Assembly: GCA_965220815.1 (NCBI GenBank) | Contig: OZ244846.1 | Location: forward strand, 2,244,353-2,308,352 | DNA from: Gammaproteobacteria bacterium | GTDB taxonomy: Bacteria > Pseudomonadota > Gammaproteobacteria > Eutrophobiales > Eutrophobiaceae | DNA length: 64,000 nucleotides | Direction of reading: 5' to 3' | Shown here: positions 1 to 64,000 of the stretch, in pieces | Numbering within the stretch: the stretch's first letter is position 1 | Layout: the number at the start of each line of letters is the position of its first letter | Notes under the pieces: generated by a model | Seen by the model: the letters and a program-made list of their open reading frames with translations, nothing else | Told to the model about the DNA's origin: nothing | Database searches by the model: none | Program-made: the position numbers and the translations under genes

Positions 1-82
1 CCATGAATTCATTTCATTTGCGATTTTTTTCAGGTCTGCGTAGAAGTATCTGTCCACAGGAATTTGCTCCATCGTTGGGTTG

Positions 83-307
83 CTACTCGGGAAAGCAGGT
101 GATTACATGTCCGCCACGGATACAGAAGGTGATTCCACCTTTCTTAATCTTAAAATTGGTATTACCAGCAATGTCAACTACCTGCCGCAATCTTGGTGTA
201 TTCAAGACATCTTCAAGATATTGGCGGAATCTTTCAGTATCGATTCCTTCGGCCCGTTCCATATATCGCAATAAGGCATGATCGGTGATTTTCATCGCTC
301 GTTTCAT
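83..307 (-). CDS. DUF4258-family small protein, 74 aa, putative toxin-like partner of the upstream XRE protein
   Basis: Intact ORF. The N-terminal motif ITDHALLRYMERAEGI resembles the DUF4258 signature (H-A-x-x-R-M-x-E-R-G-I). A 4-nt ATGA overlap couples it to the upstream gene. Locally AT-rich. Confidence 0.55.
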   Translation of the reverse strand: MKRAMKITDHALLRYMERAEGIDTERFRQYLEDVLNTPRLRQVVDIAGNTNFKIKKGGITFCIRGGHVITCFPE

Positions 308-1257
308 GACTCATCTCCTTTAATAAATTTCTCAAGGAGGTTCTCAAAACGCTCGCGTTCTTCCATAATCTCGCGGGTCTTGTCACTCAGCTTATTTTCA
401 AGCCAATCGATCCGCCTGTCCCTGGCCTGTTTTGCCATGAGTTCCCTGGGAATGTCAGATAGGCGTACATCGCCATGCTCCAAGGCCCATCGGGCATACT
501 TGGAATCGCCGGAGATTTCGTTTAGCTCGTTTCGGCAAATCTGGTAGGGTTCAGTTCCCCAGGGATCATCGGCAACACCAGAGCCGAAATCGACAATGCC
601 GGAGATTCCAAGATCTTTCGAAAATTTACATAAGTAATCCGCGAACGGCGTGACCTCGTACAAGGCTTCATCAGCAAAATCCAGGTTAGCGTCGTCCCTG
701 TTTCTCAACGTATCACCTCGGAGGTCAGCGGCCTCAATGGATTCTTTTTCAGCCCAGAAACCACACTCAATGTTTCCCTGATAATACGTAAAGTAAAGAT
801 GACTCCATTTTTTGCCAAACGCACTTAAACGGTCCATAGCCTCCTCTACCTCGTCAACGTACTGACGACGCCAGGCGAGACTGCCCTCGGCCAGCAACAC
901 GAAAAGGAGAGGCGCCAGATTAATGATATCCCTTTGGCTCGCACCGTAGCGATGCTTCACCAAATCGTATGCGAGCCGCACTTGAGGACTGGTCCTGGTA
1001 CCGAGTTGGATATCAGCATTCGTTTGAGGGACTGGCTGGACAGGATCAAGAGGTTTGTTACCAACAAGTATTTCCCTGTCAACTTTCAATGCACCGGCCA
1101 GCCGGATAACCGTATTTTCGCGTACAGTTACACTTGTCTTTGAGTCCTCGATACGCGCAATTTGCCTTGCTGAAACTTTCGAGTTATCGGCAAGTTTCTG
1201 TCGAGACCACCCTTTCTGGCCCCGCAATGCTTTCAGACATTCTGGGTTGATGTTCAT
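304..1257 (-). CDS. XRE-family helix-turn-helix protein with a ~230-aa C-terminal domain of unknown function, 317 aa
   Basis: The N-terminus (LRGQKGWSRQKLADNSKVSARQIARIE) is a classic HTH_XRE. The remainder has no recognisable HEXXH or other catalytic motif. Translationally coupled to the DUF4258 gene. Confidence 0.6.
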   Translation of the reverse strand: MNINPECLKALRGQKGWSRQKLADNSKVSARQIARIEDSKTSVTVRENTVIRLAGALKVDREILVGNKPLDPVQPVPQTNADIQLGTRTSPQVRLAYDLVKHRYGASQRDIINLAPLLFVLLAEGSLAWRRQYVDEVEEAMDRLSAFGKKWSHLYFTYYQGNIECGFWAEKESIEAADLRGDTLRNRDDANLDFADEALYEVTPFADYLCKFSKDLGISGIVDFGSGVADDPWGTEPYQICRNELNEISGDSKYARWALEHGDVRLSDIPRELMAKQARDRRIDWLENKLSDKTREIMEERERFENLLEKFIKGDES

Positions 1258-1344
1258 AAACTTACCTCAATTGTTGATATAAAGCTTTTCAGCCTTTTTA
1301 CTCGACACTGGGTAAATAATAACGCTATTTTTTCATAAAATAAT

Positions 1345-1362
1345 ATGACATTAATGTGTCAT
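1345..1362. promoter_or_regulatory. Inverted repeat ATGACA-TTAATG-TGTCAT in the AT-rich region upstream of the XRE-DUF4258 operon, candidate autoregulatory operator
   Basis: Palindrome seen directly in sequence, about 100 bp upstream of the XRE start at 1257. The surrounding 1258-1400 is very AT-rich and promoter-like. Confidence 0.3.
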
Positions 1363-1535
1363 TTCATCAATATTGTACTATTGATTATGCCATATCATGC
1401 CATTTAATAAAGACTAACTGCTCGTACTTCCATCTTAAATTGCAGACGACAGTCACGAAGGGCAAGTGGGCGGCTCAATGGCTTCTTCTCCCTGGACTTC
1501 AACATCCAGGAATATGCTTCGCCGGAACGAAGTGA

Positions 1536-1680
1536 ACCGTTACTTCGGATTACTCCAAAATCTGGATAAATCCGTCGCGGTTGGGCATTTTGACGTCGGC
1601 GAGGGTGTCGGCGTAGGGCCAGAAAGTGCCGATGGTTTTCTCCTGCCATTCGTCTGTGAGTTGCATGAGATACTTTATCT
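1536..1680 (-). pseudogene. Degenerate partial duplicate of the 3' end of the sorB cytochrome c gene, with an internal deletion of about 130 nt
   Basis: Nucleotides 1536-1590 are near-identical to 2350-2400 (TTACTTCGGATTA.TC.AAAATCTGGATAAA.CCGTCGCGGTTGGGCAT). Nucleotides 1610-1680 match 2540-2620 (GGCGTAGGGCCAGAA.GTGCCGATGGTTTT.TCC.GCCATTCGTC.GT.AG.TGCAT). The reverse translation gives MQLTDEW.EKTIGTFWPYA...MPNRDGFIQIL, which is the SorB C-terminus missing its middle. Confidence 0.6.
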
Positions 1681-1776
1681 TCATTATCAGGAGGGTGCGT
1701 TAGACTGGGTAGTCTGACCCGATACTATATGTGCATTGTGCGACCTGACCCCATTTGTGCACTATGAATTGATGTA

Positions 1777-2073
1777 TTACTGCTGGATATATCGCTGAAT
1801 ATCCAAAGCGCCGTGAAATACGCCAAGAATCTCAACCAGATCAGGTTTTACCAGATAAGCTATTCTGTAATGTCCATAAAGCAGAATGCGTATCTCGCCA
1901 TCGACTTCGTCTTTGTATTGATATCCTATCTTCGGAAAGACCTTAAGTACTTGTGCTTTCTCATATATTCCTTCAACTACCTTTTGGGCTGCAACAGGAT
2001 TATCTTCCGATATGTATTCATAAATATCCGACAACCATGCCGCCGCCTCTTCTGTCCATCTTATTTCTGCCAT
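1777..2073 (-). CDS. Type II toxin, RelE/ParE family, 98 aa
   Basis: Size, position downstream of a small antitoxin ORF with overlap, and RelE/ParE-like sequence (…RILLYGHYRIAYLVKPDLVEILGVFHGALD…). Confidence 0.75.
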   Translation of the reverse strand: MAEIRWTEEAAAWLSDIYEYISEDNPVAAQKVVEGIYEKAQVLKVFPKIGYQYKDEVDGEIRILLYGHYRIAYLVKPDLVEILGVFHGALDIQRYIQQ

Positions 2074-2246
2074 GCGCTTATCCTGCGCTTCATCTCCTCA
2101 TCTGAGATTGTTCTGCCTTCCCGAGAATCCTCCAGTCCCCTCGCGATCATTTGTTCAAATGCAAGCTCTCTGAGTATTTCATCGTAAGATGAGTCCTCCG
2201 GCTGAGCCTGGATTAGTTCAGTCATTCTTTCTTTTACAACGGACAT
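2061..2246 (-). CDS. Small antitoxin (addiction-module antidote family) paired with RelE/ParE, about 61 aa
   Basis: Small acidic ORF (MSVVKERMTELIQAQPEDSSYDEILRELAFEQMIARGLED…EEMKRRISAWQK) overlapping the toxin start. The track ORF extends to 2315, but the internal ATG at 2246 gives the typical size. Confidence 0.55.
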   Translation of the reverse strand: MSVVKERMTELIQAQPEDSSYDEILRELAFEQMIARGLEDSREGRTISDEEMKRRISAWQK

Positions 2247-2358
2247 GAATAATGGCTGTTCAGTTAGTGAGCACGGCTTCAATGAACTTGAAGTCTCATT
2301 ATAACGGAAAATCAAAAAACCATATAGCTTGTCCGTTGTTTGGAGCAGTTACTTCGGA

Positions 2359-2898
2359 TTAATCTAAAATCTGGATAAAACCGTCGCGGTTGGGCATCCT
2401 CACATCAGCAAGAGAGGCAGCGTTCATCTCCTGGTCTTCCGGGATGATCTCATTCAGGTAAAGCAGGTAGGCAGTGATCGCATACACTTCGGAGTCGGTC
2501 AGGTTGCCCGGTTGCATCATGGGCTTGGAGCGGCGGATGAAATCAAACAGGGTGGGGGCGTAGGGCCAGAAGGTGCCGATGGTTTTTTCCGGCCATTCGT
2601 CGGTAAGCTGCATTTGCGCGCCGGCAAGCTGGTCGCCGCTGTCACCGAGGCCGCCGGGGCCGTGGCAGGACAGGCACAACCTGTCATAGATAGCTCTGCC
2701 CTGCTCTGCCGTGCCGCTGCCTTCGGGGAGGCCGGCGCCGTTCGGCATGATGCCCCAGTCCTGGCTGCTGACGGCGCGGCTGTCCGCCGGCTCGCCCAGG
2801 TCCGGGCCGGGAGTTGGCTCACCGGCGCCGGGACTAATCCCAGTCAGCATCAATACTGACGTCAGTACCAGACTGCTTCTGTTCGGCATCATAAACAT
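2359..2898 (-). CDS. sorB: Sulfite dehydrogenase cytochrome c subunit (SorB-like monoheme cytochrome c)
   Basis: N-terminal signal peptide and a single CLSCHGPGG heme-binding motif. Lies immediately downstream of, and overlapping, the molybdopterin subunit gene. Start uncertain (several in-frame Met). Confidence 0.7.
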   Translation of the reverse strand: MFMMPNRSSLVLTSVLMLTGISPGAGEPTPGPDLGEPADSRAVSSQDWGIMPNGAGLPEGSGTAEQGRAIYDRLCLSCHGPGGLGDSGDQLAGAQMQLTDEWPEKTIGTFWPYAPTLFDFIRRSKPMMQPGNLTDSEVYAITAYLLYLNEIIPEDQEMNAASLADVRMPNRDGFIQILD

Positions 2899-4147
2899 GG
2901 GTCACGTCACCGTATTCATCCACGCTCCAGGTGACGATGGCGTTGTAATGGTAAAAACCCTGCCTGCCCCGTTCGGCAAGAAGTTGTTCCCGTTCCGGTT
3001 GCACATATCCCGTCTCGTCAACGGCCCTGCTTTGCAATATGGCCGGCGACCCGTCCCATTGCCAGGGTATGCGGAAACGGGTAAACGCCTTGGGCAGCAC
3101 CGGGTCCTGCAATTCCGCCGGCGCCCAGGTCTTGCCGCCGTCAGCGGAGACGTCCACCTGTTTTATCCGTCCCCGGCCGCTCCAGGCCAGGCCGGTGACC
3201 TGGTACAGTCCCGGCCCCTGTTTCAATACCATGCCGCCTGACGGAGAAGTGATCAGTGATTTTGCCTCCATGGTGAACGTGAACATACGCGCCTTGCCGG
3301 AGGGCAACAGTTCGGTGTACCGCGCCGTTTCGTTCCTTGCCATGATGGGTTTCTCCACGGCCTTCAACGCCCGCAACCATTTCACGTTCAATACGCCCTC
3401 CCAGCCCGGCAGGATCAGGCGCAACGGGTAGCCGTTCTCCGGTCTCAGGCGCTCGCCGTTCTGGTACAGGGCCAGGATTGCATCGTCCATGGCTTTTTCG
3501 ATAGGTACGCTGATATTCATGGCAAAGGCGTCCGCGCCGTCCGCAATCAACCATTTGGCTGATTCTTCGATACCTGCCTCTGCCAGTACGGTCGCCAGCG
3601 GCACGCCGGTCCACTCACTGCATGAAACCAGGCCGTGAAAATAGCCGGCCTCCGCACGGGAGGGGGTTTTATTCCAGCCCGCGTTGCTGTTGCCGCCGCA
3701 CTCGACAAAACAGATCTGTGAACGCATCGGGTAACGCAACAGGTTGTCGATGCTGAAAAATGCCGGTTGGCGCACCAGGCCGTGCACCAGCAGACGGTGT
3801 TCATCAGGATTGATTTGCGGCACCCCGTTATGGTGCCGTTCGTAATGCAGGCCGTTCGGGGTGATCATGCCTTCCAGCCGATGCAGCGGCGTCCAGGAGG
3901 CGCCGTTGTTGCGCAATACCCGGTTCGGCGCCGGATAACGGACTACATCCTCTTCAAATTGCGCCGGTTGTCCATAAGGCGTAAACGGCTCACCCGGTAC
4001 GCTCATCGACTCGGGTCTGGCCGCTGCAGCCTGAACGTTACCCGCCACCAGTTGGGCGGTCCCCAGCGCGACGCCGCCCTGCAGGAACAGGCGCCGGTCC
4101 AGCAGACCGTTGCCGGCAACGGGGGTCAAGGGCGGAATGTTTTTCAT
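2834..4147 (-). CDS. sorA: Sulfite:cytochrome c oxidoreductase molybdopterin subunit (SorA/SUOX family), Tat-secreted
   Basis: Twin-arginine motif RRLFLQGG at the N-terminus. Moco-binding sulfite oxidase family sequence and dimerisation domain over 437 aa. Confidence 0.85.
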   Translation of the reverse strand: MKNIPPLTPVAGNGLLDRRLFLQGGVALGTAQLVAGNVQAAAARPESMSVPGEPFTPYGQPAQFEEDVVRYPAPNRVLRNNGASWTPLHRLEGMITPNGLHYERHHNGVPQINPDEHRLLVHGLVRQPAFFSIDNLLRYPMRSQICFVECGGNSNAGWNKTPSRAEAGYFHGLVSCSEWTGVPLATVLAEAGIEESAKWLIADGADAFAMNISVPIEKAMDDAILALYQNGERLRPENGYPLRLILPGWEGVLNVKWLRALKAVEKPIMARNETARYTELLPSGKARMFTFTMEAKSLITSPSGGMVLKQGPGLYQVTGLAWSGRGRIKQVDVSADGGKTWAPAELQDPVLPKAFTRFRIPWQWDGSPAILQSRAVDETGYVQPEREQLLAERGRQGFYHYNAIVTWSVDEYGDVTHVYDAEQKQSGTDVSIDADWD

Positions 4148-4157
4148 GTCTTTAATG

Positions 4158-4274
4158 ATTTATCCGCAGATGACGCAGATTAACGCAGATAAAATAATAG
4201 TTATTATTTATCATAAATGTCGTTAATAAAATCTGAAAAAATATCTGCGCTAATCTGCGTCATCTGCGGATAAA
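4158..4274. repeat. 32-bp near-perfect inverted repeat (TTTATCCGCAGATGACGCAGATTAACGCAGAT / reverse complement, 31/32 matches) flanking a 52-bp AT-rich spacer, between the prmB stop and the sorA start
   Basis: Read directly. Each arm contains three GCAGAT/CGCAGAT submotifs. The spacer itself holds a mini-palindrome AAATAATAGTTATTATTT. Both flanking ORFs read into the arms and acquire the same DLSADDAD C-terminal artefact. Confidence 0.7.
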
Positions 4275-5137
4275 TCAACCTCGCTCGTTATAACAAAAAC
4301 ACCTTCCCCCCCATGCTCAAAGTCAAGCCAGATGAAAGGAGTACGGGGATATTTCGTCTCAAGCGCAGCGCGGCCGTTACCGACTTCCACTACCAGGATA
4401 CCGTGGGGCGTTAGATGCTCGTGGGCATTGAGCAATATATTATCTACCACGTCCAGGCCGGTGGCGCCCGCCGCCAGGGCAAGGGACGGTTCATGCCGGT
4501 ATTCAGCCGGCAATGCCGCCATTTCCCCATCGGTTACATACGGCGGATTGCAGACAATTATATCATACCTGCTGCCTCCCAATGCGCTGAACAGGTCTGA
4601 TTCGACCAGGTTTACCCGCTGTCCCAGGCCGTGTCTTTCACAATTGATGCGCGCCACTTCGAGCGCATCCGGACTGATGTCCGTTGCATCGACAATCGCG
4701 GTGGGAAAGGCCAGGGCACAGGCGACGGCAATACAACCGCTGCCGGCGCCCAGGTCCAGGATGCGCGTTACATCCGGGGCCTTAATCCAGGGTGAGAACC
4801 TGTCACGGACCAGTTCGGCAATGGGTGAGCGGGGGACTAGGACGCGCTCGTCCACGTAGAACGGCAGGCCGGCAAACCAGGCCTTGTTGAGCAGGTAGGC
4901 CGTGGGCTTCCTGGAGCTGATCCTTTCGTCCACCAGTGCCCTGATACGCTCCTGGTCAGTTGTGCTTAATTCTCCGTTCAATTGTTCCTGGTTAAGGTCA
5001 AACGGCAAGTCCAGCGCACCTAACACCAGGTATGCGGCCTCATCCAGGGCGTTATCGGCGCCGTGGCCGAAAAACAGGTCCGACCGGATAAACTGTTGCT
5101 CGGTCCAGTCAATAAGTTGTCGGGGGGTAGTAAACAT
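4250..5137 (-). CDS. prmB: Ribosomal protein L3 N5-glutamine methyltransferase (PrmB, HemK family)
   Basis: SAM-binding motif DLGAGSGCIAV and the NPPY catalytic motif (IIVCNPPYV). Length 295 aa. The C-terminal tail probably reads artefactually into the inverted repeat. Confidence 0.8.
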   Translation of the reverse strand: MFTTPRQLIDWTEQQFIRSDLFFGHGADNALDEAAYLVLGALDLPFDLNQEQLNGELSTTDQERIRALVDERISSRKPTAYLLNKAWFAGLPFYVDERVLVPRSPIAELVRDRFSPWIKAPDVTRILDLGAGSGCIAVACALAFPTAIVDATDISPDALEVARINCERHGLGQRVNLVESDLFSALGGSRYDIIVCNPPYVTDGEMAALPAEYRHEPSLALAAGATGLDVVDNILLNAHEHLTPHGILVVEVGNGRAALETKYPRTPFIWLDFEHGGEGVFVITSEVDLSADDAD

Positions 5138-5179
5138 GAAAACTTTGCATTACCTGTATAGAGCGCATACACTATCACA

Positions 5180-5251
5180 ATGGACGTTGAATGGGACCCG
5201 GCCAAGTACGGCTTATCTCTGCACGTCGTGCTACGAAACTTGAGCGTAATG
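5180..5251 (+). pseudogene. Remnant of a BrnT-type toxin gene (only about 24 codons, MDVEWDPAKYGL…)
   Basis: The N-terminus matches the BrnT start (xVWDxxK) but runs straight into the brnA reading frame. The toxin body is absent. Confidence 0.4.
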
Positions 5252-7070
<1,819 letters not shown>

Positions 7071-7236
7071 GTTGAAAAAGGAAAAGAGCATTACTTCAAA
7101 GAGCTACATTAAAAAAGGATTCACTATTACTGAAAACAGCCACGAACCGTGTCAGTACGAGCAAACGGGTAACGCTGGCCTTGTCTGCCGCCGGTCTGGC
7201 ATCCAGGCCTACATTAAGGAAATGGTGGATACGCTA

Positions 7237-7272
7237 TTGACTTTCAAGTGACTGGTCAGATATACTAGTCAC
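7237..7272 (+). promoter_or_regulatory. Putative sigma70 promoter (TTGACT, 18-bp spacer, TATACT) overlapping a GTGACT-N13-AGTCAC inverted repeat immediately upstream of phd
   Basis: Read directly. The palindrome abuts the ATG at 7273, consistent with antitoxin autoregulation and a short or leaderless mRNA. Confidence 0.4.
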
Positions 7273-7512
7273 ATGGAAACAATCAATGCATCTGACTTCA
7301 AGGCCCAGTGTCTGGCAATTCTCGACCGCGTGCAAACGACGGGTGAACGCGTGGTTATTTTGAAGCGCGGTCGCCCGGTTGCTGAATTATTGCCTGCGAG
7401 TCGAGCCCGTTCCGAATATCCGCAGTTGGAACTGGAGGGCACTGTCACGGTGCTGGGTGATATCATGGAACCGGTTGTTCCGGAAGAACATTGGGACAGT
7501 CTTCGTCAGTGA
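7273..7512 (+). CDS. Phd/YefM-family antitoxin, 79 aa
   Basis: Sequence METINASDFKAQCLAILDRV…ILKRGRPVAELLP is typical of Phd/YefM. Precedes and overlaps a PIN toxin gene. Confidence 0.8.
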   Translation: METINASDFKAQCLAILDRVQTTGERVVILKRGRPVAELLPASRARSEYPQLELEGTVTVLGDIMEPVVPEEHWDSLRQ

Positions 7513-7907
7513 GCGTTCTTCTTGATACACACGTGTTGCTCTGGTGGTTGAATGACCGTGCCCGACTCTCGGCAGCGCAACGGGATTTCGTTAATGCAGT
7601 CGATAGCAAATCCCCGTTGCTGGTATCCGACATCTCACTCTGGGAGGTAGCCATGTTGCATAGTCTGGGGCGTATCCAGCTGCTGATTCCATTACGAGAG
7701 TGGCTGGACAAGGCAGCAGCGCCGCCACTGGTGCAACGCTATGGCATCTCTCCTGCCATCGCGGCAGAAGTGGCCGCGCTACCTGCCTCGTTCCACAGAG
7801 ATCCGGCAGACCGGATCCTGGTCGCGACCGCCCGGGTTCTCGGCGTTACGCTCCTGACACAGGACCACAGGATCATCGACGCGGCGCTGGTCGATACCGT
7901 GAGTTAA
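7509..7907 (+). CDS. vapC: VapC-type PIN-domain toxin
   Basis: PIN acidic residues ([10 protein letters not shown]…, …LVATA…TQD). A GTG start at 7509 overlaps the phd stop (GTGA). The track's in-frame ATG at 7491 is the alternative. Confidence 0.75.
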
Positions 7908-7912
7908 CCCCA

Positions 7913-8974
7913 ATGTCAGGTAATACTATTGGAAAATTATTTACGGTAACCAGTTGTGGCGAGAGCCACGGCTACGGTTACCTGTGCATTGTCGACGGCT
8001 GCCCGCCGGGAATGGAACTGTGTGAATCGGACCTGCAGCATGATCTCGACCGGCGCAAGCCCGGCAAGTCCCGCCATGTCACCCAGCGCCGGGAGTCCGA
8101 CAAGGTGAAGATCCTGTCCGGCGTATTCGAAGGCAGGACGACGGGAACGCCGATCGGACTGCTGATTGAGAACGAAGACCAGCGCTCCAAAGATTATTCA
8201 GCGATCAAGGATAAGTTCCGTCCCGGTCACGCCGATTACACCTACTGGAAAAAATACGGTGTGCGGGATTACCGGGGCGGCGGCCGCGCCTCCGCCCGGG
8301 AGACCTGTATGCGGGTGGCAGCCGGCGCGATTGCCAAGAAATACCTGCATGAGCAGTTCGGCTGCCTCATACGCGGCTACCTGGCGCAACTGGGGCCGGT
8401 CAGCCTGGAGTTGAAGGATTGGAACGAGGTGGATAACAACCCGTTTTTCTGCCCGGATGCCGGCAAGGTCGAAACCCTGGAAAAGCTGATGGATGATTTG
8501 CGGAATTCGGGCGATTCCATCGGCGCGCGGGTGAACCTGGTCGCCACCGATGTCCCGGTGGGCCTGGGAGAGCCGATCTTCGACCGTCTCGATGCCGACA
8601 TCGCCAGGGCGCTGATGAGTATCAATGCCGTGAAGGGCGTGGAAATCGGCGACGGCTTCCGTGTGGTCGAGCAGCGCGGCACACAACACAGGGACGAGAT
8701 CAGCGCGAAGGGCTTCCTGTCCAACCACGCAGGCGGCACCCTGGGCGGCATCTCCAGCGGCCAGGATATCCTGGCGAGTATCGCGCTCAAACCGACGTCA
8801 AGTATCCGCATCCCCGGAAAGACCGTGGACATCCACGGCGATGAAACGGAGATCGCCACCACCGGACGCCACGATCCCTGTGTCGGCATCCGCGCCACGC
8901 CCATCGCTGAAGCGATGCTGGCGCTGGTGCTGATGGACCATGCACTCAGGCAGCGCGCGCAGAACCCGGATTGA
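7913..8974 (+). CDS. aroC: Chorismate synthase
   Basis: [20 protein letters not shown]… and full-length similarity to AroC. The start is the internal ATG of the longer track ORF (7700). Confidence 0.9.
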
Positions 8975-8987
8975 ATTACTTTCAGGT

Positions 8988-9008
8988 GACGGATTTGAAA
9001 TCCGTCCC
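8988..9008. repeat. Degenerate copy of REP family 2 (GACGGATTTGAAATCCGTCCC)
   Basis: Matches the core of GGGGACGGATTTAAATCCGTCCCC. Lies just after the aroC stop. Confidence 0.5.
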
Positions 9009-9021
9009 GGATTTCGGGGTC

Positions 9022-10794
9022 CTAACTTACAGGTTTTTCAAAAGTAATAACGATGTAATCTACGGATGGTTTCCTGCCGTCTTTCATACCGAAGCTAAAG
9101 GGCAATTCCGCCCAGCGGCCGGATTTGTTGTCGATATTACGCAAGGCCGCCAGTCCGCCGGCGTTCTCCAGGGTTTCCACGAACCAGGGGCAGACTACCT
9201 CACCGGCTTCCAGCAACTCGATAATAGTTTGGCGAGTCGCCAGGTCCGGCGCCCCGGGCACTGCCCGGAAGAGGTTGAAAAGTAATTTTTTGTGCCATCC
9301 TGTATACGCTTTTTCGTCCACTACGAAGCGGATCTGGCGCGGGGCCGCCATCTGCACAAAAGGCCAGAGAGTCCTGCGCAGACGTCTCCCCCTCATCAAC
9401 ACCCCACCCGTGTCGGGAAAATTCTTGAAGCCTTCCACTGTCAGGTGATACGTCTCGCCAAGCATCATGGTCATGAGCAGCCGCACCAGGGACTGCGGCA
9501 GTTTATACACCGTGTATACCGCTCCGCCCAGGGCAACAACCGTCAACAGCGGAAACAGCAGATTGCTGATACCCCTCATGGAAAACAGCACGGTCAGCAC
9601 CAGGAAGCTCAGCATTACCACGTTCTGGATGAGGCTGTTGCCCGCGAGTACCCTGCCCAGGATGCGTTCGCCCGCGTGGAACTGGATCAAGGCGTTGAGC
9701 GGGATGATGAACAGGCCGCTGAGCATGCCCAGCAGCAGGATATTGATGGCGTGGGCCGGTACGCTGTTGAGCCCCGGCAGGATGAACAGGCACACAGCCA
9801 CCCCTACCGCGCCGATCGGTATCAGGCCGATCTCGATATAGTTTTTCGAGATCCTGCCGGCGATAAGGGAGCCCAGCATGATGCCGATACCGGCGCAGGC
9901 CAGCGTGCCCTGGATAATCCTGACGTCGGTTACACCCAGGTTGTCTTTGGCAAAAGAAGGATACGCCGCCAGCAGCACCTGGCCGATAGACCACATAATT
10001 GCCAGCCCGATGATGGACAGCAATATCACCTCGCGGGACCTGACCGCGTTCAGGTTTTCGGCAAGGTAACGGCCGGTGCGGTATTTGACCCAGTCAAAGC
10101 GCAGGTTCTTGTCCGGTTCATGCACGGTGGGCAGGCGGCAGGACAGCATCAGCTCCACCAGCGCGCCGGCGATCAGGAACCAGCCGGTAGCCTTGATGGC
10201 GAGCATCACCTCCTCCTTGGTGGAAAAAACCACGTCGGCCAGGAACATCTCGAACGAGATTGAAAATGCGAAGGTGCCGGTGAGGATGGCGGTGGTTGTG
10301 GTTGCCTGCACCACGCCGTTGGCGCGCGCCAGCCGTTCCTTGCCGGCAATTTCCCTGATGTAGCCGTACTTCGCAGGTGAGTAAAACGCGCTTTGCACCG
10401 CCAGCAGGAACGTCATGGCAAACGCGGCCCAGAACCATCCCAGGTGGTAGAACAGGGTAATCAGGCTGGTGAGGACGACGGCGCCCCAGGCGGTGGTGCG
10501 CATCACCCTGTTTTTCGGGAACTTGTCCGCCAGGAAACCGGCGGGGGTGAACAGCAGGATGAACGGCAGCAGGATCAGGGCGTTGACGATGGCCGTCAGA
10601 ATAATCAGGGCATCGCCCTCGTAGGTCTTGAAAACGGTATTCTGTATGGTGATCTTGTGCCCCAGGTCCACGAAGGCGTTCAGGAACAGCATACAGACAT
10701 AGGGAAAAAAGCCCCGGATTTTGAACAGGTCACTCATGCCACTGTGGGGATAATGGGGTCCGTCCCCTGCAAGAAACTCATGTAAACGTTCCAC
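9022..10794 (-). CDS. MFS-family transporter (12 predicted TM helices, LplT-like) with a ~150-aa hydrophilic C-terminal extension
   Basis: Hydrophobic helices throughout residues 30-440. The C-terminal 150 aa are soluble and unassigned. The N-terminal start is uncertain. Confidence 0.6.
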
Positions 10795-12220
10795 CTACGG
10801 TCAATTCGTCAATCCTGATTGTCGGCTGTCCCACCCCGACGGGGACCGACTGGCCGTCTTTTCCGCATACGCCGATGCCGCTATCGAGTTGCATGTCGTT
10901 CCCGGCCATGGACACGCGGGTCAATACGTCCGGCCCGTTGCCGATCAGCGTCGCGCCCTTGACGGGAGCGGTCAGCTTGCCGTTTTCGATGAGCCGGGCC
11001 TGGCTGGCGCTGAATACGAACTTGCCGTTGGTGATATCCACCTGCCCGCCGCCGAACTGGGAGGCATACACCCCTTTCTGTACCGACCCGATTATTTCTT
11101 CAGGGTCATGCTCTCCTCCCAGCATGTAGGTATTGGTCATTCTCGGCATGGGCAGGTGGGCGTATGATTCCCGCCGCCCGTTACCGGTGGGCTTCATGCC
11201 CATCAACCCGGCATTCAGCTTGTCCTGCATGTAGGCTTTGAGGATGCCCCTCTCAATCAGGGTGGTGGATTCCGTGGGCGTGCCCTCATCGTCGACGGTC
11301 AGTGAGCCGCGCCGGTTCTCGATGGTTCCGTCATCGACCACGGTAACGCTCTCGGCGGCGACCCGCTGGCCTATCCGGTTACTGAAAGCGGATGTGCCCT
11401 TGCGATTGAAATCGCCTTCCAGTCCATGCCCTATGGCCTCGTGCAACAGGATACCCGGCCAGCCCGGTCCCAGCACCACCGTCATGGCGCCCGCCGGCGC
11501 CGGCACTGCCTCCAGGTTGTTGAGCGCCTGGGTCACGGCATCGTCGATGTAGCCGGAGACGATTTCGTCCTTAAGGAAGTATTCATAACCGAAGCGTCCG
11601 CCGCCACCGGCGCCGCCTTTTTCCAGCCTGCCGTTATGCTCGACGATGACGTTGACGTTGAGCCTGACCAGCGGCCTGATATCTCCGCAATATACGCCGT
11701 CGCTGCCGGCGACCAGCACTGCGGAATAAGCGGCGCTCAGGCCGGCGATAACCTGTTTTACCCTGGAGTCCCTGCTGCGGGTTTCCGCATCGATCCGTTG
11801 CAGCAAGGCGATCTTGTCGCCTGAGGATATCGAGTCGAGCGGGTTGTTGCCGGTATATAGCGGAGCGATATTGCGGTTTTGCCAGGCCTGCAACGTGTGT
11901 GTGCCGCCGCTGCGGGCGATTGCCCGCGCTGCCTTCGCCGCATCGGTCAGTGCCGGCAGGATAATCTCATCCGAATAGGCAAAGCCGCTCTTGTCGCCGC
12001 TGACGGCCCTGACTCCCACCCCCTGGTCTATGCTGTGGGCGCCTTCCCGGATGATGCCCTCTTCCAGCACCCACGACTCGGCCTGGGAATATTCAAAATA
12101 CAGGTCGGCGTAATCGATGTCATTGACGATCATCTGATCCAGGGTTTTTTCGATATCCCGGCGCTCAATTCCGGTCGGGTTGAGCAGTTGCCGGGAGGCT
12201 TTTTCAAGTTGTTGGCTCAT
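10778..12220 (-). CDS. tldD: Metalloprotease TldD
   Basis: Near full-length collinear similarity to E. coli TldD (…[11 protein letters not shown]…, [13 protein letters not shown]…, …[14 protein letters not shown]). Start taken at MSQQLEKAS. Confidence 0.9.
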
Positions 12221-13029
12221 AATACCCTGTGCTCCAGCGCCGGAAACGACTGTCTGAGTTCCTGCACCCTGGAGAGGTCGATGTCGGCGCAGGCAACGCC
12301 CGGCCCTTCCTCCAGGCTGCACAGGATGTCACCCCATGGATCGATGATCATGCTGTGACCCCAGGTGCGCCGGGTCTCCGTATTCTGGCCGCCCTGGTTG
12401 GATGCAATGACATAACAGAGGTTTTCCACCGCCCTGGCCCGTAAAAACAGCTCCCAGTGGCGTTTCCCGGTGGCATAGGTAAATGCGGACGGCACTGTAA
12501 TGATCTCCGCCTGCTGCCTGGACAGTGCGCGATACAGTTCGGGAAACCGCAGGTCGTAACATACGGTCATGCCGATCCTGCCCAGCGGCGTTTCCGCCAC
12601 CACCGTGTCGCGGCCCGGGACGATGGTGTCGGATTCATTGTAAACCTCTTTTTCCTCGTCCCCCACCTGTACGTCGAACAGGTGCATCTTGTCGTAGCGA
12701 TGGGTGCGGACACCGTCCGGGTTATACAGCAGGCAGGTATTGTACACACGGTCTGCTTCACCGCTTTGCAAAGAAAAAGTGCCCGCCATCAGCCAGAGCC
12801 GGTTATCCCTGGCCTGGGCGGCAAGGAATTCCTGGATGGGGCCTTTCCCCGGCGCTTCCCCGATGCCGATTTTTGCCGTTTCATCGTCACTGATAATGGG
12901 AAAATATTCCGGCAACAGGGCAAACCCGGCGCCCCGGTCAGCCGCTTCCCGGACCAGGTCGGCAGCCTGCGCCAGGTTGGCGTCCAGGTTATCCGTGGAA
13001 ACCATCTGGATTGTTGCGACTCTCGACAT
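12217..13029 (-). CDS. Carbon-nitrogen hydrolase family protein (nitrilase superfamily), conserved tldD neighbour
   Basis: Conserved Glu/Lys/Cys segments (LLPEYF…, …RYDKMHLF…, …[12 protein letters not shown]). Start at the internal ATG ([10 protein letters not shown]). Confidence 0.8.
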
Positions 13030-13201
13030 GGCCCAAGTATACGTGAAACCCGGGGATGTTTCAGGGGACAGGTTGTAAATCCGCCCCGTCCGTCCTGTAT
13101 ACATGTAAAATATCCGGTTACGGCCCGGAACGGTTTTATGACCTGTTTCCGGCATCACTACAGGCGCTGTGGCAACAGGCAATCATTGCGGAGTGAGAAC
13201 A

Positions 13202-14950
13202 ATGCACATACACGATACATCCAGCCCGGCAGAAATACGCTACGAACCCGACGAGCGATCTCCATTTCCTCTCAACCTCGGCCTGGGAATCCAGGCGGCC
13301 CTGCTGGTCTTTCCGACGGTGGTGCTGGTGCCGGTCATTATAATCCGGGCAGCCGGCCTGGACGCGCAGTACCTGTCCTGGTCGATCTTCGCCGCGTTAC
13401 TGGTTTGTGGGCTCATAACGGTAATACAATCCTTTCGAACGGGATTCATCGGGGCCGGCCACGTGCTCATTTCCACCAGCGCAGCCACCTCCATCGCGGT
13501 CTGCATCATGGCGCTGTCCGCAGGAGGGGTTGCGCTCATGATGAACCTGGTCATCGTGTCGGCGCTGTTCCAGTTGCTGCTGTCATCGAAGCTGTCATGG
13601 TTGCGCCGCGTGATTACGCCGACGGTATCCGGCATGGTGCTGATGCTGATCGCGTTTGCCGTCATGCCCGTCGCTTTCGACATGCTGACCCACGCGCCCG
13701 CAGACGCACCTCCCATGGCTGCGCCGGGTATCGCGGCAGTCACCCTGCTTGTGCTGGTGGCGCTGGTATTCGGCGCAAGAGGCGTGCTGGGTCTCTGGGC
13801 GCCGGTTATCGCGCTGGTTGCAGGCTGTGCGGCCGCCGCGTATTTCGGCATGTACCAGGGCGGCCTGGTGCTGGATGCCCCCTGGGTGGACGTTCCCGCG
13901 GCCGGGAGGCCGCGCTTCAGCCTGAATCTCGGCGCTGATTTCTGGATACTGTTGCCGGCATTCCTGTTCGTCTCCCTGGCCAACACCATGGGGGACATCA
14001 ATGCCGGGGTCGCGGTTCAACGGGCATCCCGGCGCAGCCCCCATTCCGTCGATTTCCGCGCGGTGCAGGAAGGACTGACGGCGAACGGCCTGGGCGACCT
14101 CCTTGCCGGCCTCACCGGTACAATACCGATAAAGAGCGATCCGGCAGGCAATTCCTTTATCCGGCATACCGGAGTGGCTGCCCGCAGGCTGGGGGTATGC
14201 ATCGGGTTAATCCTGTTGATACTGGCATTCCTGCCCAAGCTTACGGCAGTCCTGCTGGCCATCCCCGGACCCGTCATCGCGGCTTACCTGGCCGTGTCAA
14301 TGGCGCTGGTTTTCGTCCAGGGTATGAAAATGGTAGTCCAGGACGGCATCGACTACCGCAAGGCGGCGGTGATCGGCCTGGCATTCTGGCTTGGGGTGGG
14401 TTTTCACAACCAGGCTGTTTTTGCAGATATGCTGGGTAAGACATGGGGCAGCTTGCTGGGTAACGGCATGACCGTCGGCGGCCTGGTCGTTATCCTGTTG
14501 ACGATAATCATGGAACGGACCGGCCCGCGCCGTTATAGTAAATTGACTGCGCTCGACCCCAGGGTACTGCCCAGGCTGGAAGATTTCCTGCGCCAGCAGG
14601 CGCTGCGCCTTGGCTGGGGCGAAGCTGCAATCGAGCGCCTGTTCCTGATTGGCGAAGAGACCTTGTTGTGTCTCTCGGAGGGGCATGATGAAGCAGCCAC
14701 AGGCGAGTTGAGGAGTCTGCTGGTAACGGTCACCAATGACGGTCCGGTGATGGAAGTGGAGTTTGTCTCGGCTATCGGTGAGGAGAACCTGGAAGACCAG
14801 ATGAGGTTGCTGGGAGACCATGCCGAGGCGCGGGACGGGCATGAAATCTCGCTCCGTATATTGCAACACTTCGCATCCTCCGTGCGCCACCAGCAGTATC
14901 ACGGCATGGACGTGGTAACGGTGCGCGTCAGTGAAAGCGACAACGAATAA
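13202..14950 (+). CDS. NCS2-family nucleobase:cation symporter-like permease with a ~150-aa cytoplasmic C-terminal domain
   Basis: Multi-TM core with NCS2-like motifs (LGLGIQAALLVFPTVVLVPVII). The C-terminal soluble domain is of unknown family. Confidence 0.55.
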   Translation: MHIHDTSSPAEIRYEPDERSPFPLNLGLGIQAALLVFPTVVLVPVIIIRAAGLDAQYLSWSIFAALLVCGLITVIQSFRTGFIGAGHVLISTSAATSIAVCIMALSAGGVALMMNLVIVSALFQLLLSSKLSWLRRVITPTVSGMVLMLIAFAVMPVAFDMLTHAPADAPPMAAPGIAAVTLLVLVALVFGARGVLGLWAPVIALVAGCAAAAYFGMYQGGLVLDAPWVDVPAAGRPRFSLNLGADFWILLPAFLFVSLANTMGDINAGVAVQRASRRSPHSVDFRAVQEGLTANGLGDLLAGLTGTIPIKSDPAGNSFIRHTGVAARRLGVCIGLILLILAFLPKLTAVLLAIPGPVIAAYLAVSMALVFVQGMKMVVQDGIDYRKAAVIGLAFWLGVGFHNQAVFADMLGKTWGSLLGNGMTVGGLVVILLTIIMERTGPRRYSKLTALDPRVLPRLEDFLRQQALRLGWGEAAIERLFLIGEETLLCLSEGHDEAATGELRSLLVTVTNDGPVMEVEFVSAIGEENLEDQMRLLGDHAEARDGHEISLRILQHFASSVRHQQYHGMDVVTVRVSESDNE

Positions 14951-14975
14951 CAGAAATACAGAGAGATACAGGACA

Positions 14976-16289
14976 ATGAAACCGATAAAAACAGGGTTGC
15001 TCGGCCTGGGCACGGTCGGCGGAGGCGTCGTCACGGTATTGACCCGGAACGCTCATGAGATCGCGCGCCGCGCCGGCAGGGAGGTGGTCATCAGTCACGC
15101 TGCGGCAAAGGAATACGACGCCGGCGCAATCCAGGGACTGGACCAGGTAGGGCGGATTACCGATGACGGATTTGCCGCGGTCGATGACCCGGAAGTGGAA
15201 ATCATCATCGAACTGATAGGCGGCTACTCCCCGGCAAAGGAAATGGTCCTGCGCGCCATCGACAACGGCAAACACGTAATTACCGCAAACAAGGCCATGA
15301 TTGCCGTACACGGCAATGAGATCTTCCGCGCCGCACAGGAAAAAGGCGTGATCGTAGCATTCGAGGCCGCAGTCGCCGGCGGGATTCCCATTATCAAGGC
15401 AATCCGTGAGGGCCTGGTCGCGAACCGTATTCAATGGGCTGCGGGCATAATCAACGGCACGGGAAACTTCATCCTTACCGAGATGCGCGACAAGGGCAGG
15501 GGCTTCACCGGAGTATTGAAGGAAGCCCAGGAACTGGGTTATGCGGAAGCTGACCCGACGTTCGACGTTGAGGGCATCGATGCCGCGCACAAGTTGACCA
15601 TCATGGGCTCCATAGCCTTCGGCATCCCGTTGCAGTTTGACCGAACCTACACGGAGGGTATAAGCAAAATCGAGCAGCAGGACGTTGTCTACGCCGATGA
15701 ACTGGGCTACCGGATTAAACATCTCGGCATTACCAGGCGTACCGATGCAGGTATCGAGTTGCGAGTCCACCCTACGCTGATACCCGCCAGGAGACTGATT
15801 GCCAACGTGGACGGGGTAATGAACGCGGTACTGGTACAGGGCGACGCAGTAGGACCCACCCTGTATTACGGGGCCGGCGCGGGATCGTTGCCGACCGCTT
15901 CCTCTGTTGTGGCAGACGTGATTGACGTGGTGCGCGCCCTGACCACCGATCCGGGGAACCGCGTGCCGCACCTGGCGTTTCAACCGGGCGCGCTGTCCGA
16001 CCTGCCGGTCCTGGACATGGAGGATATCCACACGGCATATTACCTGCGCATGCAGGCTGTCGATCAGCCCGGCGTAATGTCGTCGGTGACCACGATTCTG
16101 GGCGATCTCGGCATCAGCATCGAGGCGATAATCCAGAAGGAGCCTGAAGCGGGCGCCGGCCACGTGCCGGTGATCATGCTCACCCAGCGCGTGCAGGAGC
16201 GGAATATGAACAAGGCAATCAGGCAGATCGAGGCCCTGGATACGATTGCCGGAAACGTACACCGCATCCGGGTGGAAACCCTTGACTGA
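14976..16289 (+). CDS. hom: Homoserine dehydrogenase with C-terminal ACT domain
   Basis: N-terminal [15 protein letters not shown](P)-binding motif, catalytic core, and ACT domain at the C-terminus. ATG at 14976 lies just after the upstream stop. Confidence 0.9.
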
Positions 16290-17394
16290 AGGCCTGATCG
16301 AACGTTACCGGGCGCGTCTGCCGGTTACGGACGATGCCCGCGTCATCACCCTGGGTGAGGGAAGCACTCCCTTGATCCGGCTGGAGAATATTCCTGAAGT
16401 CAATGACCGGGATATCGAACTGTACGTGAAATACGAGGGCCTGAACCCGACCGGTTCTTTCAAGGACCGGGGCATGACCATGGCCATCACCCGGGCAGTC
16501 AACGAGGGTTCGCAGGCGGTCCTGTGCGCGTCCACCGGCAATACTTCAGCTTCGGCGGCCGCCTACGCCGCCAGGGCCGGCATCGCTTGTTACGTACTGA
16601 TCCCGGACGGCAAGATCGCCATGGGAAAACTGGCCCAGGCCATGATCCACGGGGCCGTGGTCATCCAGGTACAGGGTAATTTCGATGACGGCATGCGGCT
16701 GGTGAAACAGATCGCCGCCGAAGCGCCCATCACCCTGGTGAACTCCGTCAACCCGTACCGCCTCCAGGGCCAGAAAACTGCGGCGTTCGAGATTGTGGAC
16801 GAACTGGGCGTTCCACCGGATTTCCATTGCCTGCCCGTAGGCAACGCCGGCAATATCTCCGCGTACTGGACCGGCTACAGCGAATATGCCGGTTTCCCCA
16901 CCCGTGCGTGCAACCATTGTGACGGGCAATGTCCCTGGCTGGCCGAACCGGTTGTCGACAAATTGCCGAGAATGCTTGGATACCAGGCTTCCGGGGCAGC
17001 GCCGTTCCTGCGCGGCAAGATGATCGAGCAACCCGAGACAGTTGCGAGCGCCATTCGTATCGGCCGCCCCCAGTCCTGGGAACTGGCCTGGGCGGCGAGC
17101 AGGGAATCGGAGGGCTGGTTCGATGAGTTCAATGATGAGGAGATCCTGAAGATACAGGCAATGCTGGCGGATAATGAAGGGATATTCTGTGAACCGGCTT
17201 CAGCCGTCTCCGTAGCCGGGGCCTTGCGCGATGTCGAATCCGGCAAAATACCCGAAGGCAGCACCGTGGTATGCACCCTTACCGGACACGGCCTGAAAGA
17301 CCCGGATATCGCCATGCGGCAAAGTACTGCACCGGTGCAAAAGGTCCCCGCCGAACTCGATGCCGTGAAACGGGTCATCCTTGCTGAACGCTGA
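16282..17394 (+). CDS. thrC: Threonine synthase
   Basis: PLP-lysine motif TGSFKDRG and full-length ThrC similarity. The track start 16246 is TTG. An in-frame TTG at 16282 ([14 protein letters not shown]…) is the more likely start, overlapping the hom stop. Confidence 0.85.
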
Positions 17395-19113
17395 ATGAAA
17401 ATCACCCGCCGCGACGTACATGCCGAGTGCGAACTGCCGGATTCCATGCATCCGGTCATGCGCCGGGTCTTTGCCGGCCGGAATATTTCGTCGCATCGGG
17501 AACTGGATTATTCGCTGACCAACCTGCTGCCGTTCGACAAACTGAAAAATTTTGACGCGGCGGCCGGATTGCTTATCGATGCCATCCGCAACAATAAAAA
17601 AATCCTGGTCGTCGCGGATTATGACGCAGACGGCGCAACGGCCTGCGCCGTGGCCTTGCGCGGGTTGTCCATACTGGGCGCCCGGCAGGTCGTCTACATG
17701 GTTCCGGACCGGGTAAAGCACGGGTATGGCCTGAGTATCGACGTGGCGCGCCAGGCCCTGGAGTTCGACCCCGACCTCCTGGTGACCGTGGACAACGGTA
17801 TTTCCAGTGTGGCCGGCGTCGATTTCGCCCGGCGCGCGGGAGTGGATGTCCTGGTTACGGATCATCATTTGCCGGGCAGGGAGCTTCCGGCCGCCACCGT
17901 CATCGTCAACCCGAACCAGCCCGGCGACCGGTTCCCGAGCAAGTGTATTGCCGGTGTAGGCGTCATGTTTTACGTGCTGCTGGCAGTCAGGGCCGGGTTG
18001 AAGCATGCAGGCTGGTTTACCGCGCAAGGCGTTGAGGCGCCGAACTTCGCGGCCTTGCTGGACCTGGTGGCGCTGGGCACTGTTGCCGACGTGGTGCAAC
18101 TGGACTACAACAACCGTATCCTGGTTTACCAGGGCCTGAGGCGTATCAGGGCGCGGCGCTGTTGCCAGGGCATCATGGCCCTGGTCCGGGCTGCCGGCAG
18201 GACGCCTGAGAAGATTACCGCCGCCGACCTCGGGTTTCAACTGGGTCCGAGGCTGAATGCGGCCGGTCGCATGGCCGACATGAGGCTGGGTATCGAATGC
18301 CTGCTCACGGACAATTTTTCCGGCGCCGTTGCCCTGGCGCTGCAACTGGATAAATTCAACAAGGAGAGAAAACAGCTGCAGGCCGAAATGCAGGAACAGG
18401 CCGAGGCGTACCTGCTCGATATAGCCGAACTGGAGCAGGGTGAGTTGCCCTTCGGCGTATGCCTGTTTGATGCGGGCTGGCGCCAGGGCATAGTCGGCGT
18501 GCTGGCCGGCAGGATAAAAGAGAGGGTCAACCGGCCGGTAATCGTATTTGCCCCGGCCGGTGAAGGTCTGCTCAAGGGGTCCGGACGTTCGATATCCGGG
18601 ATTCACCTGAAAGACGCACTGGAAGCGTTGGCGGCGAGACATCCCGACCTGGTGCAAAAGTTCGGAGGTCATGCAATGGCTGCCGGCCTGACCATCAGGG
18701 AAGCCGACCTGGCGCAATTCAGGACGGAATTTGACGGGGAAATCAGGAACCTGGCCGCCGGGCGCATACCGGGGGCCGAGCTCGTCACCGACGGGAACCT
18801 GGCGTCAGAAGAAATCAACCTGGAACTGGCCGGGGAAATTGAAAACGCCGGTCCCTGGGGACAGGGTTTCCCCGAACCCCTGTTCGACGATGTCTTCACC
18901 GTTGCCGATGCCCGGACCGTGGGAGAACGGCACCTGAAACTGAAGTTGCTTGCGGACGGCGCGCAACGGCCTGTTGAAGCGATCTCGTTCAATACGGATC
19001 CGGATGCCATAGACGCGTCCGCGCAAACCCATCGCTTTGTCTACCGCCTGGCTGTCAACGAATATAACGGAATGCGAACGCCGCAACTCATCGTAGAGCA
19101 TATACAAAAATAG
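17395..19113 (+). CDS. recJ: Single-stranded-DNA-specific exonuclease RecJ
   Basis: DHH motifs (VVADYDADGAT, VTDHH) and collinear similarity to E. coli RecJ. Conserved recJ-prfB-lysS synteny. Confidence 0.9.
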   Translation: MKITRRDVHAECELPDSMHPVMRRVFAGRNISSHRELDYSLTNLLPFDKLKNFDAAAGLLIDAIRNNKKILVVADYDADGATACAVALRGLSILGARQVVYMVPDRVKHGYGLSIDVARQALEFDPDLLVTVDNGISSVAGVDFARRAGVDVLVTDHHLPGRELPAATVIVNPNQPGDRFPSKCIAGVGVMFYVLLAVRAGLKHAGWFTAQGVEAPNFAALLDLVALGTVADVVQLDYNNRILVYQGLRRIRARRCCQGIMALVRAAGRTPEKITAADLGFQLGPRLNAAGRMADMRLGIECLLTDNFSGAVALALQLDKFNKERKQLQAEMQEQAEAYLLDIAELEQGELPFGVCLFDAGWRQGIVGVLAGRIKERVNRPVIVFAPAGEGLLKGSGRSISGIHLKDALEALAARHPDLVQKFGGHAMAAGLTIREADLAQFRTEFDGEIRNLAAGRIPGAELVTDGNLASEEINLELAGEIENAGPWGQGFPEPLFDDVFTVADARTVGERHLKLKLLADGAQRPVEAISFNTDPDAIDASAQTHRFVYRLAVNEYNGMRTPQLIVEHIQK

Positions 19114-19176
19114 ATCTGCTCCCTCTCGCCATTCCCGCGATGCCGGGTCAAGCCCGGCATGGCGAACCTGATTGCA

Positions 19177-19220
19177 GGGGTCAGAGTAAGAAATTCTGCA
19201 AGAATTTTTACTCTGACCCC
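19177..19220. repeat. REP family 1 copy (GGGGTCAGAGTAAGAAATTCTGCAAGAATTTTTACTCTGACCCC)
   Basis: 44-bp palindrome between recJ and prfB. First of five copies in the window. Confidence 0.8.
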
Positions 19221-19242
19221 AAATATCGTAAAATCTGACCTT

Positions 19243-20341
19243 ATGCTTGAACTCACGTCAATCACCGCCCGCATCAAAGACTGCCAGGGAAGAATCGAAT
19301 CCCTGAGGAGGTATCTTTGACTTCGATGTCAAGGTCAAACGCCTGAATGAAGTCAGGCGGGAACTTGAAAAACCGGATATCTGGAGTGAGCCCGAACGCG
19401 CCCAGGCGCTGGGCAAGGAACGGGCGCTGCTTGAAAAAACGGTCGGGGCGATAGAAGCCGTCAGTACGGGAATGGACGATGTCGAGTTGTTGTTCGATAT
19501 GGCGAAGCAGGAAAACGACGTCGAAGCCATGGAAGAAGTTGTTGCCGACCTTGACAAATTCACCGCACAGGTTGAGGAGATGGAATTTCGCCGCATGTTT
19601 TCCGGCGAGATGGACCCGAATCATGCTTTTCTCGATATCCAGTCAGGTTCCGGCGGCACCGAAGCACAGGATTGGGCGGAAATGCTGCTGCGCATGTACC
19701 TGCGCTGGGGCGAACAACGGGGGTTCGCTACCGAGTTGATCGAAGTATCGCCCGGGGAAGTGGCCGGTATAAAAAGCGCTACGGTCAGGTATGAAGGCGA
19801 CTACGCGTACGGCTGGCTACGCACCGAAACCGGGGTGCACAGGCTGGTGAGGAAGTCCCCGTTTGATTCCGGCAACCGGCGCCATACTTCGTTCGCCTCC
19901 GTGTTCGTTGCGCCGGAAATAGATGACAATATCGAGGTGGACATCGATACTTCCGACCTGCGCGTGGACACTTACCGGGCGAGCGGGGCGGGCGGGCAGC
20001 ACGTAAACAAGACGGATTCCGCGGTAAGGCTGACCCATATCCCCACGGGCACCGTCGTACAGTGCCAGAACGATCGTTCCCAGCACAAGAACCGGGACCA
20101 GGCAATGAAACAAATGCGCGCCAAACTATACGAACTGGAACTGCAGAAGCGCATGGCGGAACAAAAGGCGCTGGAGGAATCCAAGGTCGACATCGGCTGG
20201 GGCAACCAGATCCGCTCTTACGTGCTGGATCAGTCCAGGATCAAGGATTTGCGTACCGGCGTGGAGACCGGCAATACCCAGGCCGTCCTGGACGGCGACC
20301 TGGACCGGTTCATGGAGGCCAGCCTCAAGGCCGGGGTATAA
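19243..20341 (+). CDS. prfB: Peptide chain release factor 2, expressed through a programmed +1 ribosomal frameshift at 19315-19321 (CTT TGA C)
   Basis: ORF1 reads [25 protein letters not shown] then an in-frame TGA at 19318. An internal SD-like GAGGAGG lies 3 nt upstream of CTTTGAC. The +1 frame continues [12 protein letters not shown]… into the 289-aa body with SPF and GGQ motifs. The join is approximately 19243-19317 + 19319-20341. Confidence 0.9.
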
Positions 20342-20347
20342 TACCTT

Positions 20348-21832
20348 ATGACTAAAGACGACAACGAGATCATCAGGCAGCGGCGCGCGCAGCTGGAGGA
20401 ATTGCGCGCATCCGGCAACGCCTACCCCAACGACTTCAGGCGCAATATGCTGGCTGCCGACCTGCATGCCCGTTACGCTGATATGGACCGGGAAGAGTTG
20501 GAGGCAGAGGACGAAAAGTTCCATCTCGCGGGCAGGATGATGAGTCGCCGGGTCATGGGCAAGGTCGCGTTTGCCCATATCCTTGACATGTCCGGCCAGG
20601 TCCAGCTTTTCATCAGGCGTGATGCCTTGCCGGACGGGGACTATAGCGCATTCAGGAAATGGGATATCGGCGATATTATCGGCGTGACCGGCAGCATCTT
20701 CAGGACAAAAACCGGGGAACTCTCGATCCAGGCTGATTCCGTCACGCTGCTGGCCAAGTCCCTGCGACCCCTGCCGGAGAAGTTCCATGGCCTGTCCGAC
20801 CAGGAAACCCGCTACCGCCGCCGTTACCTGGATTTGATCACCAATGAAACCACCAGGCAGACATTCCAGGTCCGCAGTCGCGTGATCAACCTGGTCCGTG
20901 CTTACCTGGGCGGCAAGGGGTTTCTGGAAGTGGAAACGCCGATGATGCAGGCCATTCCCGGTGGCGCCGCGGCGCGGCCGTTTGTTACGCATCACAATTC
21001 CCTGGATATGGAACTGTACCTGCGCATCGCGCCGGAGTTATACCTGAAAAGGCTGGTCGTCGGCGGTTTTGAGAAAGTATTCGAAATCAACAGGAATTTT
21101 CGTAACGAAGGACTGTCGCTGCAGCACAATCCCGAATTTACCATGCTCGAGTTTTACTGGGCTTATGTCGGCTACGAGGACATGATGGCGCTGACTGAGG
21201 ACATGCTGCGTAACCTGGCGAAGGAAGTGAAAGGGGACAGCATCTTCGAATACCAGGGGGAAACCTGTGATTTCAGCAGGGACTTTCAGCGCATGAGTGT
21301 ACGGGAGGCCATTCTTGCCCATAACCCGGACATATCGGCGGGTGACCTGGAAGACCTTGACAGGCTGCGCGGCATAGCCGCCGGTCTGGGCGTGGAGGTA
21401 AAACAGGGTTACGGGATCGGTAAATTGCAGGTTGAATTATTTGAGAAAACCGTGGAGGCAAAACTCAGGCAACCCACGTTCATCACCGGTTATCCGATCG
21501 AAGTATCGCCCCTGTCCCGGCGTAATGATACTCAACCCGACCTGGCGGACCGGTTTGAGCTGTTTGTCGGCGGGCGCGAGATCGCCAACGGATTCTCCGA
21601 GTTGAACGACCCCGAAGATCAGGCCGGGCGATTTCGCCTGCAGGCCGAAGAGAAAGCCGCTGGTGACGAGGAGGCCATGCACTACGATGCCGACTACATC
21701 ACCGCCCTGGAATACGGTATGCCGCCCACCGCCGGGGAAGGTATCGGCATAGACCGGCTGGTCATGCTGCTGACGGATTCGGCATCCATTCGCGATGTAA
21801 TCCTGTTCCCCCAGCTACGCACAAAGGAATGA
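20348..21832 (+). CDS. lysS: Lysyl-tRNA synthetase (class II)
   Basis: OB-fold anticodon-binding N-terminus, class II motifs (…FRNEG…, …GGxGxGIDR). Immediately downstream of prfB as in other gammaproteobacteria. Confidence 0.9.
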   Translation: MTKDDNEIIRQRRAQLEELRASGNAYPNDFRRNMLAADLHARYADMDREELEAEDEKFHLAGRMMSRRVMGKVAFAHILDMSGQVQLFIRRDALPDGDYSAFRKWDIGDIIGVTGSIFRTKTGELSIQADSVTLLAKSLRPLPEKFHGLSDQETRYRRRYLDLITNETTRQTFQVRSRVINLVRAYLGGKGFLEVETPMMQAIPGGAAARPFVTHHNSLDMELYLRIAPELYLKRLVVGGFEKVFEINRNFRNEGLSLQHNPEFTMLEFYWAYVGYEDMMALTEDMLRNLAKEVKGDSIFEYQGETCDFSRDFQRMSVREAILAHNPDISAGDLEDLDRLRGIAAGLGVEVKQGYGIGKLQVELFEKTVEAKLRQPTFITGYPIEVSPLSRRNDTQPDLADRFELFVGGREIANGFSELNDPEDQAGRFRLQAEEKAAGDEEAMHYDADYITALEYGMPPTAGEGIGIDRLVMLLTDSASIRDVILFPQLRTKE

Positions 21833-21839
21833 GACAGGT

Positions 21840-21882
21840 GGGGTCAGAGTAAGAATTTCGCCAGAAATTTTACTCTGACCCC
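21840..21882. repeat. REP family 1 copy
   Basis: GGGGTCAGAGTAAGAATTTCGCCAGAAATTTTACTCTGACCCC directly after the lysS stop. Confidence 0.8.
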
Positions 21883-22018
21883 TTATTTCAAAGTGCAACT
21901 TTCCCATATATGGAAGGTCTATCATAGTGTTATACTGCAATTGTGAAGCAAAGCGCACCCGCGGCGCGCAGGACTTTCATAAACAGACATCATCAATCCA
22001 AGTCAGGAGGTATCACTC

Positions 22019-22384
22019 ATGTCCAAAGAGACTACTTTAAAACCCTTGGCAGCAGCATTGGGGACCACGTTCGCAGTTTCGCTGTCCCTCAGCCCCATTG
22101 CCAATGCCGCCGACAACCCATTCAGCATGACCGAGTTGTCCCGGGGTGGTTACATGGTTGCCGACGCGCACGGAGGTGAAGGCAAGTGCGGCGAAGGCAA
22201 GTGCGGCGAAGGTAAATGCGGCGAAGACAAGAAGGAAGGCGAAGGCAAGTGCGGCGAAGGCAAGTGCGGAGAAGACAAGAAGGAAGGCGAAGGCAAATGC
22301 GGCGAAGGCAAATGCGGAGAAGACAAGGAAGAAGGCGAGGGTAAATGCGGCGAAGGCAAGTGTGGTGACGGCAACGACGCATGA
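22019..22384 (+). CDS. Sec-secreted low-complexity protein with nine EGKCG motifs, the putative substrate ('precursor') of the downstream DUF692/DUF2063 enzymes (HvfA/bufferin-like)
   Basis: Strong RBS (AGGAGG 7 nt upstream). Signal peptide MSKETTLKPLAAALGTTFAVSLSLSPIANA|AD. The mature region is (GEGKCG)n interspersed with EDKKEG and ends GDGNDA, with 9 Cys, all in GKCG context. Immediately upstream of a translationally coupled DUF692-DUF2063 pair. Confidence 0.8.
   Translation: MSKETTLKPLAAALGTTFAVSLSLSPIANAADNPFSMTELSRGGYMVADAHGGEGKCGEGKCGEGKCGEDKKEGEGKCGEGKCGEDKKEGEGKCGEGKCGEDKEEGEGKCGEGKCGDGNDA
22170..22372 (+). repeat. Coding tandem repeat array (15-nt GAAGGCAAGTGCGGC units in a 48-nt higher-order unit) encoding the EGKCG repeats
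   Basis: Read directly. Several near-identical units occur back to back. The spurious track ORFs on other frames and strands (22122..22574, 22146..22454, 22150..22374) arise from this array. Confidence 0.8.
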
Positions 22385-22394
22385 TATGCGGCAA

Positions 22395-22415
22395 GCTCCG
22401 GACCCGGATCGGAGC
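22395..22415 (+). promoter_or_regulatory. Perfect 6-bp stem / 9-nt loop hairpin (GCTCCG-GACCCGGAT-CGGAGC) in the 86-nt spacer between the Cys-repeat gene and the DUF692 gene
   Basis: Read directly. The position is typical of intra-operon attenuators that skew precursor:enzyme stoichiometry in RiPP-like operons. Confidence 0.35.
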
Positions 22416-22470
22416 CTGATTATCCGGGCATATCCGAGTCAGCTCCGGGACTGATCCGGGAACGCAGGAT

Positions 22471-23361
22471 ATGCCTGGATCATACCCGGTACAGGGAGCC
22501 GGTCTGGGTCTGCGGCGGGCCTTCATGGGCTCGCTCGCAGACTCGTCGGGCTGGTTGCCGGAAATCGGCTTCATGGAAGTGGCGCCGGAGAACTGGATCG
22601 ACGTAGGAGGCCGCTTCGGGCGGCGCTTTCGCGAAATAGCCGAACGGGCGCCGCTTGTGTGTCACGGGTTGTCGCTCAACCTCGGCGGCCCGGCGCCCCT
22701 GGATGAGGCGTTCCTCCATAAAGTAAGACAGTTCCTCGATGCTTTCAATGTCCGTTGTTACAGCGAGCACCTCAGTTATTGCGGTGATGACGGCCACCTG
22801 TACGACCTGATGCCGATTCCATTCACGGAAGACGCGGTCCACTATACCGCCGCCAGGATCAGGCGCGTCCAGGATATTATCGGGCGGCGCCTGGCCATTG
22901 AAAACGTGTCCTATTACGCGGCGCCCGGACAGGAGATGACGGAAACGGAATTTATCAATAACGTGCTGGTCGAAGCCGACTGCGACCTGCTGCTGGACGT
23001 CAATAACATTTATGTCAACAGTATCAACCACCGCTATGATGCCGAGGCCTGGCTGAAGTCGCTGCCGGCGGAACGCATCGCTTACGCCCATGTTGCCGGT
23101 CATTACGTCGAGGCCGAGGACCTGAGGGTGGATACCCACGGCGCAGACGTGATCGATCCCGTTTGGAAGCTGCTCGAGACGGCCTACGCACATTTCGGTA
23201 TTTTCCCAACCCTGCTTGAACGGGATTTCAATATTCCCCCATTGCCCGAGTTGCTTGGTGAAGTCGGCAGGATTAGCCGGCTCCAGTCCGCTCAGACAGC
23301 ACATGGGGACGGACTTAAGTCCGTCCCCGGACAGCGTCTCCGGACAGAAAGTTCATCCTGA
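22471..23361 (+). CDS. DUF692 / MNIO (multinuclear non-heme iron oxidative enzyme, MbnB/HvfB/BufB-like) TIM-barrel protein
   Basis: Motif set typical of DUF692 (…GLGLRR…, …EVAPENW…, …YSEHLS…, …AIENVSYY…, …[11 protein letters not shown]…, …HVAGH…). 296 aa. Confidence 0.85.
23305..23328. repeat. REP family 2 copy (GGGGACGGACTTAAGTCCGTCCCC) embedded in the 3' end of the DUF692 ORF
   Basis: 24-bp perfect palindrome. The last ~20 codons of the DUF692 gene are encoded by it, so the tail may be artefactual. Confidence 0.7.
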
Positions 23362-24167
23362 TGAACCCGTCCTTGGCCAGGGACTCCTTTAAGGACATCC
23401 AGTACCGGTTTACCCGGCACATTCGCGACCCGGACAACGTACCGGCGCCGGAGGATATCGAAGAGCGCCGGATGGCGATCTACCGCGACCTGCTGTATCG
23501 CAACGTGGAAAGCTTCCTGGCGAACAGTTTTCCGGTGATGAGAAAGGTGCTCAAGGATGATGAATGGCATTCGCTGGTGCGCAAATATTTCAAAAACCAC
23601 CGGGCCCGAACGCCCCTGTTCCCCAGGATGCCCCAGGAGTTTCTCCAGTACCTGCAGGATGCAAGGCAAACCGCCGTAAGCATATACCCGTTCCTGCTCG
23701 AACTGGCTCACTACGAATGGGTGGAACTGGCCTTGTCCCTGGACACACGGGAGATCAGGCAGGACGGCATCAACCCGGACGGTGAGTTACTCTCAGGCGT
23801 TCCGGTATTGAACGAATTGTCCTGGTCCCTGGCCTATGAATACCCGGCACATCGTATCGGTCCGGATTTCCTGCCCGAAGCAAAACCGGCACAGCCTGTC
23901 TGCCTGCTCGTCTATCGGGACCGGCAGGACAAGGTAAGGTTTATCGAACTGAACCCCCTGGCCGCGCGCCTGGTCGATTGCCTCAGGGAGAATAAAGGCG
24001 GCAAAACCGGCCGGGAAATCCTCACGGAGATAGCTGCGGAAATAGCGCACCCCGACCCTGAGGCCGTGATCAGCGGCGGCGGCTCTGTACTTGAAGACAT
24101 GCGGGAAAAACAAATTGTCCTCGGAACGGAAGATGACGTCATTCCCGCGCATGCGGGAATCCAGTAG
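23361..24167 (+). CDS. DUF2063-family protein (MbnC/HvfC/BufC-like partner of MNIO enzymes)
   Basis: N-terminal motif F..IRDPDN..AP…RM.IYR.L….VESFL..SFPV…. Start overlaps the DUF692 stop (TGATG). Confidence 0.8.
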   Translation: MNPSLARDSFKDIQYRFTRHIRDPDNVPAPEDIEERRMAIYRDLLYRNVESFLANSFPVMRKVLKDDEWHSLVRKYFKNHRARTPLFPRMPQEFLQYLQDARQTAVSIYPFLLELAHYEWVELALSLDTREIRQDGINPDGELLSGVPVLNELSWSLAYEYPAHRIGPDFLPEAKPAQPVCLLVYRDRQDKVRFIELNPLAARLVDCLRENKGGKTGREILTEIAAEIAHPDPEAVISGGGSVLEDMREKQIVLGTEDDVIPAHAGIQ

Positions 24168-24192
24168 ACAAAGAGTCGCCCTGAGGGCGACA
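24137..24192. repeat. REP family 3 copy (two adjacent hairpins: GTCATTCCCGCGCATGCGGGAATCCAGT … CAAAGAGTCGCCCTGAGGGCGACAC)
   Basis: Nearly the same compound element recurs in inverted orientation at about 57707-57765. Sits between the convergent DUF2063 and argG genes. Confidence 0.7.
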
Positions 24193-24201
24193 CATTAATA
24201 A

Positions 24202-25407
24202 TTATTTCCTCATGCGCAGCCGCAACGCGTTCAGCTTGATGAAACCCTCAGCGTCCTTCTGGTCGTAGCTGCCCGCGTCGCTCTCGAAAGTGGCGATGTC
24301 CTCGCTGAACAGGCTGTCCGTTTCCGATTTGCGGCCGCAGACGATGACGTTGCCTTTGTACAGTTTCAGACGCACACGGCCGTTAACCGTCGCCTGGCTG
24401 TCATCGATCAGCTTCTGCAGGGCCAGGCGTTCCGGACTCCACCAGTAGCCGTTATAGATCATCCTGGCATAGCGCGGCATCAGGTCATCTTTCATGTGCG
24501 CCAGTTCGCGGTCCAGGGTGATGGCCTCAATGGCGCGATGTGCCTTGAGCAGTATTGTTCCGCCCGGGGTTTCATAACAGCCGCGTGATTTCATGCCCAC
24601 GTAGCGGTTCTCGACTATGTCGGTCCGGCCGATGCCGTGCCTGCCGCCGGTTTCGTTCAGCGCCTTCAACAACTGTGCTGGCGACATCGCGCCCCCGTTC
24701 AGGGCGCAGGCATCGCCTTTTCTGAAATCCAGTTCGACGACTTCCGGCTCATCAGGGGCATTCTCCGGCGCCACGCTCCAGCGCCACACCGATTCATCCG
24801 GTTCCTGCCACGGGTCTTCCAGGTCGCCGCCTTCATAGGAGATATGCAGCAGGTTGGCATCCATGGAATAGGGAGAGGAACCCGCGCGTTTGGCCTCGAT
24901 GGGGATACCGTGCCGTTCCGCGTAAGCCAGCAGTTTTTGCCGGGAATCGAGGTCCCACTCGCGCCACGGCGCAATAACCCTGATATCGGGCTTCAGGGCA
25001 TAGGCGCCCATTTCCAGCCGGACCTGGTCGTTGCCCTTGCCCGTGGCGCCGTGGGATATGGCGTCGGCGCCCGTTTCCCCGGCAATCTCCACCAGGCGTT
25101 TGGCGACCAGCGGACGGGCTATGGAGGTGCCCAGCAGGTATTCGCCTTCATAGATTGTGTTTGCCCGGAACATCGGGAAGACGTAATCACGCACGAACTC
25201 TTCCACCAGGTCCTCAATGAATATCTCCCTGACTCCCAGTTTTTCCGCCTTGGCCCGCGCCTGGTCAACTTCCTCGCCCTGGCCGATATCCGCGGTGAAG
25301 GTGACCACTTCGCAGTGGTAGGTATCCTGCAGCCATTTCAGGATGACGGAGGTGTCCAGTCCTCCGGAATAGGCAAGCACGACTTTGTTGACCGGTTTAT
25401 TGCTCAT
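24202..25407 (-). CDS. argG: Argininosuccinate synthase
   Basis: [11 protein letters not shown]-loop motif and full-length ArgG similarity. Start at [10 protein letters not shown]. Confidence 0.9.
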
Positions 25408-25423
25408 GGATATGGAAATGCAA

Positions 25424-25447
25424 GGGGACGGATTTAAATCCGTCCCC
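25424..25447. repeat. REP family 2 copy (GGGGACGGATTTAAATCCGTCCCC)
   Basis: Perfect 24-bp palindrome between the NUDIX gene and argG. Confidence 0.8.
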
Positions 25448-25496
25448 ATATTATCACGGGAAAATGAATAGTGTTAAGGGGGAATTATATACTTGC

Positions 25497-25943
25497 TCAG
25501 TCGTTGGCGCCTCTTTTTTCGGCAGTCACGTATTCCTTCGGCCAGACATCAAGATAGAGCAGATCCAGGTCTACGCCTCTCATGACCGGGTAATGGCGGT
25601 AATCATCCCGGCTGACCCATGCGTAGTCGGTGTGTTCGTGGTTGAGCCTGATCTCACCATCCAGCCAGCGCAGGTGGAACAGGTGGAATTCATATATTTT
25701 TCCTGCTATCTCGTCACGCACGGGTTCATGCCGTTTGATGGGTTCAACGGAAATGCCGGGACCGATCTCTTCAATCAATTCCCGCGAAGCACATTGTTCC
25801 GGCGTCTCCCCTTCCTCAAGATGCCCGGCGGGAAAACCCCACAGGCCGGGACCATACCGGCTGTTTATGCTCCTTTTCAGTAACAGAATTTCGCTTTTTT
25901 CATTTTCAACGACATTGACCGAAAATTGGCGCCGGATGGTCAA
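25497..25943 (-). CDS. NUDIX hydrolase, about 148 aa
   Basis: Nudix box [22 protein letters not shown]. The proposed TTG start at 25943 overlaps the aceF stop (TTGA). The longer track ORF (to 26195) lies inside aceF and is unlikely. Confidence 0.6.
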
Positions 25944-27292
25944 AGCAGTATGTCCCGGATATCCGTCAGGATTTCTCCCAGCGCCCGGGTGAATTGCGCC
26001 GCGGCGACGCCGTCGATTACCCGGTGGTCGTAGGACAGGGAGTAGGGCAGGATCAGCCTGGCTTCGAGCTTGCCGTCCCTGTACACGGGCCTGGTGGTTG
26101 CCCGGGATACGCCGAGTATGGCGACTTCCGGGGAGTTGATGATGGGTGTGAACCCGGTGCCGCCGATATGGCCCAGGCTGCTTATGGTGAAACACCCGCC
26201 CTCCATGTCGGCGGGGCGCAGTTTTTTATCCCTGGCCTTTTGCGCCAGTTGCTCGAGCTCCTCCGCCAGTTCGAACATGCCTTTCAGGTTGGCGTCCTTC
26301 ACTACCGGCACCAGCAGTCCCTGGTCGGTGTTGACCGCCACCCCGATGTGGAAGTATTGCTTATAGATCAGTTCCTTGCCGTCCGGGCCCAGGGAAGCGT
26401 TGAACTCCGGGTACTTTCTCAGGGCAACCACCACTGCCTTGACCAGGAAGCTGAGCAGAGTAAGCTTGACGCCGCGCCGCTTTGCCTCGGATTTCTTCGA
26501 CTGGCGGAACGCTTCCAGCTCCGTAATATCCGTTTCGTCGTGCTGGGTCACATGGGGTACGCTGACCCAGTTGCGATGCAGGTTCTGGCCGCCGAGCCGC
26601 TTCAGGCGTGACAGCGGCCGGTTTTCCACCGGGCCGAATTTGGAAAAGTCCACCGGGGGAATTTCCGGCAGCGTCTGCCCATCGAACACGCGCTTCCCGG
26701 TCATGACGGTCCTGGTGAAGGCGGTAACGTCCTCCTTCAGGATGCGGCCTTTTTTGCCGCTGCCCTTTACCAGTCCGAGTTCCACTCCCAGTTCCCGGGC
26801 ATACTTACGCACTCCCGGACTGGCGTGAGCCCTGGCAGACGCGCTGGTTCCCGCGGTCTGGGCGCCGCCCGGGGTTTTCGGCGGTGGTTTCTGTCCGTGA
26901 CTTGTTCCAGGGACGGATTTGACGTCGTCCATGGACGGTCCCTTTTGTCCGGGCATTTCGGACTCTGTCATGGTTGTCCCGGCCTGTGCCGTTTCGGCAG
27001 ACACTTCAGGTTTGCCTGTATCCGGAGGCGCCTCACTACCGGCGCCATCCTGCTCCAGTTTCAGGATCAGTGTACCCTCGGAGACGGTGTCACCGACCTT
27101 GACCAGGAGCTCTTTCACCGTGCCTGCGGCGGGCGCCGGGATGTCCATGGTCGCCTTGTCCGATTCCAGGGTGATAAGGGTGTCTTCCGGTTTGACGGTG
27201 TCTCCCGGGCTGACTGCGACCTCGATGATTTCAACCGTATCGAAATCACCGATGTTGGGAATTAGGATATCGGTAACCTGGCTCATATTCAT
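25940..27292 (-). CDS. aceF: Dihydrolipoamide acetyltransferase (E2) of pyruvate dehydrogenase, with a single lipoyl domain
   Basis: Lipoyl-lysine motif [12 protein letters not shown], Ala/Pro-rich linkers, and catalytic DHRVIDG at the C-terminus. Confidence 0.9.
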
Positions 27293-29946
27293 ACATTCAC
27301 AGGATTGGGTTTTTCCGGGTCGATATGGTATTTGCTCATTGCCTCGGTGACCCTGGTTGCGGGGATTTTGCCGTCATCAGCCAGTGCCTTGAGGGCAGCG
27401 ACCGCCACGTAATAGCGGTCCACTTCAAAGAAATTTCTCAACTTGGCGCGGGTATCGCTCCGGCCGTAGCCGTCGGTGCCCAGCACCAGGTAGGGCGCGG
27501 GTACGTGGCTGCGGATCTGGTCCGCGTACAGCTTCATGTAATCCGTTGCCGCAATCACCGGGCCGCCCTTGTCCCCGAGGCATTTGCCGATATAACTTTT
27601 TTTTGCTTCTTCTTCGGGATGCAGCATGTTCCAGCGGTCCACATCCAGGCAATCCCGGCGCAATTCGTTGAAACTGGTCACGCTCCAGACGTCCGCGGAC
27701 ACGCCGAAGTCGGCGCTGAGCAGTTCCGCCGCGGCCAGCGCTTCCCGCAGGATCGTCCCCGAACCCAGCAGCCGGACCTGAAGTTTTCCGCCGCCGCCCT
27801 CCTGAAACAGGTACATGCCCTTCAGGATTCCCTGCGCCGAATTCTCCGGCATTGCAGGGTGCGGGTAGTTCTCGTTCATCACGGTGATGTAGTAATACAC
27901 GTCTTCGCGGTTGGCATACATGCGGCGCAACCCGTCGTGGATGATGACGGCCAGTTCGTAGGCATAGGTCGGGTCATAAGAGATGCAATTGGGGATGGTG
28001 GATGCCAGCAGGTGGCTGTGGCCGTCCTGGTGTTGCAGTCCCTCCCCGGCCAAGGTGGTCCTGCCGGCGGTGCCGCCGATGAGAAAGCCGCGGGAACACA
28101 TATCGCCGGCCGCCCAGGCAAGGTCGCCGATCCGCTGGAATCCGAACATGGAGTAGAAGATATAGAACGGTATCATCTGCACCCTGTGGTGTTTGTACGC
28201 TGTGGCGGCCGCTATCCACGAGGAAAACGCTCCGGCTTCGGTGATGCCCTCTTCGAGGATCTGGCCTTTTTTGTCCTCGCGGTAATACATGACGTGGTCG
28301 ATGTCCACCGGTTCATACAGTTGCCCGACCGACGAGTAGATGCCGAGTTGCCTGAACATGCCCTCCATACCGAACGTGCGGGCTTCATCCGGGACGATGG
28401 GCACGATGTATTTGCCGATGTTTGCGTCTTTTGCCAGGCTGTTGAGGATGCGTACAAAGGCCATGGTTGTTGAAATTGCTCTCTTGCCAGTGCCCGACAG
28501 CAGTTTCTCGTGCATGCCGATATCGGGCGCGGCCAGGGCCGGCGCTTCAGGCCATTTCTGCAACTGGAAGCCGCCCAGCTTTTCCCGCCGTTCGCGCATG
28601 TATTTCACTTCGGGACTGTCTTCCGCCGGTTTGTAGAACGCGGCATTGGCCACGTCTTCATCCGATACCGGTATATTGAAACGTTGCCGGAAGGCGTTCA
28701 GGGCCTCTTCACCCATCTTCTTCTGCTGGTGGGTGATGTTCTGTCCCTCGCCTGCCTCACCCATACCGTAGCCCTTGACCGTCTTGGCGAGGATGACCGT
28801 GGGCTGTCCCTTGTGTCTGATGGCCGCGGCATAGGCGGCATAGACCTTGTGAGGGTCGTGTCCGCCCCGGTTCAGGCGCCAGATATCCTCGTCGGACATG
28901 TTGGCGACCAGGGCTTTCAGTTCCGGGTGCTTGCCGAAGAATTTCTCCCTCACATAGGATCCGTCGTTGGCCTTGTAGGCCTGGTATTCCCCGTCCACCG
29001 TTTCTTCCATCACCTTGAGCAGCTTGCCTTCGGTGTCGCGGGCGATTAACGGGTCCCAGTAGGAACCCCAGATGACCTTGATGACGTTCCAGCCGGCGCC
29101 GCGAAAGTCTGCTTCCAGTTCCTGGATGATCTTGCTATTGCCGCGCACCGGGCCGTCCAGCCGTTGCAGGTTGCAGTTGACGACGAAGATCAGGTTATCC
29201 AGTTTTTCCCGGGCGGCAAGCCCGATGGAGCCCAGCGCTTCCGGCTCATCCATTTCGCCGTCTCCCATGAAGGCCCAGATCTTGCGGTCGCTGGGCGGGA
29301 TCAGTTCCCGGTGTTCCAGGTACCGCATGAAGCGCGCCTGGTAAATGGCCATCAGCGATCCCAGGCCCATGGAGACGGTAGGGAACTGCCAGAAATCTGG
29401 CATCAGCCAGGGATGCGGGTAGGAGGAGAGGCCGTCGCCGTCAACCTCCTGGCGGAACTTGCCTATCTGGTCTTCGCTGAGCCGGCCGTAGAGGAAAGCA
29501 CGGGCGTAAATGCCCGGCGCGGAATGCCCCTGGATAAATACCAGGTCGCCGCCCTGTTGTTCCGTTGCGGCGCGAAAAAAATGGTTGAATCCCACGTCAT
29601 ACAATGTTGCGGACGAAGCAAAACTGGCGATGTGACCGCCCAGTTCGGCGCTGAACCGGTTGGCCCTGACCACCATGGCCAGTGCGTTCCAGCGTATCAG
29701 TGAGCGGATGCGCCATTCCATACCGGGATCGCCCGGGGCGCGTTCTTCCCGTGAAGGCGGAATGGTGTTCAGGTAGGCGGTATTGGCCGAATAGGGAAGG
29801 TAGGCGCCGGATTTCCTGGCCCTGGCAATCAGTTGTTCGAGCAGGTAGTGCGCCCGTTCTATGCCTTCCTGTGCCATGACCGAGTCCAGCGCTTCAAGCC
29901 ATTCCTGGGTTTCCTGCGAGTCAACGTCTGTTATTTTTTCCTGCAT
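27289..29946 (-). CDS. aceE: Pyruvate dehydrogenase E1 component (homodimeric type)
   Basis: 885 aa with full-length AceE similarity and TPP-binding motifs. Confidence 0.9.
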
Positions 29947-30149
29947 AAGATCAGCTTGTCCAGTCGCTGGTGAATATGGCCGGGGATTATAACCGGAACG
30001 GAGATAAAAGGCTTGAACAGGCCGGTATTTCCCTGCGTGAGATACAGGCTCAAATCAGAAAAAAATACCGCCACCGGAGGGGGAGAACCGGTGGCGGTCA
30101 AGTATGGGAGTATGGACACTCCCGGGGGATAGAGGAGGGTAAACCTGTT

Positions 30150-30440
30150 TCAATTCAATACGCCAAACCGGTGCGGGTCCGGGTCCGCGATTCCCTGGTT
30201 GGCAACCGGAAAACCAAAGCGTCTTGCCCGCAGGGTTTCATCCTCATCGCTTTTTGCGGGAATACTTGCCTTGTCTTCATACTGGCGCTGCATGTTTTCT
30301 TTCAGTTCCTCAAAAACCTGCATGCGCAAGGCGCCATCCAGGTAGCTGTCGAGATCGTCAGCCCGGTTCTCGACGCTGGCCAGGACCAGCAAGCCTGCAA
30401 TCAAAGCAGCAGCAAAGTTTTTTCCGGTTAAAATGTTCAT
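30150..30440 (-). CDS. Small secreted hypothetical protein, 96 aa, with signal peptide
   Basis: ORF with N-terminal hydrophobic signal (AAALIAGLLVLASVENRA). No recognisable family. Confidence 0.35.
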   Translation of the reverse strand: MNILTGKNFAAALIAGLLVLASVENRADDLDSYLDGALRMQVFEELKENMQRQYEDKASIPAKSDEDETLRARRFGFPVANQGIADPDPHRFGVLN

Positions 30441-30641
30441 GTTCGTTCTCCTTTTATATGTAAGTTGTCTAACTAAATATGGGCTAAAAAATAGTTTTCA
30501 AGGGTGTCGGATATACACCGCCCACAGCCAACAGACATTGTGACAACATAAGCCATATCCGATTTGCAATGTCATGTTTTCTATACCTATCTAAGTTAAA
30601 TAACTAACTAATGTCCTGTTAAAAAATATAGTCCAGTCCTG

Positions 30642-31235
30642 CTATGCGGCAGCCCGTTCCTCTTCCCGGTAGTCCGGGTCCAGTCCCGTTATCCATTCCG
30701 CCACCGCCTTGAGCTGCTGTTTCAGTCGCCGGGGGTCGTTCAAAATATTACCCAGCAGTATTATTCCCTGTATGCGTGACACGAATTCAAATCCCAGTTC
30801 CTCGGCCTGTTTCAGGCCCATCAGCCGAAACTGTTCCGTCGACCAATCCACCAGGTACTTCATACAACTGTCTGCGCAGTCCATGAGTTCTCCACATTCC
30901 TCGTCCAGTTCCTGGCACAGGCCGCCCAGGGGGCACCCCGCTTCGGCCAGTTCCCTGCTGTGGCCTATCATTACCTTGATTAGATTCATCAAGGCATCCA
31001 TTGGTTCCCTTTTCCTGCAACAACTTTTCAACATGTTTGATAATGACTGCTTGCGTTCCGTGACAACTGCCTTGCAGATATCTTCCTTGGTCTTGAAATA
31101 ATAGTACACGTTGCCTAACGGTACTTTTGCTTCTTCAGCTATATCTGCCAGCGTGGTACGATAAAATCCTTGCCTGTGTATCAGGGCGTCGGCAGCACTA
31201 ATCAAACGTTCACGTTTATCGCTTATCCTCGGCAT
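30642..31235 (-). CDS. TetR/AcrR-family transcriptional regulator
   Basis: N-terminal HTH (…FYRTTLADIAEEAKVPLGNVYYYFKTKE…). Confidence 0.8.
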   Translation of the reverse strand: MPRISDKRERLISAADALIHRQGFYRTTLADIAEEAKVPLGNVYYYFKTKEDICKAVVTERKQSLSNMLKSCCRKREPMDALMNLIKVMIGHSRELAEAGCPLGGLCQELDEECGELMDCADSCMKYLVDWSTEQFRLMGLKQAEELGFEFVSRIQGIILLGNILNDPRRLKQQLKAVAEWITGLDPDYREEERAAA

Positions 31236-31350
31236 AAACCTATACTTTGTTAGCTACTTGACTAAGTAGTATATAGGCTGATTATAAAATGTCAACACTT
31301 TTTTTAAAAAAATAGAACAGGGATGAACACACGCATTGCAAACTTTTCCA

Positions 31351-31416
31351 GGGTCAGAGTAACTTCGGCACTGACATTGACACCGGCTATGCATCCCGGG
31401 ATTTTACTCTGACCCC
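31351..31416. repeat. REP family 1 variant copy (arms GGGTCAGAGTAA … TTACTCTGACCCC with an enlarged 40-nt loop)
   Basis: Arms match family 1 but the centre differs. Located in the TetR/bcp divergent intergenic region. Confidence 0.6.
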
Positions 31417-31437
31417 TTACATCTTTATAATGCCCTT

Positions 31438-31962
31438 ATGGACATGTCAAAAGCGCTTGTTCCGTTAATCTTCTTCATACTCTGCCACCCTGCAGTGGGC
31501 GCCGATCTGGAGCCGGGACAACCGGCGCCGGGATTTGCCATGCAGGACCAGTACATGAAAACCCACAGCCTGGAGCAATACCTGGGCAGGTGGGTGGTGG
31601 TGTACTTCTATCCGAAAGACGATACCCCCGGTTGCACCACGGAAGCATGCAATTTCCGGGATGACATCTTCAAACTGCGGGCCATGAATGCGGAAGTGCT
31701 GGGCGTCAGTCTCGACAGCACCGAAAGCCATGCGCGTTTCGCTGAAAAATACGGCCTGCCGTTCCCGCTGTTGTCCGACGCCGCAGGTGAAACAGCAGAT
31801 CAATACGGTTGCCTCACTGAGTGGAGAGGCATGACCATCGCGGCGCGCCATACCTTCATCATCGACCCGGGCGGTAATATCGCCAGGATCTACCGGGAAG
31901 TGGACCCCGAGACCCACAGCGCCCAGGTCCTGGCGGACCTGGCGACCCTGCAGGCCGAATAG
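31438..31962 (+). CDS. bcp: Peroxiredoxin (Bcp/AhpC-TSA family), probably periplasmic
   Basis: Catalytic motif PKDDTPGCTTE with resolving Cys. N-terminal signal-like segment. Confidence 0.75.
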   Translation: MDMSKALVPLIFFILCHPAVGADLEPGQPAPGFAMQDQYMKTHSLEQYLGRWVVVYFYPKDDTPGCTTEACNFRDDIFKLRAMNAEVLGVSLDSTESHARFAEKYGLPFPLLSDAAGETADQYGCLTEWRGMTIAARHTFIIDPGGNIARIYREVDPETHSAQVLADLATLQAE

Positions 31963-31973
31963 CGGACAACCGC

Positions 31974-32402
31974 TTAAAGCAGTTTCCCCTTCACCCGGCA
32001 CGAGTGCCCTTCAAACAGGGCAATGAGATTATCGTCCTGGTCGATTACCTTGACCCGGTAGACCCCGTAGCGACCGTCCTGTGACAGGTGTTCGGCGGTC
32101 GCCGTAAGCCGGTCTCCCGCCTTGCCCGGGCGTTTGTATTCGATGGTGCACCTTTGCGCCAGGTTCGATTCGTTGCGGGAATTGCAGGCGCAGGCGAAGG
32201 CCGTGTCCGCCAGGGTGAAGATGAAACCGCCGTGGCAGATGCCGTGGCCGTTCAGCATTTCTGCAGTTATCTGCATAGTCAGACGTGCAAAGCCTTCCCG
32301 CACGTCGACAATGGTAATTCCAATGCTTTTCGCGGCGACGTCCCTGGAATACATCGCATCGACGCAGGCGCGGGCGAGCTCGTCACCCGTCAGGTCAGTC
32401 AC
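31974..32402 (-). CDS. paaI: PaaI-type hotdog-fold acyl-CoA thioesterase
   Basis: Motif [20 protein letters not shown] typical of PaaI. Overlaps the paaZ stop. Confidence 0.7.
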
Positions 32403-34440
32403 CCCGGCGTTCCACCAGGGTCATAACGTCGTACAGCGCCACGGTCTTGTCATCCTGGTTGATGATCTCCACCGCCCACCTCACTACCCCCGTGGCCCGG
32501 GCGTCGTCGGGGCGCTTGTCTTTTTTGATCTTCTGTTTCACCACGATTTTTGTCCGGATCGTATCGCCGATGCCCACCGGTTCGATAAAGCGCAGGTTTT
32601 CCAGGCCGTAGTTGGCCAGGACAGGTCCGGGCGCCGGGTCCACGAACATGCCGGCAGCCGCGGAGATCAGGAAATACCCGTGCGCGACCCGTTTGCCGAA
32701 CAACGAATCCGCCGCGGCGGTCTCATCGAAATGCGCATAGAAAAAATCACCGGTCAGGCAACCGAAGTTGACGATATCCGCCTCGGTTACGGTGCGCCGG
32801 TAGCTCTCATGGGTCTCGCCGATCTGCAGCTCTTCAAAGTATTTGCGGAACGGGTGCACCTCGTCCGTCAGCGGCGCCGCGCCCTGGTGGTATTCGCCCG
32901 TGAGGCGCATCAGGGTAGTCGGTGATCCCTGGATCGCAGTGCGCTGCATGTAGTGTTTGATGGCCCGCTCACCCCCCAGTTCCTCACCGCCGCCGGCCCG
33001 TCCGGGTCCGCCGTGGACCAGCGCCGGCAGGGGCGAGCCGTGGCCGGTGGATTCTGCCGCACAGTCCCGGTTGATGACCAGCAGACGGCCGTGCCAGGCT
33101 GCCGTGCCGAGGACGACCTGCCGCGCCTCCGCATCATCAGAGGTAAACACCGAGCCTACCAGGCTGCCCTTGCCTTTTTTTGCCAGTTCGATGGCCTCGT
33201 CCGTATTGCGGTAGGGTATGACCGTGCAGACCGGTCCGAACGCTTCAATGTCATGGGGTTCGGCAGCGGTCAGGGGTTGGTCGCAATACAACAGGGTAGA
33301 TGGGAAAAACGCCCCCTTGTCCCTGTCCCCGCCCCGGGTTTCGAACTCCCGGGAGCCGCCGTACAGGATTTCACAGGAACCGACCAGCCGGTTCACGTTT
33401 TCCCACACGTCCTCCATCTGCGCCCGGCCCACCAGGGGCCCCATTTTAACGCCATCCACCGAGGGGTCGCCCAGGGGGAGCCTGTCCAGCCTTTGCTTCA
33501 AAGCGGCAACAACCGCATCAACTCTGTGCGCGGGTACAATGGCGCGCCGGATTGCCGTGCATTTCTGCCCGGCCTTCACCGTCATCTCGCGGGCCACTTC
33601 CCGGATGAACAGGTTGAACTCGTCAGAGTCCGGCTCTACCGTCTCACCCAATAGCGACAGGTTCAGGGAATCCGCCTCCATGTTGAAGGGGATGGAATTT
33701 GCCGTCACGCCCGGATGGGATTTCAGTTTCCGTCCGGTGCTCGCCGACCCGGTAAAGGTGACCACGTCCTGCTCCATGAGGTGGTCGAACAGGTCGCCAG
33801 TGCGGCCGCAGAGCAACTGGAACGACCCTTCCGGCAGCAGGCCGGAACTGATGATTTCCCGCGCCATTTTCTCGGTCAGGTACGAGGAAACGGTAGCCGG
33901 TTTCACCACCACGGGCATCCCCGCGCACAGGCTGGGCGCGATCTTCTCCAGCATGCCCCAGCAGGGGAAATTAAACGCGTTGATATGGACGGCGACGCCT
34001 TCCCTGGGTACCAGGATATGCCGGCCGGTAAACGTCCCTTCCTTCGACAGGCGCTCCTGCTCGCCTTCCACCAGGAAGGTCTCGTTGGGGAATTCGCGCC
34101 GCACCAGGCTGCTGTAACTGAACAGCGTGCCGATGCCGCCTTCTATGTCGATCCAGCTGTCGGAATGGGTCGCTCCGGTCCAGGCCGATATTTCGTAGAA
34201 TTCCTCCTTGCGTTCCATCAGGTATTGCGCCAGCGCCTTCAGGCGCAGGGCGCGCTCATGGAACGTCATCCCGCGCAGCGCAGGACCACCGGTTTCCCGG
34301 GCATGGCGCAGGACGGCCCCGAAATCCACTCCGTCACTGGAAACGGTGCCTATGAAATCGCCGTTTACCGCATTCACGACCCGGGCGCCCTCGCTTTGCC
34401 CGCTGAACCATTCGCCTGTCACATAACTTTGTATTTTCAT
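32395..34440 (-). CDS. paaZ: Bifunctional PaaZ (oxepin-CoA hydrolase / 3-oxo-5,6-dehydrosuberyl-CoA semialdehyde dehydrogenase: N-terminal ALDH + C-terminal MaoC hotdog)
   Basis: 681 aa. The ALDH catalytic region (…TGS..TG…, …AGQKCTA…) is followed by the MaoC-like dehydratase fold. Confidence 0.85.
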
Positions 34441-34569
34441 TTCTCGATGTATCCGTTATAACATTTCATTAACCGGTTCCCGTTCATTATCTTTTAAGAT
34501 ATGATACGGAAATTGGATAATATCAGAAATTTCTGTAATAGTTTAAAACTGCCATTAAAGGTGCACAGT

Positions 34570-35871
34570 ATGACAGAGCAGGGGACATTTGACACCCTGG
34601 AGCCCATTGAAAAAGCCGGCATCGATGAGTTGCGCAACCTGCAACTGCAACGGCTGAAGTGGAGCCTGGAACACGCCTACGCCAACGTTGAAAGCTACCG
34701 GAAGAAATTTGACGCTGCCGGCGTCCATCCGTCAGACCTGAAGGAACTTGCCGACTTGTCCAAATTCCCGTTTACCGACAAGCATGACATGCGCGATAAC
34801 TACCCGTTCGGCATGTTTGCGGTGCCCATGGACGACGTGGTGCGCATACACGCCTCCAGCGGCACCACCGGCAAACCGGTGGTGGTGGGCTATACCCGCA
34901 ATGACATCGAGGTCTGGAGCCGCGTCGTGGCCCGCTCTATCCGGGCGGCCGGCGGCACTCATAAAGACAAGATACACGTGGCGTACGGCTACGGCCTGTT
35001 CACCGGCGGCCTGGGCGCCCATTACGGCGGCGAACTGATGGGTTGCACCGTCATACCCATGTCCGGCGGCCAGACGGAAAAACAGGCGCAACTCATACAG
35101 GACTTCGACCCCGACATCATCATGTTGACGCCGTCATACATGCTCAGTATCGCCGACGAACTGGAGCGCCAGGGCGTCGATTGCCGCAAGCTCAGGTTGC
35201 GAGTGGGGATCTTCGGCGCCGAACCCTGGACGGATTCCATGCGCGCCAACCTGGAACAGAGGCTGGACATCGACGCGGTGGACATATACGGTCTGTCCGA
35301 GGTCATGGGGCCCGGCGTTGCCCAGGAATGCGTGGAGACGAAGGATGGCCCCACCGTCTGGGAGGACCACTTCTACCCGGAAATCATCGACCCGGACACG
35401 GGAAAGGTATTGCCGGACGGGAAGGAGGGTGAACTGGTGTTCACCAGCCTCACCAAGGAAGCCCTGCCCGTAGTGCGCTACCGCACCCGGGACCTGACCC
35501 GGCTGCTGCCGGGAACCGCGCGCACCATGCGCCGCATGGGCAAGATCACCGGCCGCAGTGACGACATGCTGATCATCCGCGGCGTAAACGTGTTCCCCAC
35601 CCAGGTGGAAGAGCAGGTCCTCAAGGTCCCCGGCCTTGCTCCCCACTACCAGATCGAGGTCACCCGCAGCGGCAACCTGGACGAAATGAGCGTCAACGTG
35701 GAACTAGCCCCTGACGCCGATGCGATGGCGAAGCAGCCGGCGGCTGCCGCACTGCAGAAACACATCAAGGACCTGATCGGCGTCTCGGCAAGGGTCAACG
35801 TTCACGAAGAGGGCGGCGTGGCGCGCTCGGAAGGGAAGGCAAAACGCGTGATCGACAGGCGGAAGTTGTGA
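34570..35871 (+). CDS. paaK: Phenylacetate-CoA ligase
   Basis: Full-length PaaK similarity (SSGTTGKP AMP-binding motif, characteristic C-terminal domain). Start at the internal ATG (MTEQGTFDTLEP…). Confidence 0.9.
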   Translation: MTEQGTFDTLEPIEKAGIDELRNLQLQRLKWSLEHAYANVESYRKKFDAAGVHPSDLKELADLSKFPFTDKHDMRDNYPFGMFAVPMDDVVRIHASSGTTGKPVVVGYTRNDIEVWSRVVARSIRAAGGTHKDKIHVAYGYGLFTGGLGAHYGGELMGCTVIPMSGGQTEKQAQLIQDFDPDIIMLTPSYMLSIADELERQGVDCRKLRLRVGIFGAEPWTDSMRANLEQRLDIDAVDIYGLSEVMGPGVAQECVETKDGPTVWEDHFYPEIIDPDTGKVLPDGKEGELVFTSLTKEALPVVRYRTRDLTRLLPGTARTMRRMGKITGRSDDMLIIRGVNVFPTQVEEQVLKVPGLAPHYQIEVTRSGNLDEMSVNVELAPDADAMAKQPAAAALQKHIKDLIGVSARVNVHEEGGVARSEGKAKRVIDRRKL

Positions 35872-36007
35872 CCGCGCTTTTTATCAAGCCGGCTTTGGGT
35901 TATTTTGAACGCTCTGTTTGGAACTCGAAAAACCTTGACTTGCAACCGACAATACCCTTATTATGGTTCTCACTTAATATGTGAAATATAAGCCTGGGAA
36001 GATAAGT

Positions 36008-36259
36008 ATGAATATTACGCTGAGTATTGACGAGGAAATCATGAAGAAAGTGCGCAAGATAGCCATTGACAAGAATACGACGTTGACAGCTATGGTGCGA
36101 GACTACCTGACTGCCGTCGCAAAAAGCGATGCCGGCGTCAAACAGGAGCGTATTGCCGCGCTCAGAGAATCAATCAGGCGGCATGGCCGCGACCTCGGCC
36201 CGCGCACTTGGACCAGGGATGACCTCTATGAAGACCGACTTGGCCGCTATAACCGATAA
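36008..36259 (+). CDS. Ribbon-helix-helix antitoxin (VapB/CopG-like)
   Basis: MNITLSIDEEIMKKVRKIAIDKNTTLTAMVRDYL is an RHH beta-strand + helix pattern. Overlaps the downstream PIN gene. Confidence 0.6.
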   Translation: MNITLSIDEEIMKKVRKIAIDKNTTLTAMVRDYLTAVAKSDAGVKQERIAALRESIRRHGRDLGPRTWTRDDLYEDRLGRYNR

Positions 36260-36671
36260 GGTATTTTTCGATACCAATATCCTCGTCTATGCGTACGACC
36301 GGCAAGATCCGGTCAAACAGGAACGGGCCTTCAATATCCTTGCTGATGCTATCAGCAATGAGAATGGTGTCGTATCAGCACAGGTCCTGGGCGAATTTTA
36401 CAATGCAACTACCCGGCGTACTTCCAACCCGCTCCCAGAAGAAGTAGTGAGGGAAGCAATATCCCTGTTTGCTACCTTGCCGGTTATAGACATTGACCTC
36501 GCACTGGTGCAACGGGCGGTGGGCACCTGCAGCCGCTACCGGATTTCCTACTGGGACTCCTTGATCATAGCTGCCGCGGAAAAAGCAGGCTGTACGCGGA
36601 TTTACTCGGAGGATTTCAATACGGGCCAAACCTATCACGACATCCTTGTCGTCAATCCCTTTCAGTCCTGA
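36228..36671 (+). CDS. vapC: VapC-type PIN-domain toxin
   Basis: VFFDTNILVYAYD… with the PIN acidic quartet pattern. 147 aa from the ATG at 36228. Confidence 0.75.
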   Translation: MKTDLAAITDKVFFDTNILVYAYDRQDPVKQERAFNILADAISNENGVVSAQVLGEFYNATTRRTSNPLPEEVVREAISLFATLPVIDIDLALVQRAVGTCSRYRISYWDSLIIAAAEKAGCTRIYSEDFNTGQTYHDILVVNPFQS

Positions 36672-36834
36672 CCCGGAATCGGAAAATAGCAGAATTAGAA
36701 ACTGTGCTCCATCCGTTCAAACGCTTCATGTTAGACTGACCCCAGCATTCAAATTTGAAAGATAAAGTGATTAGAAATAAATAGTTACAGGTTTTTCATC
36801 CTGATAATTTCAGATCGCTAACGCGGCACTGCCG

Positions 36835-37047
36835 TCAGGATTCGTTTTTGGCGTCAGTGCTGCGTGCGGTGACGATTTTGGATAAGGCATCAGGGTATTC
36901 CACCCAAAGAGAATATTCCGGCAAGGTCATGCCGAGGAAATCGTAAATTGACTTGTTACTATTGCCTTGGTGCCACCGCTCGATATAGGTATCTATATCG
37001 GTAAGCCGGGCGGTCCCGGAAAGGTAATCTTGAATGAAATCAGACAC
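36835..37047 (-). CDS. Hypothetical small protein, 70 aa
   Basis: ORF 8 nt downstream of the MORN gene stop. No family assignment. Confidence 0.3.
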   Translation of the reverse strand: MSDFIQDYLSGTARLTDIDTYIERWHQGNSNKSIYDFLGMTLPEYSLWVEYPDALSKIVTARSTDAKNES

Positions 37048-37055
37048 GGATTTTC

Positions 37056-38582
37056 CTACTGGTATTCCCTGTCATAAACCATTCCGCCTACATAAGTAAC
37101 AGTTGCCGATACAGCGCCATCGGCAGAACGGGAGACCCATTGACCGCTCTTCTTGCCGTCCACGTAAAGACCTTCAAATACACCGCCATCATCGTAGCGG
37201 AAGACCCACTCACCGCTCTTCTTGCCCTCTACATAGGAGCCTTCCTCCACATGGGCGGAGGTGCGGAGGGTCCACTGGCCGTGCCGCTTGCCATCCATAT
37301 AAGGGCCTTCGGATACGCTGCCATCAGTGTAGCGAATGACCCACTGACCCTGCCGCTTGCCGTCCACGTGGGGCCCTTCCGCTACAATGACGCTGGCAGA
37401 TGAGCGCATCCCACCGAGATGCATGGCGTCCACGTAGCGGTCGTTCTCCACAGTGCCATCGGCGTAACGAATGATCCCCTGGCCTTGTGGCATGCCGTCC
37501 ACGTAGAAGCGTTCGTATACATTTCCATCGGCGTAACGGAAGTTCCAATGGCCGTGCCGTTCGTCGTCCACGAAGGAGCCTTCCTCCACATTTCCATTGG
37601 CATGACGGAAGATCCACTGGCCGTTCCGCTTGCCCCCCACATAGGAGCCTCTCGCTATACTGCCCTCGAAGGTGCGATGGGTCCACTGGCCGTGCATCTC
37701 GCCGTTCACATAAGAGCCTCCCCCATCCTCGCCATCGGCAAAGCGAATCAGCCAATGACCATGCTTAATGCCGTTCACGTAGGGGCCTTCCTCCACATCG
37801 CCATTGGCATGGCGAATCACCCAATGACCGTGCTGTTTGCCGTCCACGAAGGAGCCTCCCCCCACATCGCCACTGGCATAGCGAATGACCCACTGACCGT
37901 GTTCCTTGCCGTCCAAGTAGGAGCCTTCGAGTACAGCAGCGTCATCAGCAAGGCGAATCACCCACGGACCGTGCTGTTTGCCGTCCACGAAGGAACCTTC
38001 ATACACAACAGCGTCATCGACGGAGCGCATGATCCAGCGGCCGTGCCGCTTGCCGCCCTTAAACTGCCCTGTGTTTGTGTTCTTTGTCTCTCCATCACCT
38101 TTCAAATCCCAGGTATCCTCACCCATTCCTTCCGCCAGTCCGTTGGCACATCTGCCGCTCCATGTGACGGTTGAGTTGGCTATCAGACTGGGGTTCCAGA
38201 TATAACATCCGGTTGGGTCTTCCAACTCCATCCAGCATGCGCTGCCCTCCGGTTTGTCCGCGCACGTCATCTTGTCTTCCTGTAGCTTTTCTGCATCCGA
38301 TGGTGCGCCAATTCCGTTGCCCATCATGGCCGCAATTACGCTTTCCGCTATGCCCGCCTCCCGGAGCGCAACAAGCTGTTCTTCCGACATGTCAAAGTCG
38401 GTTCGACCGGACCGGATTATGGCGATGATGATTTCAGTCTCCAGCCCAGCCCGGTTCAAGCGCAGGATGTCCTCATTGGTGAGCGCCGCATCGTCGGCGC
38501 CAGGGGCCGGTGTGATAACAAGTATTAGAAGCCATACAGAAACCATTTGCCGGAAGAGGCTAGTCAGGGGCATCGTTTTCAT
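37056..38582 (-). CDS. Secreted MORN-repeat protein, about 15 tandem ~23-aa MORN-like units
   Basis: Signal peptide (MKTMPLTSLFRQMVSVWLLILVITPAPGA), then a Cys-containing N-terminal domain, then repeated G.Y.DGK.HG.WVIR.ADG…EG units. The start at 38582 forms an ATGA overlap with the upstream methyltransferase-like gene. Confidence 0.7.
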   Translation of the reverse strand: MKTMPLTSLFRQMVSVWLLILVITPAPGADDAALTNEDILRLNRAGLETEIIIAIIRSGRTDFDMSEEQLVALREAGIAESVIAAMMGNGIGAPSDAEKLQEDKMTCADKPEGSACWMELEDPTGCYIWNPSLIANSTVTWSGRCANGLAEGMGEDTWDLKGDGETKNTNTGQFKGGKRHGRWIMRSVDDAVVYEGSFVDGKQHGPWVIRLADDAAVLEGSYLDGKEHGQWVIRYASGDVGGGSFVDGKQHGHWVIRHANGDVEEGPYVNGIKHGHWLIRFADGEDGGGSYVNGEMHGQWTHRTFEGSIARGSYVGGKRNGQWIFRHANGNVEEGSFVDDERHGHWNFRYADGNVYERFYVDGMPQGQGIIRYADGTVENDRYVDAMHLGGMRSSASVIVAEGPHVDGKRQGQWVIRYTDGSVSEGPYMDGKRHGQWTLRTSAHVEEGSYVEGKKSGEWVFRYDDGGVFEGLYVDGKKSGQWVSRSADGAVSATVTYVGGMVYDREYQ

Positions 38583-39397
38583 CTCTGGCATTCCAGTTCC
38601 CAACCCATGCTGCCAGCCAATTCTGCGAGTTCCCGGTTCCGCCCTTTCACGAGTTTCGCCAAGTTATCAGAGAGCAGAACCCCACATCCCTTAAGGTCCT
38701 GGCTGGGCTTTGCCCCGCAGTCAGACCACAAAACCTGCCACGCCTCACATTGCGTGCGTTCCAGCAACTTCAGCGGCTTTGTAGGCCAGAAAAACGGATA
38801 CCAGGCCGCAAACGACTGATCTTGGCATTTCAGTTTTTTACATGTCTCAGCCAGGGAATTCCAATCCCTGTCCCTGGCTGCATTTGGAGAAAACGGAGGG
38901 TCGAGAAATGTCAAATCTTTGTCATTTTTATCGACGGCTCTTGTGAATCCATCATCTTGACAGAATGTCACTTCAACATTTTCGGGAACATATCCCCTTT
39001 TTTTCAGGTTGTACAAATCTTCATCACTATAATGGCATGCAACTTCCTCGCTGTTATCAAAGAGTGAAATCTGTACCCGTTTGAATCTTTTAGCAAGTAC
39101 ATTTGCTACGACCAGCCAACCGGACGGATATTTTTCCGGCGAATATTTTTTGACTATGTCCACATAAAAGTTGTCATTTGTTTCGCTATCAATTAAACAT
39201 TTGACGCCATGCTGCCATCCCCTGCCTTTGCTCAGGATATGAACAGGCGCGCCTGCGTGGCAATCAATATAGTGAATGGAATCTGAAGCCGAGGATAAAT
39301 TCCTTGCAATAATGGTCAGTATGAAATGTTTCCAGACATCACCCCTGTTTCCAGCTTTTTTGGAGTGATTGTAGCGTTTAACGTGGGAGTTGCCCAT
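38579..39397 (-). CDS. RlmJ/DUF519-family N6-adenine methyltransferase-like protein, 272 aa, divergent and low GC
   Basis: YNHSKKAGNRGDVWKHFIL matches RlmJ YRHSFHAGNHADVLKH. YIDCHAGAP matches YLDTHAGAG. FLDPPF matches IDPPYE (catalytic DPPY/F). AAWYPFF matches ALWYPV. Confidence 0.55.
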   Translation of the reverse strand: MGNSHVKRYNHSKKAGNRGDVWKHFILTIIARNLSSASDSIHYIDCHAGAPVHILSKGRGWQHGVKCLIDSETNDNFYVDIVKKYSPEKYPSGWLVVANVLAKRFKRVQISLFDNSEEVACHYSDEDLYNLKKRGYVPENVEVTFCQDDGFTRAVDKNDKDLTFLDPPFSPNAARDRDWNSLAETCKKLKCQDQSFAAWYPFFWPTKPLKLLERTQCEAWQVLWSDCGAKPSQDLKGCGVLLSDNLAKLVKGRNRELAELAGSMGWELECQR

Positions 39398-39421
39398 GAT
39401 CAGTATCAGTTGTGCTTCTGT

Positions 39422-39907
39422 TCAGTTGTGCTTCTCTAGCATCTCATTCAGCCAGGCTTTGGGGGGCTTGAGTTCTTTGCCTTTCAGCTTTAAAACCCCG
39501 TTCCGGACTACTTCAATTTCCAGGCGCTGCCTACCGTTTCTCCGGTAACTTCCGATCCAGCCCATCTGGCCAGAGTTGGGCAGGTCCGCCCAATTGCCAG
39601 CCATGCTTACGCCGTTATCCACTAAGACCCGGGTGAATGCCTTATGGTCGAATCGAATCGTACCGTTGTCCACGTAGTTAAACTGCCCTGCCAGTTTCTT
39701 TGCCAACCAGTCACTGTAGTAATTCGGGTTACGATACTCCTTAACTGCTTCCTTGATTGCATCCTCAATTACGGATTTTTTTAAAGCATACTCAACGTGT
39801 GCTTCCACTCTTTCCCAAACCTCGTCCGTGACTTCAATTCCACGCCAAATCTCATGGCCATTTGGCCATTCCTCTCTTTTTATTTCTACTTCGATGATTT
39901 TATTCAT
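39422..39907 (-). CDS. Hypothetical protein, 161 aa, first gene of the low-GC three-gene operon
   Basis: ORF with RBS-compatible spacing. No recognisable domain. GC content clearly below the window average. Confidence 0.4.
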   Translation of the reverse strand: MNKIIEVEIKREEWPNGHEIWRGIEVTDEVWERVEAHVEYALKKSVIEDAIKEAVKEYRNPNYYSDWLAKKLAGQFNYVDNGTIRFDHKAFTRVLVDNGVSMAGNWADLPNSGQMGWIGSYRRNGRQRLEIEVVRNGVLKLKGKELKPPKAWLNEMLEKHN

Positions 39908-39943
39908 CTTTAGGCTTTTGGCTCATCTGTGTGTGGACAAGGA

Positions 39944-40450
39944 CTAATACTCCGTCACACCCAGCTTGTCCTTGATTTTGACAATCAGTTCTTCGCGGCG
40001 ATGATGCATGTCGATCAGCGGTTCCTTGCGTAACTTTGCGATTTCCTCCGAGTCATAGGGCACGAACGGGTCGGGAAGTTCATTTTTGCTGAAATTCAGC
40101 AGCATCCAGTTCATCACGTCGGCCAGTTCCTGGTCCGAGATGGGGGCGCCGGCCGCGCCCGGGACCTGTACGATGAATTCCCTGCCGCCGGGCACGTGCA
40201 GGAAGTAACCGACGAAATCGTTCATCTTCGGTACGTTACCCTTGGAGCCGGACCCGTCCGGCAGGTGGCAGCCCTGGCAGTTCAGGATGTAGTTCTGGCG
40301 CGCAAGTATTTCATTGGCGCCGGTAGTTGCGCTGGCGCTTAACAGGATCAGGAGCAGGAATCCGGTGAATAATGTGTTGCCAAGGGTGGCATGTTTGTCT
40401 ACGTCCCTGTTCCTGGATACCGGCCATTCCCTGGCCGGTATGACGAACAA
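39944..40450 (-). CDS. Monoheme c-type cytochrome, periplasmic, candidate electron acceptor for the adjacent amine dehydrogenase
   Basis: A single CQGCH motif. The proposed TTG start at 40450 yields a signal peptide (…TLFTGFLLLILLSASATTGA). The track ORF extends further upstream into mauA. Confidence 0.6.
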   Translation of the reverse strand: MFVIPAREWPVSRNRDVDKHATLGNTLFTGFLLLILLSASATTGANEILARQNYILNCQGCHLPDGSGSKGNVPKMNDFVGYFLHVPGGREFIVQVPGAAGAPISDQELADVMNWMLLNFSKNELPDPFVPYDSEEIAKLRKEPLIDMHHRREELIVKIKDKLGVTEY

Positions 40451-40458
40451 GGCGTTCG

Positions 40459-40977
40459 TCACTTTATCGCCACGCCCAGGATGAGGTTCACGGTGCAGTG
40501 ATAAGCCGTGCTCTCCGTGCCCAGGCACCAGTTGTAATCATTGGAGGTATGGGGCCGGTAGGTGGGTCTGTCCCCTTCGTTCCTGTTGCAGAAGCAGTTG
40601 CCGCAGGACGTTTTGCCGCAGCAGTCGTTGTAGGAGATGATGTAATCCTTGCCGTCACCCGGGTTTTTGCAGGTGCCGATCCAGGTGATAGTCGACATCT
40701 CCGTGCCTGGCGGGCAACTGTTGATGGTGCCGCCGCAGCAGGAGCACAGGTAGCCGTCAATGGCGCAGTTGCGCCAGTATTCGCAGGTGGCCGGGTCTCC
40801 CGGGTCTACCGCGGGCGGGCTTGGTTGTTTCCCTTCCGCGGCGCGGGCGACCGGAAGCAGGGGCATGACCGATCCGCCTGCGATTACTGCGCCGAGTCCG
40901 CCCAGGAATCCCCTGCGGGAAGACGTCCTGGCTACGTTTCTGGTGAGGTTTTCCGTTAGTCTGTCCAACCAGTTCAT
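40459..40977 (-). CDS. mauA: Methylamine/aralkylamine dehydrogenase light (small, TTQ-bearing) subunit
   Basis: Tat-like signal (SSRRGFLGGLG), 12-Cys pattern, and close collinear similarity to the Paracoccus MADH light chain (CEYWRNCAIDGYLCSCCGGT.NSCPPGT … YNWCLGTE…YHC), including both TTQ tryptophan positions. Confidence 0.8.
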   Translation of the reverse strand: MNWLDRLTENLTRNVARTSSRRGFLGGLGAVIAGGSVMPLLPVARAAEGKQPSPPAVDPGDPATCEYWRNCAIDGYLCSCCGGTINSCPPGTEMSTITWIGTCKNPGDGKDYIISYNDCCGKTSCGNCFCNRNEGDRPTYRPHTSNDYNWCLGTESTAYHCTVNLILGVAIK

Positions 40978-40999
40978 ATTCTTTATCTCCCGCCGGCGC

Positions 41000-42160
41000 C
41001 TATTGCGAAGCATAGACCAGCAACGGCCAGTTATGGTAGAAATCGGCAATGGTGTTGAGGTGCTCGCCGGACCGGGCGTCATAGACTTCCAGGCTCATCT
41101 CAATGTTGGTGGTCACGATTTTCGGCGCATCGCCCATGGTGATGTCGAAAGCGATGGCCGGCAGCGTAAGCGGTATGCGCTGCACCCGCGTTTTACTGTC
41201 GGGATCGAATACCCAGATCTCCGAACCGGGGTAGTCATGGCTGCCTTCCTCGCCGTTTTCGTGCATCATCACGTAAAGTCGCCCGGTGCTGTCCGTCGCC
41301 GCCAGCCAGGCGCCGCCGGGGCGCCAGTTCTGCTCCCTGTCCTCATCGTTGAGCAGGCTCCATTGCTCACCGAGGTGGGCCGCGGCGCCGCTCAAGTCGA
41401 TTTCCTGCACCACGCCGTTGAAACTGGGAAAGTAACCCGTGCCGCCGATGATCGCCGGCCTTTCGAACAGGGCGTCCTCGTCGACGTCAAAGAACGGTTC
41501 AATCTTGCCCTGTTCGGTCACCTGGCCGTCTTCATCAAGCTGGAAACTGACCATGGAGCCGTTGCCGCACAAGGAACTGAACCCGCGTTTACCGGTGGGA
41601 TAAATGCCGGCGCAGGTCGGCAACGGGACGCCGTTGACGACCTCGCGTTTTTCCAGGTCGATCACGGTGACGAAGGTGCCGGGCGTGAAGCTGTAAAACA
41701 GCAGGAACCTTTCGTCGTCGATGAGCGAAATGACATACTTGCTGACCAGTATCTCCGCCCGTTTGAGTTTGGGATCGTCGAGGATGATTTCATCGACAGG
41801 CTGCAGGGTGGCCCTGTCGTAAATGGTCAAGACGTCGGTGCGGTTGCCGCGGGTGCCGCGGTCATAATAGTGCTCGAGCACGTACATTTCCGGTTTCTTC
41901 AGCGCCTGGGTAAAGGCCGCAATGAACCCGCCATTGAAACTTCCCTTGAAAAAATCCTTGATGTCCCCGCCGTTGATATCCAGCACCATGAAACGGCCCA
42001 CGGACATGTGATCGAAGGCGATGTCGTGGACGATGACCCAGTCGTTCGGGTAGGGAACAGGCAGGGTTTCGATCCTGCCCGGTTCATCAACCGGCAAATC
42101 CGCCAGGGCGGAATGTGTCATACCCAGAAACAGTATAAATCGCAGAAATTGTTTAAGCAT
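41000..42160 (-). CDS. mauB: Methylamine/aralkylamine dehydrogenase heavy subunit (7-bladed beta-propeller)
   Basis: Signal peptide and full-length similarity to the MauB/AauB family. Directly upstream of mauA with a 22-nt gap. Confidence 0.75.
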   Translation of the reverse strand: MLKQFLRFILFLGMTHSALADLPVDEPGRIETLPVPYPNDWVIVHDIAFDHMSVGRFMVLDINGGDIKDFFKGSFNGGFIAAFTQALKKPEMYVLEHYYDRGTRGNRTDVLTIYDRATLQPVDEIILDDPKLKRAEILVSKYVISLIDDERFLLFYSFTPGTFVTVIDLEKREVVNGVPLPTCAGIYPTGKRGFSSLCGNGSMVSFQLDEDGQVTEQGKIEPFFDVDEDALFERPAIIGGTGYFPSFNGVVQEIDLSGAAAHLGEQWSLLNDEDREQNWRPGGAWLAATDSTGRLYVMMHENGEEGSHDYPGSEIWVFDPDSKTRVQRIPLTLPAIAFDITMGDAPKIVTTNIEMSLEVYDARSGEHLNTIADFYHNWPLLVYASQ

Positions 42161-42267
42161 TATCGGATCTCAGTGGTAACAGGACAGACCTGATATATTA
42201 TACCCGTCTCTGTAATAATTGACGATAACCCTTTTTTCCTGAATTCAACAAACGCAAGGAGTCCGAA

Positions 42268-43365
42268 ATGGCAACAGGCTTTGTCTATCACGAACTTTAC
42301 ATGTGGCATGAGAACGGCAACTTTGCGGCTTTCATGCCTTTCGGAAACCCCGTGCAGCCCTATGTGCACGCGGAGCACCAGGAAACCAAGCGGCGCATAC
42401 GCAACCTGCTGGACGTCAGCGGCATCCTGAAGGACCTGATCCATATCGAGCCGCGGGAGGCTGTGAGGGAGGAAATCTGCCGGTTCCACACCCCGGATTA
42501 TTACGAGAGGATCAAGGCGCAGAACGACCAGTACCTGTCCGAGACCGGATTTTTCACCGCGATGGGCCGCGGCAGTTTCGAGATCTGTTCCCTGGCTGCC
42601 GGCGGCGTGATCGAGGCGGTCGATGCGGTGCTGGACGGCAGGGTGGACAATGCCTACGCCCTGGTGCGGCCGCCGGGACACCACGCCCTGGCCGATATGG
42701 GCATGGGGTTCTGCATATTCGGCAACGCGGCCATCGCCGGCATGCACCTGCTGGAGGAGCGCAAGCTGGACCGTATCGCCATAGTCGATTGGGACGTGCA
42801 TCACGGCAACGGCACCCAGGCCGCTTTCTGGAACAATCCCGCCGCCCTGACCATATCGGTGCACCAGGACAACTGTTTCCCTCCGGATTCGGGCCACATC
42901 AGCGAGGCGGGGGAGGGCGCCGGCGCGGGCTTCAACATCAACGTGCCGCTGCCTCCGGGTTCGGGAGTCGGCGCTTATGAGGCCGTCTATGACCGCATCG
43001 TCGTCCCGGCGCTGCAAAGGTACAAACCGGATTTCATCATCGTTCCGTCCGGCTTCGATGCGGGGGCGCACGACCCCCTGGGGCGGCAGATGTTGACCAG
43101 TGAATGCTTCCGCAGCCTGACGGCAAAGATGATGCAGGTCGCGGACGAGGTATGCGGTGGCCGCCTGGTGTTGTGCCATGAAGGTGGTTACAGCGGTCAC
43201 ACGGTGCCGTTCTTCGGCCTTGCGGTGATGGAACAGTTGTCAGGGATCAGTACAGGGGTCGAAGATCCGTTCGAACAGGTGCTGGCGGGCCTGGGAGGAC
43301 ATCCCCTGCAGCCGCACCAGGACGCGCTGATCCGCGCGGTGGAACCGCTGCTGGAGAAACTGTGA
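42268..43365 (+). CDS. Histone deacetylase-family amidohydrolase (acetoin utilisation / acetylpolyamine amidohydrolase-like)
   Basis: Zn-binding and catalytic motifs (…RPPGHHA…, DWDVHHGNGTQ…, GFDAGAHDPLG). Confidence 0.8.
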   Translation: MATGFVYHELYMWHENGNFAAFMPFGNPVQPYVHAEHQETKRRIRNLLDVSGILKDLIHIEPREAVREEICRFHTPDYYERIKAQNDQYLSETGFFTAMGRGSFEICSLAAGGVIEAVDAVLDGRVDNAYALVRPPGHHALADMGMGFCIFGNAAIAGMHLLEERKLDRIAIVDWDVHHGNGTQAAFWNNPAALTISVHQDNCFPPDSGHISEAGEGAGAGFNINVPLPPGSGVGAYEAVYDRIVVPALQRYKPDFIIVPSGFDAGAHDPLGRQMLTSECFRSLTAKMMQVADEVCGGRLVLCHEGGYSGHTVPFFGLAVMEQLSGISTGVEDPFEQVLAGLGGHPLQPHQDALIRAVEPLLEKL

Positions 43366-43377
43366 AGCCGGGCGCTG

Positions 43378-43557
43378 TTACGGGTTACGTGCGGCGGATG
43401 CCTTGAACAAATTCGTGATGACGTCCATTGACCCTTCCAGGCGCGACATGCGTTGCTCCAGCCCCGACATACGATCGCGCAAGCCATTGATGTCCCTGTG
43501 AATCGCCCACCAGGCGACGATTACAGTGATGATTACCGCGATAGTGTCATAATTCAT
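43378..43557 (-). CDS. Small membrane protein, about 59 aa
   Basis: Single TM helix (TIAVIITVIVAWWAI) followed by a coiled-coil-like tail. Weak call. Confidence 0.3.
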   Translation of the reverse strand: MNYDTIAVIITVIVAWWAIHRDINGLRDRMSGLEQRMSRLEGSMDVITNLFKASAARNP

Positions 43558-43638
43558 GGTTCCTTCTCCCGTCCGATCAGACTCCAAAAAAGTAAAACTT
43601 CCAATGAATGGGCAATGTAATTTCCTTGAACGCCGTTG

Positions 43639-44076
43639 TCAAGTCCCGCTTTCAACCAGGTGTCGGATACGAAAAATTTCAGCCTCATGTGACGCGCAGG
43701 TAAGGCGCCAGCGTTCATCGCCGGCGTTCGCGCTGCGCCAGGCAACCAGGCTCAGCAGGCAGTTGCCGGCGCCCCTGCCGATGTGTTCACCCGGGATGAC
43801 CCTGGAGATAATGCGCGGGACCAGGCGGGCCGGGTCTTCGCCAACCTCGTAATCCACCTGCAACAGCTCGCGGTTCGCCTTCAGGCGGCAATAGACTTCA
43901 AGGTCTTCATAGAGACTCTTCCCGACAAACGTATCGTTTCCGGCGGGTTTCAGGCCCCAGGCGCCGAATGCCCACCGGCCCATCATTTCCGTATCCGTCA
44001 AAAATTCAAATGCCTCGATCGCAGGAACGGCAATGGGAAGCGTCGCCGTGTGGCACAGGGGGTCGGACAGGTTCAT
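43639..44076 (-). CDS. SRPBCC (Bet v1-like / polyketide cyclase-dehydrase-like) family protein
   Basis: Size and pattern are consistent. Low-confidence family assignment. Confidence 0.4.
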   Translation of the reverse strand: MNLSDPLCHTATLPIAVPAIEAFEFLTDTEMMGRWAFGAWGLKPAGNDTFVGKSLYEDLEVYCRLKANRELLQVDYEVGEDPARLVPRIISRVIPGEHIGRGAGNCLLSLVAWRSANAGDERWRLTCASHEAEIFRIRHLVESGT

Positions 44077-44149
44077 GATGTTCCTCCTTTACTGGTTCAA
44101 GTTTGGGGACAGAATTTAATTCTGTCCCCGGTTAAGCCGGATATATTAT

Positions 44150-45439
44150 TCAGAAACCGAGATAACGGGGCAATAAAAGACTGATTTCCGGTATGTAGGT
44201 GACGATGACGAGCGCGATCACATTTACCAGCAGCAATGGCGCGATTGCCTTGATCAACGTGAATAAATCACAACCGGCAATGGTTTCCGCAGTCAGCAGG
44301 CAGATGCCGAGGGGGGGTGTAAGCAGGCCTATATTGAGGTTCAGTATCATTATCACGGAAAAATGCAGGGGATGGATGCCGATATTGGTTGCCGCAGCCA
44401 GGAGCAGGGGTGAAAACAGGATAATTGCCGCGGCGGTATCGATGAACATGCCGGCAATCAATAAAAACACATTAAGGAACACCAGGCTCGTGATTGCCGA
44501 CATGTCCATGGAAACCAGGAAGGAGTTCAACAGGTCCGGCACGTGCTCCACCGCCAATATCCAGGAAAGTATTGAACCGCACCCCACCAGTATCATCAGT
44601 TGTGATGAAAATACCATTGCCCGCGAGAAGATCCCCGGCAGGCTGTCAAGCCTGAGGGTCCGGTACAGCCGCAGGGTGATGAGCAGGGTATAACCTGCCG
44701 CGATGGCGCCGGCTTCGGTGGGTGTGGCGATGCCGGCGATAATACAGACGACGATGATAAGCGGTATCATCAGGGGAACTATGGCCGAGCGGGTCGCCTG
44801 CATGACGGCCGGAAACGAGCGGTCGATGTCCCTGCGCCGGGAAGCCGCCTGTGGCAGCGCCGCAACCAGCAGCATCTGCATGACCCCGATCAATATGCCG
44901 GGAATGACACAGGCTGCGAACATTGCGCCGATGGACATGCCGGTGGCCGCGCCGAATACGATGATTACCAGTGAAGGCGGCACCATCGGGCCGACAATCG
45001 ATGAAGCCGCCGTCACGGCTGCCGCGTAGGCTGCCGGGAAACCCTGTCCGGTCATTGCCGGTATGAAGACCCTGCCCAGCGCCGCGACGTCTCCGACGGC
45101 CGTGCCCGTGATGCCGGAAAAAAGAATTGATGTGGCGATGTTGACCTGCGCCAGGCCGCCGCGCAGCCGGCCGAAACAAACGTCCGCCATATTGATTAAC
45201 TTATCGGTAACCCTGCCTGCGTTTATTATTTCGCCTGTGAGGACGAACAGGGGGATGGCCAGCAACACAAACACGTCGATACCTTCGAACAGGCGCTGGG
45301 GAATAATCTGTAGAAAATGATAATTGCCGGTAAAGATAATCCAGGAGACCGACGCGCACAGCATGGCCCAGGCAATGGGCATGCCTGCCAGGATAAATGA
45401 CAGGAAGACCGCAATCAGAACAATCAGGGAAACGCTCAT
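44150..45439 (-). CDS. dctM: TRAP transporter large permease subunit
   Basis: 429 aa and about 12 TM helices with DctM-family similarity. Confidence 0.85.
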   Translation of the reverse strand: MSVSLIVLIAVFLSFILAGMPIAWAMLCASVSWIIFTGNYHFLQIIPQRLFEGIDVFVLLAIPLFVLTGEIINAGRVTDKLINMADVCFGRLRGGLAQVNIATSILFSGITGTAVGDVAALGRVFIPAMTGQGFPAAYAAAVTAASSIVGPMVPPSLVIIVFGAATGMSIGAMFAACVIPGILIGVMQMLLVAALPQAASRRRDIDRSFPAVMQATRSAIVPLMIPLIIVVCIIAGIATPTEAGAIAAGYTLLITLRLYRTLRLDSLPGIFSRAMVFSSQLMILVGCGSILSWILAVEHVPDLLNSFLVSMDMSAITSLVFLNVFLLIAGMFIDTAAAIILFSPLLLAAATNIGIHPLHFSVIMILNLNIGLLTPPLGICLLTAETIAGCDLFTLIKAIAPLLLVNVIALVIVTYIPEISLLLPRYLGF

Positions 45440-45963
45440 GGTTCAAGCCGGGAGTTAACCCGGGTTAAAATGCGGACAATGGATACGACTGATGCAACAG
45501 TGAAAAAAACGGGTATCGCAGCAACCGGAACCGACAGGGGGATTCCCATGGCGATACTTTTTTCAAGGTGCAGAAACAGCGCCAGTTTGAATCCGTAAAC
45601 TGCTACGAGCGCATACAGGCAAAAACTGATCAATTCGAGAAACAATCCAAACCAGTTTCCGGTCAAGCGGTCAAAAAAATATTGCAGCACGCCAACCCGT
45701 ATATGAGTGCCATGAACGATGGCGGATGCAACGCCTGAAAATACGCCCCAGGTGCAGAGATAACGCGCGGCTTCCTCCATGAAAAACGGCACGGACTGCA
45801 ACAGGTAACGCATCGCAACCTGTACGATGATTACCAGGAACACCAGCGCGAGGCTGGCGCCGGCGACAACCCGGAGCGCCTGGTCCAGCCTGCCGATCAT
45901 CGTTTCAACCCCCGGGCCGGTATCAATGCCTGGCATGTCTGCTTGCCGAGACAACTTCATCAA
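45436..45963 (-). CDS. dctQ: TRAP transporter small permease subunit
   Basis: 4-TM, 175-aa protein overlapping the dctM start. Confidence 0.75.
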   Translation of the reverse strand: MMKLSRQADMPGIDTGPGVETMIGRLDQALRVVAGASLALVFLVIIVQVAMRYLLQSVPFFMEEAARYLCTWGVFSGVASAIVHGTHIRVGVLQYFFDRLTGNWFGLFLELISFCLYALVAVYGFKLALFLHLEKSIAMGIPLSVPVAAIPVFFTVASVVSIVRILTRVNSRLEP

Positions 45964-46906
45964 TGAGCGCCGGATCCAGCATTTTCCCGCGCAGGTAGTC
46001 TATGGAAACGGAAAGCGCCGGCCCGGCAAGGATTTCTTTTTCTTCAGGAGACGGCCTGGAGATGGTTACCCCGGTTGCCTCAATCCGTTTCGGCAGTTCC
46101 GGTTCCAGTTCTTTCATCATCCTGCGGTTATGGGCAATCCCCTTCTCAGCCGCACGCTGTATTATCTCCTGCAGCCGGTCGGGAAGATCGTCGAAGAACT
46201 GGGCATTCATCACCATCACGGCCAGCGGCAGCCGGTGTTTATCGAGGAACAGGTATTTCTGCACTTCGTAGAACCTGAGCACATCCATGACCCACAGGTT
46301 CAGGTCCGCGCCGTCCGCCACGCCGATCCTGAGCGCAGTGTACAGTTCATTGAACGGGATGGGCAAGGGAGATCCGCCGTGCACGCGGACCGCTATGGCG
46401 TTGATGGGAGACAGCACCCGGATTTTTTTACCGGCCAGGTCTGAAGCGTTTTTGATTGGCCGGCTTGAACTGTAGTGGGCAAAATCACCGGTGATAAACC
46501 ACCCAAGCGCACGAATCCCCGTTGTCTGCCTCATGCCCTCGGCCACTTTCCTGCCGACCGGCCCATCCAGGATTTCCCAGGCATCGCCGGCATCTTCGAA
46601 CAGGTACGGCAGGCTGAACACCTGGATATCGGGGTAGAGCGACGCCAGGTTTCCGATTGCCGGGTCGCTCATCTGGATCATGCCGGCCCGTACCTGGCGC
46701 AGGCGGGAATCCGCGTTGCCGAGCATGCCGCCGTAATAGATTTCCACCTTAATCTCGCCATTTGCGTTTTTATGCACCTCATCCCGGAAAGTTTCATACA
46801 TGCCGTTCACCAGCTTCATGGCCGGAATGTGTTCCGGCATGGCCAGTCCTATGATGAGTTTCTTTTCTGCGTGGCAGATTTGCGGGACAGACAGGGAAAA
46901 CAGCAA
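45923..46906 (-). CDS. dctP: TRAP transporter substrate-binding protein
   Basis: DctP-family body. The start is uncertain. The track ORF runs to 47032 through REP1 copy 46932-46974, so a TTG at 46906 (…LFSLSVPQICHA|EKK) is proposed. The upstream ATG at 47005 is an alternative. Confidence 0.7.
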   Translation of the reverse strand: MLFSLSVPQICHAEKKLIIGLAMPEHIPAMKLVNGMYETFRDEVHKNANGEIKVEIYYGGMLGNADSRLRQVRAGMIQMSDPAIGNLASLYPDIQVFSLPYLFEDAGDAWEILDGPVGRKVAEGMRQTTGIRALGWFITGDFAHYSSSRPIKNASDLAGKKIRVLSPINAIAVRVHGGSPLPIPFNELYTALRIGVADGADLNLWVMDVLRFYEVQKYLFLDKHRLPLAVMVMNAQFFDDLPDRLQEIIQRAAEKGIAHNRRMMKELEPELPKRIEATGVTISRPSPEEKEILAGPALSVSIDYLRGKMLDPALIDEVVSASRHARH

Positions 46907-46931
46907 CAGGCACAGCCTGGGGATTGATCCT

Positions 46932-46974
46932 GGGGTCAGAGTAAGAATTTCGTCAGAAATTTTACTCTGACCCC
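46932..46974. repeat. REP family 1 copy
   Basis: GGGGTCAGAGTAAGAATTTCGTCAGAAATTTTACTCTGACCCC upstream of, or within the 5' end of, dctP. Confidence 0.8.
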
Positions 46975-47201
46975 ATATATCAAGTATTGTCTCCCCGAAT
47001 TTCATGTCCCCGGAATTACGCTTGCAACCCATGCAATATAACAGTAAATTGGAAAATCCGCATACGGGTACACACTAGACAGCGCCGGAGAAATGAAACC
47101 AGCCGAATACATTTCCTGTGACGGACTCGGCCGCGCCCTGGCCGTTGAATGCGCCGTTGCCTGAACAACGGTAGAATGTCTGTGAGGACTTACGTCGCAG
47201 G

Positions 47202-48680
47202 ATGTCCACGGTAAGATCAGCCGCCAGCGTTATCCTTGTTCGCGGGTCTGACGAAGACCCCGAGGTGTACCTGGTCAGGCGCGCCCCCGAACTCAAGTTC
47301 TTCGGCGGATACTGGGTGTTTCCCGGCGGCAACGTCAGCCCGGTGGACCATCACGGGGAGGACGATCCCGAAGAACTTGTGCTGAAACGCTGCGCGGTGC
47401 GAGAAATCCTGGAGGAAACGGACATCCTCTCAGCTACCCTGGGCGGGGAATTCAGCCGGGAGCGGAAACAGGCGTTGAAGGAGCAGATAAAAGAAGCGCC
47501 TGAACAATGGCGGGATTTCCTGGCGCAGTCCGGCGCAGAATTACCACTGGTCACTCCGCTGTTCCGCATTACCACGCCGCCGTTTTTCCCGGTCCGTTTC
47601 GATACCCGGTTCATGTATGTGCGCTGCCCGGAAGACGAGATTCCCGGCATCGACAACTACGAACTGGTTGAAGGACGGTTTGTCAGGCCGCAGGAGGTGG
47701 TTGACGCCTGGGACAGGGGTGAAATGGAGATCGCGCCGCCGGTGCTGTTCCTGCTGCGCCTGATGACCGCGGGCGGCCTGGATGCGTTCCTTGAGCGGGG
47801 CAGGCATGAAACGGAGCGGCTGGAGCAGGGCGGCCTGCATCCGGTTTATTTTTCACCCGGCATCTTCGTGGCGCCGCTGGCAACGCCGACATTACCGCCG
47901 GCGACCACCACCAATACCATGATCGCCGGCACGGACAGGCTGTACGTCATCGATCCGGCGACTCCGGATCAGGGGGAGCAACAACGACTGTTCAACCGGA
48001 TGGACGAGATGATCGGCGAAGGCCGAACGTTTGAGGCCATCCTGTTGACGCACCACCATGTTGATCACGTCGGCGCGGTGATTGCCGTCAGCCGGCGTTA
48101 CCGGCTGCCGGTCCGGGCGCACGAAGAGACCTATCGCCGTATCGATTCGGGATACATCAGGGGCGAACCGTTAGCGGATGGCGACCGCCTGGAGCTGGGC
48201 ACGGCCCCGGACGGTTCCGGCGACTGGCATCTCAAGGTGATGCATACGCCGGGTCACGCGGTCGATCACCTGTGTTATATCGACAGCCGCTACCATGCGG
48301 TAATCGCGGGCGACATGCTGTCCACGGTCTCAACCATAATCATAGATCCGCCGGAAGGCCACATGCACACCTACCTGGACAGCCTGAACAGGTTGCTCAA
48401 CACTCCCATAAACGTCCTGTATCCCGCCCATGGGCCGCCCCGGCGCGACGGCCATGGCCTGATACGGCATTTTCTCCGGCACCGGCAGAAGCGTGAAGAC
48501 GCAGTCAAGGCGGCATTGACCGGCACGCCGCGGACTGTCGATGAATTACTGCCCGAAATCTACGCCGACGTATCCGAAAGCGTTTACCCGATTGCCGCCC
48601 GCTCCCTGCTGGCCGGCCTGATAAAACTGGAGGAGGACGGTTTCTGCAAACGGCAGGACGCGGCCTGGCTGCTACAATAA
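47202..48680 (+). CDS. NUDIX-like N-terminal domain fused to an MBL-fold metallo-hydrolase domain
   Basis: N-terminal Nudix-like box (…REILEETD…). C-terminal HHHVDHVG metallo-beta-lactamase motif with downstream His/Asp ligands. 492 aa. Confidence 0.7.
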   Translation: MSTVRSAASVILVRGSDEDPEVYLVRRAPELKFFGGYWVFPGGNVSPVDHHGEDDPEELVLKRCAVREILEETDILSATLGGEFSRERKQALKEQIKEAPEQWRDFLAQSGAELPLVTPLFRITTPPFFPVRFDTRFMYVRCPEDEIPGIDNYELVEGRFVRPQEVVDAWDRGEMEIAPPVLFLLRLMTAGGLDAFLERGRHETERLEQGGLHPVYFSPGIFVAPLATPTLPPATTTNTMIAGTDRLYVIDPATPDQGEQQRLFNRMDEMIGEGRTFEAILLTHHHVDHVGAVIAVSRRYRLPVRAHEETYRRIDSGYIRGEPLADGDRLELGTAPDGSGDWHLKVMHTPGHAVDHLCYIDSRYHAVIAGDMLSTVSTIIIDPPEGHMHTYLDSLNRLLNTPINVLYPAHGPPRRDGHGLIRHFLRHRQKREDAVKAALTGTPRTVDELLPEIYADVSESVYPIAARSLLAGLIKLEEDGFCKRQDAAWLLQ

Positions 48681-48980
48681 CTGTTCCTCGATCTGTACGA
48701 TCGGATCGATATTGGTGAAATTGGGGATGTCGCCCATGATTTCAGGTGCGTGGGCGTCCAACGCCTGTTCAAATGCCTCCACGCTGTCGAACTTCAGGCT
48801 GGCGACCGTGACATAAGGTTCGGGAGCGCCGCCGGCGCCGCCAAGTCCCTTGTAGACTTCCATGCCTCGCACTACGTCATGCCACCTTTCCCCCACCAGG
48901 GGCATGTGGGTATTAAGGTAGTAGTCATAATCGAAACTGCCGCCTTCCTGCTTAGGGTACATTACATTGACTCTGATCAT
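48672..48980 (-). CDS. EthD / Dabb-like small alpha+beta barrel protein
   Basis: MIRVNVMYPK… is the typical start of EthD-family proteins. 102 aa. Confidence 0.45.
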   Translation of the reverse strand: MIRVNVMYPKQEGGSFDYDYYLNTHMPLVGERWHDVVRGMEVYKGLGGAGGAPEPYVTVASLKFDSVEAFEQALDAHAPEIMGDIPNFTNIDPIVQIEEQLL

Positions 48981-48997
48981 CTGTTTTCTCCATTACG

Positions 48998-50569
48998 TTA
49001 TAAGCTCTTTGCAACCAGGTAGCCGGAACCGCCGCCCAGGCCGGGCCCCGGATGAGTGGATGCGCCGATGTGGTACAGGTTTTTAACCGGTGTGTCGTGG
49101 TTTTTCAATGACCGTAAGGGCCGCCACAGGAAGAACTGATCCAGAGAACAGGCGCCGCCGTACGGGTCTCCTCCCACAAGGTTGATGTTGACAGCCTCCA
49201 GGTCGGCAGGGGACAACACCGTTCTTGCCATAATACTGTCTTTCAGGTTTGGAATATAGTGCGCCAGCCTGTCGATGATCCGGTCCGCGTACGTCTCGCG
49301 TACCGCTTCGGTCCAGGCGCCGTCTTCAGGCGCTTCGATCCGGCCGGCGGCATCGCCCTTTATACGGCGCGGGCATTCCTGCAACTGTATCCACAACAGG
49401 CCTTTGCCGTCGGGTGCCCGGCCCGGGTCCAGCGCGGCCGGTTGGCCGACAACGATAGTGGCTTCTCCGGGCAGCAGGCCGCGGTTTGCCTCGTTTATCG
49501 AACGCGATACGGCGTTTACACCGCTCGTAATATGAGTAATCGCGACTTTTTCCATCCCCTGCGCATGCCATTGGGGCGGCTCCGACAGGGCCAGGTGGAT
49601 CTGCATGTCGCCGTTGCCGTAACGGTAGGCCCGGGTCTGCGCAGCCACCGCAGCAGGCACGTCGGCCGGGTCCAGCAGGTTTTCGTAGAGCTGGTTCGGG
49701 GTAACGCTGCAGATCACCTTGTCGCCCCGGTACTCGGCACCGGCGCGGGTTTTAACCCCCGTCGCCCGGCCGTTCCCGGTTATTACCTTCGTTACATCCG
49801 CGTTCACCTGCAACTCGCCGCCATTGGCTTCGATCACCTGCTGAAACGCCCGCACGATATTGTAGTTCCCTCCCTTGACGACCGGACAACCCACCATCTC
49901 AAGGGTGAATGCAATCACCTGGGCCATCAGCGCCGAGGACGGCGCATCCGGGCCGATACCGGCATGGGACGGCCAGCCGGCCAGGCAGGCGCTGACCGCG
50001 TTCGAACTGAACGTCGTATCCAGCCAGGCGCGCGCCGGCTGCAGACCGGCGCCGAAATACTGCGCCAGTTTGAACGGCCCCATCTTCACCAGGGTCGACA
50101 GTAAAACCTTCAGCGTAGAGCCGCGCCACAACTCGCTGCCCAGCAGGGTGAAAGTAAGCCCCAGGGACTGTTCCAGTTCCGCCATGGCGGCTCCATAACG
50201 GTCGCCGTCTCCGCTTGACAGGGCATTCATGGCGCTGATGTTCCCGCCCCGGGAATTCTTCAGGACAAAAGACGTCTGGTCGGGTAACACCACCGCAGTG
50301 GGGCTGTCGGTATTGCAGTATTCAAGCCCGTACTTTTCCAGGTCATCCTTCAATTCGGCATATCCCGGGGAGGTGACGAACAACGGGTGCCAGCTCGACA
50401 ACACGTCGTGAATAAAGCCCGGCGCGGTGATCTCATCCGTGCGGATACACCCTCCCGGGCGGTCGTTGCGCTCCAGCACCAGTACCTTGTTGCCCTGCTT
50501 GCTCAATAACGCCGCGCACACCAGGGCGTTGATGCCGCTTCCGACAATAATGCAATCGTACCTATCCAT
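48998..50569 (-). CDS. FAD/NAD(P)-dependent oxidoreductase, phytoene desaturase (CrtI)-related
   Basis: N-terminal DCIIVGSGINALVCAALL Rossmann motif. 523 aa with CrtI-family organisation. Confidence 0.75.
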   Translation of the reverse strand: MDRYDCIIVGSGINALVCAALLSKQGNKVLVLERNDRPGGCIRTDEITAPGFIHDVLSSWHPLFVTSPGYAELKDDLEKYGLEYCNTDSPTAVVLPDQTSFVLKNSRGGNISAMNALSSGDGDRYGAAMAELEQSLGLTFTLLGSELWRGSTLKVLLSTLVKMGPFKLAQYFGAGLQPARAWLDTTFSSNAVSACLAGWPSHAGIGPDAPSSALMAQVIAFTLEMVGCPVVKGGNYNIVRAFQQVIEANGGELQVNADVTKVITGNGRATGVKTRAGAEYRGDKVICSVTPNQLYENLLDPADVPAAVAAQTRAYRYGNGDMQIHLALSEPPQWHAQGMEKVAITHITSGVNAVSRSINEANRGLLPGEATIVVGQPAALDPGRAPDGKGLLWIQLQECPRRIKGDAAGRIEAPEDGAWTEAVRETYADRIIDRLAHYIPNLKDSIMARTVLSPADLEAVNINLVGGDPYGGACSLDQFFLWRPLRSLKNHDTPVKNLYHIGASTHPGPGLGGGSGYLVAKSL

Positions 50570-50592
50570 TTAATTTCTCCGCATGTCTTAAA

Positions 50593-50617
50593 GGGGACGG
50601 ATTTCAAATCCGTCCCC
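50593..50617. repeat. REP family 2 copy (GGGGACGGATTTCAAATCCGTCCCC)
   Basis: Adjacent to REP1 copy 50634-50676. Two different REP families in tandem. Confidence 0.8.
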
Positions 50618-50633
50618 GTCGAACCCTGATGTC

Positions 50634-50676
50634 GGGGTCAGAGTAAAATTTCTGGCGAAATTCTTACTCTGACCCC
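50634..50676. repeat. REP family 1 copy
   Basis: GGGGTCAGAGTAAAATTTCTGGCGAAATTCTTACTCTGACCCC. Confidence 0.8.
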
Positions 50677-50677
50677 A

Positions 50678-51871
50678 TCAATCTTCGTTCCAGGGCGCCC
50701 ACATTTCCTTCAGGTCTTCCCAGGCAGGTTCTTCTTCCCCGCCCGGTTGAAACCGGCAGCCCTCGTGTTCATAAAACGGCCTGGTCCACGCGCCCCGCTC
50801 GACCAGGGATGCGATATTCCGGCGGTAGATCTCGTCAACCTCCGCATGGTGTTGCGGGTCCTGCTCCATCCACAGGTTTTTCGGGTGGATGGGTTTTTCG
50901 TACATGCGTTTGAACACCTCGGTGCGCAGGTCCTTCAGCCAGTTGCTGTTCAGGTTCATCATGCGGAACTGGCGCAGGGCTTCGATGTCGATGGTGGCGC
51001 ACACCAGAGTGTTGTTGGCAGACGGGCTGTAGGACATGATCTCGCCGCGGTAATCGACGATATGGGCATGCCCGCCGGTAATGTCCACCGGGTTTCTGGA
51101 CGTGGCCGACAGGTAGAGCGGGCCGGCATTGGGACACAGCATGTACACCGAATTGAACTCCGCGTGACCCCGGTTCTGGACCATCCAGGAACCGCCGCCG
51201 GGATAGCCGGAGCCGGTCATGGGCATGGCCTCGCTGGGCCGGTACACCACCTCGGCGCCGTTGAACGCCAGCGCCCGCACCGCCTCCGGGTATTCGCCGT
51301 CGCTGCAGCAGATGGTGCCTATGTTGCCGATATCCGGGGTTTTCAACACCGGGTAGAAGGCATCGATGTCGTCGCCATGGACCTCCACCCAGCGGTCGTA
51401 GACGTCGTGAGGGGTACAGGAGCGTTCCCGGCACCAGATATGGTTTTTTGCCGCCTTGTGCACCACGTTGCCGCCGGGATCAATAACGAACAAGGTGTTG
51501 AAGAACCGGTCGTCCATGACCTCGGGCCAGCGCGCCTTGCACTGGCCGATGATATAGGTGTCATAGAGCGCGGCCAGGCGCCCGAGCCAGGCGGTCTCCT
51601 CGCCGGGGATATCGATGAACAGTTCCCTGGCAGCGAGGACGTGGGGCAGGTCGAAGATCTCGTCGGTGAAGCCCGTCAGCGCGCCTTCCGCCAGGGCGAT
51701 GATCTTCACCGGCATATTGATGTTCACCATGGAGACCGCGGCATGGATCGCCTCTTCGATATTTTCCAGGTTATGGCGGATATGCTTCCGGTCGGCTATC
51801 CCCGTGATCGTCGTGGACAGGCCGATAGCCATGTAGGGAGCGACAGGTTTGTTCTGTTGTTCAGTAGTCAT
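50678..51871 (-). CDS. Nitrilase-superfamily carbon-nitrogen hydrolase / amidase-like protein with a C-terminal extension
   Basis: Catalytic-triad segments (…ALAEGAL…, …KNHIW…, …GTICCSDGEYPE…). 397 aa. Confidence 0.7.
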   Translation of the reverse strand: MTTEQQNKPVAPYMAIGLSTTITGIADRKHIRHNLENIEEAIHAAVSMVNINMPVKIIALAEGALTGFTDEIFDLPHVLAARELFIDIPGEETAWLGRLAALYDTYIIGQCKARWPEVMDDRFFNTLFVIDPGGNVVHKAAKNHIWCRERSCTPHDVYDRWVEVHGDDIDAFYPVLKTPDIGNIGTICCSDGEYPEAVRALAFNGAEVVYRPSEAMPMTGSGYPGGGSWMVQNRGHAEFNSVYMLCPNAGPLYLSATSRNPVDITGGHAHIVDYRGEIMSYSPSANNTLVCATIDIEALRQFRMMNLNSNWLKDLRTEVFKRMYEKPIHPKNLWMEQDPQHHAEVDEIYRRNIASLVERGAWTRPFYEHEGCRFQPGGEEEPAWEDLKEMWAPWNED

Positions 51872-51972
51872 CCGGCACCTCGAACTGGTGGTATAACCTG
51901 GAGTCTATCAAGTTCCGTACGAAAAAAAACACCGGCTGAGTACTCAACCGGTGCAGCGATCAGGGGGCAGAA

Positions 51973-53019
51973 TTAATTCCGTTCCCCCATATACTCTGCG
52001 TCGGACAGTGTCTTCAAATGCCGGCGCATGGCTACGCCGGGCCGGTCTGCCGGCACGTCAATCTCGTAGAAGTCCGGCGTGCGGTCGATATCCTGCATGC
52101 GGTTTATGTGTTCGATGGCGAACACGTCCTCGCTGAACGCCGCCTGGTTGGCCTTCAACATGAACGCGCCCATCTCTTCGTCATCAATACAGAAATTGCG
52201 GCACTGGGCATAATAGTAGTTGGTTGAAGTATTGGTTTCCGGGGTGATCAACTGCGCCACCTTGACCAGGGGTTGCAACTTCTCCATTTTTTCCGGCTTG
52301 TCCAGGTTCTTCAGTATGCCCGTATTGACATGCAGGCCGGGTGTGACGAACAGGGAGCCGGAACTTCGCATGGCTCTTTCGTCCTCCCAGCCCAGGGGTT
52401 TTGAATAGATGGACGGCAACACGCATTCCACGTGACGCCATACCTCGAAGTGTTCGTCCTCCATCGTGGACTCGATGGGCGCCCTCGCATACTCCGGAGT
52501 GCCGAAGGTCTTGTCGTGCAGGAAACTGAGGTGGGACAGGTCCAGCAGGTTCTCGTGCAGGTGCACGTAGCTCCCCTTGATGTTGAGAAAACCGATGTTT
52601 ACCGCCCAGTCCGGGTGATCGAAGTAGTCCTGGTGCGGCAACAGGGCTTCATCGGCCAGGTCCGGGTCTCCAGGCCAGATCCAGATGAAGGGTTTTTTCT
52701 CGATGACCGGGAATGCGCGCACGCCGATGTTCTGCGGCGGACGGTCCTGGGATGGGACTGCAACACAGCGGCCCGAGGTGTTGTATCGAAACCCGTGATA
52801 GCCGCATTCCAGGATATCACCGTGCAGTTTTCCTTCGGACAGGGGGAAGGAGCGGTGGCAGCAGCGGTTCTGCAGGGCTACCGGGGCGCCGTCCTCCTTG
52901 CGGAACAACACGGTACTGATGCCAAGGTATTGCCGGGAGAAAAGTTTGCGGCCTATTTCATCGCTACGGGCAGCCACGTACCAGGCATTGCGGACAAGCG
53001 GGGTATCACGATTGGCCAT
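51973..53019 (-). CDS. Rieske [2Fe-2S] non-heme iron oxygenase alpha subunit (VanA/KshA-like monooxygenase or demethylase)
   Basis: Rieske motif CCHRS-x15-CGYHGF. The mononuclear iron region has the spacing H..LLD..H(LS)FLHD (HLHENLLDLSHLSFLHD). Confidence 0.8.
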   Translation of the reverse strand: MANRDTPLVRNAWYVAARSDEIGRKLFSRQYLGISTVLFRKEDGAPVALQNRCCHRSFPLSEGKLHGDILECGYHGFRYNTSGRCVAVPSQDRPPQNIGVRAFPVIEKKPFIWIWPGDPDLADEALLPHQDYFDHPDWAVNIGFLNIKGSYVHLHENLLDLSHLSFLHDKTFGTPEYARAPIESTMEDEHFEVWRHVECVLPSIYSKPLGWEDERAMRSSGSLFVTPGLHVNTGILKNLDKPEKMEKLQPLVKVAQLITPETNTSTNYYYAQCRNFCIDDEEMGAFMLKANQAAFSEDVFAIEHINRMQDIDRTPDFYEIDVPADRPGVAMRRHLKTLSDAEYMGERN

Positions 53020-53150
53020 GTTTGCCGCCGAGATGGAAGCGAGTTTTTGCTGTCGGTCAGCTTTCAACATGCCGGATGCCTTGCAGGTGTCTCCATATCG
53101 GGGTTTCCTGCGGTATTATAGTGGACAAATGAACCTGAACAAACCTGTTT

Positions 53151-53173
53151 GGGGCGGACTTAAGTCTGTCCCC
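53151..53173. repeat. REP family 2 copy (GGGGCGGACTTAAGTCTGTCCCC)
   Basis: Slightly degenerate palindrome upstream of the DUF485 gene. Confidence 0.6.
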
Positions 53174-53219
53174 GGAGAGGCCGGGAACACAACGAAAACA
53201 AGCAGGAGTAATACCGGCG

Positions 53220-53543
53220 TTGGAACTGAAAGATCAAATGGGGCGACTGTCCACGTCGGAAAAATACCGCGCGCACGCCGATAAGCACAGGCGAGTTATC
53301 TACCTGTTAACGGGCATCGCGGTTTTTCAATACAGTGTTTACTTCCTCGTCATTGCCTGGGCGGCGGGACTGGCCGGGACGGTCTGGCCTGCAGGCAGCG
53401 CGGTCAGCGTCATCATCTGGCTCACCGTGCTGGTCATTTTGTTGAGCGTGGTTATTTCCGGTTGGTATATCTGGTGGACCGCCCGTTACCATGACCCGGA
53501 GAGAGAAGCGATAATGAGGGAACTGGGGCTGTGGCATGATTAG
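53220..53543 (+). CDS. DUF485 (YjcH-like) two-TM membrane protein, companion of the SSS symporter
   Basis: Two TM helices and GWYIWWTARYHD resembling the YjcH GIYIWRANGEFD region. Overlaps the start of the symporter gene. Confidence 0.6.
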   Translation: MELKDQMGRLSTSEKYRAHADKHRRVIYLLTGIAVFQYSVYFLVIAWAAGLAGTVWPAGSAVSVIIWLTVLVILLSVVISGWYIWWTARYHDPEREAIMRELGLWHD

Positions 53544-55194
53544 GTTATTCCTGCCCGGCTACTTCCTCCTGTGGCTGCTTCCGCCGTTTGTCCTGGCCGA
53601 TACTCAGGCCAACTCCGGCGCTGAACAACATGTGAACGTGGCAGCCATTGCCACGTTTGTCCTGTTTGTCCTAAGTACCTTGCTGATTACCTGGTGGGCG
53701 GCCCGGCGCACCCATACCCGCAAGGAGTTCTACGCGGCCGGCGGCGGCATACCCGCGTGGCAAAACGGCATTGCCATTTCCGGCGATTTCATGTCGGCGG
53801 CGACTTTTCTGGGATTGACGAGCCTGTTGTTTTTTTCCGGCGCGGACGGCTTGATGCTGGCGGTCGGCGCGGTGGCCAGTTGGCCTGTCATCCTGTTCCT
53901 GGTCGCCGAACGGCTGCGTAACCTCGGCCGTTATACGTTTATCGACGTCATCTCCTTTCGTCTCGATCAACGCCCGATCACACAGGTTGCCGCCCTGGGT
54001 TCCCTTGCCACCGTGATCTTTTATCTTATCTCGCAGCTTGTAGGCGCCGGAAAACTGATCCAGCTCCTGTTCGGTCTTGATTACATCTGGGCCGTGAGCG
54101 GAATCAGCGCCTTGATGATTGCCTACGTAACCTTCGGCGGCATGCTCGCCACGACCTGGGTACAGATTATCAAGGCATTCCTGTTGGTAATCGGTGGCAC
54201 AGTCATCACCCTGCTGATGTTGCAGTACTACCGGTTTGACCTGAATACGGTATTTCACAGCGCAGTTATGACTCATCCCAGGGGCTGGGATCTGGTAGCG
54301 CCGGGTGGCTGGCTAGTCGAACCGGTGTCGGTGATCTCCCTGGGACTGACAGCCCTGTTGGGGTTCATTGGACTGCCCCATATCCTGATGCGCATCTTCA
54401 CCGTGAAGGATGCAAAAACGGCAAGAAAATCCGCGTTTTACGCTATCTCCATCATCGGTTATTTCAACCTACTGATGCTTATCGTCGGCTTCGGCGCGGT
54501 ATCGCTCATCATGTTCAACCCGGACTACCAGTCTGGTGCGGGCGGTCTGACAGGTGGACGTAACATGGTGGTATTACATGCCGCCCACTACCTGGGCGGC
54601 GATATTCTGCTGGGTTTTGTCTCTGCTGTTGCCTTTGCCACCATTCTGGCAGTCGTGTCAGGGTTGACCATCTCCGCGGCCGCCACCATTGCCCACGACC
54701 TGTACGCCAAATCGATTAAACAGGGCAGGGCATCGGAAAAATCCGAATTGCTGGTGTCCCGTTGCGCCGTGCTCGGCATCGACATCCTGGCAATCCTGTT
54801 CGGCCTCGTCTTCGAACACCACAATGTTATCTTCATCACCAATATGGCCTTGGCGGTTGCCGGCAGCGCCAATGCCCCGATATTGTTGCTGTCCATGTAC
54901 TGGCGCGGTCTGACGACCCGGGGCGCCATCTATGGCTGTCTCATCGGCCTGGTTTCCTCCGTCAGCCTGATCATCCTGGGGCCGCAGGTATGGGTGGACG
55001 TTGTTGGCATGGAAAAACCAGTGTTTCCGTATGTCTACCCGACGATTGTCTCGGCTCCGCTGGCGTTCCTCACGGCCTGGCTGTTGTCAAGGACCGATCA
55101 CAGCGTCAGGGCGTACGGGGAAAGGGCGGCGTTTGACGAACAATACATACGCTCGGAGCTCGGTATCGGTACGTCGGAAGCGGCGGCTCATTGA
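53536..55194 (+). CDS. Sodium:solute symporter family transporter (ActP-like cation/acetate symporter)
   Basis: 552 aa, about 13 TM helices, with the SSS-family signature region. Confidence 0.85.
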   Translation: MIRLFLPGYFLLWLLPPFVLADTQANSGAEQHVNVAAIATFVLFVLSTLLITWWAARRTHTRKEFYAAGGGIPAWQNGIAISGDFMSAATFLGLTSLLFFSGADGLMLAVGAVASWPVILFLVAERLRNLGRYTFIDVISFRLDQRPITQVAALGSLATVIFYLISQLVGAGKLIQLLFGLDYIWAVSGISALMIAYVTFGGMLATTWVQIIKAFLLVIGGTVITLLMLQYYRFDLNTVFHSAVMTHPRGWDLVAPGGWLVEPVSVISLGLTALLGFIGLPHILMRIFTVKDAKTARKSAFYAISIIGYFNLLMLIVGFGAVSLIMFNPDYQSGAGGLTGGRNMVVLHAAHYLGGDILLGFVSAVAFATILAVVSGLTISAAATIAHDLYAKSIKQGRASEKSELLVSRCAVLGIDILAILFGLVFEHHNVIFITNMALAVAGSANAPILLLSMYWRGLTTRGAIYGCLIGLVSSVSLIILGPQVWVDVVGMEKPVFPYVYPTIVSAPLAFLTAWLLSRTDHSVRAYGERAAFDEQYIRSELGIGTSEAAAH

Positions 55195-55464
55195 AACGGG
55201 AAGTCAATACTCGCTTACTCATGGTATATACTTCTATGCATGAAAGAGGCAAGGTTATTCACCGATGGTCAAAGTCAGCATGTTATGCTTATCCCAAAGG
55301 ATAATCCCTGGCGGGCGATGTTTGCCGCTTGCGGGAAATTTACTTCGGATTTTATGTCGCAACGAGACCAGGGTTACCAGGAAAACAGGGCAGATATCAG
55401 TTATAGTTCACACACAGACTCCTCGATTTTTTCACAAAGGTTTTAGTGATGAGCGGATAACCAT

Positions 55465-57666
55465 ATGATTTTCTTTTCCAACAAGAATCGGCCTTTTCAC
55501 TACGGCCCCTATCCCCTTGAGAGACTGGCCCGGGATGAACAGGTTATCGAACATGAACGGCAGGAAGGGCGGAATACTCAACCTGTTATCAGCAACGGCT
55601 CGTCATCAAATTATGCCGCCGCGCTGGAGAAGTATCACAAAATCTTCAAACAATTCTGTGAAGGTGACGTCGCCCCGGCCGAAGCGCCTGTCCCTGATGA
55701 TCTGGAGAGGCGCTCCATAGATGTGAAGGGGGCCGGTTATTTCCTTGATGCCGGCCAGATTGGTATATGTGAGTTGACCGATTCCTGCTGGTATCAGGGC
55801 GCGACAGCGGAAAATCACAATCATGGCGTCGTCGTGCTGGCGGAACACAGCCGGTTACCGGAAGCGGGTAACCTGGCCCGGAGTTGGCTTGAGGGTTCCC
55901 TCCACGCTACTGCCCAGATGCGCGCCTTTGAAATAGCCGTAGGCATAGCCAACCATATCCGGGCCATGGGATTTAATGCCACGGCTTATGACGATCGGAA
56001 TGACCGGATCGATATAGCCCGGTTAACCGTGCTGGCCGGTCTCGGTGTCCGGGACAACGGGGAGGTCGTCAATCCATACCTGGGCGCCGGCTACTCGGTT
56101 GCCGTGGTGACGACGGATTATGCGCTGGCGACGGACAAACCACTGGCGCACAAAGCAAAAAACGGCAGCAGCCTGGCGTACTGGCTGGGCGTCGGCGGCG
56201 CCACGTCTGGCCTGGAGCGGTGGCGCCGGGCAAACCGGAAGACCCATCTCAGCAACTACCCGATGGAGCAGGTAAAACGCGTGGATCGCCCCACAACGCT
56301 GATCCTGGATGATGAAGTGCCGCGGGTGCCGAAACGGGCCGGTTTCTTCGAACGGGCAATTCATGGCGACCTTGACAAGAAAGCCCAGGTGGAACGCCAG
56401 CGGTTTTCCTTCAAACACCCGTTTGCCGCGGCCATGCTGAAGCAGATCCGAGGCATGGTGCCGCACCAGGACGGTCCCGTTGCAGAAACAGAAGCGGCAG
56501 AGTTGAATGATCCCGAGACCAACACCAGGGCGCTGAAATCGTTGTCCTACGCCCTGGGATCTGAGATCACCGGGATCTGCGAAATACCTGACTACGCCTG
56601 GTATTCGCACAAGGAGGACGGTTCAGAGATCAAACCGTACCACAAATATGCCGTCGTCTGCCTGATCGACCAGGGCTATGACACCATGGAAGGCGCTTCC
56701 GGTGACGATTTCATTTCCGGGGCGCAATCCATGCGCGCCTACATGCGCGGCGCATTGATCGCCGGCATCATGGCTGAGCATATACGCTCAATGGGCCATC
56801 CCGCTCGGCCGCAAACCAACGCAGACTCCCACGTGCTGCATATCCCCCTGGTCATGTGGGCGGGACTGGGCGAACTCAGCCGTATTGGCGAGCTGGTGCT
56901 CAACCCGTTCATCGGCCCGCGCTTCAAGACCGTCGTCATGACCACCGACCTGCCCCTGGTCCCGGATAAACCCGTTGACTTCGGCCTGCAGTATTTCTGC
57001 TCCAACTGTCTCAAGTGCGCGCGGGAATGCCCCTGCGACGCCATTCCCTTCGGTGACAAGGTGATGTTCAACGGTTATGAGATGTGGAAACCGGACGTCG
57101 AGCGCTGCACCCGTTACCGCCTGACCAACCAGCGCGGGCTGGCCTGCGGCCGCTGCATGAAGACCTGCCCGCTGAACAAGGTCATAAGCTGGGACGGCCC
57201 CATCGCCACCCAGGCAGCAAGCTGGTGCGGGGTAAACGCATTCTGGCTGAAACCCCTGCTGGTGCCGATCGCGGTAAAACTGGATGATATGCTGGGTCAC
57301 GGCATACGCAACCCCGCCAAGAAGTGGTGGCTGGACCTGGAAATAGTGGATGGGGTCTGTGTCGACCCGCGTAAAGGCGTGAACCAGCGGGACCTGGACG
57401 TAAACCGCAAGATTGACGTACGGAAACACAAGGTCGCCTATTATCACGCCGACATGATGCCGCCGCCGAACAGTTCGGGCATCGCCATGATGGTGAAGAG
57501 AAAAGACGGGATTGCCGCGGCGGTCAAGGTCGAAACAGTCGAACAGGCCCTGGCTCGAAAAGCCCGGGGCGGCCCCGTTCCGGACCATTACATACCGACA
57601 CCCCCCATGGATACCGGCGAATCACAAAGAGAGGATGTGACAGGGTTCAATCCCTATCATAACTGA
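55465..57666 (+). CDS. Cytoplasmic reductive-dehalogenase-like (RdhA/QueG superfamily) protein with an internally duplicated catalytic-type domain and a C-terminal 2x[4Fe-4S] module
   Basis: No Tat signal. Residues ~100-230 and ~375-500 are paralogous. …AGLGVRDNGEVVNPYLGAGYSVAVVTTDYALATDKP corresponds to …AGLGELSRIGELVLNPFIGPRFKTVVMTTDLPLVPDKP, and the second matches the RDase/QueG AGLGWIGK..LLI.P.FG family motif. Ferredoxin motifs CSNCLKCARECP and CGRCMKTCP follow. Confidence 0.6.
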   Translation: MIFFSNKNRPFHYGPYPLERLARDEQVIEHERQEGRNTQPVISNGSSSNYAAALEKYHKIFKQFCEGDVAPAEAPVPDDLERRSIDVKGAGYFLDAGQIGICELTDSCWYQGATAENHNHGVVVLAEHSRLPEAGNLARSWLEGSLHATAQMRAFEIAVGIANHIRAMGFNATAYDDRNDRIDIARLTVLAGLGVRDNGEVVNPYLGAGYSVAVVTTDYALATDKPLAHKAKNGSSLAYWLGVGGATSGLERWRRANRKTHLSNYPMEQVKRVDRPTTLILDDEVPRVPKRAGFFERAIHGDLDKKAQVERQRFSFKHPFAAAMLKQIRGMVPHQDGPVAETEAAELNDPETNTRALKSLSYALGSEITGICEIPDYAWYSHKEDGSEIKPYHKYAVVCLIDQGYDTMEGASGDDFISGAQSMRAYMRGALIAGIMAEHIRSMGHPARPQTNADSHVLHIPLVMWAGLGELSRIGELVLNPFIGPRFKTVVMTTDLPLVPDKPVDFGLQYFCSNCLKCARECPCDAIPFGDKVMFNGYEMWKPDVERCTRYRLTNQRGLACGRCMKTCPLNKVISWDGPIATQAASWCGVNAFWLKPLLVPIAVKLDDMLGHGIRNPAKKWWLDLEIVDGVCVDPRKGVNQRDLDVNRKIDVRKHKVAYYHADMMPPPNSSGIAMMVKRKDGIAAAVKVETVEQALARKARGGPVPDHYIPTPPMDTGESQREDVTGFNPYHN

Positions 57667-57677
57667 GCCTTTATCGT

Positions 57678-57698
57678 CATACCGGGCTTGACCCGGTA
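57678..57698 (+). terminator. Perfect 8-bp stem hairpin ATACCGGG-CTTGA-CCCGGTAT 12 nt after the rdhA-like stop
   Basis: Read directly. No obvious downstream U-tract, so it may be a structural element rather than an intrinsic terminator. Confidence 0.35.
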
Positions 57699-57706
57699 TC
57701 CAGTAA

Positions 57707-57765
57707 AATGACGTGTCGCCGGAGGCGACTCTTTGCCCACTGGATTCCGGCTTTCGCCGGAATGA
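57707..57765. repeat. REP family 3 copy, inverted relative to the 24137-24192 copy
   Basis: The reverse complement reads GTCATTCCGGCGAAAGCCGGAATCCAGTGGGCAAAGAGTCGCCTCCGGCGACACGTCAT. The stems are conserved, the loops vary. Confidence 0.7.
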
Positions 57766-57796
57766 CAAGAGTTTTGGATGCCGGGCGACACAAATG

Positions 57797-57837
57797 TGAT
57801 ACAAAAATATTGACATTTTTTATCTTTTCTGTATCAT
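57797..57837 (+). promoter_or_regulatory. paaA promoter (TTGACA-16-TATCAT) overlapped by a TGATAC-N28-GTATCA inverted repeat resembling the PaaX operator consensus (TGATTC-N27-GAATCA)
   Basis: Read directly, about 35 bp upstream of paaA. paaX is encoded at the end of the same cluster. Confidence 0.5.
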
Positions 57838-57868
57838 TAAATAAGTGGTGAAATTCAGGTGAACAGAG

Positions 57869-58819
57869 ATGACCGATACGACAGCGTTATCCGATACGTT
57901 CCAGAAGCGGGTCGATGCCGAGGAGAAAATCGAACCGCGTGACTGGATGCCGGACGCCTACCGGAAAACCTTGGTCAGGCAGATATCCCAGCACGCCCAT
58001 TCCGAGATTGTCGGACAGTTGCCGGAGGGTAACTGGATTACGCGGGCGCCGACCCTGCGGCGCAAGGCGATCCTGCTGGCCAAGGTACAGGACGAGGGCG
58101 GGCACGGCCTGTACCTGTACAGCGCCGCGGAAACCCTGGGCGTCTCCCGGGAAGAACTGATCGACCAACTGCATTCCGGCAAGGCCAAGTATTCCAGTAT
58201 CTTCAATTACCCGACCCTGACCTGGGCGGACATCGGCGCCATCGGCTGGCTGGTGGATGCCGCGGCCATCCTGAACCAGATCCCCCTGTGCCGCTGCTCC
58301 TACGGTCCTTATGCCCGGGCCATGGTGCGTATCTGCAAGGAGGAGAGCTTTCACATGCGCCAGGGTTATGAACTGCTGATGACCCTGTGCCGCGGCTCCG
58401 ACGAACAGAAGGCAATGGCCCAGGACGCGGTAAACAGGTGGTGGTGGCCGGCGCTGATGATGTTCGGTCCCAGTGACGCCGATTCAACCCACTCCGCCCA
58501 GTCCATGCAGTGGAAGATCAAGCGTTTCAGCAATGACGACCTGCGCCAGAAGTTCGTGGATCAATCCGTCCCCCAGGCGGAATACCTGGGTATTACGCTC
58601 CCCGACCCGGACCTCAAATGGAATGAAGAACGCGGCCATTATGATTTCGGCGAGATAGACTGGGAAGAGTTCTTCCAGGTCATTGCCGGCAACGGCCCCT
58701 GCAACCACGAGCGCATGAGCGCCCGCATCAAGGCCCATGAAGACGGCGCCTGGGTGAGGGAAGCCGCCCTGGCCTATGCGGACAAGCAACGGCAACGGGC
58801 CGAAAAGGTCGCCGCTTGA
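57869..58819 (+). CDS. paaA: 1,2-phenylacetyl-CoA epoxidase subunit A
   Basis: Ferritin-like di-iron ligand motifs (…QHAHSE…, …EESFHMRQG…) and the conserved paaABCDE order. Confidence 0.9.
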
Positions 58820-58830
58820 GGAGAGAATCC

Positions 58831-59115
58831 ATGCCGGACAAGCGATTGCCACTGTGGGAGGTGTTCATCCGCAACAAGCGGGGTCTGGACCACAAACATG
58901 CCGGCAGCATCCACGCGGCCGACGGCGAACAGGCCCTGCAATACGCCCGCGACACCTATACCCGCCGCAACGAGGGATGCAGCATCTGGGTGGTGAAGTC
59001 CGCGGATATCGTCGCCAGCCAGCCGGAAGACGAAGACAGCTTTTTTGAGCCGGCAGAAGACAAGATCTACCGCCACCCGACCTTTTACGACATACCGGAA
59101 GATCTCAAGATATGA
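58831..59115 (+). CDS. paaB: 1,2-phenylacetyl-CoA epoxidase subunit B
   Basis: PLWEVFIRNKRGLDHKHAGSIHAAD…CSIWVV matches the PaaB family. ATG at 58831 with GAGGAGAG RBS. The track's TTG at 58816 lies inside the paaA stop. Confidence 0.85.
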   Translation: MPDKRLPLWEVFIRNKRGLDHKHAGSIHAADGEQALQYARDTYTRRNEGCSIWVVKSADIVASQPEDEDSFFEPAEDKIYRHPTFYDIPEDLKI

Positions 59116-59864
59116 ACCGGGACCTGTTCCAGTATGTAATCCGGCTCGGGGATAACGCCCTGATCAACGGCCAGCGCCTGGCGGAGTGGTGCGGTCACGG
59201 CCCGTTCCTGGAAGAAGACCTGGCGATGACCAATACCGCGCTGGACCTGATCGGGCGCGCCCGCATGCTGCTGGCCTACGCTGGGGAACTGGAAGGCGAG
59301 GGCAGGAGCGAAGACGACCTTGCTTATTTCCGCAACGAACGGGAGTTCCGCAATTTTCACATCATGGAATTGCCGGTGGGCGATTTTGCCTTTACCACGG
59401 CGCGCCAGTTCCTGGTTGACGCCTATGATTATCACTATTACCTGGCATTGCGGGATTCGGCAGACGCCACGCTCGCGGCCATCGCCGCCAAGACCCTGAA
59501 GGAGTGTGAATACCACCTGCGCCACAGCAGCGAATGGATGGTCCGTCTCGGTGACGGCACTGAAGAGAGCCATGAAAAAATCACCCGGGCCGTAACCGGG
59601 TTAATGCCGTTCACCCCTGAGTTATTCGCCGCCGACGAGGTTGACCGGACCATGCAGGAACAGGGTATCGGCGTGGACCTGGACAGTATTGAAACGTCAT
59701 GGAATCAAGAGGTGGACCGGGTTTTCAGCGAAGCCATGCTGGAACGCCCGCAGATCAGCTTTACCCGCGGGGGCGGACGGCAGGGCCTGCATTCGGAACA
59801 CATGGGGTTCCTGCTGGCCGAGATGCAGTCCCTGCAGCGGGCGTATCCCGGCCTGAACTGGTAG
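59112..59864 (+). CDS. paaC: 1,2-phenylacetyl-CoA epoxidase subunit C
   Basis: Position and ferritin-like fold, 250 aa. Overlaps the paaB stop (ATGA). Confidence 0.85.
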   Translation: MNRDLFQYVIRLGDNALINGQRLAEWCGHGPFLEEDLAMTNTALDLIGRARMLLAYAGELEGEGRSEDDLAYFRNEREFRNFHIMELPVGDFAFTTARQFLVDAYDYHYYLALRDSADATLAAIAAKTLKECEYHLRHSSEWMVRLGDGTEESHEKITRAVTGLMPFTPELFAADEVDRTMQEQGIGVDLDSIETSWNQEVDRVFSEAMLERPQISFTRGGGRQGLHSEHMGFLLAEMQSLQRAYPGLNW

Positions 59865-59869
59865 AAACC

Positions 59870-60394
59870 ATGAACGCCGCGCATGCAACCGGCGAGGTTT
59901 CCGGACATGTTGAAAGCATGCTGGAAGAGGTAAGGGAGATCCTGGAACAGGTCACCGACCCGGAAATCCCGGTGTTGACCATTGCCGACCTGGGCATACT
60001 GCGCGACGTGCGCTGGAATGACGGCGGGATCCAGGTAATCATCACACCTACCTACAGCGGTTGCCCCGCCATGCAGACCATAGAGCAGGATGTCAGGGCT
60101 GCATTGAAGCGGAGCGACTATACGGACGTTGAAGTGAAAACGCAGCTTGCGCCGCCCTGGACAACAGACTGGATGAGCGCGGCCGGCAGGGAAAAACTGC
60201 TGCAATACGGTATTGTCCCGCCCGCGGGCTCCAGCGCCAAACAGAGTTTGCGCGTGCCTGTCACAGGTTTAACCTGCCCGCGTTGCCGGTCCGCCGACAC
60301 GGAGGAAATCAGCCGCTTCGGATCGACGCCATGCAAGGCCCTGTACAGGTGTAACGCCTGCCTGGAGCCTTTCGACTATTTCAAGTGCATATAA
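59870..60394 (+). CDS. paaD: Phenylacetate degradation protein PaaD (SufT/DUF59-like)
   Basis: EIPVLTIADLGILRDV and the C-terminal Cys4 cluster (CPRC…CNAC). The ATG is 5 nt after the paaC stop. Confidence 0.8.
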   Translation: MNAAHATGEVSGHVESMLEEVREILEQVTDPEIPVLTIADLGILRDVRWNDGGIQVIITPTYSGCPAMQTIEQDVRAALKRSDYTDVEVKTQLAPPWTTDWMSAAGREKLLQYGIVPPAGSSAKQSLRVPVTGLTCPRCRSADTEEISRFGSTPCKALYRCNACLEPFDYFKCI

Positions 60395-61477
60395 ATGCCG
60401 GATTTCCATCAGCTAACCATCAGTGATATCAGGAAGGAAACGGACGACGCCGTGTGCCTGACGTTTGACGTGCCTGCCGATCTGTCGGAAACCTACCGGT
60501 TCACCCAGGGCCAGTACCTGACCCTGAAGGCAGATATCGATGGAACTGAAGTGAGGCGCTCCTATTCCATCTGTTCCGGTATCGACGACGGAACCCTGCG
60601 GGTCGCGGTCAAGAAAGTCGCGGGCGGCGTATTTTCAAGCTATGCCAACGAAAACCTGGCCGCGGGCGACCAGGTGGAGGTGATGCCGCCCCGGGGCACG
60701 TTCTTCACCCCGCTGGATGAAGACAGCGAACGCAACTACCTGTGCATTGCCGCCGGCAGCGGCATCACGCCGATTATCTCGATTATCAGGACCGTATTGA
60801 AACAGGAACCGGGCAGCCATGTGACCCTGTTGTACGGCAACCAGCGGGTGGCGACGATGATGTTCAAGGAAGAACTGGAAGGGATCAAGAATCAATACAT
60901 GTCCCGCTTTCAGTGGATCAATATCCTCAGCCGGGAACGCCAGGACATCGAAATCCTGAACGGCCGCATCAACAACAGGAAGGGCGCCGAACTAATTCAA
61001 CACCTGCTCGATCTGCACGCGGTCGACGAGTTTTTCCTGTGCGGACCGGAAGCGATGATCTCGGAAGTATCCAGGGGGCTGCGCGCCGAAGGCATCGACG
61101 AGAGCAAAATACATTACGAATTATTCGCGGCTTCAGCCGAAGCGGCCGCGGCAAGAGTGGCCAGGCACCATGAGCGCGCCCTGAAACTGGCCGGCATGGT
61201 GTCGCAGGTCACGGTCAATGCAGACGGCCGCCAGACCCGGTTTGAACTGACCGCAGACGGCCAGAACATCCTTGACGGCGCCCTGGATAACGGGGTCGAC
61301 CTGCCGTTCGCCTGCAAAGGCGGCGTCTGCGCCACCTGCAAGGCAAAACTGCTGGAAGGGGAAGTGGACATGGATATCAACCATGCCCTGGAACAGGACG
61401 AACTGGCGGCAGGTTACATACTCACCTGCCAGTCCCACCCGATAACCGACAAGGTCGTCGTCGACTTTGACCAGTGA
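60395..61477 (+). CDS. paaE: 1,2-phenylacetyl-CoA epoxidase reductase subunit (FNR-like FAD/NAD domain + plant-type 2Fe-2S ferredoxin)
   Basis: RxYS FAD motif (RRSYSICS), NAD-binding GSGITP, C-terminal CKGGVCATCK ferredoxin. Confidence 0.85.
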   Translation: MPDFHQLTISDIRKETDDAVCLTFDVPADLSETYRFTQGQYLTLKADIDGTEVRRSYSICSGIDDGTLRVAVKKVAGGVFSSYANENLAAGDQVEVMPPRGTFFTPLDEDSERNYLCIAAGSGITPIISIIRTVLKQEPGSHVTLLYGNQRVATMMFKEELEGIKNQYMSRFQWINILSRERQDIEILNGRINNRKGAELIQHLLDLHAVDEFFLCGPEAMISEVSRGLRAEGIDESKIHYELFAASAEAAAARVARHHERALKLAGMVSQVTVNADGRQTRFELTADGQNILDGALDNGVDLPFACKGGVCATCKAKLLEGEVDMDINHALEQDELAAGYILTCQSHPITDKVVVDFDQ

Positions 61478-61478
61478 T

Positions 61479-62396
61479 GTGAAACAGGTCAGTAATCTGC
61501 TGGCGGAGTTTTCAGCCCGCAAACCCATTCGCACCGGATCGCTGGTCGTCACTGTGTTCGGTGATGCCGTATCGCAGCATGGCAGCGCCGTCTGGCTTGG
61601 CAGTTTGATTAGGATACTGGAACCGTTCGGTTTAAATCACAGGCAGATTCGCACTGCGGTATTCAGGCTGGTACAGGAAGACTGGCTGGTTGCCAGGCAG
61701 ATGGGACGGCGCAGTTATTACAGCTTTACCGAGGCGGGCCACAGGCATTATGAAAAGGCGGCGCGCAGAATTTACTACCTCAACAGACAGCCCTGGGACA
61801 GAAAGTGGACCCTGGTATTACCGACTCTGTGCAGCAATAAAGAGAGAGACCTGTTGCGCAGGGAATTGTCCTGGCTTGGATACGGCGCGTTATCATCCGG
61901 TATGCTGGGACATCCTTCCGGGGACCGGCAGTCCCTGGATGAGACCCTGCTGGAATTGAAGCTCACGGACAAGGTAGCTGTATTAATCGCCAATACCGGG
62001 GACGTTGCCTCCCGCGAGGTGTTGAGGAAACTGTCCCATGACTGCTGGGATCTCGACGGCATAGAAAAAAGGTACAACCACTTCATTCGGCGTTTCAGTT
62101 CGGTGGATCGCGCTCTCAGGAGAGCAAGGAAAAGGAACGCCGGGCAATGTTTCCAGGTGCGGACCCTGCTCATCCATGAGTATCGCCGGATACAGTTGCA
62201 GGATTCCGATCTTCCCGGAGAACTTCTGCCGCCGAACTGGCCGGGCATCCCGGCATATAATCTTGCAAGAAATATCTACCGCACCGTGCAGAAAGAATCC
62301 GTTGGCTACCTGATGAAGAATATGGAAACCATCGAAGGCAGCCTGGGCGAACCCGCAAGGGAGTTCTATTCCCGCTTCGACGGGGTCGGTATATAA
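61479..62396 (+). CDS. paaX: Phenylacetic acid degradation operon negative regulator PaaX
   Basis: GSLVVTVFGDAVSQHGSAVWLGSLIRILEPFGL…RTAVFRL matches the PaaX N-terminus. GTG start just after the paaE stop. The track's TTG at 61467 overlaps paaE. Confidence 0.8.
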   Translation: MKQVSNLLAEFSARKPIRTGSLVVTVFGDAVSQHGSAVWLGSLIRILEPFGLNHRQIRTAVFRLVQEDWLVARQMGRRSYYSFTEAGHRHYEKAARRIYYLNRQPWDRKWTLVLPTLCSNKERDLLRRELSWLGYGALSSGMLGHPSGDRQSLDETLLELKLTDKVAVLIANTGDVASREVLRKLSHDCWDLDGIEKRYNHFIRRFSSVDRALRRARKRNAGQCFQVRTLLIHEYRRIQLQDSDLPGELLPPNWPGIPAYNLARNIYRTVQKESVGYLMKNMETIEGSLGEPAREFYSRFDGVGI

Positions 62397-62426
62397 TCCT
62401 GATACGCAAAACCCGGGGAACAAATC

Positions 62427-64000
62427 ATGCAGGGCCTGATGATGGACAGGCAGTTGACCATTACCTCGATAATGGAACATGCCGACAACAACCATCCCAA
62501 TGCTGAGATCGTATCCGTTACCTGTGACAGTCCGAGACACAGGTATACCTATGCGGAGGCATTCCGCAGGACGCGCCGGCTGGCGAATGCCCTGATCGGG
62601 TATGGCGTACGGCCCGGGGACCGTGTCGCGACCTTTGCCTGGAACGATTACCGCCATTTCGAGCTGTATTACGGCATAGCAGGCATCGGCGCCGTGACCC
62701 ATACGGTAAACCCGCGCCTGTTCCCGGACCAGATCACCTATATCGTAAACCATGCGGAGGACAGGCTGGTCTTTGTCGACCCCCTGATTGTTCCGGTGCT
62801 GGAGAAAATAAGGGATGAGCTGCCCTGCGTCGAGGCTTATATCATCCTGACGAATGATGACAATATGCCTGATACCGGATTGAAGAACGCACAGTCCTAT
62901 GAATCCTTCATCGGGTCTCAACCGGACCGGATTGACTGGCCTGAACTGGACGAGAAAACAGCCTGTTGCCTGTGTTATACCTCCGGAACCACCGGCAATC
63001 CCAAGGGGGTGCTGTACCATCACCGCTCCATGGTATTGCACACCCTTATCGGCATCTCAACGGATTGCTTTGACCTGTCTGTCCGGGATGTGGTCATGCC
63101 GGTCGTGCCCATGTTCCACGTAAATGCCTGGGGTCTGGCCTACGGCGCGCCCGTAGCCGGCACCAAGCTGGTATTCCCGGGCCCCAAAATGGGCGACGGC
63201 GCAACCCTGCAGGCATTGATTGAAGAGGAAGAGGTGACTTATTCGGCCGGGGTGCCCACCGTGTGGTTGAACCTGCTCAAGTATCTTGGCGAGACGGGCA
63301 GGCAGGTCGGCACCTTGAAACGGGTCGTGATCGGCGGGTCGGCCTGCCCCCGGTCGATAATGGAGGAGTTCGAGGAGCGCCATGGCGTTTATGTCAATCA
63401 TGCCTGGGGGATGACGGAGATGAGCCCCCTGGGCACCTTCAATACCCTGAAACCGGAAATGCAGAAACTGTCCCGGGAGGAGCAATTTGCCATCAGGGAG
63501 AAGCAGGGGCGCGCGCTCTACGGCGTCGAGATGAAGATAGTCGATGATGAAAATAATGAACTGCCCTGGGACGGACAATCCACAGGGCTGCTGAAAGTAC
63601 GCGGCCCATTCATTTGCAGCGACTATTACAACACCGGAGTGCCGAGTGACGTACACGACGGGGACGGCTGGTTCAGTACCGGTGACGTGGGTTCCATAGA
63701 TGCCGAAGGTTACCTGCAGCTCACCGACAGGTCCAAGGACGTCATCAAGTCCGGGGGCGAGTGGATCAGCTCCATCGACCTGGAAAACACCGCGGTCGGC
63801 CATCCCGACGTTGCCGAGGCTGCAGTGATCGGGGTGCCTCACCCGAAATGGTCGGAACGGCCGTTGCTTGTCGTCGTCAGGAAGGAGGGCAGTGAAGTGA
63901 GCAGGGAAGCAATTCTGGACTGGCTGCGGGACAAGGTGGCGAAATGGTGGTTGCCCGATGACGTGGTCTTCGTCGACGAAATCCCGCACACCGCGACGGG
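62427..64000 (+). CDS. AMP-dependent acyl-CoA synthetase/ligase (FadD-like), 3'-truncated by the window edge. Missing from the ORF track.
   Basis: Open frame from the ATG at 62427 to the window end. Motifs [13 protein letters not shown] (AMP-binding P-loop), …WGMTE…, …[11 protein letters not shown]…, …SGGEWISS…. The antisense track ORFs 61983..63041 and 63057..63989 are spurious. Confidence 0.8.

Follow-up and report, generated by a model that had tools for sequence, protein, structure and literature searches.

Gene organisation of the islet

The window, i.e., the whole 64,000 nt stretch of DNA that was analysed, opens within an AT-rich islet (positions 1–2315) with a GC content of 0.455, compared to 0.577 in the remaining window. 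The lowest GC value of its 64 1-kb bins (0.435) is found at 1001–2000, in agreement with the original prediction that the genes of interest lie in the most AT-rich part of the window. These are two real ORFs on the minus strand: a large gene of 317 aa (304..1257, −), encoding an XRE helix-turn-helix (HTH) and a helical C-terminal domain of ~230 aa, and a small gene of 74 aa (83..307, −), which belongs to phrog_8252. The two ORFs share a 4 nt ATGA, indicating translational coupling. Shine-Dalgarno-like sequences precede both starts by ~8 nt (GAGG for the large gene; AAGGAG for the small gene, within the 3′ end of the large gene).

The pair had been described as a two-gene operon. The pairing stands, and the coupling is kept in dozens of loci, but the count of two does not, as a third ORF (245 aa) extends beyond the left edge of the window. 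Its first 24 codons (1..72, −) were assigned by alignment to L001, a near-identical contig with 3 SNPs compared to the window across the overlap; in L001 the gene spans 1409–2146, and it starts 10 nt past the small gene (window position ~72, −). The left flank was read from L001 and from L133, a 32-kb contig of a close relative (96% identical). In these relatives the third gene is followed by htpG and mutS, and in L133 the order continues with a ferredoxin gene and nhaA. No tRNA or integrase boundary was found near the islet, the flanks of the relatives included.

Further to the right, a ParE toxin gene (Pfam ParE, 56.7 bits) and its 84-aa upstream partner occupy positions 1777–2315 (−). This cassette is missing from the syntenic relatives L003 and L133 and is flanked by duplicated parts of the cytochrome c 3′ end (1539–1614 resembles 2348–2423, and 1602–1666 resembles 2549–2613), with remnants beside it at 1539–1666. 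It looks like a recent, strain-specific insertion, which leaves as the ancestral islet the three-gene unit placed between the Mo-oxidoreductase/cytochrome c genes and htpG. An Rfam scan of window positions 1–6000 showed no real family. A near-perfect hairpin (4156–4277; arms of ~36 bp, AT-rich loop) is situated just upstream of the Mo-oxidoreductase gene start and has a DNA fold of −41 kcal/mol (z −12.7); its sub-threshold Rfam 'miRNA precursor' matches arise because it is a long hairpin, nothing more.

The large protein

Residues 7–62 of the large protein (1072..1239, −) match the Pfam models HTH_31 (32 bits, cutoff 27) and HTH_3 (27.2 bits, cutoff 23), so that it passes the XRE-family HTH test (PF01381/PF13560) above gathering score. 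The recognition-helix residue Q32 falls within the sequence 'SARQIARIE'. All Pfam matches are confined to this segment, as expected from the claim that it is the sole known domain, and a PDB sequence search with a profile of the large family returned HTH matches alone, with the HTHs of HigA, HipB and CapH among the PDB hits. The remaining C-terminal domain (residues ~88–317; 307..996, −) had been described as unassigned and is so: searches of the large protein against Pfam, NCBIfam, PADLOC and PHROGs gave matches in the HTH region and none in the ~230 aa that follow. PADLOC-DB 2.0 matched no defence system, returning only HTH-region hits for the large protein (capH, RmrA and others; residues 1–81) and nothing for the small or the third protein.

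The AlphaFold2 (AF2) model of the large protein has a pLDDT of 82.4, and the ~230-aa C-terminal domain is modelled as all-helical. It has no match in the PDB or in viral fold libraries; structural comparison of this part gave nothing significant, with high rmsd and, against viral structures, a TMq of ~0.19. Neither BFVD nor any of the 50,697 phage records contains the domain.

At 317 aa the upstream partner is, as originally noted, an unusually large XRE protein. A total of 360 homologues were found, most of them 395–460 aa in length because two tandem HTHs precede the conserved C-terminal domain. When only the C-terminal domain was used as query, an exhaustive search gave 669 clusters at 50% identity. 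Across these clusters it nearly always starts at residue ~85–100 or ~160–197 and extends to the C-terminus, and fusions other than to one or two HTHs were not seen. Many charged residues are invariant (E124, R130, E170, D178) and common to both classes of small partner described below. Nine positions are class-specific, mostly conservatively so, and no partner-specific interface emerged. Natural fusions of the large and small proteins were sought among the long members of the family and none was found, the extra residues being low-complexity tails or duplicated terminal motifs. P0275 and P0283 carry the motif that ends the C-terminal domain ('ALxxGDxRxSxIPxEL...R..WL') twice in tandem, which suggests that this segment is a separable module.

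The small protein and DUF4258

The 74-aa protein matches the phrog_8252 HMM over residues 3–71 of 74 (E 4e-12, 46.9 bits). It had been assigned to DUF4258 (PF14076), with a hit to the family HMM as the proposed touchstone, and no such hit is found: the window ORF does not match the Pfam model even at E ≤ 1 (gathering score 25 bits), and neither do five other members of its family. Of the 631 relatives recovered by a profile search with the family, the best 120 are all without a Pfam label. The assignment therefore falls as a statement of Pfam membership, and what survives of it is a weaker likeness, seen in the ORFs that fill the same slot of orthologous modules (tested representatives at or near the Pfam cutoff; see below) and in profile comparisons (59–84% probability).

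Residues H10, A11, R14, Y15, R18 and T70 are invariant in the 74-aa family. The AF2 model (pLDDT 92.2) consists of three helices (residues 9–18, 24–35 and 38–47) and three strands (52–56, 59–64 and 67–73). Comparison of the family with the DUF4258-type partners by hhalign gave probabilities of 83.8, 78, 81, 76 and 59%, depending on the alignment and settings, and the alignment spans both ends of the protein, i.e., the HAxxRxxxR helix and the VxTxYP strand. Against the subtype found on plasmids and in L010, the probability was 1%.

[quoted passage not shown] The positions of the invariant residues of the 74-aa family are consistent with this description. In Gerdes (2025), DUF4258 appears among the type II toxins of the BECR fold, with the gene order antitoxin-then-toxin and no experimental work. 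The partners reported for DUF4258 are either small proteins resembling MqsA or HicB, or fusions. On balance, the 74-aa protein is best regarded as a probable, divergent relative of DUF4258 and not as a demonstrable member.

Conservation of the gene pair

A survey of one genome per species yielded 46 loci with the large gene, mostly in metagenome-assembled genomes (MAGs) of uncultured Gammaproteobacteria and Latescibacterota. Host names such as APA_bin, Porisulfidus and Azotimanducaceae hint at metagenomes of sponge or marine symbionts. In ~19 loci a member of the 74-aa family lies directly downstream of the large gene, usually with a 4 nt overlap, and in two loci it lies upstream. A ~100-aa ORF occupies the same coupled slot in ~17 others. 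Five representatives of these ORFs were scanned against Pfam DUF4258 (25 bits) and scored 29.8, 24.9, 19.4 and 18.3 bits, the fifth having no match; one of the five thus exceeds the cutoff. A small partner is present in ~36 of the 46 loci, most often in the same coupled arrangement. In ~6 loci (L029, L030, L032, L033, L039 and L041) a full-length-looking large gene stands without a small gene detectable at thresholds of 45 aa and E ≤ 1e-3, and decayed copies of the large gene also occur. The type of partner tracks the phylogeny of the C-terminal domain.

That the two ORFs are neighbours by chance was considered and is ruled out by their conservation as a pair, which shows the layout of a type II toxin-antitoxin module: adjacent, co-directional, conserved and coupled. 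The genes surrounding the module vary, and PIN, AAA_14/DUF4143, Phd, BrnT and transposase genes are abundant among them. Very large WD40-repeat proteins are encoded nearby in L012–L031 and other surveyed loci.

Distant homologues of the large gene were found on seven plasmids of Alphaproteobacteria, in cultured Sphingopyxis, Blastomonas, Ensifer and Rhodovastum. Their neighbours include integrases, a recombinase, VapBC and a MobF relaxase. In the three plasmids inspected, a ~100-aa ORF directly follows the large gene in every case; hhalign aligns this subtype over 83 columns with the DUF4258-type partners (96% probability), and by this profile match it is homologous to them. Among the plasmid pairs of Sphingopyxis, Blastomonas and Rhodovastum are WP_145923706/WP_054735666 and WP_150041021/WP_150041022.

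phrog_8252 genes in Mu-like phages

Metagenome contigs were also sampled by way of the small protein (pattern HA[VL][LVE]RY[LW]ER), so that conservation at the positions of the pattern is partly built into this sample. The large partner was present in 3 of the 80 loci, and the other 77 fall in regions of Mu-like phages. The usual upstream neighbour of the phage gene is GemA (verified by Pfam in 20 loci), while Mor-like activators, MT-A70 methylases, lysozymes and terminases are found downstream. The gene is likewise carried by isolated phages (Thiobacimonas phage vB_ThpS-P1, Rhodovulum phages P1 and RS1, Rhodobacter phage RC1, Ochrobactrum phage POA1180 and Microcystis phage Mwe-Yong1), annotated as a 'hypothetical protein' between GemA/DUF1018 and a late activator. 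In vB_ThpS-P1 (L131; 2501–2767) and POA1180 (L132; 1986–2210) it is translationally coupled, with GemA/DUF1018 on one side and the Mor-type late activator on the other, and lies just 5′ of the lysis genes. The 74-aa sequence of the window gave no direct match when compared with phage records by tblastn.

As most sampled loci are phage-borne and without the partner, the small protein does not, as a rule, need the large one, and the distribution of the family indicates that one of its sub-branches became coupled to the large protein in chromosomes and plasmids. For the same reason, the occurrence of the small gene without the large one, which had been considered as evidence bearing on a toxin-antitoxin role, was set aside as unusable.

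Candidate operator and promoter motifs

The region upstream of the large gene had been said to contain a palindromic operator, and it is indeed operator-like. A perfect palindrome, ATGACA-N6-TGTCAT (1345..1362), is the proposed main operator. This is its sole exact copy in the 64 kb, where 0.07 matches would be expected by chance with one mismatch allowed. It sits between the −35 and −10 elements of a weak sigma-70-like promoter directed towards the operon (ATGAAA-16-TATTAT; 1340..1367, −; 9 of 12 matches); the number of promoter-like sites in the region is not above chance. A second palindrome, ATCAATA-N6-TATTGAT (1366..1385), is not conserved in L003. Two direct copies of ATGCCAT (ATGGCAT on the gene strand), 10 nt apart at 1387..1403, are candidate half-sites, and L003 has one exact ATGGCAT at the same place and a degenerate second copy.

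Such half-sites recur across the family. In the 180 nt upstream of the large gene in 45 loci, ATGNCAT was counted 23 times, compared to 3.3 ± 1.8 (maximum 9) in dinucleotide shuffles, and ATGTC/GACAT 68 times compared to 15 ± 3.8, the latter in 39 of the 45 loci. The form of the site also varies with residue 32 of the recognition helix: TGACAT/TGGCAT outnumbers GGACAT by 19 to 6 in loci with Q32, while in those with T32 GGACAT prevails by 19 to 3, although the two clades are related and the co-variation events are not independent. This co-variation supports real pairs of HTH and operator and hence, as far as sequence comparison goes, autoregulation.

A copy of the palindrome with one mismatch (ATGTCAAATCTTTGTCAT) is found at 38908–38925, adjoining a stretch of low GC (0.535 in its own bin, 38001–39000; 0.454 in 39001–40000), and no homologue of the large or small protein was found near it. 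In L001, the short stretch that separates the third gene from htpG (2150–2230) again contains ATGGCAT and ATGACAT half-sites; the operator motif may thus mark the islet at both ends.

Genes in the third slot

The 245-aa protein has no match in Pfam, PADLOC, PHROGs or the PDB, nor to HEPN models. Beyond the window edge it contains the sequence RNQVLH, a motif of the HEPN Rx4-6H type, which is conserved in L003; in that relative ~213 extra nt precede the third gene. Among 30 third-slot genes, an RNxxxH motif occurs in seven (three unrelated clusters), compared to 10 of 475 background genes, and a fourth cluster, in L018, matches Pfam HEPN_AbiU2 (36.1 bits, cutoff 26.8). Comparison of the motif-bearing clusters with each other by hhalign was not significant. 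The third-slot genes belong to several families, and most loci have either no gene in this position or an unrelated one (transposase, Phd, Mrr_N). The association with HEPN is thus partial; it could stem from a third, functional component or just from what islands of this kind usually carry.

Interpretation and comparison with known systems

The reading that best fits these data, with a probability of about 0.5, is an autoregulated module resembling type II toxin-antitoxin systems, made up of a novel large antitoxin domain and a small RNase-type toxin. The 317-aa protein would bind ATGNCAT-type half-sites over its own promoter by way of its N-terminal XRE HTH and so repress the operon, while its ~230-aa helical domain would bind and neutralise the 74-aa protein. 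The latter is predicted to be a compact three-helix, three-strand relative of the DUF4258/Ntox49 'colicin-like' BECR RNases, with a putative active site that combines four invariant residues of helix 1 (His10, Arg14, Tyr15, Arg18) with Thr70 of the final strand; the RNA that it would cleave is probably tRNA or mRNA. The original suggestion of a sensor-fused antitoxin or regulator, or of a phage-defence-type module, is plausible as a hypothesis, with no defence system matched in PADLOC.

The module resembles those of DUF4258 (PF14076)/Ntox49 in its small protein of ~70–100 aa, which begins with a His/Arg helix and ends in a conserved strand, in the position of the small gene downstream of its partner, in the slot ORFs of sister loci that score at or near the Pfam cutoff, and in the placement of the presumed active site as described. 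It differs in that the window protein fails the Pfam model and is linked at the profile level only (59–84%), and in that the partner is an XRE protein of 317 aa that carries a novel domain of 230 aa. The antitoxins HigA, HipB and MqsA share the HTH family and the coupling to a small partner, and their autoregulation through palindromes has a probable counterpart here. However, they are ~70–130 aa in length, whereas the present protein adds a 230-aa helical domain to its HTH, and many members of the large family have two tandem HTHs.

Panacea and DUF4065 are hyperpromiscuous antitoxin domains. The large protein is similar in that one partner domain is found with 74-aa, DUF4258-type and plasmid-subtype small partners; unlike in Panacea, these partner classes may all belong to one divergent superfamily, and the large protein has no sequence relation to DUF4065 (no Pfam match). 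The phage phrog_8252 gene encodes a protein with the same TDHAxLRYLER...VxT signature as the 74-aa protein, but in the phages it lies in an early/middle operon without an XRE/C-terminal-domain partner.

One alternative is a phage-derived regulatory pair that includes no toxin, an XRE repressor and a small regulatory or accessory factor of phrog_8252, in which the helical domain would oligomerise or sense a signal as in repressors of the CI or Stl type. The position of phrog_8252 between GemA and the Mor activator might suggest a role in regulation. This alternative is considered unlikely, as the slot ORFs of ~17 loci are, judging by the representatives tested, at or near the cutoff of DUF4258, a predicted BECR toxin, and the invariant His, two Arg and Tyr together with a Thr on the terminal strand look catalytic and not regulatory. 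Moreover, the C-terminal domain is missing from the 50,697 phage records and BFVD, and the neighbourhoods of the module resemble toxin-antitoxin islands and not prophages. Compared to SaPI Stl and the phage CI/Rep repressors, the large protein shows no significant C-terminal similarity, and in the window the module lies outside any prophage or integrase island. The opposite polarity, in which the large helical domain is a growth inhibitor or effector and the small protein its antidote or modulator, would account for the size of the C-terminal domain, large for an antitoxin, and for its many invariant charged residues common to both partner classes. It is nevertheless highly improbable, since, in the fashion of antitoxins, the large gene is the first of the pair and its product carries the HTH, and since the small partners are members of a predicted toxin family or similar to one. 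The ~6 loci in which the large gene lacks a detected small gene point the same way, an arrangement tolerable for an antitoxin but not for a toxin.

Two further possibilities involve the third gene. The XRE/small pair could control or assist a variable HEPN RNase effector, here the 245-aa protein, in a three-component system of the defence type. The third gene is on the same strand, 10 nt past the small gene, and the excess of RNxxxH motifs in third-slot genes (7/30 compared to 10/475) and the HEPN_AbiU2 protein of L018 are consistent with such an arrangement. Yet the slot is not filled by one family and is often empty or occupied by unrelated genes, the 245-aa protein has no HEPN, PADLOC, PHROGs or PDB match, the motif-bearing clusters are not significantly related by hhalign, ~213 nt are added before the third gene in L003, and HEPN genes are common in islands of this kind anyway; taken together, these make a dedicated three-component system distinctly doubtful. 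A more speculative idea, to which only a slim chance is given, is that of an anti-phage sensor in which the helical domain is a new fold recognising small RNases of the phrog_8252/DUF4258 type, in a module often joined by a HEPN gene. The XRE protein would then restrain its own small RNase and operon until titrated by the homologue that an infecting Mu-like phage brings in, or by some other phage cue, which would free the toxin and switch on the downstream HEPN effector.

For the toxin-antitoxin reading, the mould itself is known and fits, so the module is no surprise in principle; what is new is the domain family of the large component, and the small component belongs to an unstudied phage family. 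If the reading is correct, it would define a new and fairly large family of antitoxin or regulator domains (669 clusters) without a sequence or structural relative, provide a first clue to the function of phrog_8252, which is conserved in Mu-like phages, and link this phage family to the predicted DUF4258 toxins. The plasmid copies in cultured Sphingopyxis, Blastomonas, Ensifer and Rhodovastum make experiments feasible. Uncultured marine and symbiont lineages, e.g., Latescibacterota and Gammaproteobacteria MAGs, carry the module in multiple copies; among the Latescibacterota MAGs, three copies are present in OZ241986.1.

Follow-up and report, generated by a model that had tools for sequence, protein, structure and literature searches.

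A recombination scar beside a toxin-antitoxin cassette downstream of a bacterial sulfite dehydrogenase operon

The locus and its genes

Reading the reverse strand of the window (the whole 64-kb stretch of DNA that was analysed), we see the two genes of a sulfite dehydrogenase operon followed by a toxin-antitoxin cassette, a shortened second copy of the end of the operon's last gene, and a two-gene module encoding a helix-turn-helix (HTH) protein. Two junctions, J1 and J2, delimit the inserted DNA. In the order in which they are read, the features are:

2834-4147, minus strand: molybdopterin subunit of sulfite dehydrogenase, SoxC-type (Pfam Oxidored_molyb and Mo-co_dimer; TIGR04555)
2359-2898, minus strand: intact monoheme cytochrome c subunit, 179 aa (Pfam Cytochrom_C / Cytochrome_CBB3)
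2343-2613, minus strand: intact copy of the duplicated segment, from a Met codon to the stop codon plus 11-16 nt after it
2317-2342, minus strand: linker between J1 (about 2342/2343-2347) and the cassette core, unlike the post-gene sequence of any relative
1770-2316, minus strand: mobile cassette core, comprising a -10-like box, an operator-like palindrome, the antitoxin candidate and ParE
2277-2303, minus strand: TATAAT box (2298-2303) and perfect palindrome CTTCAA-N5-TTGAAG (2277-2293), read from the sequence
2061-2246, minus strand: antitoxin candidate, 61 aa from the ATG at 2246, assigned by position and a 13-nt overlap with ParE (start 2073)
1777-2073, minus strand: ParE/RelE-family toxin, 98 aa (PF05016, 56.7 bits, E=3.8e-15)
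1667-1769, minus strand: right arm brought in with the cassette, its full length common only to L019 (to ...GTATCTCATG)
1730-1752, minus strand: REP/REPIN-like 23-mer, GGGGTCAGGTCGCACAATGCACA, in the right arm, one copy in the window
1534-1666, minus strand: displaced pseudogene fragment, 5'-truncated and internally deleted, identical in L023; J2 lies at 1666/1667, the ATG being shared
1602-1614, minus strand: junction of a 138-nt in-frame deletion, at a 13-nt imperfect direct repeat
1439-1533, minus strand: native post-gene sequence, here after the fragment, matching L031 and L030 and colinear with L007
83-1257, minus strand: HTH-XRE gene of 317 aa (304-1257) and 74-aa gene (83-307), a module also found in L007 and L006

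The initial annotation named the operon genes 'sorA' and 'sorB'. For the catalytic subunit this needs correcting to SoxC-type: it scores 586.9 bits against TIGR04555 sulfite_DH_soxC (cut-off 420) and only 140.5 bits against the SorA equivalog model NF052245 (cut-off 600). The cytochrome c subunit has 1041 homologues, the closest at 95%, and is 97% identical to its counterpart in L002 by tblastn. The cassette does not sit inside the operon, as had been supposed, but past its last gene, in a hypervariable spot before vapBC-aroC; since both operon genes are intact, the operon's biology is unaffected.

The toxin passes the PF05016 ParE_toxin cut-off (23 bits) but stays under that of TIGR02385 RelE_StbE (18.9 against 27.9). 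For its partner, the mechanical open reading frame, starting from TTG 2315, is 84 aa long, gene callers propose 61 or 73 aa, the match to NF050811 RelB_ParD is sub-threshold (16.8 bits, E=0.006; cut-off 60), and a Pfam match is absent at E<=1. The best antitoxin among its PDB matches is RelB, and weak (E=0.86); a stronger match to a WD-40 repeat protein (E=0.042) was set aside as irrelevant. The antitoxin frame nevertheless lies directly upstream of ParE and overlaps it, and the pair is kept as a unit in 12 loci. From family and layout, we predict a type II toxin-antitoxin system of the ParE/RelE toxin family, with toxicity and neutralisation to match. The TATAAT box and palindrome may represent the promoter and operator of the cassette; a simple promoter scan left the box uncalled and found no -35 match within the core. 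Neither Rfam nor tRNA scans gave a hit in the region. The GC content of the cassette region is 41-47%, against about 60% in the operon.

The linker shows only about 60% likeness (counted by eye) to what lies left of the cassette in L021 and L024, which makes it a doubtful part of the cassette. The right arm is cut at 1770, 1754, 1749, 1746 or 1730 in other contexts. Its REP-like 23-mer has several copies in L020, L024 and L028, frequently arranged in inverted pairs, occurs also in L002, L021 and L025, and is missing from the arm in L020, L026 and L027; considered as a recombination site of the cassette, it was rejected, being on the right side in some contexts and on the left in L020 and L026, and it is an independent insertion/deletion polymorphism. 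L023 encodes a Y1 transposase, with no REP-like 23-mer flanking it.

The duplicated gene end and its relatives

Positions 1534-1666 match 2343-2613, that is, the final 255 nt of the cytochrome c gene together with 11-16 nt past the stop codon, at 81-88% identity. The repeat search resolves this match into two direct blocks, 1534-1614 against 2343-2423 (81 nt, 81%) and 1602-1666 against 2549-2613 (65 nt, 88%); self-BLAST of the window gives best cores of 50 nt (94%, E=2.6e-15) and 45 nt (93%, E=2.5e-12), and no third copy of the gene end within the 64 kb. Repeat search, self-BLAST and MAFFT alignment agree, so that the duplicate noted at first is real, as is the placement of the toxin-antitoxin pair exactly between the fragment and the intact gene. 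The missing part is slightly larger than the ~130 nt originally estimated: the start-to-start spacings of the two blocks, 809 and 947 nt, leave 138 nt absent, an in-frame loss of 46 codons. At 1602-1614 the two blocks share 13 nt (ACGCCGACACCCT), a stretch resembling both deletion end points of the intact gene (ACGCCCCCACCCT; in relatives AACGCCGACACCCT), and the loss reads as a deletion between short, imperfect direct repeats. In the MAFFT alignment the duplicated segment begins exactly at an ATG, the Met codon at 2611-2613 and 1664-1666, and it stops 11-16 nt beyond the stop codon (TAA TCCGAAGTAAC...); the fragment lacks the CxxCH haem motif as well as the 46 internal codons.

The two copies are 85% identical in the window and 93% (109/117) in L023. 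By hand count, 11 codon differences are synonymous and 5 conservative; being mostly synonymous, they make the copies resemble alleles of a functional gene. Against all sampled intact alleles the fragment has 77-87% identity, and against L023's own intact copy 93%; allele similarity was rejected as a means of dating the native copy, 117 nt being too short to decide.

Homology to relatives ends 11-16 nt past the stop codon after the intact gene but runs for at least 95 nt after the fragment: window 1614-1439 aligns to L031 5470-5645 (176 nt, 88.6%), window 1607-1512 to L030 436-531 (93.8%), and window 1614-77 to L007 8476-10013 (1552 nt, 83%). L031 and L030 represent the uninterrupted haplotype in the same species complex, and in L007, likewise uninterrupted, the HTH-317/74-aa module directly follows the intact cytochrome gene; in L006 it begins about 210 nt past the stop. 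On these alignments we read the fragment as the displaced old gene end, still continuous with the DNA that in L031, L030 and L007 lies behind the intact gene. The reading of the fragment as a fresh, in-place duplicate of the target gene end in this genome is not supported by this comparison, the copies being only 85% identical here and 93% in L023 and the fragment contiguous with the relatives' downstream DNA.

Upstream, the soxC/cytochrome genes remain 93-96% identical to relatives as far as J1, alleles within the species complex are 94-96% identical, and the locus is a recombination mosaic among the window, L023, L002 and L003. Between the cytochrome gene and vapBC-aroC, relatives hold 58 nt to 6 kb of variable cargo: toxin-antitoxin pairs, restriction-modification genes, methylases and genes of unknown function. 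The whole block is inverted in this lineage. Many relatives share a conserved motif of 25-35 nt after the stop codon, with six tandem copies in L013; we considered this motif (GAAGTAAC..TCAC.TC.TTC.GG) as a genome-wide repeat or att site and rejected it, since it occurs once in the 64-kb window; it is no more than a conserved stretch of 3' flank, and L013 alone has amplified it in tandem. A 14-nt match between window 1505-1518 and the tail of L001 (TCCAGGAATATGCT, E=0.036), tried as an inverted repeat around the HTH module, was also discarded: that tail is the reversed 3' end of htpG, which makes the match a chance one.

The cassette in other genomes

The cassette is foreign to the locus, as was originally proposed: its GC content is low, each of the 17 related loci that the reference-genome set yielded lacks it, and its ParE recurs in unrelated contexts. 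It is 97.4-99.4% identical at the nucleotide level in L019-L028 and L032, in different genomic contexts, and is known from at least seven other chromosomal contexts in related marine bacteria (97-99%); in L033 it is 85% identical, with the same end points. The neighbourhoods in L019-L022, L024-L028 and L032 are all unrelated, and L022 comes from the L012 genome, which shares no more than 81% identity with the window in its soxCD genes. The identical ParE protein is found in 38 index blocks, and the unrelated contexts it occurs in are many. We inspected 10 contexts, out of at least 23 contigs with this ParE. A lookup of P0009 yielded only two short contigs, in which the neighbour was either a different one (AraC) or missing.

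The ends of the cassette are ragged. Homology on the left extends 0, 15 or about 50 nt further, and on the right there are six end points (1770, 1754, 1749, 1746, 1730 and 1664); in L019 the cassette adjoins the 3' end of a tRNA-Ser gene. The only proteins it encodes are the two of the toxin-antitoxin pair. We find no transposase or integrase between the repeats or beside the cassette in the ten other contexts; the window ends about 1.5 kb past the fragment, which leaves a little room for a larger composite island. The repeat search gives no inverted pair bracketing 1667-2342, and the repeat on its flanks is gene sequence, 271 nt long, and not the short target-site duplication of an insertion sequence, transposon or MITE. 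Nor does the cassette have the precise, identical boundaries of an integron cassette: inspection of its boundaries shows no core sites (RYYYAAC / GTTRRRY), and there is no attC-like hairpin, the right arm (1660-1790) folding like shuffled sequence (z=-0.46). As for a vector, the ParE protein has no relative in IMG/VR viral contigs and the DNA no match in PLSDB plasmids. The original view of the fragment as a footprint thus stands in part: recombination did leave it, at the insert's right-hand junction, but no mechanism encoded by the cassette made it as a target-site duplication. The cassette is spreading recombinase-free, as ragged-ended DNA fragments, into chromosomal sites mostly just beyond gene ends, and is probably retained because its loss is toxic.

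Origin of the scar and comparison with known systems

The structure is an ordinary recombination scar, unusually well documented. The explanation we consider best, with about even confidence, is recombination that was homologous on one side and illegitimate on the other, or its equivalent, the single crossover of a circle, with a deletion afterwards. The incoming segment would have brought the whole end of the gene, as far as 11-16 nt beyond the stop codon, and after it 676 nt of linker, parDE-like cassette and right arm. One side would have been resolved by homologous recombination within the soxC/cytochrome genes, and the other by an illegitimate joint between the end of the cassette arm (...CTCATG) and an internal ATG of the resident gene, with 3 nt of microhomology; at J2, only this ATG is common to the cassette arm (as seen in L019) and the gene. 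As the joint lies 271 nt upstream of the start of the donor insert, the gene end would be duplicated, the resident copy being pushed 0.95 kb away with its native downstream DNA (post-gene motif and HTH-317/74-aa module) still attached. This downstream copy, functionless and without the haem motif, may later have lost its 138 nt by slippage between the 13-nt repeats. Such a route would be homology-facilitated illegitimate recombination (HFIR), and the flanks are those that define it: one is homologous, and the other junction is a microhomology of a few nucleotides with unrelated sequence. The products in the original HFIR experiments reportedly mostly delete, rather than duplicate, recipient DNA. 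A single Campbell-type crossover of a ~0.95-kb circle, carrying gene end and cassette, would give the same product.

The main rival, possible but on balance doubtful, is that insertion and duplication happened in one event, by a replication-coupled template switch of the microhomology-mediated, break-induced-replication-like kind, synthesis exiting 11-16 nt past the stop codon, copying the cassette and re-entering 271 nt upstream. The short microhomology at J2 would suit it, as would the 93% identity of the L023 copies, which is not clearly beyond allele divergence in the species complex, and the donor side of the HFIR route is so far unfilled: the fragment-free haplotype (intact gene, cassette, normal downstream DNA) did not appear among the 10 contexts inspected, and two exact-pattern scans of JGI metagenomes were empty. 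A template switch also gains from L022, an unrelated locus where the same cassette follows a gene and precedes a truncated, internally deleted copy of it: 9523-9571 and 9567-9597 copy 10466-10514 and 10726-10756 of a POR/DUF6537 gene, with an in-frame 216-nt deletion, a layout that hints that duplication may be intrinsic to the first insertion of the cassette. Against this, a flanking duplicate of at least 30 nt is absent from most contexts (L019, L020, L021, L024-L026 and L032), identity between the window copies is just 85% and most of their differences are synonymous, and the L022 fragment has lost the gene's last 23 codons and adjoins a 20-nt patch of similarity, which points to further rearrangements in its history. 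A flanking gene-end duplication is present at two of about nine loci, both with an in-frame internal deletion. One could, rather speculatively, generalise to a parDE-like selfish module without a recombinase of its own, hopping mostly just past gene ends across species of sponge- and coral-associated Gammaproteobacteria by host illegitimate or template-switch recombination, its rare insertions fixed by addiction; a 3'-end duplication of several hundred nucleotides would then be a recurrent signature of primary insertion and not a one-off allele exchange. On that same generalisation, and just as speculatively, each duplicate might later erode through in-frame deletions between short repeats.

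Returning to recombination followed by deletion as the preferred account, three other readings have some observations to their credit. Site-specific integration, with the gene end as attachment site and the fragment as the att repeat of a tandem array of cassette and HTH-module elements, would explain direct repeats of the gene end on both sides of the cassette, the post-stop motif shared by many relatives and arrayed in six copies in L013, and the tRNA-Ser 3' end in L019. We think it very unlikely: no integrase lies in or beside the cassette, whose ends are ragged; L007, with the HTH module after the gene, and L031 have no second gene-end copy in the DNA compared; the 271-nt repeat has its 5' boundary at an arbitrary internal codon, and the post-gene motif occurs once in the window. 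That the 44-codon frame at 1550-1684 (MKIKYLM plus the gene tail) is an expressed third cassette gene might be argued from the preservation of frame by both junction and deletion, and from a called gene in L019 that begins with the same MKIKYLM. This is highly improbable, as a Shine-Dalgarno sequence is absent before either ATG (CCTCCTGATAATG), the frame has no Pfam match and has lost the haem-binding motif, it runs in L019 into an unrelated RTX-repeat protein, and two independent in-frame events have a chance of 1 in 9. An assembly artefact stitching two strain haplotypes together is barely credible: short-read contigs do end close to the repeat (the first position of L001 is window 1480, the last of L015 is 2479), but L023, an independent short-read scaffold from another sample, has both junctions and the deletion as in the window, at 97.6% over window 2397-255 with scattered substitutions, and its having the same structure argues against an artefact.

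The locus offers a base-pair-resolved natural case of a recombinase-free toxin-antitoxin cassette entering beside a working gene and sparing it. It can be compared with empty sites (L031, L030 and L007), with L023 as another sample that carries the insert, and with the cassette's other landing sites, at least seven in number. If such insertions regularly leave a duplicated gene end on the flank, that trace could serve in bioinformatic searches as a mark of genes gained without a recombinase, a possibility raised by the second case in L022.

Among known arrangements, Campbell-type insertion-duplication gives the same order of intact gene, insert and 5'-truncated copy, the 947-nt repeat unit corresponding to the predicted circle; this may serve as a laboratory analogy only, the cassette having no known circular form or replicon. 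Chromosomal integrons, such as the Vibrio superintegrons, contain toxin-antitoxin gene cassettes, which resemble ours in being small (about 0.55 kb), compact units that occur in many arrangements in variable arrays. Here, in contrast, there is no attC-like hairpin and no integrase was seen, the boundaries are imprecise, and a -10 box and an operator-like palindrome belong to the cassette itself. Another parallel lies in T6SS effector-immunity, Rhs and CDI arrays, whose orphaned 3' gene ends and orphan immunity genes are attributed to HFIR, such gene ends being described for T6SS and Rhs arrays (PMC5361080, which cites de Vries & Wackernagel 2002; Prudhomme et al. 2002; Meier & Wackernagel 2003): in both, a conserved gene upstream anchors the incoming module, the old gene end is shifted downstream and truncated, and there is no dedicated recombinase. 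Where those arrays have a polymorphic toxin as anchor, however, ours has a housekeeping respiratory cytochrome; a toxin-antitoxin pair is what came in, and the remnant has no linked immunity function selecting for its upkeep. Finally, defence and toxin-antitoxin hotspots flanked by core genes, such as the core defence hotspots of Pseudomonas aeruginosa (PMC10250203), share with this spot the combination of conserved flanks (here the cytochrome gene and vapBC-aroC) and changing cargo; ours is a very small spot, dominated by toxin-antitoxin pairs, in a block that is inverted as a whole in this lineage.

The duplicated end of the cytochrome gene

Read along the minus strand, the locus opens with the molybdopterin (soxC) and cytochrome c subunit genes and continues through a toxin cassette, consisting of a ParE-type toxin and a small partner ORF, to a two-gene helix-turn-helix (HTH) module.

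Genes of the locus in minus-strand order, followed by two sites just within the conserved cassette core
4147–2834, minus strand, molybdopterin subunit
2898–2359, minus strand, cytochrome c subunit
2315/2246–2061, minus strand, small ORF, cassette partner
2073–1777, minus strand, ParE (PF05016 match)
1684–1550, minus strand, 44-codon ORF
1257–304, minus strand, HTH-XRE gene
307–83, minus strand, 74-aa gene
2298–2303, TATAAT box
2277–2293, perfect palindrome CTTCAA-N5-TTGAAG

The large subunit possesses both the molybdopterin and the dimerisation domain, and scores 587 bits against the NCBIfam model for SoxC-type sulfite dehydrogenases (cut-off 420) but 140 bits against that for SorA (cut-off 600); the name ‘sorAB’, used in the initial annotation, is therefore a loose label. 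The cassette's upstream partner, which overlaps ParE by 13 nt and is the toxin's constant companion, matches RelB/ParD below threshold only. We take the TATAAT box and palindrome to be a putative promoter and operator of the cassette, a reading that favours the ATG at 2246 (61 aa) as the likely start of the partner.

That annotation had also described a partial duplicate of the cytochrome gene's end; both a direct-repeat search and self-BLAST bear this out, with slightly sharper coordinates. Positions 1534–1614 match 2343–2423 at 81% identity and 1602–1666 match 2549–2613 at 88%, the best repeat cores having E=2.6e-15 and 2.5e-12; self-BLAST of the 64-kb window found no third copy. As the repeat spacing changes (947 minus 809), 138 nt, equal to 46 codons, are missing from the fragment; its two blocks overlap by 13 nt, in sequence similar to both deletion end points. 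Homology runs from an internal Met codon to 11–16 nt beyond the stop codon, and the fragment, from which the CxxCH haem motif is absent, cannot encode a cytochrome. Identity between the two copies is 85% in the window and 93% in L023, an independent scaffold from another sample. Substitutions between them are mostly synonymous (manual codon count), and recombination has made the locus a mosaic within its species complex; all of this is consistent with a pair of alleles of a functional gene. Both junctions and the internal deletion are identical in L023, excluding an assembly artefact and showing that the duplicated structure is inherited.

The displaced copy and the spot behind the operon

In a related locus (L007) an intact cytochrome gene is joined directly to the HTH module, and aligns without a break to the fragment side of the window (1614–77 versus 8476–10013; 1552 nt, 83%). 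The empty site is also seen in two loci from the species complex to which the window belongs: in L031 the sequence 3′ of the intact gene is that found 3′ of our fragment (1614–1439 versus 5470–5645, 88.6%), as it is in L030 (93.8% over 96 nt). Behind the intact gene of the window, the resemblance to relatives is lost 11–16 nt after the stop codon, where unrelated sequence takes over. It is therefore the fragment that occupies the original position, and the inserted side comprises the intact copy and the cassette.

With each species represented by one genome, a scan yielded 17 related loci, all from uncultured Gammaproteobacteria, several of them presumably from sponge or coral metagenomes, judging by isolate names. 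All 17 have prmB, soxC and the cytochrome gene in common; neither the cassette nor a second gene-end copy occurs in any of them. Further downstream, all but three (L014, L017, L018) have chorismate synthase (aroC), in many cases with a vapBC pair ahead of it; the distance ranges between 58 nt in L003 and 6 kb in L002. From reading ORF translations, we take the intervening DNA to hold, among other things, a PIN-like toxin and its small partner, genes resembling ParD and RelE, a DNA methylase and a restriction-modification-like set; modules of HTH-317, 74-aa and 240-aa genes also occur there. Given this varied cargo and distance, the spot behind the cytochrome gene is a hypervariable hotspot for toxin-antitoxin, restriction-modification and other variable genes. 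Insertion at the gene's end is real, but the cassette sits behind the operon's last gene, in the hotspot, rather than inside the operon as had been supposed; the operon is intact.

The conserved module of an HTH-XRE (317-aa) and a 74-aa protein occupies 83–1257 in the window together with 1424–2146 in L001, and occurs in L006 and L007 (8845–10969) and in L023 (10206–11380). A 240-aa protein belongs to it in L007 and, as L001 shows, in the window lineage, but L006 and L023 lack this third member. Beyond the HTH domain the module has no family assignment, nor any PADLOC system match; this resident of the hotspot may be an uncharacterised toxin-antitoxin or defence module.

The block from an amidohydrolase gene through prmB, soxC, the cytochrome gene and cassette to the HTH module (1–7125) is inverted relative to L002–L014, with a junction near 7110–7125, such that vapBC-aroC (7236–8974) follows the amidohydrolase gene, not the cytochrome gene, and the far end adjoins the reversed 3′ end of htpG. 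One junction is confirmed by L015, the other by L001 (2231–2292) and L031 (5645–5707). L015 (CAYOEQ010000169.1) is titled ‘uncultured Enterobacteriaceae bacterium’, yet is 94–97% identical to the gammaproteobacterial locus of the window, lineage-specific inversion junction included; the label is probably wrong. Within the block, a BrnA-type antitoxin ORF (5180–5506, plus strand) has an N-terminus (MDVEWDPAK...) that looks, from its sequence, like a fused remnant of the BrnT toxin. L002 and L006 carry this ORF and other relatives lack it, and the interval between the 3-HAO gene and prmB is therefore a second small variable toxin-antitoxin spot.

The cassette and short repeats in other contexts

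The exact ParE protein occurs in 38 index blocks of the assembly collection, and 2316–1770 recurs at 97.4–99.4% nucleotide identity in the ten places examined and in L032. The neighbourhoods are unrelated.

Cassette neighbourhoods
L019, directly after tRNA-Ser
L020, after NAD synthase
L021, adjoining a sigma-54 regulator
L022, between a peptidase and a POR-family gene
L024, L026 and L028, upstream of bamD-petABC
L025, GmrSD- and DUF4258/DUF2283-domain genes
L027 region, adjacent to L025, DruA, methylase and restriction-enzyme domains

L022 shares a 4.53-Mb chromosome with L012, whose soxCD has only ~81% identity to that of the window, so the cassette has recently moved between species. The cassette's shared left flank measures 0, 15 or about 50 nt depending on context, and its right end has six different end points. 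We found no bracketing inverted repeats, no hairpin in the right arm, no recombinase gene in the contexts shown, and no copies in searches of viral contigs and plasmids. In L019, tandem repeats of ~82 and ~72 nt (9337–9670) lie directly upstream of the tRNA-Ser that abuts the cassette.

The REP/REPIN-like 23-mer GGGGTCAGGTCGCACAATGCACA (1730–1752) has one copy in the 64-kb window and many in these genomes, often as inverted pairs 40–90 nt apart (L020 4646–4731, 9660–9744; L024 1869, 2671–2805, 7941; L002 8575–8597). It lies within the cassette arm in some contexts, on the opposite side in others and is absent from yet others; we regard it as a small repeat separate from the cassette. A second palindromic family of ~45–50 nt (19171–19227, 21839–21883, 46931–46981, 50592–50683) matches L020, L021 and L024 on both strands at 90–95% identity. 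The AT-rich prmB-soxC gap holds a 53-nt inverted repeat (4156–4208/4225–4277; 83% complementary, 16-nt spacer), one arm being 100% conserved in L003 and L004, which may be a regulatory or REP-like element. The 17-nt unit GTAACTCACGTCATTCT, a motif that many relatives conserve 3′ of the cytochrome stop codon, is repeated in tandem 6.1 times at 100% identity in L013 (8550–8652).

Origin of the duplication

The locus is laid out as A - H - insert - H' - B, where H comprises the gene's final 255 nt and a further 11–16 nt. At the right junction ATG alone is common to the cassette arm and the gene, the arm continuing differently in L019. The simplest single event would be homology-facilitated illegitimate recombination: donor DNA carrying soxC, cytochrome gene and cassette would be anchored via the conserved genes, its far end being joined illegitimately in the recipient cytochrome gene at a site lying 271 nt upstream of the corresponding position. 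Formally, a Campbell-type crossover of a 947-nt circle would be equivalent, and the 138-nt loss would be a subsequent deletion between short repeats. The donor haplotype was not found in the ten contexts examined, out of at least 23 contigs with this ParE.

Alternatively, primary insertion may itself have made the duplication, via template switching, a reading we keep alive given that a gene-end duplicate accompanies the cassette at two of about nine loci. The second is L022, where the cassette, in opposite orientation, again lies beside a truncated copy of a neighbour's 3′ part (9515–9597 versus 10458–10756), derived from the adjoining POR/DUF6537 gene, from whose interior 216 nt have been lost in frame between 10-nt repeats; in L032 the cassette lies near the same gene in another arrangement. 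The other contexts, however, show no flanking duplicates of 30 nt or more; gene-end duplication may be a recurrent signature of this recombinase-free cassette.

The footprint originally read as target-gene duplication stands as a recombination scar, not as a target duplication encoded by the cassette, in a hotspot of known type. The same recombination logic has been proposed to explain the orphaned 3′ ends found in arrays of T6SS and Rhs genes (PMC5361080), and the locus illustrates an event of known kind clearly and with good resolution.

Follow-up and report, generated by a model that had tools for sequence, protein, structure and literature searches.

Three families of REP repeats in a gammaproteobacterial genome window, one of them the probable partner of a RAYT/TIRYT-class Y1 transposase

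Results

Three palindrome families in the window

We consider it highly probable that the three palindrome families dispersed through the 64,000-nucleotide stretch analysed here (the window) are REPs, that one of them, Family 1, is a non-autonomous repeat paired with a Y1 enzyme of the RAYT/TIRYT class, and that the repeats are not gene-island markers. The original prediction had proposed two roles for them; the link to a REP-associated tyrosine transposase is borne out for Family 1, as shown in relatives, whereas the role as hotspots or junctions is not, as the breakpoint comparison below indicates. Every copy listed in that prediction, 12 in all, is present, and the families occur far above chance; the window holds about 16-17 copies in total, four or five more than had been counted. 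The copies are given here by position, those absent from the earlier list being marked as new.

8985-9009: Family 2, degenerate, between the convergent aroC and MFS genes
19127-19165, plus strand: degenerate Family 3-like unit, CGCCATTCCCGCG + ATGCCGGGTCAAGCCCGGCAT, directly next to the 19177 Family 1 copy (new)
19177-19220: Family 1 REP with 13-bp arms GGGGTCAGAGTAA/TTACTCTGACCCC and an inner stem, recJ/prfB spacer
21840-21882: Family 1 REP, 8 nt 3' of the lysS stop codon
23305-23328: Family 2, perfect palindrome, 3' tail of the mbnB/DUF692 ORF
24137-24193, plus strand: Family 3 unit, CGTC-tagged hairpin CGTCATTCCCGCGCATGCGGGAATCCAGT and then GTCGCCCTGAGGGCGAC hairpin
25424-25447: Family 2, perfect palindrome, argG/NUDIX spacer (upstream of argG)
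31350-31416: Family 1 variant whose arms are 41 nt apart, divergent tetR/ahpC spacer
36731-36743, minus strand: solo degenerate Family 1 arm TTAGACTGACCCC (new)
40375-40445, minus strand: Family 3 unit (new)
44105-44129: Family 2 variant GGGGACAGAATT/AATTCTGTCCCC, downstream of dctM (new)
46932-46974: Family 1 REP in the 5' end of the dctP ORF, codons 20-34 of 369
50593-50617: Family 2, perfect palindrome, left half of a tandem with Family 1
50634-50676: Family 1 REP, right half of this Family 2 + Family 1 tandem, which had been predicted correctly
51963-51986: Family 2-like degenerate palindrome, Rieske gene 3' end (new)
53151-53173: Family 2-like degenerate palindrome, Rieske/DUF485 divergent spacer
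57675-57767: Family 3 head-to-head dimer, spacer before paaA

The 13-nt arm of Family 1 has 11 matches in the window with up to two mismatches, compared with 1.1 expected, a number attained by none of 100 shuffles. Ten of these 11 matches pair up into five palindromes, and the solo arm at 36731 is possibly the remnant of a further Family 1 copy. The element, ~43-57 nt long, is a short imperfect palindrome predicted to form a stable single-strand hairpin, with DNA folds of -18.3 and -18.7 kcal/mol for standard copies (the latter for the 19177 copy, z -9.5) and -14.1 kcal/mol for the 31350 variant, the z-scores ranging from -4.2 to -9.5; stable folding as single strands is predicted for all copies of the three families (z -4.2 to -10.8). 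Between genomes the inner stems vary in sequence and keep their pairing. A search for an asymmetric tail found none: the AT-rich Family 1 flanks prolong the palindrome symmetrically, so that orientation is defined by the loop only. The 50634 and 21840 copies are exact reverse complements of each other.

The core of Family 2, a short perfect palindrome whose arms vary in a compensatory way, is GGGGAC(G/A)GA; complementarity at position 7 and in the inner triplet was seen in 16/16 copies retrieved by a pattern that left pairing free. Both Family 1 and Family 2 begin with GGGG, end with CCCC and have AT-rich flanks, and neither carries the GTAG tag, so that they are not REPs of the classical GTAG-tagged type.

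Family 3 had been described as occurring twice, in opposite orientations. Indeed, 24138-24180 has an inverted match at 57724-57766 (86% over 43 nt); at 57.7 kb, however, the copy is a dimer of two inverted CGTCAT...CCAGT units flanking GTCGCCGGAGGCGAC, and further units lie at 40375 and 19127. CGTCAT heads are found at 24137, 57675 and, on the minus strand, 40445. Relatives have clusters too, with several units at 1930-2179 of L202 and, in L199, an array of 377 nt made up of related units. Family 3 is dRS3-like in its CGTC tag and in its arrangement as head-to-head dimers or clusters.

As had been predicted, copies lie, on the reading of the ORFs, in the 5' region of dctP and in the 3' end of the DUF692 ORF, and copies alter gene ends, which applies to the dctP 5' end and the mbnB and hvfC 3' ends. 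The dctP signal peptide needs an in-frame start upstream of the Family 1 copy, for which there is a sole ATG/GTG/TTG. Within the mbnB/DUF692 tail Family 2 reads GDGLKSVPG, and the 24137 Family 3 unit overlaps the hvfC stop codon, adding 11 codons and extending the hvfC/DUF2063 C-terminus with DDVIPAHAGIQ. The last 14 nt of the 51963 copy overlap the end of the Rieske ORF (51973), and the 50634 copy stops 1 nt short of the CN-hydrolase ORF end (stop codon 50678-50680, minus strand).

Family 1 flanks a Y1 transposase gene in relatives

On comparison of sequences from relatives and metagenomes, Family 1 is the probable repeat partner of a RAYT/TIRYT-type Y1 (HUH) transposase. The window itself contains no transposase gene. 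The original prediction had suggested a search for a rayT-type gene, and such a gene, flanked by Family 1, was found in close relatives and in metagenomes. A Y1 motif scan of 118 Family 1-bearing stretches found it in three genomes (L086, L017 and L085), in each of which Family 1 arms lie within ~60 nt of an end of the transposase gene; a Y1 gene bracketed by inverted Family 1 copies was seen in these and in L205-L209. The transposases score 52-57 bits with Pfam Y1_Tnp (cut-off 23), and among NCBIfam models REP_Tyr_transpos fits them best, though its 70-72 bits stay below the curated cut-off of 80 (IS200 gives 21-26 bits). A PDB search returned E. coli TnpA-REP (4ER8, E=1.3e-4) as the sole match, and the HVH and YIELNP motifs are invariant across the three aligned transposases.

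Among 80 metagenomic homologues, which were retrieved by protein pattern and not by DNA pattern, a Family 1 arm adjoins the gene in 61 (within 350 nt, up to two mismatches), when by our estimate chance would place an arm there at ~0.015 per locus. The typical layout is an inverted pair of arms around the gene, with the plus arm at a median of ~71 nt upstream (49 loci) and the minus arm ~112 nt downstream (47 loci); most of the other 19 homologues have inverted flanks with a common GGGTCA-type core. CBDBDW01, JAPPLI01, JAPPFN01 and JAPPIS01 share the transposase locus, RAYT-yiiD-ctpB-M23 peptidase, in synteny at 91% identity; the first of them matches the window at 91-98% identity across 18 kb. 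In L206 a Family 1 copy at 2808-2850, upstream of the RAYT gene, is identical to the 21840 copy of the window. Three close homologues of the transposase that were looked up belong to MAGs of the clade other than JAJDUB01, the 97%-identical one. Flanks of the GGGGAC type, that is, of Family 2, were found at none of 83 Y1 transposase loci examined, nor was a transposase flanked by Family 3 arms found among the loci examined.

Recurrence beyond the window

Recurrence elsewhere in the genome, on which the original prediction had staked its families, was seen for all three on eight other contigs (58 kb) of JAJDUB01, a 97%-identical MAG, with at least 12 copies of Family 1, two of Family 2 and three of Family 3; these stretches were chosen for Family 1, so that the Family 2 and Family 3 counts alone are unbiased. 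Stretches of RHO3_bin_19, likewise chosen by motif, hold at least 22 Family 1 copies, and among the matches listed, exact 13-nt Family 1 arms are found across many orders of Gammaproteobacteria. No real Family 1 match was obtained among 72,556 plasmids and none among 2.9 million viral contigs, which argues against a plasmid- or phage-borne mobile element. A tRNA scan of the window found none, and a literature search by the repeat sequence strings returned unrelated primers only.

Turnover at orthologous sites and alternative explanations

Orthologous spacers within conserved synteny carry different families, or no repeat, in relatives. The Family 2 insertion at 23305 is shared with L201 and missing in L199 and L200, the 31350 Family 1 variant is missing from L199-L201, and the 50593-50676 tandem is missing from L202 and L203. 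In L202, the closest genome in the comparison (91-98% identical to the window), the 46932 copy is exactly reverse-complemented, flipped in place, at the orthologous site, and the array at the 40.4 kb site differs in size, the L202 spacer having a ~250-nt array of Family 2 and several Family 3 units. Some variable genes, among them NUDIX and Rieske, border on REP-bearing spacers.

Such presence and absence of copies at orthologous sites in close relatives is a poor fit to a conserved signal, and we think it unlikely that Family 2, and perhaps the others too, are functional RNA or DNA signals such as terminators, mRNA-stabilising 3' hairpins or operator sites. The hairpins are GC-rich, the 21840, 50634 and 44105 copies come shortly after stop codons, the 25447-25424 copy is terminator-like in score on the minus strand, and REPs of E. 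coli affect mRNA decay and translation, all of which would suit such a role. A role as intrinsic terminators is nonetheless not supported, since a T-rich tail, and a weak one, is found on just one of seven Family 2 copies and copies also lie 5' of genes and in ORFs. Furthermore, terminator-like sites are not above shuffles in the two regions scanned, copies are found not only upstream of genes but also within the ends of ORFs, between genes that are translationally coupled and in the promoter regions of divergent genes, and an Rfam scan of the window at the gathering threshold gave no match, the repeats included.

On the reading of the original prediction itself, core genes would meet accessory genes at these copies, which would mark or even bring about the junctions as recombination or insertion hotspots for gene cassettes, and this we regard as quite improbable. 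Across all three relatives compared, with LysS identities of 83-89%, the order thrA-thrC-recJ-prfB-lysS-hvfA-mbnB-hvfC-argG-aceFE-tetR-ahpC is kept, including recJ-prfB, the site of the 19177 copy. The Hvf-like cassette and its neighbours being thus fully conserved in order, the cassette is not an insertion bracketed by repeats. Gene content differs from L202 in three places, namely the 36.3-39.9 kb block, a deletion inside an amidase gene and a small gene at 43375-43628, and no repeats are found at their endpoints, which lie in unique sequence; the two junctions that were read, of the amidase deletion and of the small gene, are at short microhomologies, and REPs are absent at the alignment limits of the 36.3-39.9 kb block. 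Some variable genes do lie beside copies: the NUDIX gene, which the Family 2 copy at 25424 adjoins, is missing from L199, the Rieske gene, which has Family 2-like copies on its two sides, is missing from L203, and the dctMQP block, with Family 1 at 46932, is replaced in L204. Reoccupation of the same spacers by different families in different lineages also speaks for hotspots. No single recombinant repeat, however, was found at the site of the missing Rieske gene in L203, and the association with synteny breakpoints that the prediction had put up for checking showed no enrichment of REP-bearing spacers (Fisher odds ratio 1.9, p=0.47, by hand count), eight or nine REP-bearing spacers having no breakpoint and eight breakpoint spacers having no REP. 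A weak link of REP spacers with variable genes may be compatible with this sample.

Hardly tenable is a third explanation, by which Family 1 would be a DNA uptake sequence, or a MITE from a Tn3-family or other IS with GGGG-initiated terminal repeats, as the exact conservation of its arm across many orders and its GGGGTC start, resembling Tn3-family inverted repeats, might suggest: uptake sequences, which occur singly inside genes, are ruled out because the arms occur almost only in pairs, as palindromes in spacers; a Tn3-derived miniature element because no 5-bp target duplication is seen and the associated gene is a Y1 transposase; and a MITE in general by the shortness of the element, the absence of direct target-site duplications beside any copy, the lack of matches in the plasmid and viral collections and the gene between the arms, which encodes a Y1 and not a DDE transposase.

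Discussion

We propose that the three families are REPs, which would be small non-coding hairpin-forming repeats of spacers with fast turnover. By analogy with E. coli TnpA-REP and IS200/IS605, the Y1 enzyme would recognise the single-stranded Family 1 hairpin together with its conserved GGGGTCAG foot and would cut and rejoin at this site, by which copies could be seeded, removed or flipped in spacers. Family 2 shares the GGGG foot and the host clade with Family 1 and would probably be moved in trans by the Family 1 enzyme or a paralogue. To our knowledge, no dedicated transposase is known for the CGTC-tagged dRS3-like REP class, to which Family 3 is likened. Inserted copies would be transcribed with their neighbours and could alter the ends of genes; an influence on promoter spacing or on the stability of mRNAs is possible as well.

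The three families are new members of the known REP kind. Family 1 is closest to the TIRtrons (Di Nocera et al., 2013, PMC3733652), among which are the two TIR families that Stenotrophomonas maltophilia K279a carries. According to that paper, a RAYT-like Y1 gene is bracketed in TIRtrons at an approximately fixed distance by inverted repeats that are also dispersed through the genome, and the TIRs flanking TIRYT genes have the motif GGGGWSAS. To this motif GGGGTCAG of the Family 1 arm and GGGGACAG, a Family 2 variant, both conform, and self-complementary units, dimers and clusters are common to the TIRtron repeats and the window copies. The arm GGGGTCAGAGTAA is not spelled out in the text consulted, and the exact conservation of the Family 1 arm across many gammaproteobacterial orders is a further difference; the major Family 2 form, GGGGACGG, departs from GGGGWSAS at position 7 and flanks no gene found.

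With the REPs and BIMEs of E. coli the families share the short imperfect palindromes in spacers, the mosaic clusters of repeat types joined by linkers (50593/50634 and 19127/19177) and a cognate HUH/Y1 enzyme, TnpA-REP (RayT) being the sole solved relative of the transposases, which are only distantly similar to it; the E. coli GTAG tag is lacking here. The REPIN/RAYT system of Pseudomonas fluorescens SBW25 (Bertels and Rainey, 2011, PMC3116915) likewise has dispersed repeats tied to a single syntenic RAYT and persists vertically, and here the RAYT locus is syntenic in four genomes and copies are absent from the plasmid and viral collections. A REPIN, however, consists of two inverted REP hairpins, whereas Family 1 forms a single long hairpin, neither half of which is itself palindromic; REPIN-like architecture is seen here in the Family 3 dimer at 57675-57767 only. 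That family is in turn like Neisseria dRS3/CGTC-1 and other CGTC-tagged REPs as described in PMC3733652: its units begin with CGTC, ATTCCC-N8-GGGAAT is present in one of them, they occur as head-to-head dimers and as clusters in which other repeats are interspersed, and their read-through translation is ...VIPAHAGIQ. It differs in its host, a gammaproteobacterial MAG lineage and not Neisseria, in the coupling of its units to a second conserved hairpin, GTCGCC-N3/4-GGCGAC, and in stem sequences that vary with compensatory changes. Lastly, the in-frame copies at the N-terminus of dctP and the C-termini of mbnB and hvfC, apparently tolerated, recall the Rickettsia palindromic elements (RPEs) and intragenic REPs, from which they differ in being limited to gene termini and in that translation is predicted from sequence.

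One may go further and consider the Family 1 hairpin and its Y1 transposase as one ancient, chromosomally inherited pair, with the 13-nt arm unchanged across several orders of Gammaproteobacteria, copies that still appear, vanish and flip within species, and at least one copy, in the DctP signal peptide, whose translation is tolerated whichever way it is oriented. We offer this reading tentatively, as a possible though somewhat doubtful one; if it were true, the Family 1 arm would be far more conserved than classical species-specific REPs. Such conservation of the arm across orders is in any case unusual.

With the link taken from relatives, the window thus adds a well-resolved case in which a repeat of the GGGGWSAS type is tied to its transposase. 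The data give no support for REPs as signposts of genomic islands; direct comparison of near-identical genomes reveals gain and loss, array change and flipping of REPs. The repeats account for otherwise odd gene ends, namely the extended dctP start and the changed mbnB and hvfC tails, and likewise for the long "empty" spacers in this uncultured gammaproteobacterial lineage.

Three palindrome families

Original prediction and re-examination agree on three REP-like palindrome families (REP, repetitive extragenic palindrome) in the window; the copies first listed are all present, and it is their total that needs correction, to about 16-17 rather than 12. Single-strand folding gives a stable hairpin for every copy of all three families.

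Repeats and their gene context (assigned with Pfam)
19177-19220: Family 1 palindrome, recJ/prfB spacer
21840-21882: Family 1 palindrome, 3' of lysS and 5' of the HvfA-like peptide gene
23305: Family 2, tail of mbnB, before hvfC
24137: Family 3, end of hvfC, facing argG (minus strand)
25424: Family 2, argG/NUDIX gene spacer
31350-31416: Family 1 variant, 41 nt between arms, tetR/ahpC spacer
44105: Family 2-like, downstream of dctM
46932-46974: Family 1 palindrome, 5' end of dctP
50593 and 50634-50676: Family 2 plus Family 1 (exact reverse complement of the 21840 copy), amine oxidase/CN-hydrolase spacer
51963: Family 2-like, CN-hydrolase/Rieske spacer
53151: Family 2-like, Rieske/DUF485 spacer
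57675: Family 3 dimer, Fer4 protein gene/paaA spacer

With up to two mismatches, the Family 1 arm GGGGTCAGAGTAA is matched 11 times in the window against 1.1 expected, a number reached in 0 of 100 shuffles, and the five Family 1 palindromes account for 10 of the 11. Family 2, GGGGACGGAtttaaaTCCGTCCCC, has perfect copies at 23305, 25424 and 50593 and degenerate ones at 8985 and 53151; the copies at 44105 and 51963 had been missed by the first reading. When Family 2 was sought in the window and related genomes by a pattern without forced complementarity, the arms matched in 16 of 16 copies, position 7 pairing as G..C or A..T and the inner triplet as ATT/AAT, CTT/AAG, TTT/AAA or CCC/GG, and therefore the palindrome itself is maintained.

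In Family 3, the copies at 24137 and 57707 match in opposite orientations (86% over 43 nt), the latter being a head-to-head dimer (57675-57767), with extra units at 40375-40445 and, degenerate, at 19127-19165. Each unit consists of CGTCAT-stem-loop-stem-ATCCAGT followed by a GTCGCC...GGCGAC hairpin, and the stems differ between units with compensatory changes (ATTCCCGCG, ATACCGGG, ATTCCGGC, ATACCGGCC). Family 3 is of the CGTC-tagged class, which includes Neisseria dRS3, forms head-to-head dimers and, as far as the class is described in PMC3733652, has no known dedicated transposase.

The motifs were expected to recur elsewhere in the genome, and all three do so in other stretches of JAJDUB01 (MAG "Gammaproteobacteria bacterium jk18x1bzbins.61"), of which one stretch is 96-97% identical to window positions 60706-64000, which places the window in that species or a very close one. 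Eight others, 58 kb in all, hold 12 Family 1, 2 Family 2 and 3 Family 3 copies, of which only the Family 2 and Family 3 counts are unbiased, since Family 1 had served to select the stretches.

The window also holds, between two minus-strand genes, a large inverted repeat unrelated to the three families (4156-4277; two 53-nt arms with 83% complementarity and a 16-nt gap), each arm with three GCAGAT-type submotifs (TGATTTATCCGCAGATGACGCAGATTAACGCAGAT...).

Family 1 and a Y1 transposase

A search of one genome per species for Family 1 palindromes with exact arms returned at least 118 stretches. Among the matches listed, exact arms are found across many groups of Gammaproteobacteria, in MAGs as well as isolate genomes (Rheinheimera, Arenimonas and other Lysobacterales, Pseudomaricurvus, Pseudohongiella, Psychrosphaera, Woeseiaceae, Halieaceae, Methylococcales and Thiogranum), and in a few bins labelled as other phyla; a plasmid collection and 2.9 million viral contigs gave no Family 1 match. 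The inner stems vary by genome and are still complementary, for example AAATTC/GAATTT versus AAATACAG/CTGTATTT.

Scanning all ORFs of 118 Family 1-bearing stretches for the HUH...Y..NP motif revealed Y1 transposase genes in L086 (CBDBDW010000002.1), L017 (UBA5078) and L085 (Psychrosphaera), in each case with Family 1 arms directly at the gene ends; in L086 one arm overlaps the gene's last codons. The three proteins pass Pfam Y1_Tnp. Among NCBIfam models REP_Tyr_transpos scores best, at 70-72 bits, short of the curated 80, and the IS200 model gives 21-26 bits. Their sole solved relative is E. coli TnpA-REP (4ER8).

The protein family is very large by protein search. We picked 80 metagenomic loci by protein pattern, independently of the DNA motif (53-70% identity to the L086 protein). 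In 61 of the 80 the gene has a Family 1 arm with up to two mismatches no more than 350 nt away, against an estimated chance expectation of about 0.015 per locus, and the layout is stereotyped: GGGGTCAGAGTAA stands upstream at a median of about 71 nt in 49 loci and TTACTCTGACCCC about 112 nt downstream in 47. The other 19 are mostly flanked by inverted sequences with a common GGGTCA-type core, such as AAAGGGGTCAGCTTCG/CGAAGCTGACCCCTTT.

Close homologues (88-90% identical) are found in the MAGs JAPPLI01, JAPPFN01 and JAPPIS01, which share with CBDBDW01 a RAYT-yiiD-ctpB-M23 peptidase context (91% nucleotide identity over 3.7 kb). One Family 1 copy flanking the transposase locus is identical to the 21840 copy, and over 39.9-58.6 kb the window and CBDBDW01 share 91-98% identity. 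Judging from sequence, we conclude that Family 1 is the putative cognate repeat of the Y1 transposase found in relatives; the window's own genome very probably carries such a gene.

This arrangement is exactly that described for "TIRtrons", in which RAYT-like genes (TIRYTs) lie between inverted repeats that have GGGGWSAS in common and are able to give rise to families of dispersed repeats (Di Nocera et al., PMC3733652); the GGGGTCAG of Family 1 fits that motif. The Family 2 form GGGGACAG fits it as well, whereas the commoner form GGGGACGG does not. Within this clade Family 2 is present in JAJDUB01, JAPPLI01, CBDBDW01, VYCZ01, L200, L201 and L204; it was absent from the sampled distant Family 1 hosts. 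None of the 83 Y1 transposase loci covered had Family 2 arms (GGGGAC-type) as flanks.

Turnover and the question of junctions

Orthologous spacers carry different repeats in different genomes, as in three relatives sharing the lysS region (L199, L200, L201).

Repeats in orthologous spacers (window; L199; L200; L201)
recJ/prfB: Family 3-like and Family 1; remnant half; Family 2; unrelated hairpin
lysS/hvfA: Family 1; other palindromes; none; none
mbnB/hvfC: Family 2; 377-nt array with Family 3-like dimers; none; Family 2
hvfC/argG: Family 3; none; Family 2; none
tetR/ahpC: Family 1 variant; none; none; none

The tandem at 50593-50676 is missing from L202 (the CBDBDW01 stretch closest to the window's second segment) and L203, where the two genes overlap, and L204 has a Family 2-like copy in the corresponding spacer. 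At 40.4 kb, L202 has a larger Family 3 array than the window. The Family 1 copy at 46932-46974 stands exactly reverse-complemented at L202 8382-8424, between identical flanks. Relatives without strict Family 1-3 copies have other palindrome families in the same spacers (L203 14700-14960, L199 13129-13505), for example GGGAACCTCTGA...TCAGAGGTTCC and CCACTCCCGCGGAAGCGGGAGTCCAGT dimers. Between lineages, one repeat family appears to be replaced by another.

The suggestion that repeats bracket the Hvf-like cassette as an accessory gene set does not hold: the order thrA-thrC-recJ-prfB-lysS-hvfA-mbnB-hvfC-argG-aceF-aceE-tetR is intact in all three of L199-L201 (LysS 83-89% identical), and therefore the cassette is not an accessory insertion. 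In the second segment L202 and the window show six differences, and no repeat lies at the endpoints of gene-content breakpoints. Only the window has the block at 36.3-39.9 kb and a small minus-strand gene (43375-43628) bordered by short CGC-GTT microhomology. The amidase gene is internally deleted in the window, where ~45 nt from its start and ~40 nt from its end remain at ~47.1-47.2 kb; these remnants lie ~160 nt from the Family 1 copy, and the deletion junction falls within the gene, not in the repeat. More distant relatives do vary in genes beside REP-bearing spacers: NUDIX is lacking in L199, Rieske in L203, and the dctMQP block is replaced in L204. By hand count over the compared regions, 5 REP-bearing spacers are breakpoints and 8 are not, versus 8 and about 24 of those without REP (odds ratio 1.9, p=0.47); the repeats are therefore spread over spacers generally, some being hit repeatedly, and we find no evidence that they mark or make island borders.

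L203 and L204 also lack the 36288-39941 block (~3.6 kb), which contains low-GC3 ORFs, one of them of 515 aa with internal repeats at 37330-37994, and a degenerate solo Family 1 arm (36731-36743); L202 has an RHH/PIN toxin-antitoxin pair beside the block's position. The 43375-43628 product is ~70 aa with a hydrophobic stretch, and the amidase gene is intact (476 aa) at L202 8543-9973 in CBDBDW01, a genome 96% identical.

Gene ends and promoters

Three copies do alter gene ends, as originally proposed. In dctP the sole in-frame ATG/GTG/TTG leaving a signal peptide precedes the Family 1 copy, through which the frame is open in either orientation: the ORF in the window is predicted to read MKFGETILDIWGQSKISDEILTLTPGSIPRLCLLLFSLSV..., L202 is predicted to read WGQSKNFVRNFTLTP through the flipped copy, and dctP of L203, without the repeat, starts MKKFINPCLCLALIALFV. 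The predicted mbnB tail through Family 2 is GDGLKSVPG in the window and L201, and Family 3 adds DDVIPAHAGIQ to the predicted hvfC protein, which in L200 ends ...LGTE. Ahead of prfB and of ahpC, the right arm of Family 1 also places a TTTACT hexamer 16-17 nt upstream of -10-like hexamers, a consensus match only (19207-19234 and 31403-31431); relatives that lack the repeat keep the ahpC -10 hexamer and differ in the -35 region.

Around these genes we note further features. Homology to prfB begins at ~19243 (19243-19471), although the long ORF is 19472-20341, and CTTTGAC at ~19313-19319 looks like an RF-2 +1 programmed frameshift site. Upstream of mbnB/hvfC, a small ORF (22019-22384) encodes a signal peptide and ~11 EGKCG repeats, as in an HvfA-like precursor, and contains a 77-nt tandem duplication (22190-22266 and 22286-22362); the cassette keeps its place after lysS in L199-L201. 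The region's one canonical-looking intrinsic terminator (51929-51954, minus strand; 11-bp stem, then TTTTTTTT) lies just downstream of the Rieske gene, beside the 51963 copy; L202 conserves it, and so does L204 with another loop.

Discussion

The repeats are palindromic, vary in a compensatory manner and are dispersed over spacers; Family 1 is physically associated with a Y1 transposase gene in relatives; and turnover is rapid, including an in-place flip. Terminators, operators, uptake sequences and DDE-type miniature transposons each fail their own defining tests. By analogy with TnpA-REP and IS200/IS605 as outlined in PMC3479197 and PMC3333891, the transposase would recognise the single-stranded hairpin with its GGGGTCAG foot and cleave and rejoin at that foot, and the repeat might spread during replication. 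For the flip at 46932, recombination between the perfect 13-nt arms, or template switching between them, would be an alternative.

All three families are ordinary REP-type repeats, Family 1 being TIRtron/RAYT-associated, Family 2 a related short palindrome for which no partner was found, and Family 3 a CGTC-tagged REP. They belong to known kinds, as new members, and most notable are the Family 1 arm, exactly conserved across orders, and the polymorphisms within species.

Follow-up and report, generated by a model that had tools for sequence, protein, structure and literature searches.

The window, by which we mean the whole 64-kb stretch of DNA analyzed, carries three open reading frames on its plus strand between positions 22019 and 24167, encoding in order a 121-aa EGKCG precursor, a 296-aa MNIO and a 268-aa DUF2063/RRE partner. 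The curated profile models of NCBIfam assign these products as an HvfA-family domain protein, HvfB and HvfC, and the two downstream ORFs match the Pfam families DUF692 (PF05114) and DUF2063 (PF09836). An earlier sequence-only reading of this DNA had proposed exactly such a set, a secreted EGKCG precursor with a DUF692 MNIO and a DUF2063 partner, and all three proteins pass the corresponding HvfA-family repeat, HvfB and HvfC models. The likeness it drew to Haemophilus HvfA, as a candidate copper binder, is likewise upheld by homology to HvfABC. Thus, we are highly confident that the locus is a three-gene hvfABC-type RiPP operon (oxazolin / Buf_EGKCG / captophorin) from an uncultured gammaproteobacterium. 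We computed the gene identities, the repeat architecture, the conserved candidate metal-ligand residues, the synteny and the conservation of the promoter motif and the hairpin.

The precursor gene, hvfA (22019–22384, + strand), encodes a predicted Sec-type signal, a conserved DNPFSMTELSRGGYMVA segment between this predicted signal and the repeats, and exactly nine EGKCG units, the number previously noted, which hold all nine cysteines (9/9). The units follow a 16-residue period, and the repeat is a true tandem array at the DNA level (period 48 nt, 3.5 copies, 92% match). The mature part was described as almost entirely G, E, K and C; these residues do dominate it, with 26 G, 17 E, 14 K and 9 C, together with 7 D, among 91 residues. 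At the N-terminus, a K-rich n-region, a hydrophobic core and a predicted ANA/AD cleavage site make residues 1–30 Sec-like, as judged by eye and by conservation: the NPF motif is present in 116 of 120 HvfA homologues, and AxA lies immediately before NPF in 84 of the 120. The AF2 model of HvfA has a mean pLDDT of 45, with values below 50 in the repeat region.

The precursor scored 61.9 bits against the NCBIfam model KCGExKCG_twice (NF050137; cutoff 19.5), in three matched stretches, and 55.9 bits against the strict HvfA equivalog model NF050188. Since the latter score is under the cutoff of 95, we consider the precursor to be an HvfA-family protein, not an HvfA orthologue. A Pfam search of the precursor returned no family at E ≤ 0.1, DUF2282 included; the precursor is thus no Buf1-type bufferin, since such a protein would have a DUF2282 domain with four conserved cysteines. 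The precursor has at least 6667 homologues at E ≤ 1e-3. EGKCG units number 2–11 in the 120 nearest homologues and 13 in the closest genome, and the number is polymorphic among near-identical relatives (7, 9 or 13); in the family at large, precursors span 31–506 aa with up to 58 cysteines (PMC12452194). Nine units are therefore mid-range, and the repeat number is not the unusual feature it was first taken for. A hint of copper comes from one relative (L006), whose precursor contains an insert rich in Met, of the type seen in Cu(I)-binding segments.

The maturase gene, hvfB (22471–23361, + strand), encodes a 296-aa MNIO (DUF692) protein whose domain covers residues 9–272 and whose last ~24 residues are a REP-derived tail. 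This protein matches PF05114 (E = 5.4e-102), the NCBIfam equivalog NF003818 (436.5 bits, cutoff 360; residues 9–272 on a 264-position model) and PDB 3BWW, a crystallized H. somni HvfB homologue (E = 1.3e-72), which is 72% identical to H. influenzae HvfB (10.64898/2026.07.17.739211). In a phmmer alignment, H65, H100, E144, D176, N179, H207, H211, D221, H223 and E250 are identical to 3BWW; mapped indirectly, through 3BWW, the identical residues include the equivalents of N175, D242 and H244, site-3 residues needed for activity of H. influenzae HvfB (bioRxiv 10.64898/2026.07.17.739211). An insert of ~20 residues in 3BWW, at about residues 209–231, is absent from the window HvfB. The same protein scored 262.6 bits on the BufB model, under its cutoff of 310, and only 49.1 bits on the MbnB model (TIGR04159), far under its cutoff of 325; this score, the DUF2063 partner and the predicted Sec-type precursor do not fit a methanobactin system (MbnABC).

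The third gene, hvfC (23361–24167, + strand), encodes a 268-aa PME-type-1 partner with an N-terminal DUF2063 domain and a C-terminal NGO1945-type RRE. It matches PF09836 (E = 6.8e-26), PF22106 (E = 1.5e-30) and PDB 3DEE (E = 1.7e-9), and scored 305.1 bits on the NCBIfam equivalog NF050145 (cutoff 142). The first base of hvfC is the last base of hvfB, within a TGATG stop/start, in agreement with the translational coupling noted before.

The gene order hvfA-hvfB-hvfC was kept, with MNIO and HvfC genes directly 3′ of the precursor gene, in 7/7 loci reached from the precursor side; cysteine-repeat genes without MNIO neighbors, named by the sequence-only reading as a pattern that would speak against it, did not appear in this set. 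Of the 83 loci reached from hvfB, 82 have hvfC next to it, and in most of the 83 an EGKCG-type ORF lies immediately 5′ of hvfB. The neighbors of the window cassette are lysS, argG, NUDIX and aceEF genes, and lysS lies immediately 5′ of hvfA in 27/82 related loci, of which 8 are flanked by both lysS and argG. The setting had seemed unusual for its non-pathogen-like character, but such a setting is the norm for the family. Similarly, the lack of a DoxX gene is real without being unusual. A tblastn search of the 64-kb window with 41 DoxX queries (taken from related loci and confirmed as PF07681) gave nothing better than E = 0.03, and DoxX is absent from the cassette, so that the four-gene hvf/buf operon with DoxX (HvfX) does not describe this locus. 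Nevertheless, DoxX is missing from 41/82 related loci, it occurs “in various combinations” within the family (PMC12452194), and the paper on Microbulbifer mmrABC makes no mention of it (PMC12538549).

Three REP elements lie in or beside the cassette. REP-A (21840–21882), an inverted repeat between lysS and hvfA, is a 43-nt palindrome, GGGGTCAGAGTAA...TTACTCTGACCCC, present in five copies in the window, compared to about one half-site match expected by chance, and also found in L006; it probably doubles as the lysS 3′ hairpin. REP-B (23305–23328), a perfect 24-nt palindrome, GGGGACGGACTTAAGTCCGTCCCC, with five family copies in the window, lies within the 3′ end of hvfB. Comparison with six related loci (L007, L008, L001, L002, L009 and L010) identifies REP-B as an insertion, which removed an ancestral hvfB/hvfC overlap of ~35 nt and gave hvfB a new tail that stops at the TGA of TGATG. 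REP-C (24141–24192) overlaps the hvfC stop and comprises two palindromes, ATTCCCGC-GCAT-GCGGGAAT and GTCGCCC-TGA-GGGCGAC; the composite has a single copy in the window and two in the related locus L003. Its second hairpin resembles a terminator for argG, which is convergent, and also lies at this position in L008. The last ~9 residues of HvfC (DVIPAHAGIQ) are read from the REP, while the C-termini of relatives end in ...IVLGTE. The REP-derived tails of both proteins lie outside the conserved domains (HvfB 9–272, HvfC 13–256); it is possible that these altered C-termini affect function.

The cassette had been described as bounded by REPs at both ends and, on that basis, as a horizontal insertion. 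REP-A on the 5′ side and the composite REP-C on the 3′ side bear out the first part, except that the third REP lies inside hvfB and not at a boundary. The insertion itself is not supported: the lysS-hvfABC-argG position is conserved, with lysS directly 5′ in those 27 loci, the GC content of the cassette is in line with that of its flanks, and REPs are dispersed over the whole window and do not mark the cassette.

The features upstream of hvfA and hvfB bear on expression. The Shine-Dalgarno sequence of hvfA, AGGAGG (22005–22010, + strand), is 8 nt 5′ of the ATG, as previously noted, and CAGGAGG is invariant in four relatives; this ribosome binding site is the one feature that suggests strong expression of hvfA. 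The gap between hvfA and hvfB (22385–22470) is 86 nt long and is predicted to fold as two hairpins (ΔG −43.6 kcal/mol, z = −2.55), consistent with the earlier placement of the DUF692 gene 86 nt downstream, after a hairpin. The first hairpin (22395–22415, + strand) has a 7-bp stem with no U-tract after it and is a single copy in the window. As no U-tract was found in the hvfA-hvfB gap, no intrinsic terminator was called there. The second hairpin (22422–22480, + strand), a predicted fold with a 14-bp stem (22422–22435 / 22467–22480), covers the AGGA and the ATG (22471–22473) of hvfB and probably throttles hvfB translation. L005 and L003 are predicted to form a corresponding stem, whose conservation is partly forced because the right arm is coding sequence. 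The throttling proposal is weakened by a z of only −2.55 and by the closest relative, L004, in whose minimum-energy fold the stem over the hvfB start does not form. More distant relatives have hvfA-hvfB gaps of 16–18 nt and no hairpin.

Upstream of hvfA, we found a sigma-E/ECF-like motif, CAACTT-N16-TCTAT (21896–21922, + strand; −35 AACTT at 21897–21901, GGTCTA at 21916–21921), similar to the sigma-E consensus of E. coli, in which 16 nt separate GGAACTTTT from GGTCAAAA (PMC1312014). The pattern AAC[CT]T[TCA]-N13-17-GTC is present in 34 of 55 hvfA upstream regions, compared to a mean of 0.97 (maximum 5) in shuffled sequences and 0 on the reverse complement. The upstream consensus of hvfA loci is aGAAACTTTTc-N12-aGTC, and the window site ranks third of ~128,000 positions against it. 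From this pattern we infer that the 21896–21922 motif may act as a sigma-E/ECF-like promoter; no sigma factor gene was found among the window ORFs scanned. ECF control has precedents: RpoE2 in H. influenzae and SigE in N. meningitidis regulate the homologous DoxX cluster (PMC7907618), as RpoE7 does a DUF692-DUF2063 cluster in S. meliloti (PMC6180224). A candidate sigma-70 promoter, the extended −10-like element TGtTATACT (21928–21936, + strand), lies just downstream, with TG.TAT.CT kept in four aligned relatives; a simple sigma-70 scan did not call this element because it has no good −35. TATACT (21931–21936 in the window) is kept in L004 although a REP displaces the upstream motif. Because the REP in L004 comes between the motif and the −10, transcription in this clade may instead depend on the TATACT promoter.

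Among the closest characterized systems is HvfABC(X) of H. influenzae, the source of oxazolin, in which genes for a Sec-signal precursor containing EGKCGEGKCG units, for an MNIO and for a DUF2063/RRE protein follow the same A-B-C order (PMC11252979). The window system, by comparison, has nine sites where HvfA has six, with a 16-residue period and EDKKEG linkers; it lacks the N-terminal cysteine pair of HvfA (C38/C43), and neither its operon nor the 64 kb contains a DoxX gene (hvfX). Its host is an environmental gammaproteobacterium and not a pathogen. The mmrABC genes of Microbulbifer, which are of the same class (marine Gammaproteobacteria), are also three in number (mmrA-C) and encode an EGKCG precursor with 5–8 cysteines and a conserved N-terminal region; the thiooxazoles of the product bind Cu(I) (PMC12538549). 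In three Microbulbifer loci (L059, L064 and L065), HvfB is 67–69% identical to the window protein and DoxX is absent; however, HvfC is only 38–41% identical to the window HvfC, and the precursors, with KKK as linker, differ in their signal and N-terminal sequences. By description, the captophorins, FonABC of Fontimonas thermophila and the Neisseria gonophorin, share EGKCG 5-mers and an MNIO with a PME-type-1 partner, as well as the 5-thiooxazole, the Cu(I) binding and the role in stress or detoxification that are proposed for the window product (10.1101/2025.11.18.689057), and differ in lineage and unit number (seven modified sites in FonA). The bufferins (BufABC(D), Buf1/DUF2282 and Buf2) belong to the same MNIO mega-cluster and likewise have a PME-type-1 partner and an optional DoxX; their precursors carry a Sec signal and buffer copper through thiooxazoles, as is predicted for the window precursor (PMC12452194). 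In contrast, the window precursor lacks DUF2282, its MNIO falls below the BufB cutoff, and no sigma/anti-sigma (NrsF) genes adjoin the cassette. Methanobactin synthesis by MbnABC also uses an MNIO on the cysteines of a ribosomal peptide, yielding Cu(I) ligands, but involves MbnC instead of a DUF2063 protein, a leader instead of a Sec signal and an oxazolone/thioamide product; moreover, the window has no transport genes beside the cassette.

Characterized homologues and structure prediction are the basis for what we propose about chemistry, the binding of copper, modification ahead of export, regulation and translational throttling. Transcription would start 5′ of hvfA, from the sigma-E/ECF-like motif (21896–21922), the TATACT −10 (21931–21936) or both, and would yield a single mRNA for hvfA, hvfB and hvfC. 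The strong hvfA ribosome binding site would favor precursor over enzyme, an excess that we propose arises because the hvfB start codon is buried in the 14-bp stem. In the cytoplasm, HvfC (DUF2063 + RRE) would bind the precursor, probably via DNPF..EL..GY after the signal peptide, and would enable the mixed-valent diiron form of HvfB. HvfB is predicted, by analogy, to carry out an O2- and iron-dependent four-electron oxidation of cysteine to 5-thiooxazole; acting with O2 on each cysteine of the nine EGKCG units, it would be expected to cause a shift of −4 Da per site (−36 Da in total) and a chromophore near 302–305 nm. The modified protein would then be exported by Sec and cleaved after ANA30 to give an acidic, glycine-rich, periplasmic or secreted product of 91 residues. 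The N/S donors of the thiooxazoles would bind Cu(I) at ~1 Cu per two rings, and therefore 4–5 Cu per product. If ring pairs do bind copper, nine is an awkward, odd number of sites, which counts against this mechanism. By analogy with the family, for which the literature considers both detoxification and acquisition, the product would most likely buffer or detoxify copper when the cell is under envelope, oxidative or metal stress.

We considered that the product might instead serve copper acquisition, as a secreted methanobactin-like chalkophore cut to small thiooxazole peptides and re-imported. For oxazolin, acquisition is among the possibilities raised by Manley et al. (PMC11252979); Gadgil et al. 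allow the mature product to be either one polypeptide or protease fragments (10.1101/2025.11.18.689057), and proteases could readily cut at the KK/EDKKEG linkers that separate unit pairs. Nevertheless, neither a protease nor a TonB-dependent receptor, an MbnT/MbnE-like importer or a MATE exporter adjoins the cassette, export would use the Sec signal and not a leader with a transporter, and the envelope-stress-type promoter motif suits defense better than scavenging. We thus regard this alternative as unlikely. Less probable still is the conversion of the cysteines to oxazolone/thioamide pairs as in methanobactin. This was the first assignment for oxazolin, in which six sites are modified (PMC11252979), and NCBIfam names keep it; however, the original authors and an independent group have since reassigned the modification to 5-thiooxazole in oxazolin (bioRxiv 10.64898/2026.06.05.730506), fontiphorin (seven sites) and gonophorin (bioRxiv 10.1101/2025.11.18.689057), and bulbicupramide, the Microbulbifer mmrABC product, is tentatively a thiooxazole (PMC12538549). 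The window HvfB also scores 436 bits on the HvfB model compared to 49 bits on the MbnB model. Where the sequence-only reading had left both outcomes open, we accordingly keep thiooxazole, per the reassignment in oxazolin and its relatives, and drop oxazolone/thioamide.

It is just as improbable, in our judgment, that what remains of the cassette is decaying or without function, in which case REP damage to the coupling and the C-termini would have left the precursor at most an unmodified, Cys-rich metal binder. REP-B did shift the hvfB frame, with loss of the ancestral ~35-nt overlap, and REP-C supplies the last ~9 hvfC codons; in addition, unmodified HvfA already binds 2–3 Cu(I) (PMC11252979), and the Microbulbifer cluster is silent under laboratory conditions (PMC12538549). 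Against this, all three ORFs are intact, HvfB and HvfC score above curated equivalog cutoffs, the conserved active-site residues are present in HvfB, the insertions lie beyond the profile-matched domains, and the new TGATG stop/start overlap keeps hvfB and hvfC juxtaposed. Moreover, close relatives with other insertions keep the genes intact, which argues for purifying selection.

We return to the reading of the locus as a working hvfABC-type operon. As a tentative proposal, for which we consider the odds somewhat unfavorable, a sigma-E-like promoter (aGAAACTTTT-N-GTC.a) common to many gammaproteobacterial EGKCG operons would place them in an envelope-stress ECF regulon even without a nearby sigma gene and, in this clade, the hvfB hairpin together with rapid gain and loss of the 48-nt repeat (7, 9 or 13 sites) would tune output and copper capacity.

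The operon is an ordinary representative of a well-described family, correctly identified by the sequence-only reading and not unusual. Experimental work covers four genera (Haemophilus, Neisseria, Fontimonas and Microbulbifer), surveys count thousands of members, and the family is already in Pfam and NCBIfam, such that a routine annotation run would give each of the three genes its name. The locus is of little importance as a discovery and is useful as an example. It shows REP insertions rewriting gene ends without destroying an operon, repeat-number polymorphism between near-identical strains, a compact DoxX-less version in which DoxX is dispensable at the locus level, and an uncultured gammaproteobacterial lineage in which hvfABC keeps a conserved place among housekeeping genes (lysS-hvfABC-argG). 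The point of some wider value is the motif in 34/55 upstream regions: if confirmed, it would extend the link between copper-binding peptides and envelope-stress control to genera other than Haemophilus and Neisseria, and a common promoter, if true, would give a direct handle on the regulation of the family, a question posed in PMC11252979.

We found that the predicted secreted protein with nine EGKCG units and the accompanying two-gene cassette are present exactly as the sequence-only reading had described them, with its ORFs, repeat units, ribosome binding site, gap and TGATG junction all confirmed. The precursor gene hvfA (22019-22384, plus strand) encodes 121 aa and has AGGAGG 8 nt 5' of its ATG; the MNIO gene hvfB (22471-23361; 296 aa) follows after an 86-nt spacer, and shares the A of TGATG with hvfC, the gene for the DUF2063 partner (23361-24167; 268 aa). 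Because the hvfA repeat is of low complexity, several other-frame ORFs overlap across it in the ORF list; a predicted signal peptide, homologues and a model match were seen only for the frame starting at 22019.

The protein family had also been named correctly. HvfB matches Pfam MbnB_TglH_ChrH (DUF692, PF05114; E = 5e-102) and the NCBIfam model 'HvfB family MNIO-type RiPP peptide maturase' (436.5 bits; cutoff 360), and falls below the cutoffs of the BufB (262.6 vs 310) and MbnB (49 vs 325) models. HvfC matches Pfam DUF2063 (now HvfC_N) and NGO1945_C (now HvfC_C), as well as NCBIfam 'HvfC family RiPP maturation protein' (305.1 bits; cutoff 142). The precursor matches the NCBIfam HvfA-family domain 'KCGExKCG_twice' (61.9 bits; cutoff 19.5), but scores below the strict HvfA equivalog cutoff (55.9 vs 95 bits). 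Of the Pfam families that had been suggested for a search, DUF692 and DUF2063 were found, and DUF2282 had no match in the precursor. The nearest solved structures are 3BWW, an H. somni HvfB homologue (E = 1.3e-72), and, for HvfC, N. gonorrhoeae NGO1945 (3DEE; E = 1.7e-9). All of the iron-site His/Asp/Glu/Asn residues are kept in the window HvfB, including those equivalent to the three site-3 residues on which HvfB activity depends (bioRxiv 10.64898/2026.07.17.739211). The closest genome is a MAG (HvfB 94% identical), and no exact match to the window HvfB is on record in public assemblies. PADLOC defence-system models matched neither the three proteins nor the nearby unannotated ORFs. These comparisons establish the identities of the genes, their architecture and their conservation.

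The HvfA precursor begins MSKETTLKPLAAALGTTFAVSLSLSPIANA|ADNPFSMTELSRGGYMVADAHGG (the bar marks the predicted cleavage site) and continues as (EGKCG)3-EDKKEG-(EGKCG)2-EDKKEG-(EGKCG)2-EDKEEG-(EGKCG)2-DGNDA, such that each of its nine Cys lies inside one of the nine EGKCG units. In the DNA, 3.5 copies of a 48-nt period (92% match) form a genuine tandem array. The corresponding Cys spacings, 5 and 11 residues within a 16-residue unit, are also the most frequent ones in near relatives. The many repeats had been considered unusual, a view that did not survive comparison with the at least 6,667 homologues found at E<=1e-3: among the best 120 of these, EGKCG counts lie between 2 and 11, eight being the most frequent count and nine occurring in six sequences, and counts reach 14 in 83 loci recovered through HvfB. 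Unit number is the sole difference among near-identical relatives (seven in P0001, a precursor homologue 98% identical; nine in locus L005; 13 in locus L004). In a close relative, L006 (HvfB 92% identical), most central EGKCG units of the precursor (L006:5429-5911, plus strand) are swapped for a Met/Glu/Asp-rich stretch (MMMMMGMDEMENMEMGESEMAKMEDMMDEMDMMEEMDGMMMM...). Such stretches resemble the Met-rich segments with which periplasmic copper proteins bind Cu(I), an independent hint at a copper function.

Directly after the predicted cleavage site lies an NPF segment; among the best 120 of the at least 6,667 homologues, 116 have NPF and 96 have the longer NPFxx(E/D)..GY. Based on this conservation and position, we consider it likely that this segment is recognized by HvfC, which agrees with a reported role of the N-terminal region in optimising modification (PMC11252979) and with a model in which MmrC engages the MmrA leader (PMC12538549). 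A beta-helix fold has been reported for a mid-size family member (PMC12452194), and we did not adopt it for HvfA: the AF2 model (52-sequence alignment) has no confident fold, with a mean pLDDT of 45, and its repeat region has values <50 and no secondary structure. A flexible substrate would fit this result, which is however uninformative and no proof of one.

Clusters of this kind are already described in the 2024-2026 literature, and thus the window locus is a member of a known, well-characterised kind, and the claim that it is unusual fails against both that literature and its relatives. In H. influenzae, HvfA is a Sec-signal peptide whose AEGKCGEGKCG motifs are modified by HvfBC six times, at -4 Da each, to yield oxazolin, which binds Cu(I) (Manley et al. 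2024, PMC11252979). The modification was first assigned as oxazolone/thioamide, and both the same group (10.64898/2026.06.05.730506) and Gadgil et al. (10.1101/2025.11.18.689057) have since reassigned it as 5-thiooxazole; thus, of the products offered by the sequence-only reading, thiooxazole stands in these homologues and oxazolone/thioamide is superseded. Gadgil et al. introduced captophorins as the name of the class, and their study also characterised gonophorin and the seven-site fontiphorin (10.1101/2025.11.18.689057). About 2,000 'Buf_EGKCG/oxazolin' precursors (31-506 residues, up to 58 Cys) occur in clusters with precursor, MNIO, DUF2063 and DoxX 'in various combinations' (Antoine, Leprevost et al. 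2025, PMC12452194), and the marine Microbulbifer mmrA-C cluster, whose precursors have 5-8 EGKCG cysteines, makes a Cu(I)-binding thiooxazole product in a paper that nowhere mentions DoxX (PMC12538549).

A DoxX gene is indeed missing from the cassette, and no DoxX homologue was found within the 64-kb window, but its absence is ordinary: DoxX (PF07681) lies directly 3' of hvfC in 41 of 82 related loci and is absent from the other 41, with >2 kb of downstream sequence present in ~33 of these. Within the clade with HvfB identity >=80%, all loci except L010 lack DoxX, as do the Microbulbifer and Kangiella loci. Closely 3' of the hvf genes (after hvfC or DoxX) in 14 related loci (L012, L014, L015, L028, L031, L033, L036, L046, L052, L053, L055, L058, L061 and L072), we noted a ~500-aa FMN protein with a glutamate-synthase domain (PF01645) and an N-terminal hydrophobic segment, a recurrent neighbour not named in the consulted passages of the published surveys.

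We considered that the cassette might be a recent horizontal insertion, as had been proposed from the REP elements at its ends. At least three REP families occur in the window: REP-A (43 nt, GGGGTCAGAGTAA...; five copies, at 19177-19220, 21840-21882, 31350-31416, 46931-46975 and 50634-50676), REP-B (24-25 nt, GGGGAC(G/A)GA...TC(C/T)GTCCCC; five copies, at 23305, 25424, 44105, 50593 and 53150) and the composite REP-C (24141-24192), which is single-copy in the window and has two copies in locus L003. REP-A and REP-B jointly amount to ~1 copy per 6 kb, and since REPs are scattered at many gene boundaries (one REP-A, at 19177, lies 5' of prfB), they do not single out the hvf cassette. Moreover, the order prfB-lysS-hvfABC-argG is kept in L001, L003, L085 and L086; of the 82 related loci, 27 have lysS as their upstream neighbour, with HvfB identity as low as 64%, and 11 have argG as their downstream one. 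The GC content of the cassette (0.53-0.60) matches its flanks. We therefore reject recent insertion. The aromatic/sulfur-catabolic setting that had been noted holds for the wider window (57869-64000, 31974-35871, 2359-4147, 5539-7070 and 51973-53070). Next to hvfABC itself lie housekeeping genes (recJ, prfB, lysS, argG and aceEF). Pfam matches (PaaZ-like aldehyde dehydrogenase/MaoC, AMP-binding ligase, 4HBT thioesterase) are consistent with phenylacetate catabolism, and the ORFs at 57869-64000 resemble paaABCDE by eye; the window also has a sulfite-oxidase-type Mo enzyme with cytochrome c, a 3-hydroxyanthranilate dioxygenase and a VanA-like Rieske oxygenase. In prfB (release factor 2; 19244-20341), we noted a classic programmed +1 frameshift site, AGGAGG-TAT-CTT-TGA-C (19306-19321), because of which the ORF list gives just the downstream frame (19472-20341).

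REPs have remodelled the ends of the hvf genes. In L007, L008, L001, L002, L009 and L010, hvfB extends ~35 nt beyond the hvfC ATG; the window hvfB has been put into another frame by an inserted REP-B (23305-23328 plus flanks), and its new tail stops at the TGA of TGATG. REP-C likewise supplies the final ~9 residues (DVIPAHAGIQ) of the window HvfC, where relatives end ...IVLGTE. Both tail changes fall outside the profile-matched domains. The hvfB-hvfC junction is a repeated target of REP/MITE-like insertion in this clade, with a different insertion in each genome: one REP-B in the window (23290-23361), two in L004 (6830-6935), and a larger inverted-repeat element (~150-330 nt) in L003 (9260-9550) and L006 (6835-7000). 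Every one breaks the ancestral hvfB/hvfC overlap, yet both ORFs are intact. The REP-B at 25424-25447, upstream of argG, lengthens the listed argG ORF with a spurious terminus.

The hvfA-hvfB spacer folds into two hairpins; in the second, 22422-22435 pairs with 22467-22480 in a stem of 14 bp, so that the AGGA and ATG of hvfB are buried. An intrinsic terminator after hvfA was rejected, as the plus-strand scan between hvfA and hvfB found none and the hairpins lack a U-tract; a further REP or MITE was likewise rejected, since the spacer is single-copy in the window. Rfam (21500-24600, E<=1) gave two chance-level matches only, far below gathering scores. Since the hairpin buries the hvfB start and there is no terminator, the fold may hold back translation of the enzyme compared with that of its precursor. 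Folding also predicts a counterpart of this stem in L005 and L003; in L004, the closest relative, the minimum-energy structure is without it, and in more distant relatives the gap is only 16-18 nt.

Upstream of hvfA, an alignment of four relatives revealed two conserved blocks, AACTT-N16-TCTA and TGnTATACT. The motif AAC[CT]T[TCA]-N13-17-GTC occurs on the sense strand, <=250 nt upstream, in 34 of the 55 related loci with an identifiable hvfA start, compared to a mean of 0.97 (max 5) in shuffles and 0 in the reverse complement. Its consensus, aGAAACTTTTc-N12-aGTC, closely resembles the E. coli sigma-E promoter (GGAACTTTT / GGTCAAAA, 16-nt spacer preferred; PMC1312014). A near-dyad at 21898-21918, ACTTTCC-N7-GGAAGGT, resembles the CueR box of E. 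coli copA, and a CueR/MerR-type copper operator would fit it, but the right half-site is not conserved among the four aligned relatives; since the conserved part is AACTT...GGTCTA, we favour an ECF promoter. ECF control of homologous clusters has precedent, because a DoxX cluster is under H. influenzae RpoE2 and N. meningitidis SigE (PMC7907618) and a DUF692-DUF2063 cluster under S. meliloti RpoE7 (PMC6180224). Neither a sigma factor nor a copper-homeostasis gene was found among the 30 window ORFs scanned against Pfam. The top window match to a sigma-E-like PWM is at 40029-40059 (plus strand; score 17.7 vs 14.6 for the hvfA site), inside 38579-40528, where three ORFs of 272, 161 and 194 aa with no Pfam or PADLOC match form a minus-strand block next to a MORN-repeat protein (37056-38603).

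In the best-supported account, the nine cysteines of the EGKCG units would become 5-thiooxazoles through the O2-dependent action of HvfBC in the cytoplasm; the modified HvfA would then be exported by Sec and cleaved, and the exported product would bind Cu(I), with the operon under stress-type control. We infer this chemistry, metal binding, order of steps and regulation from the characterised homologues. Within a family already well described, the sigma-E-like promoter motif of hvfA is the sole modestly new lead from this locus.
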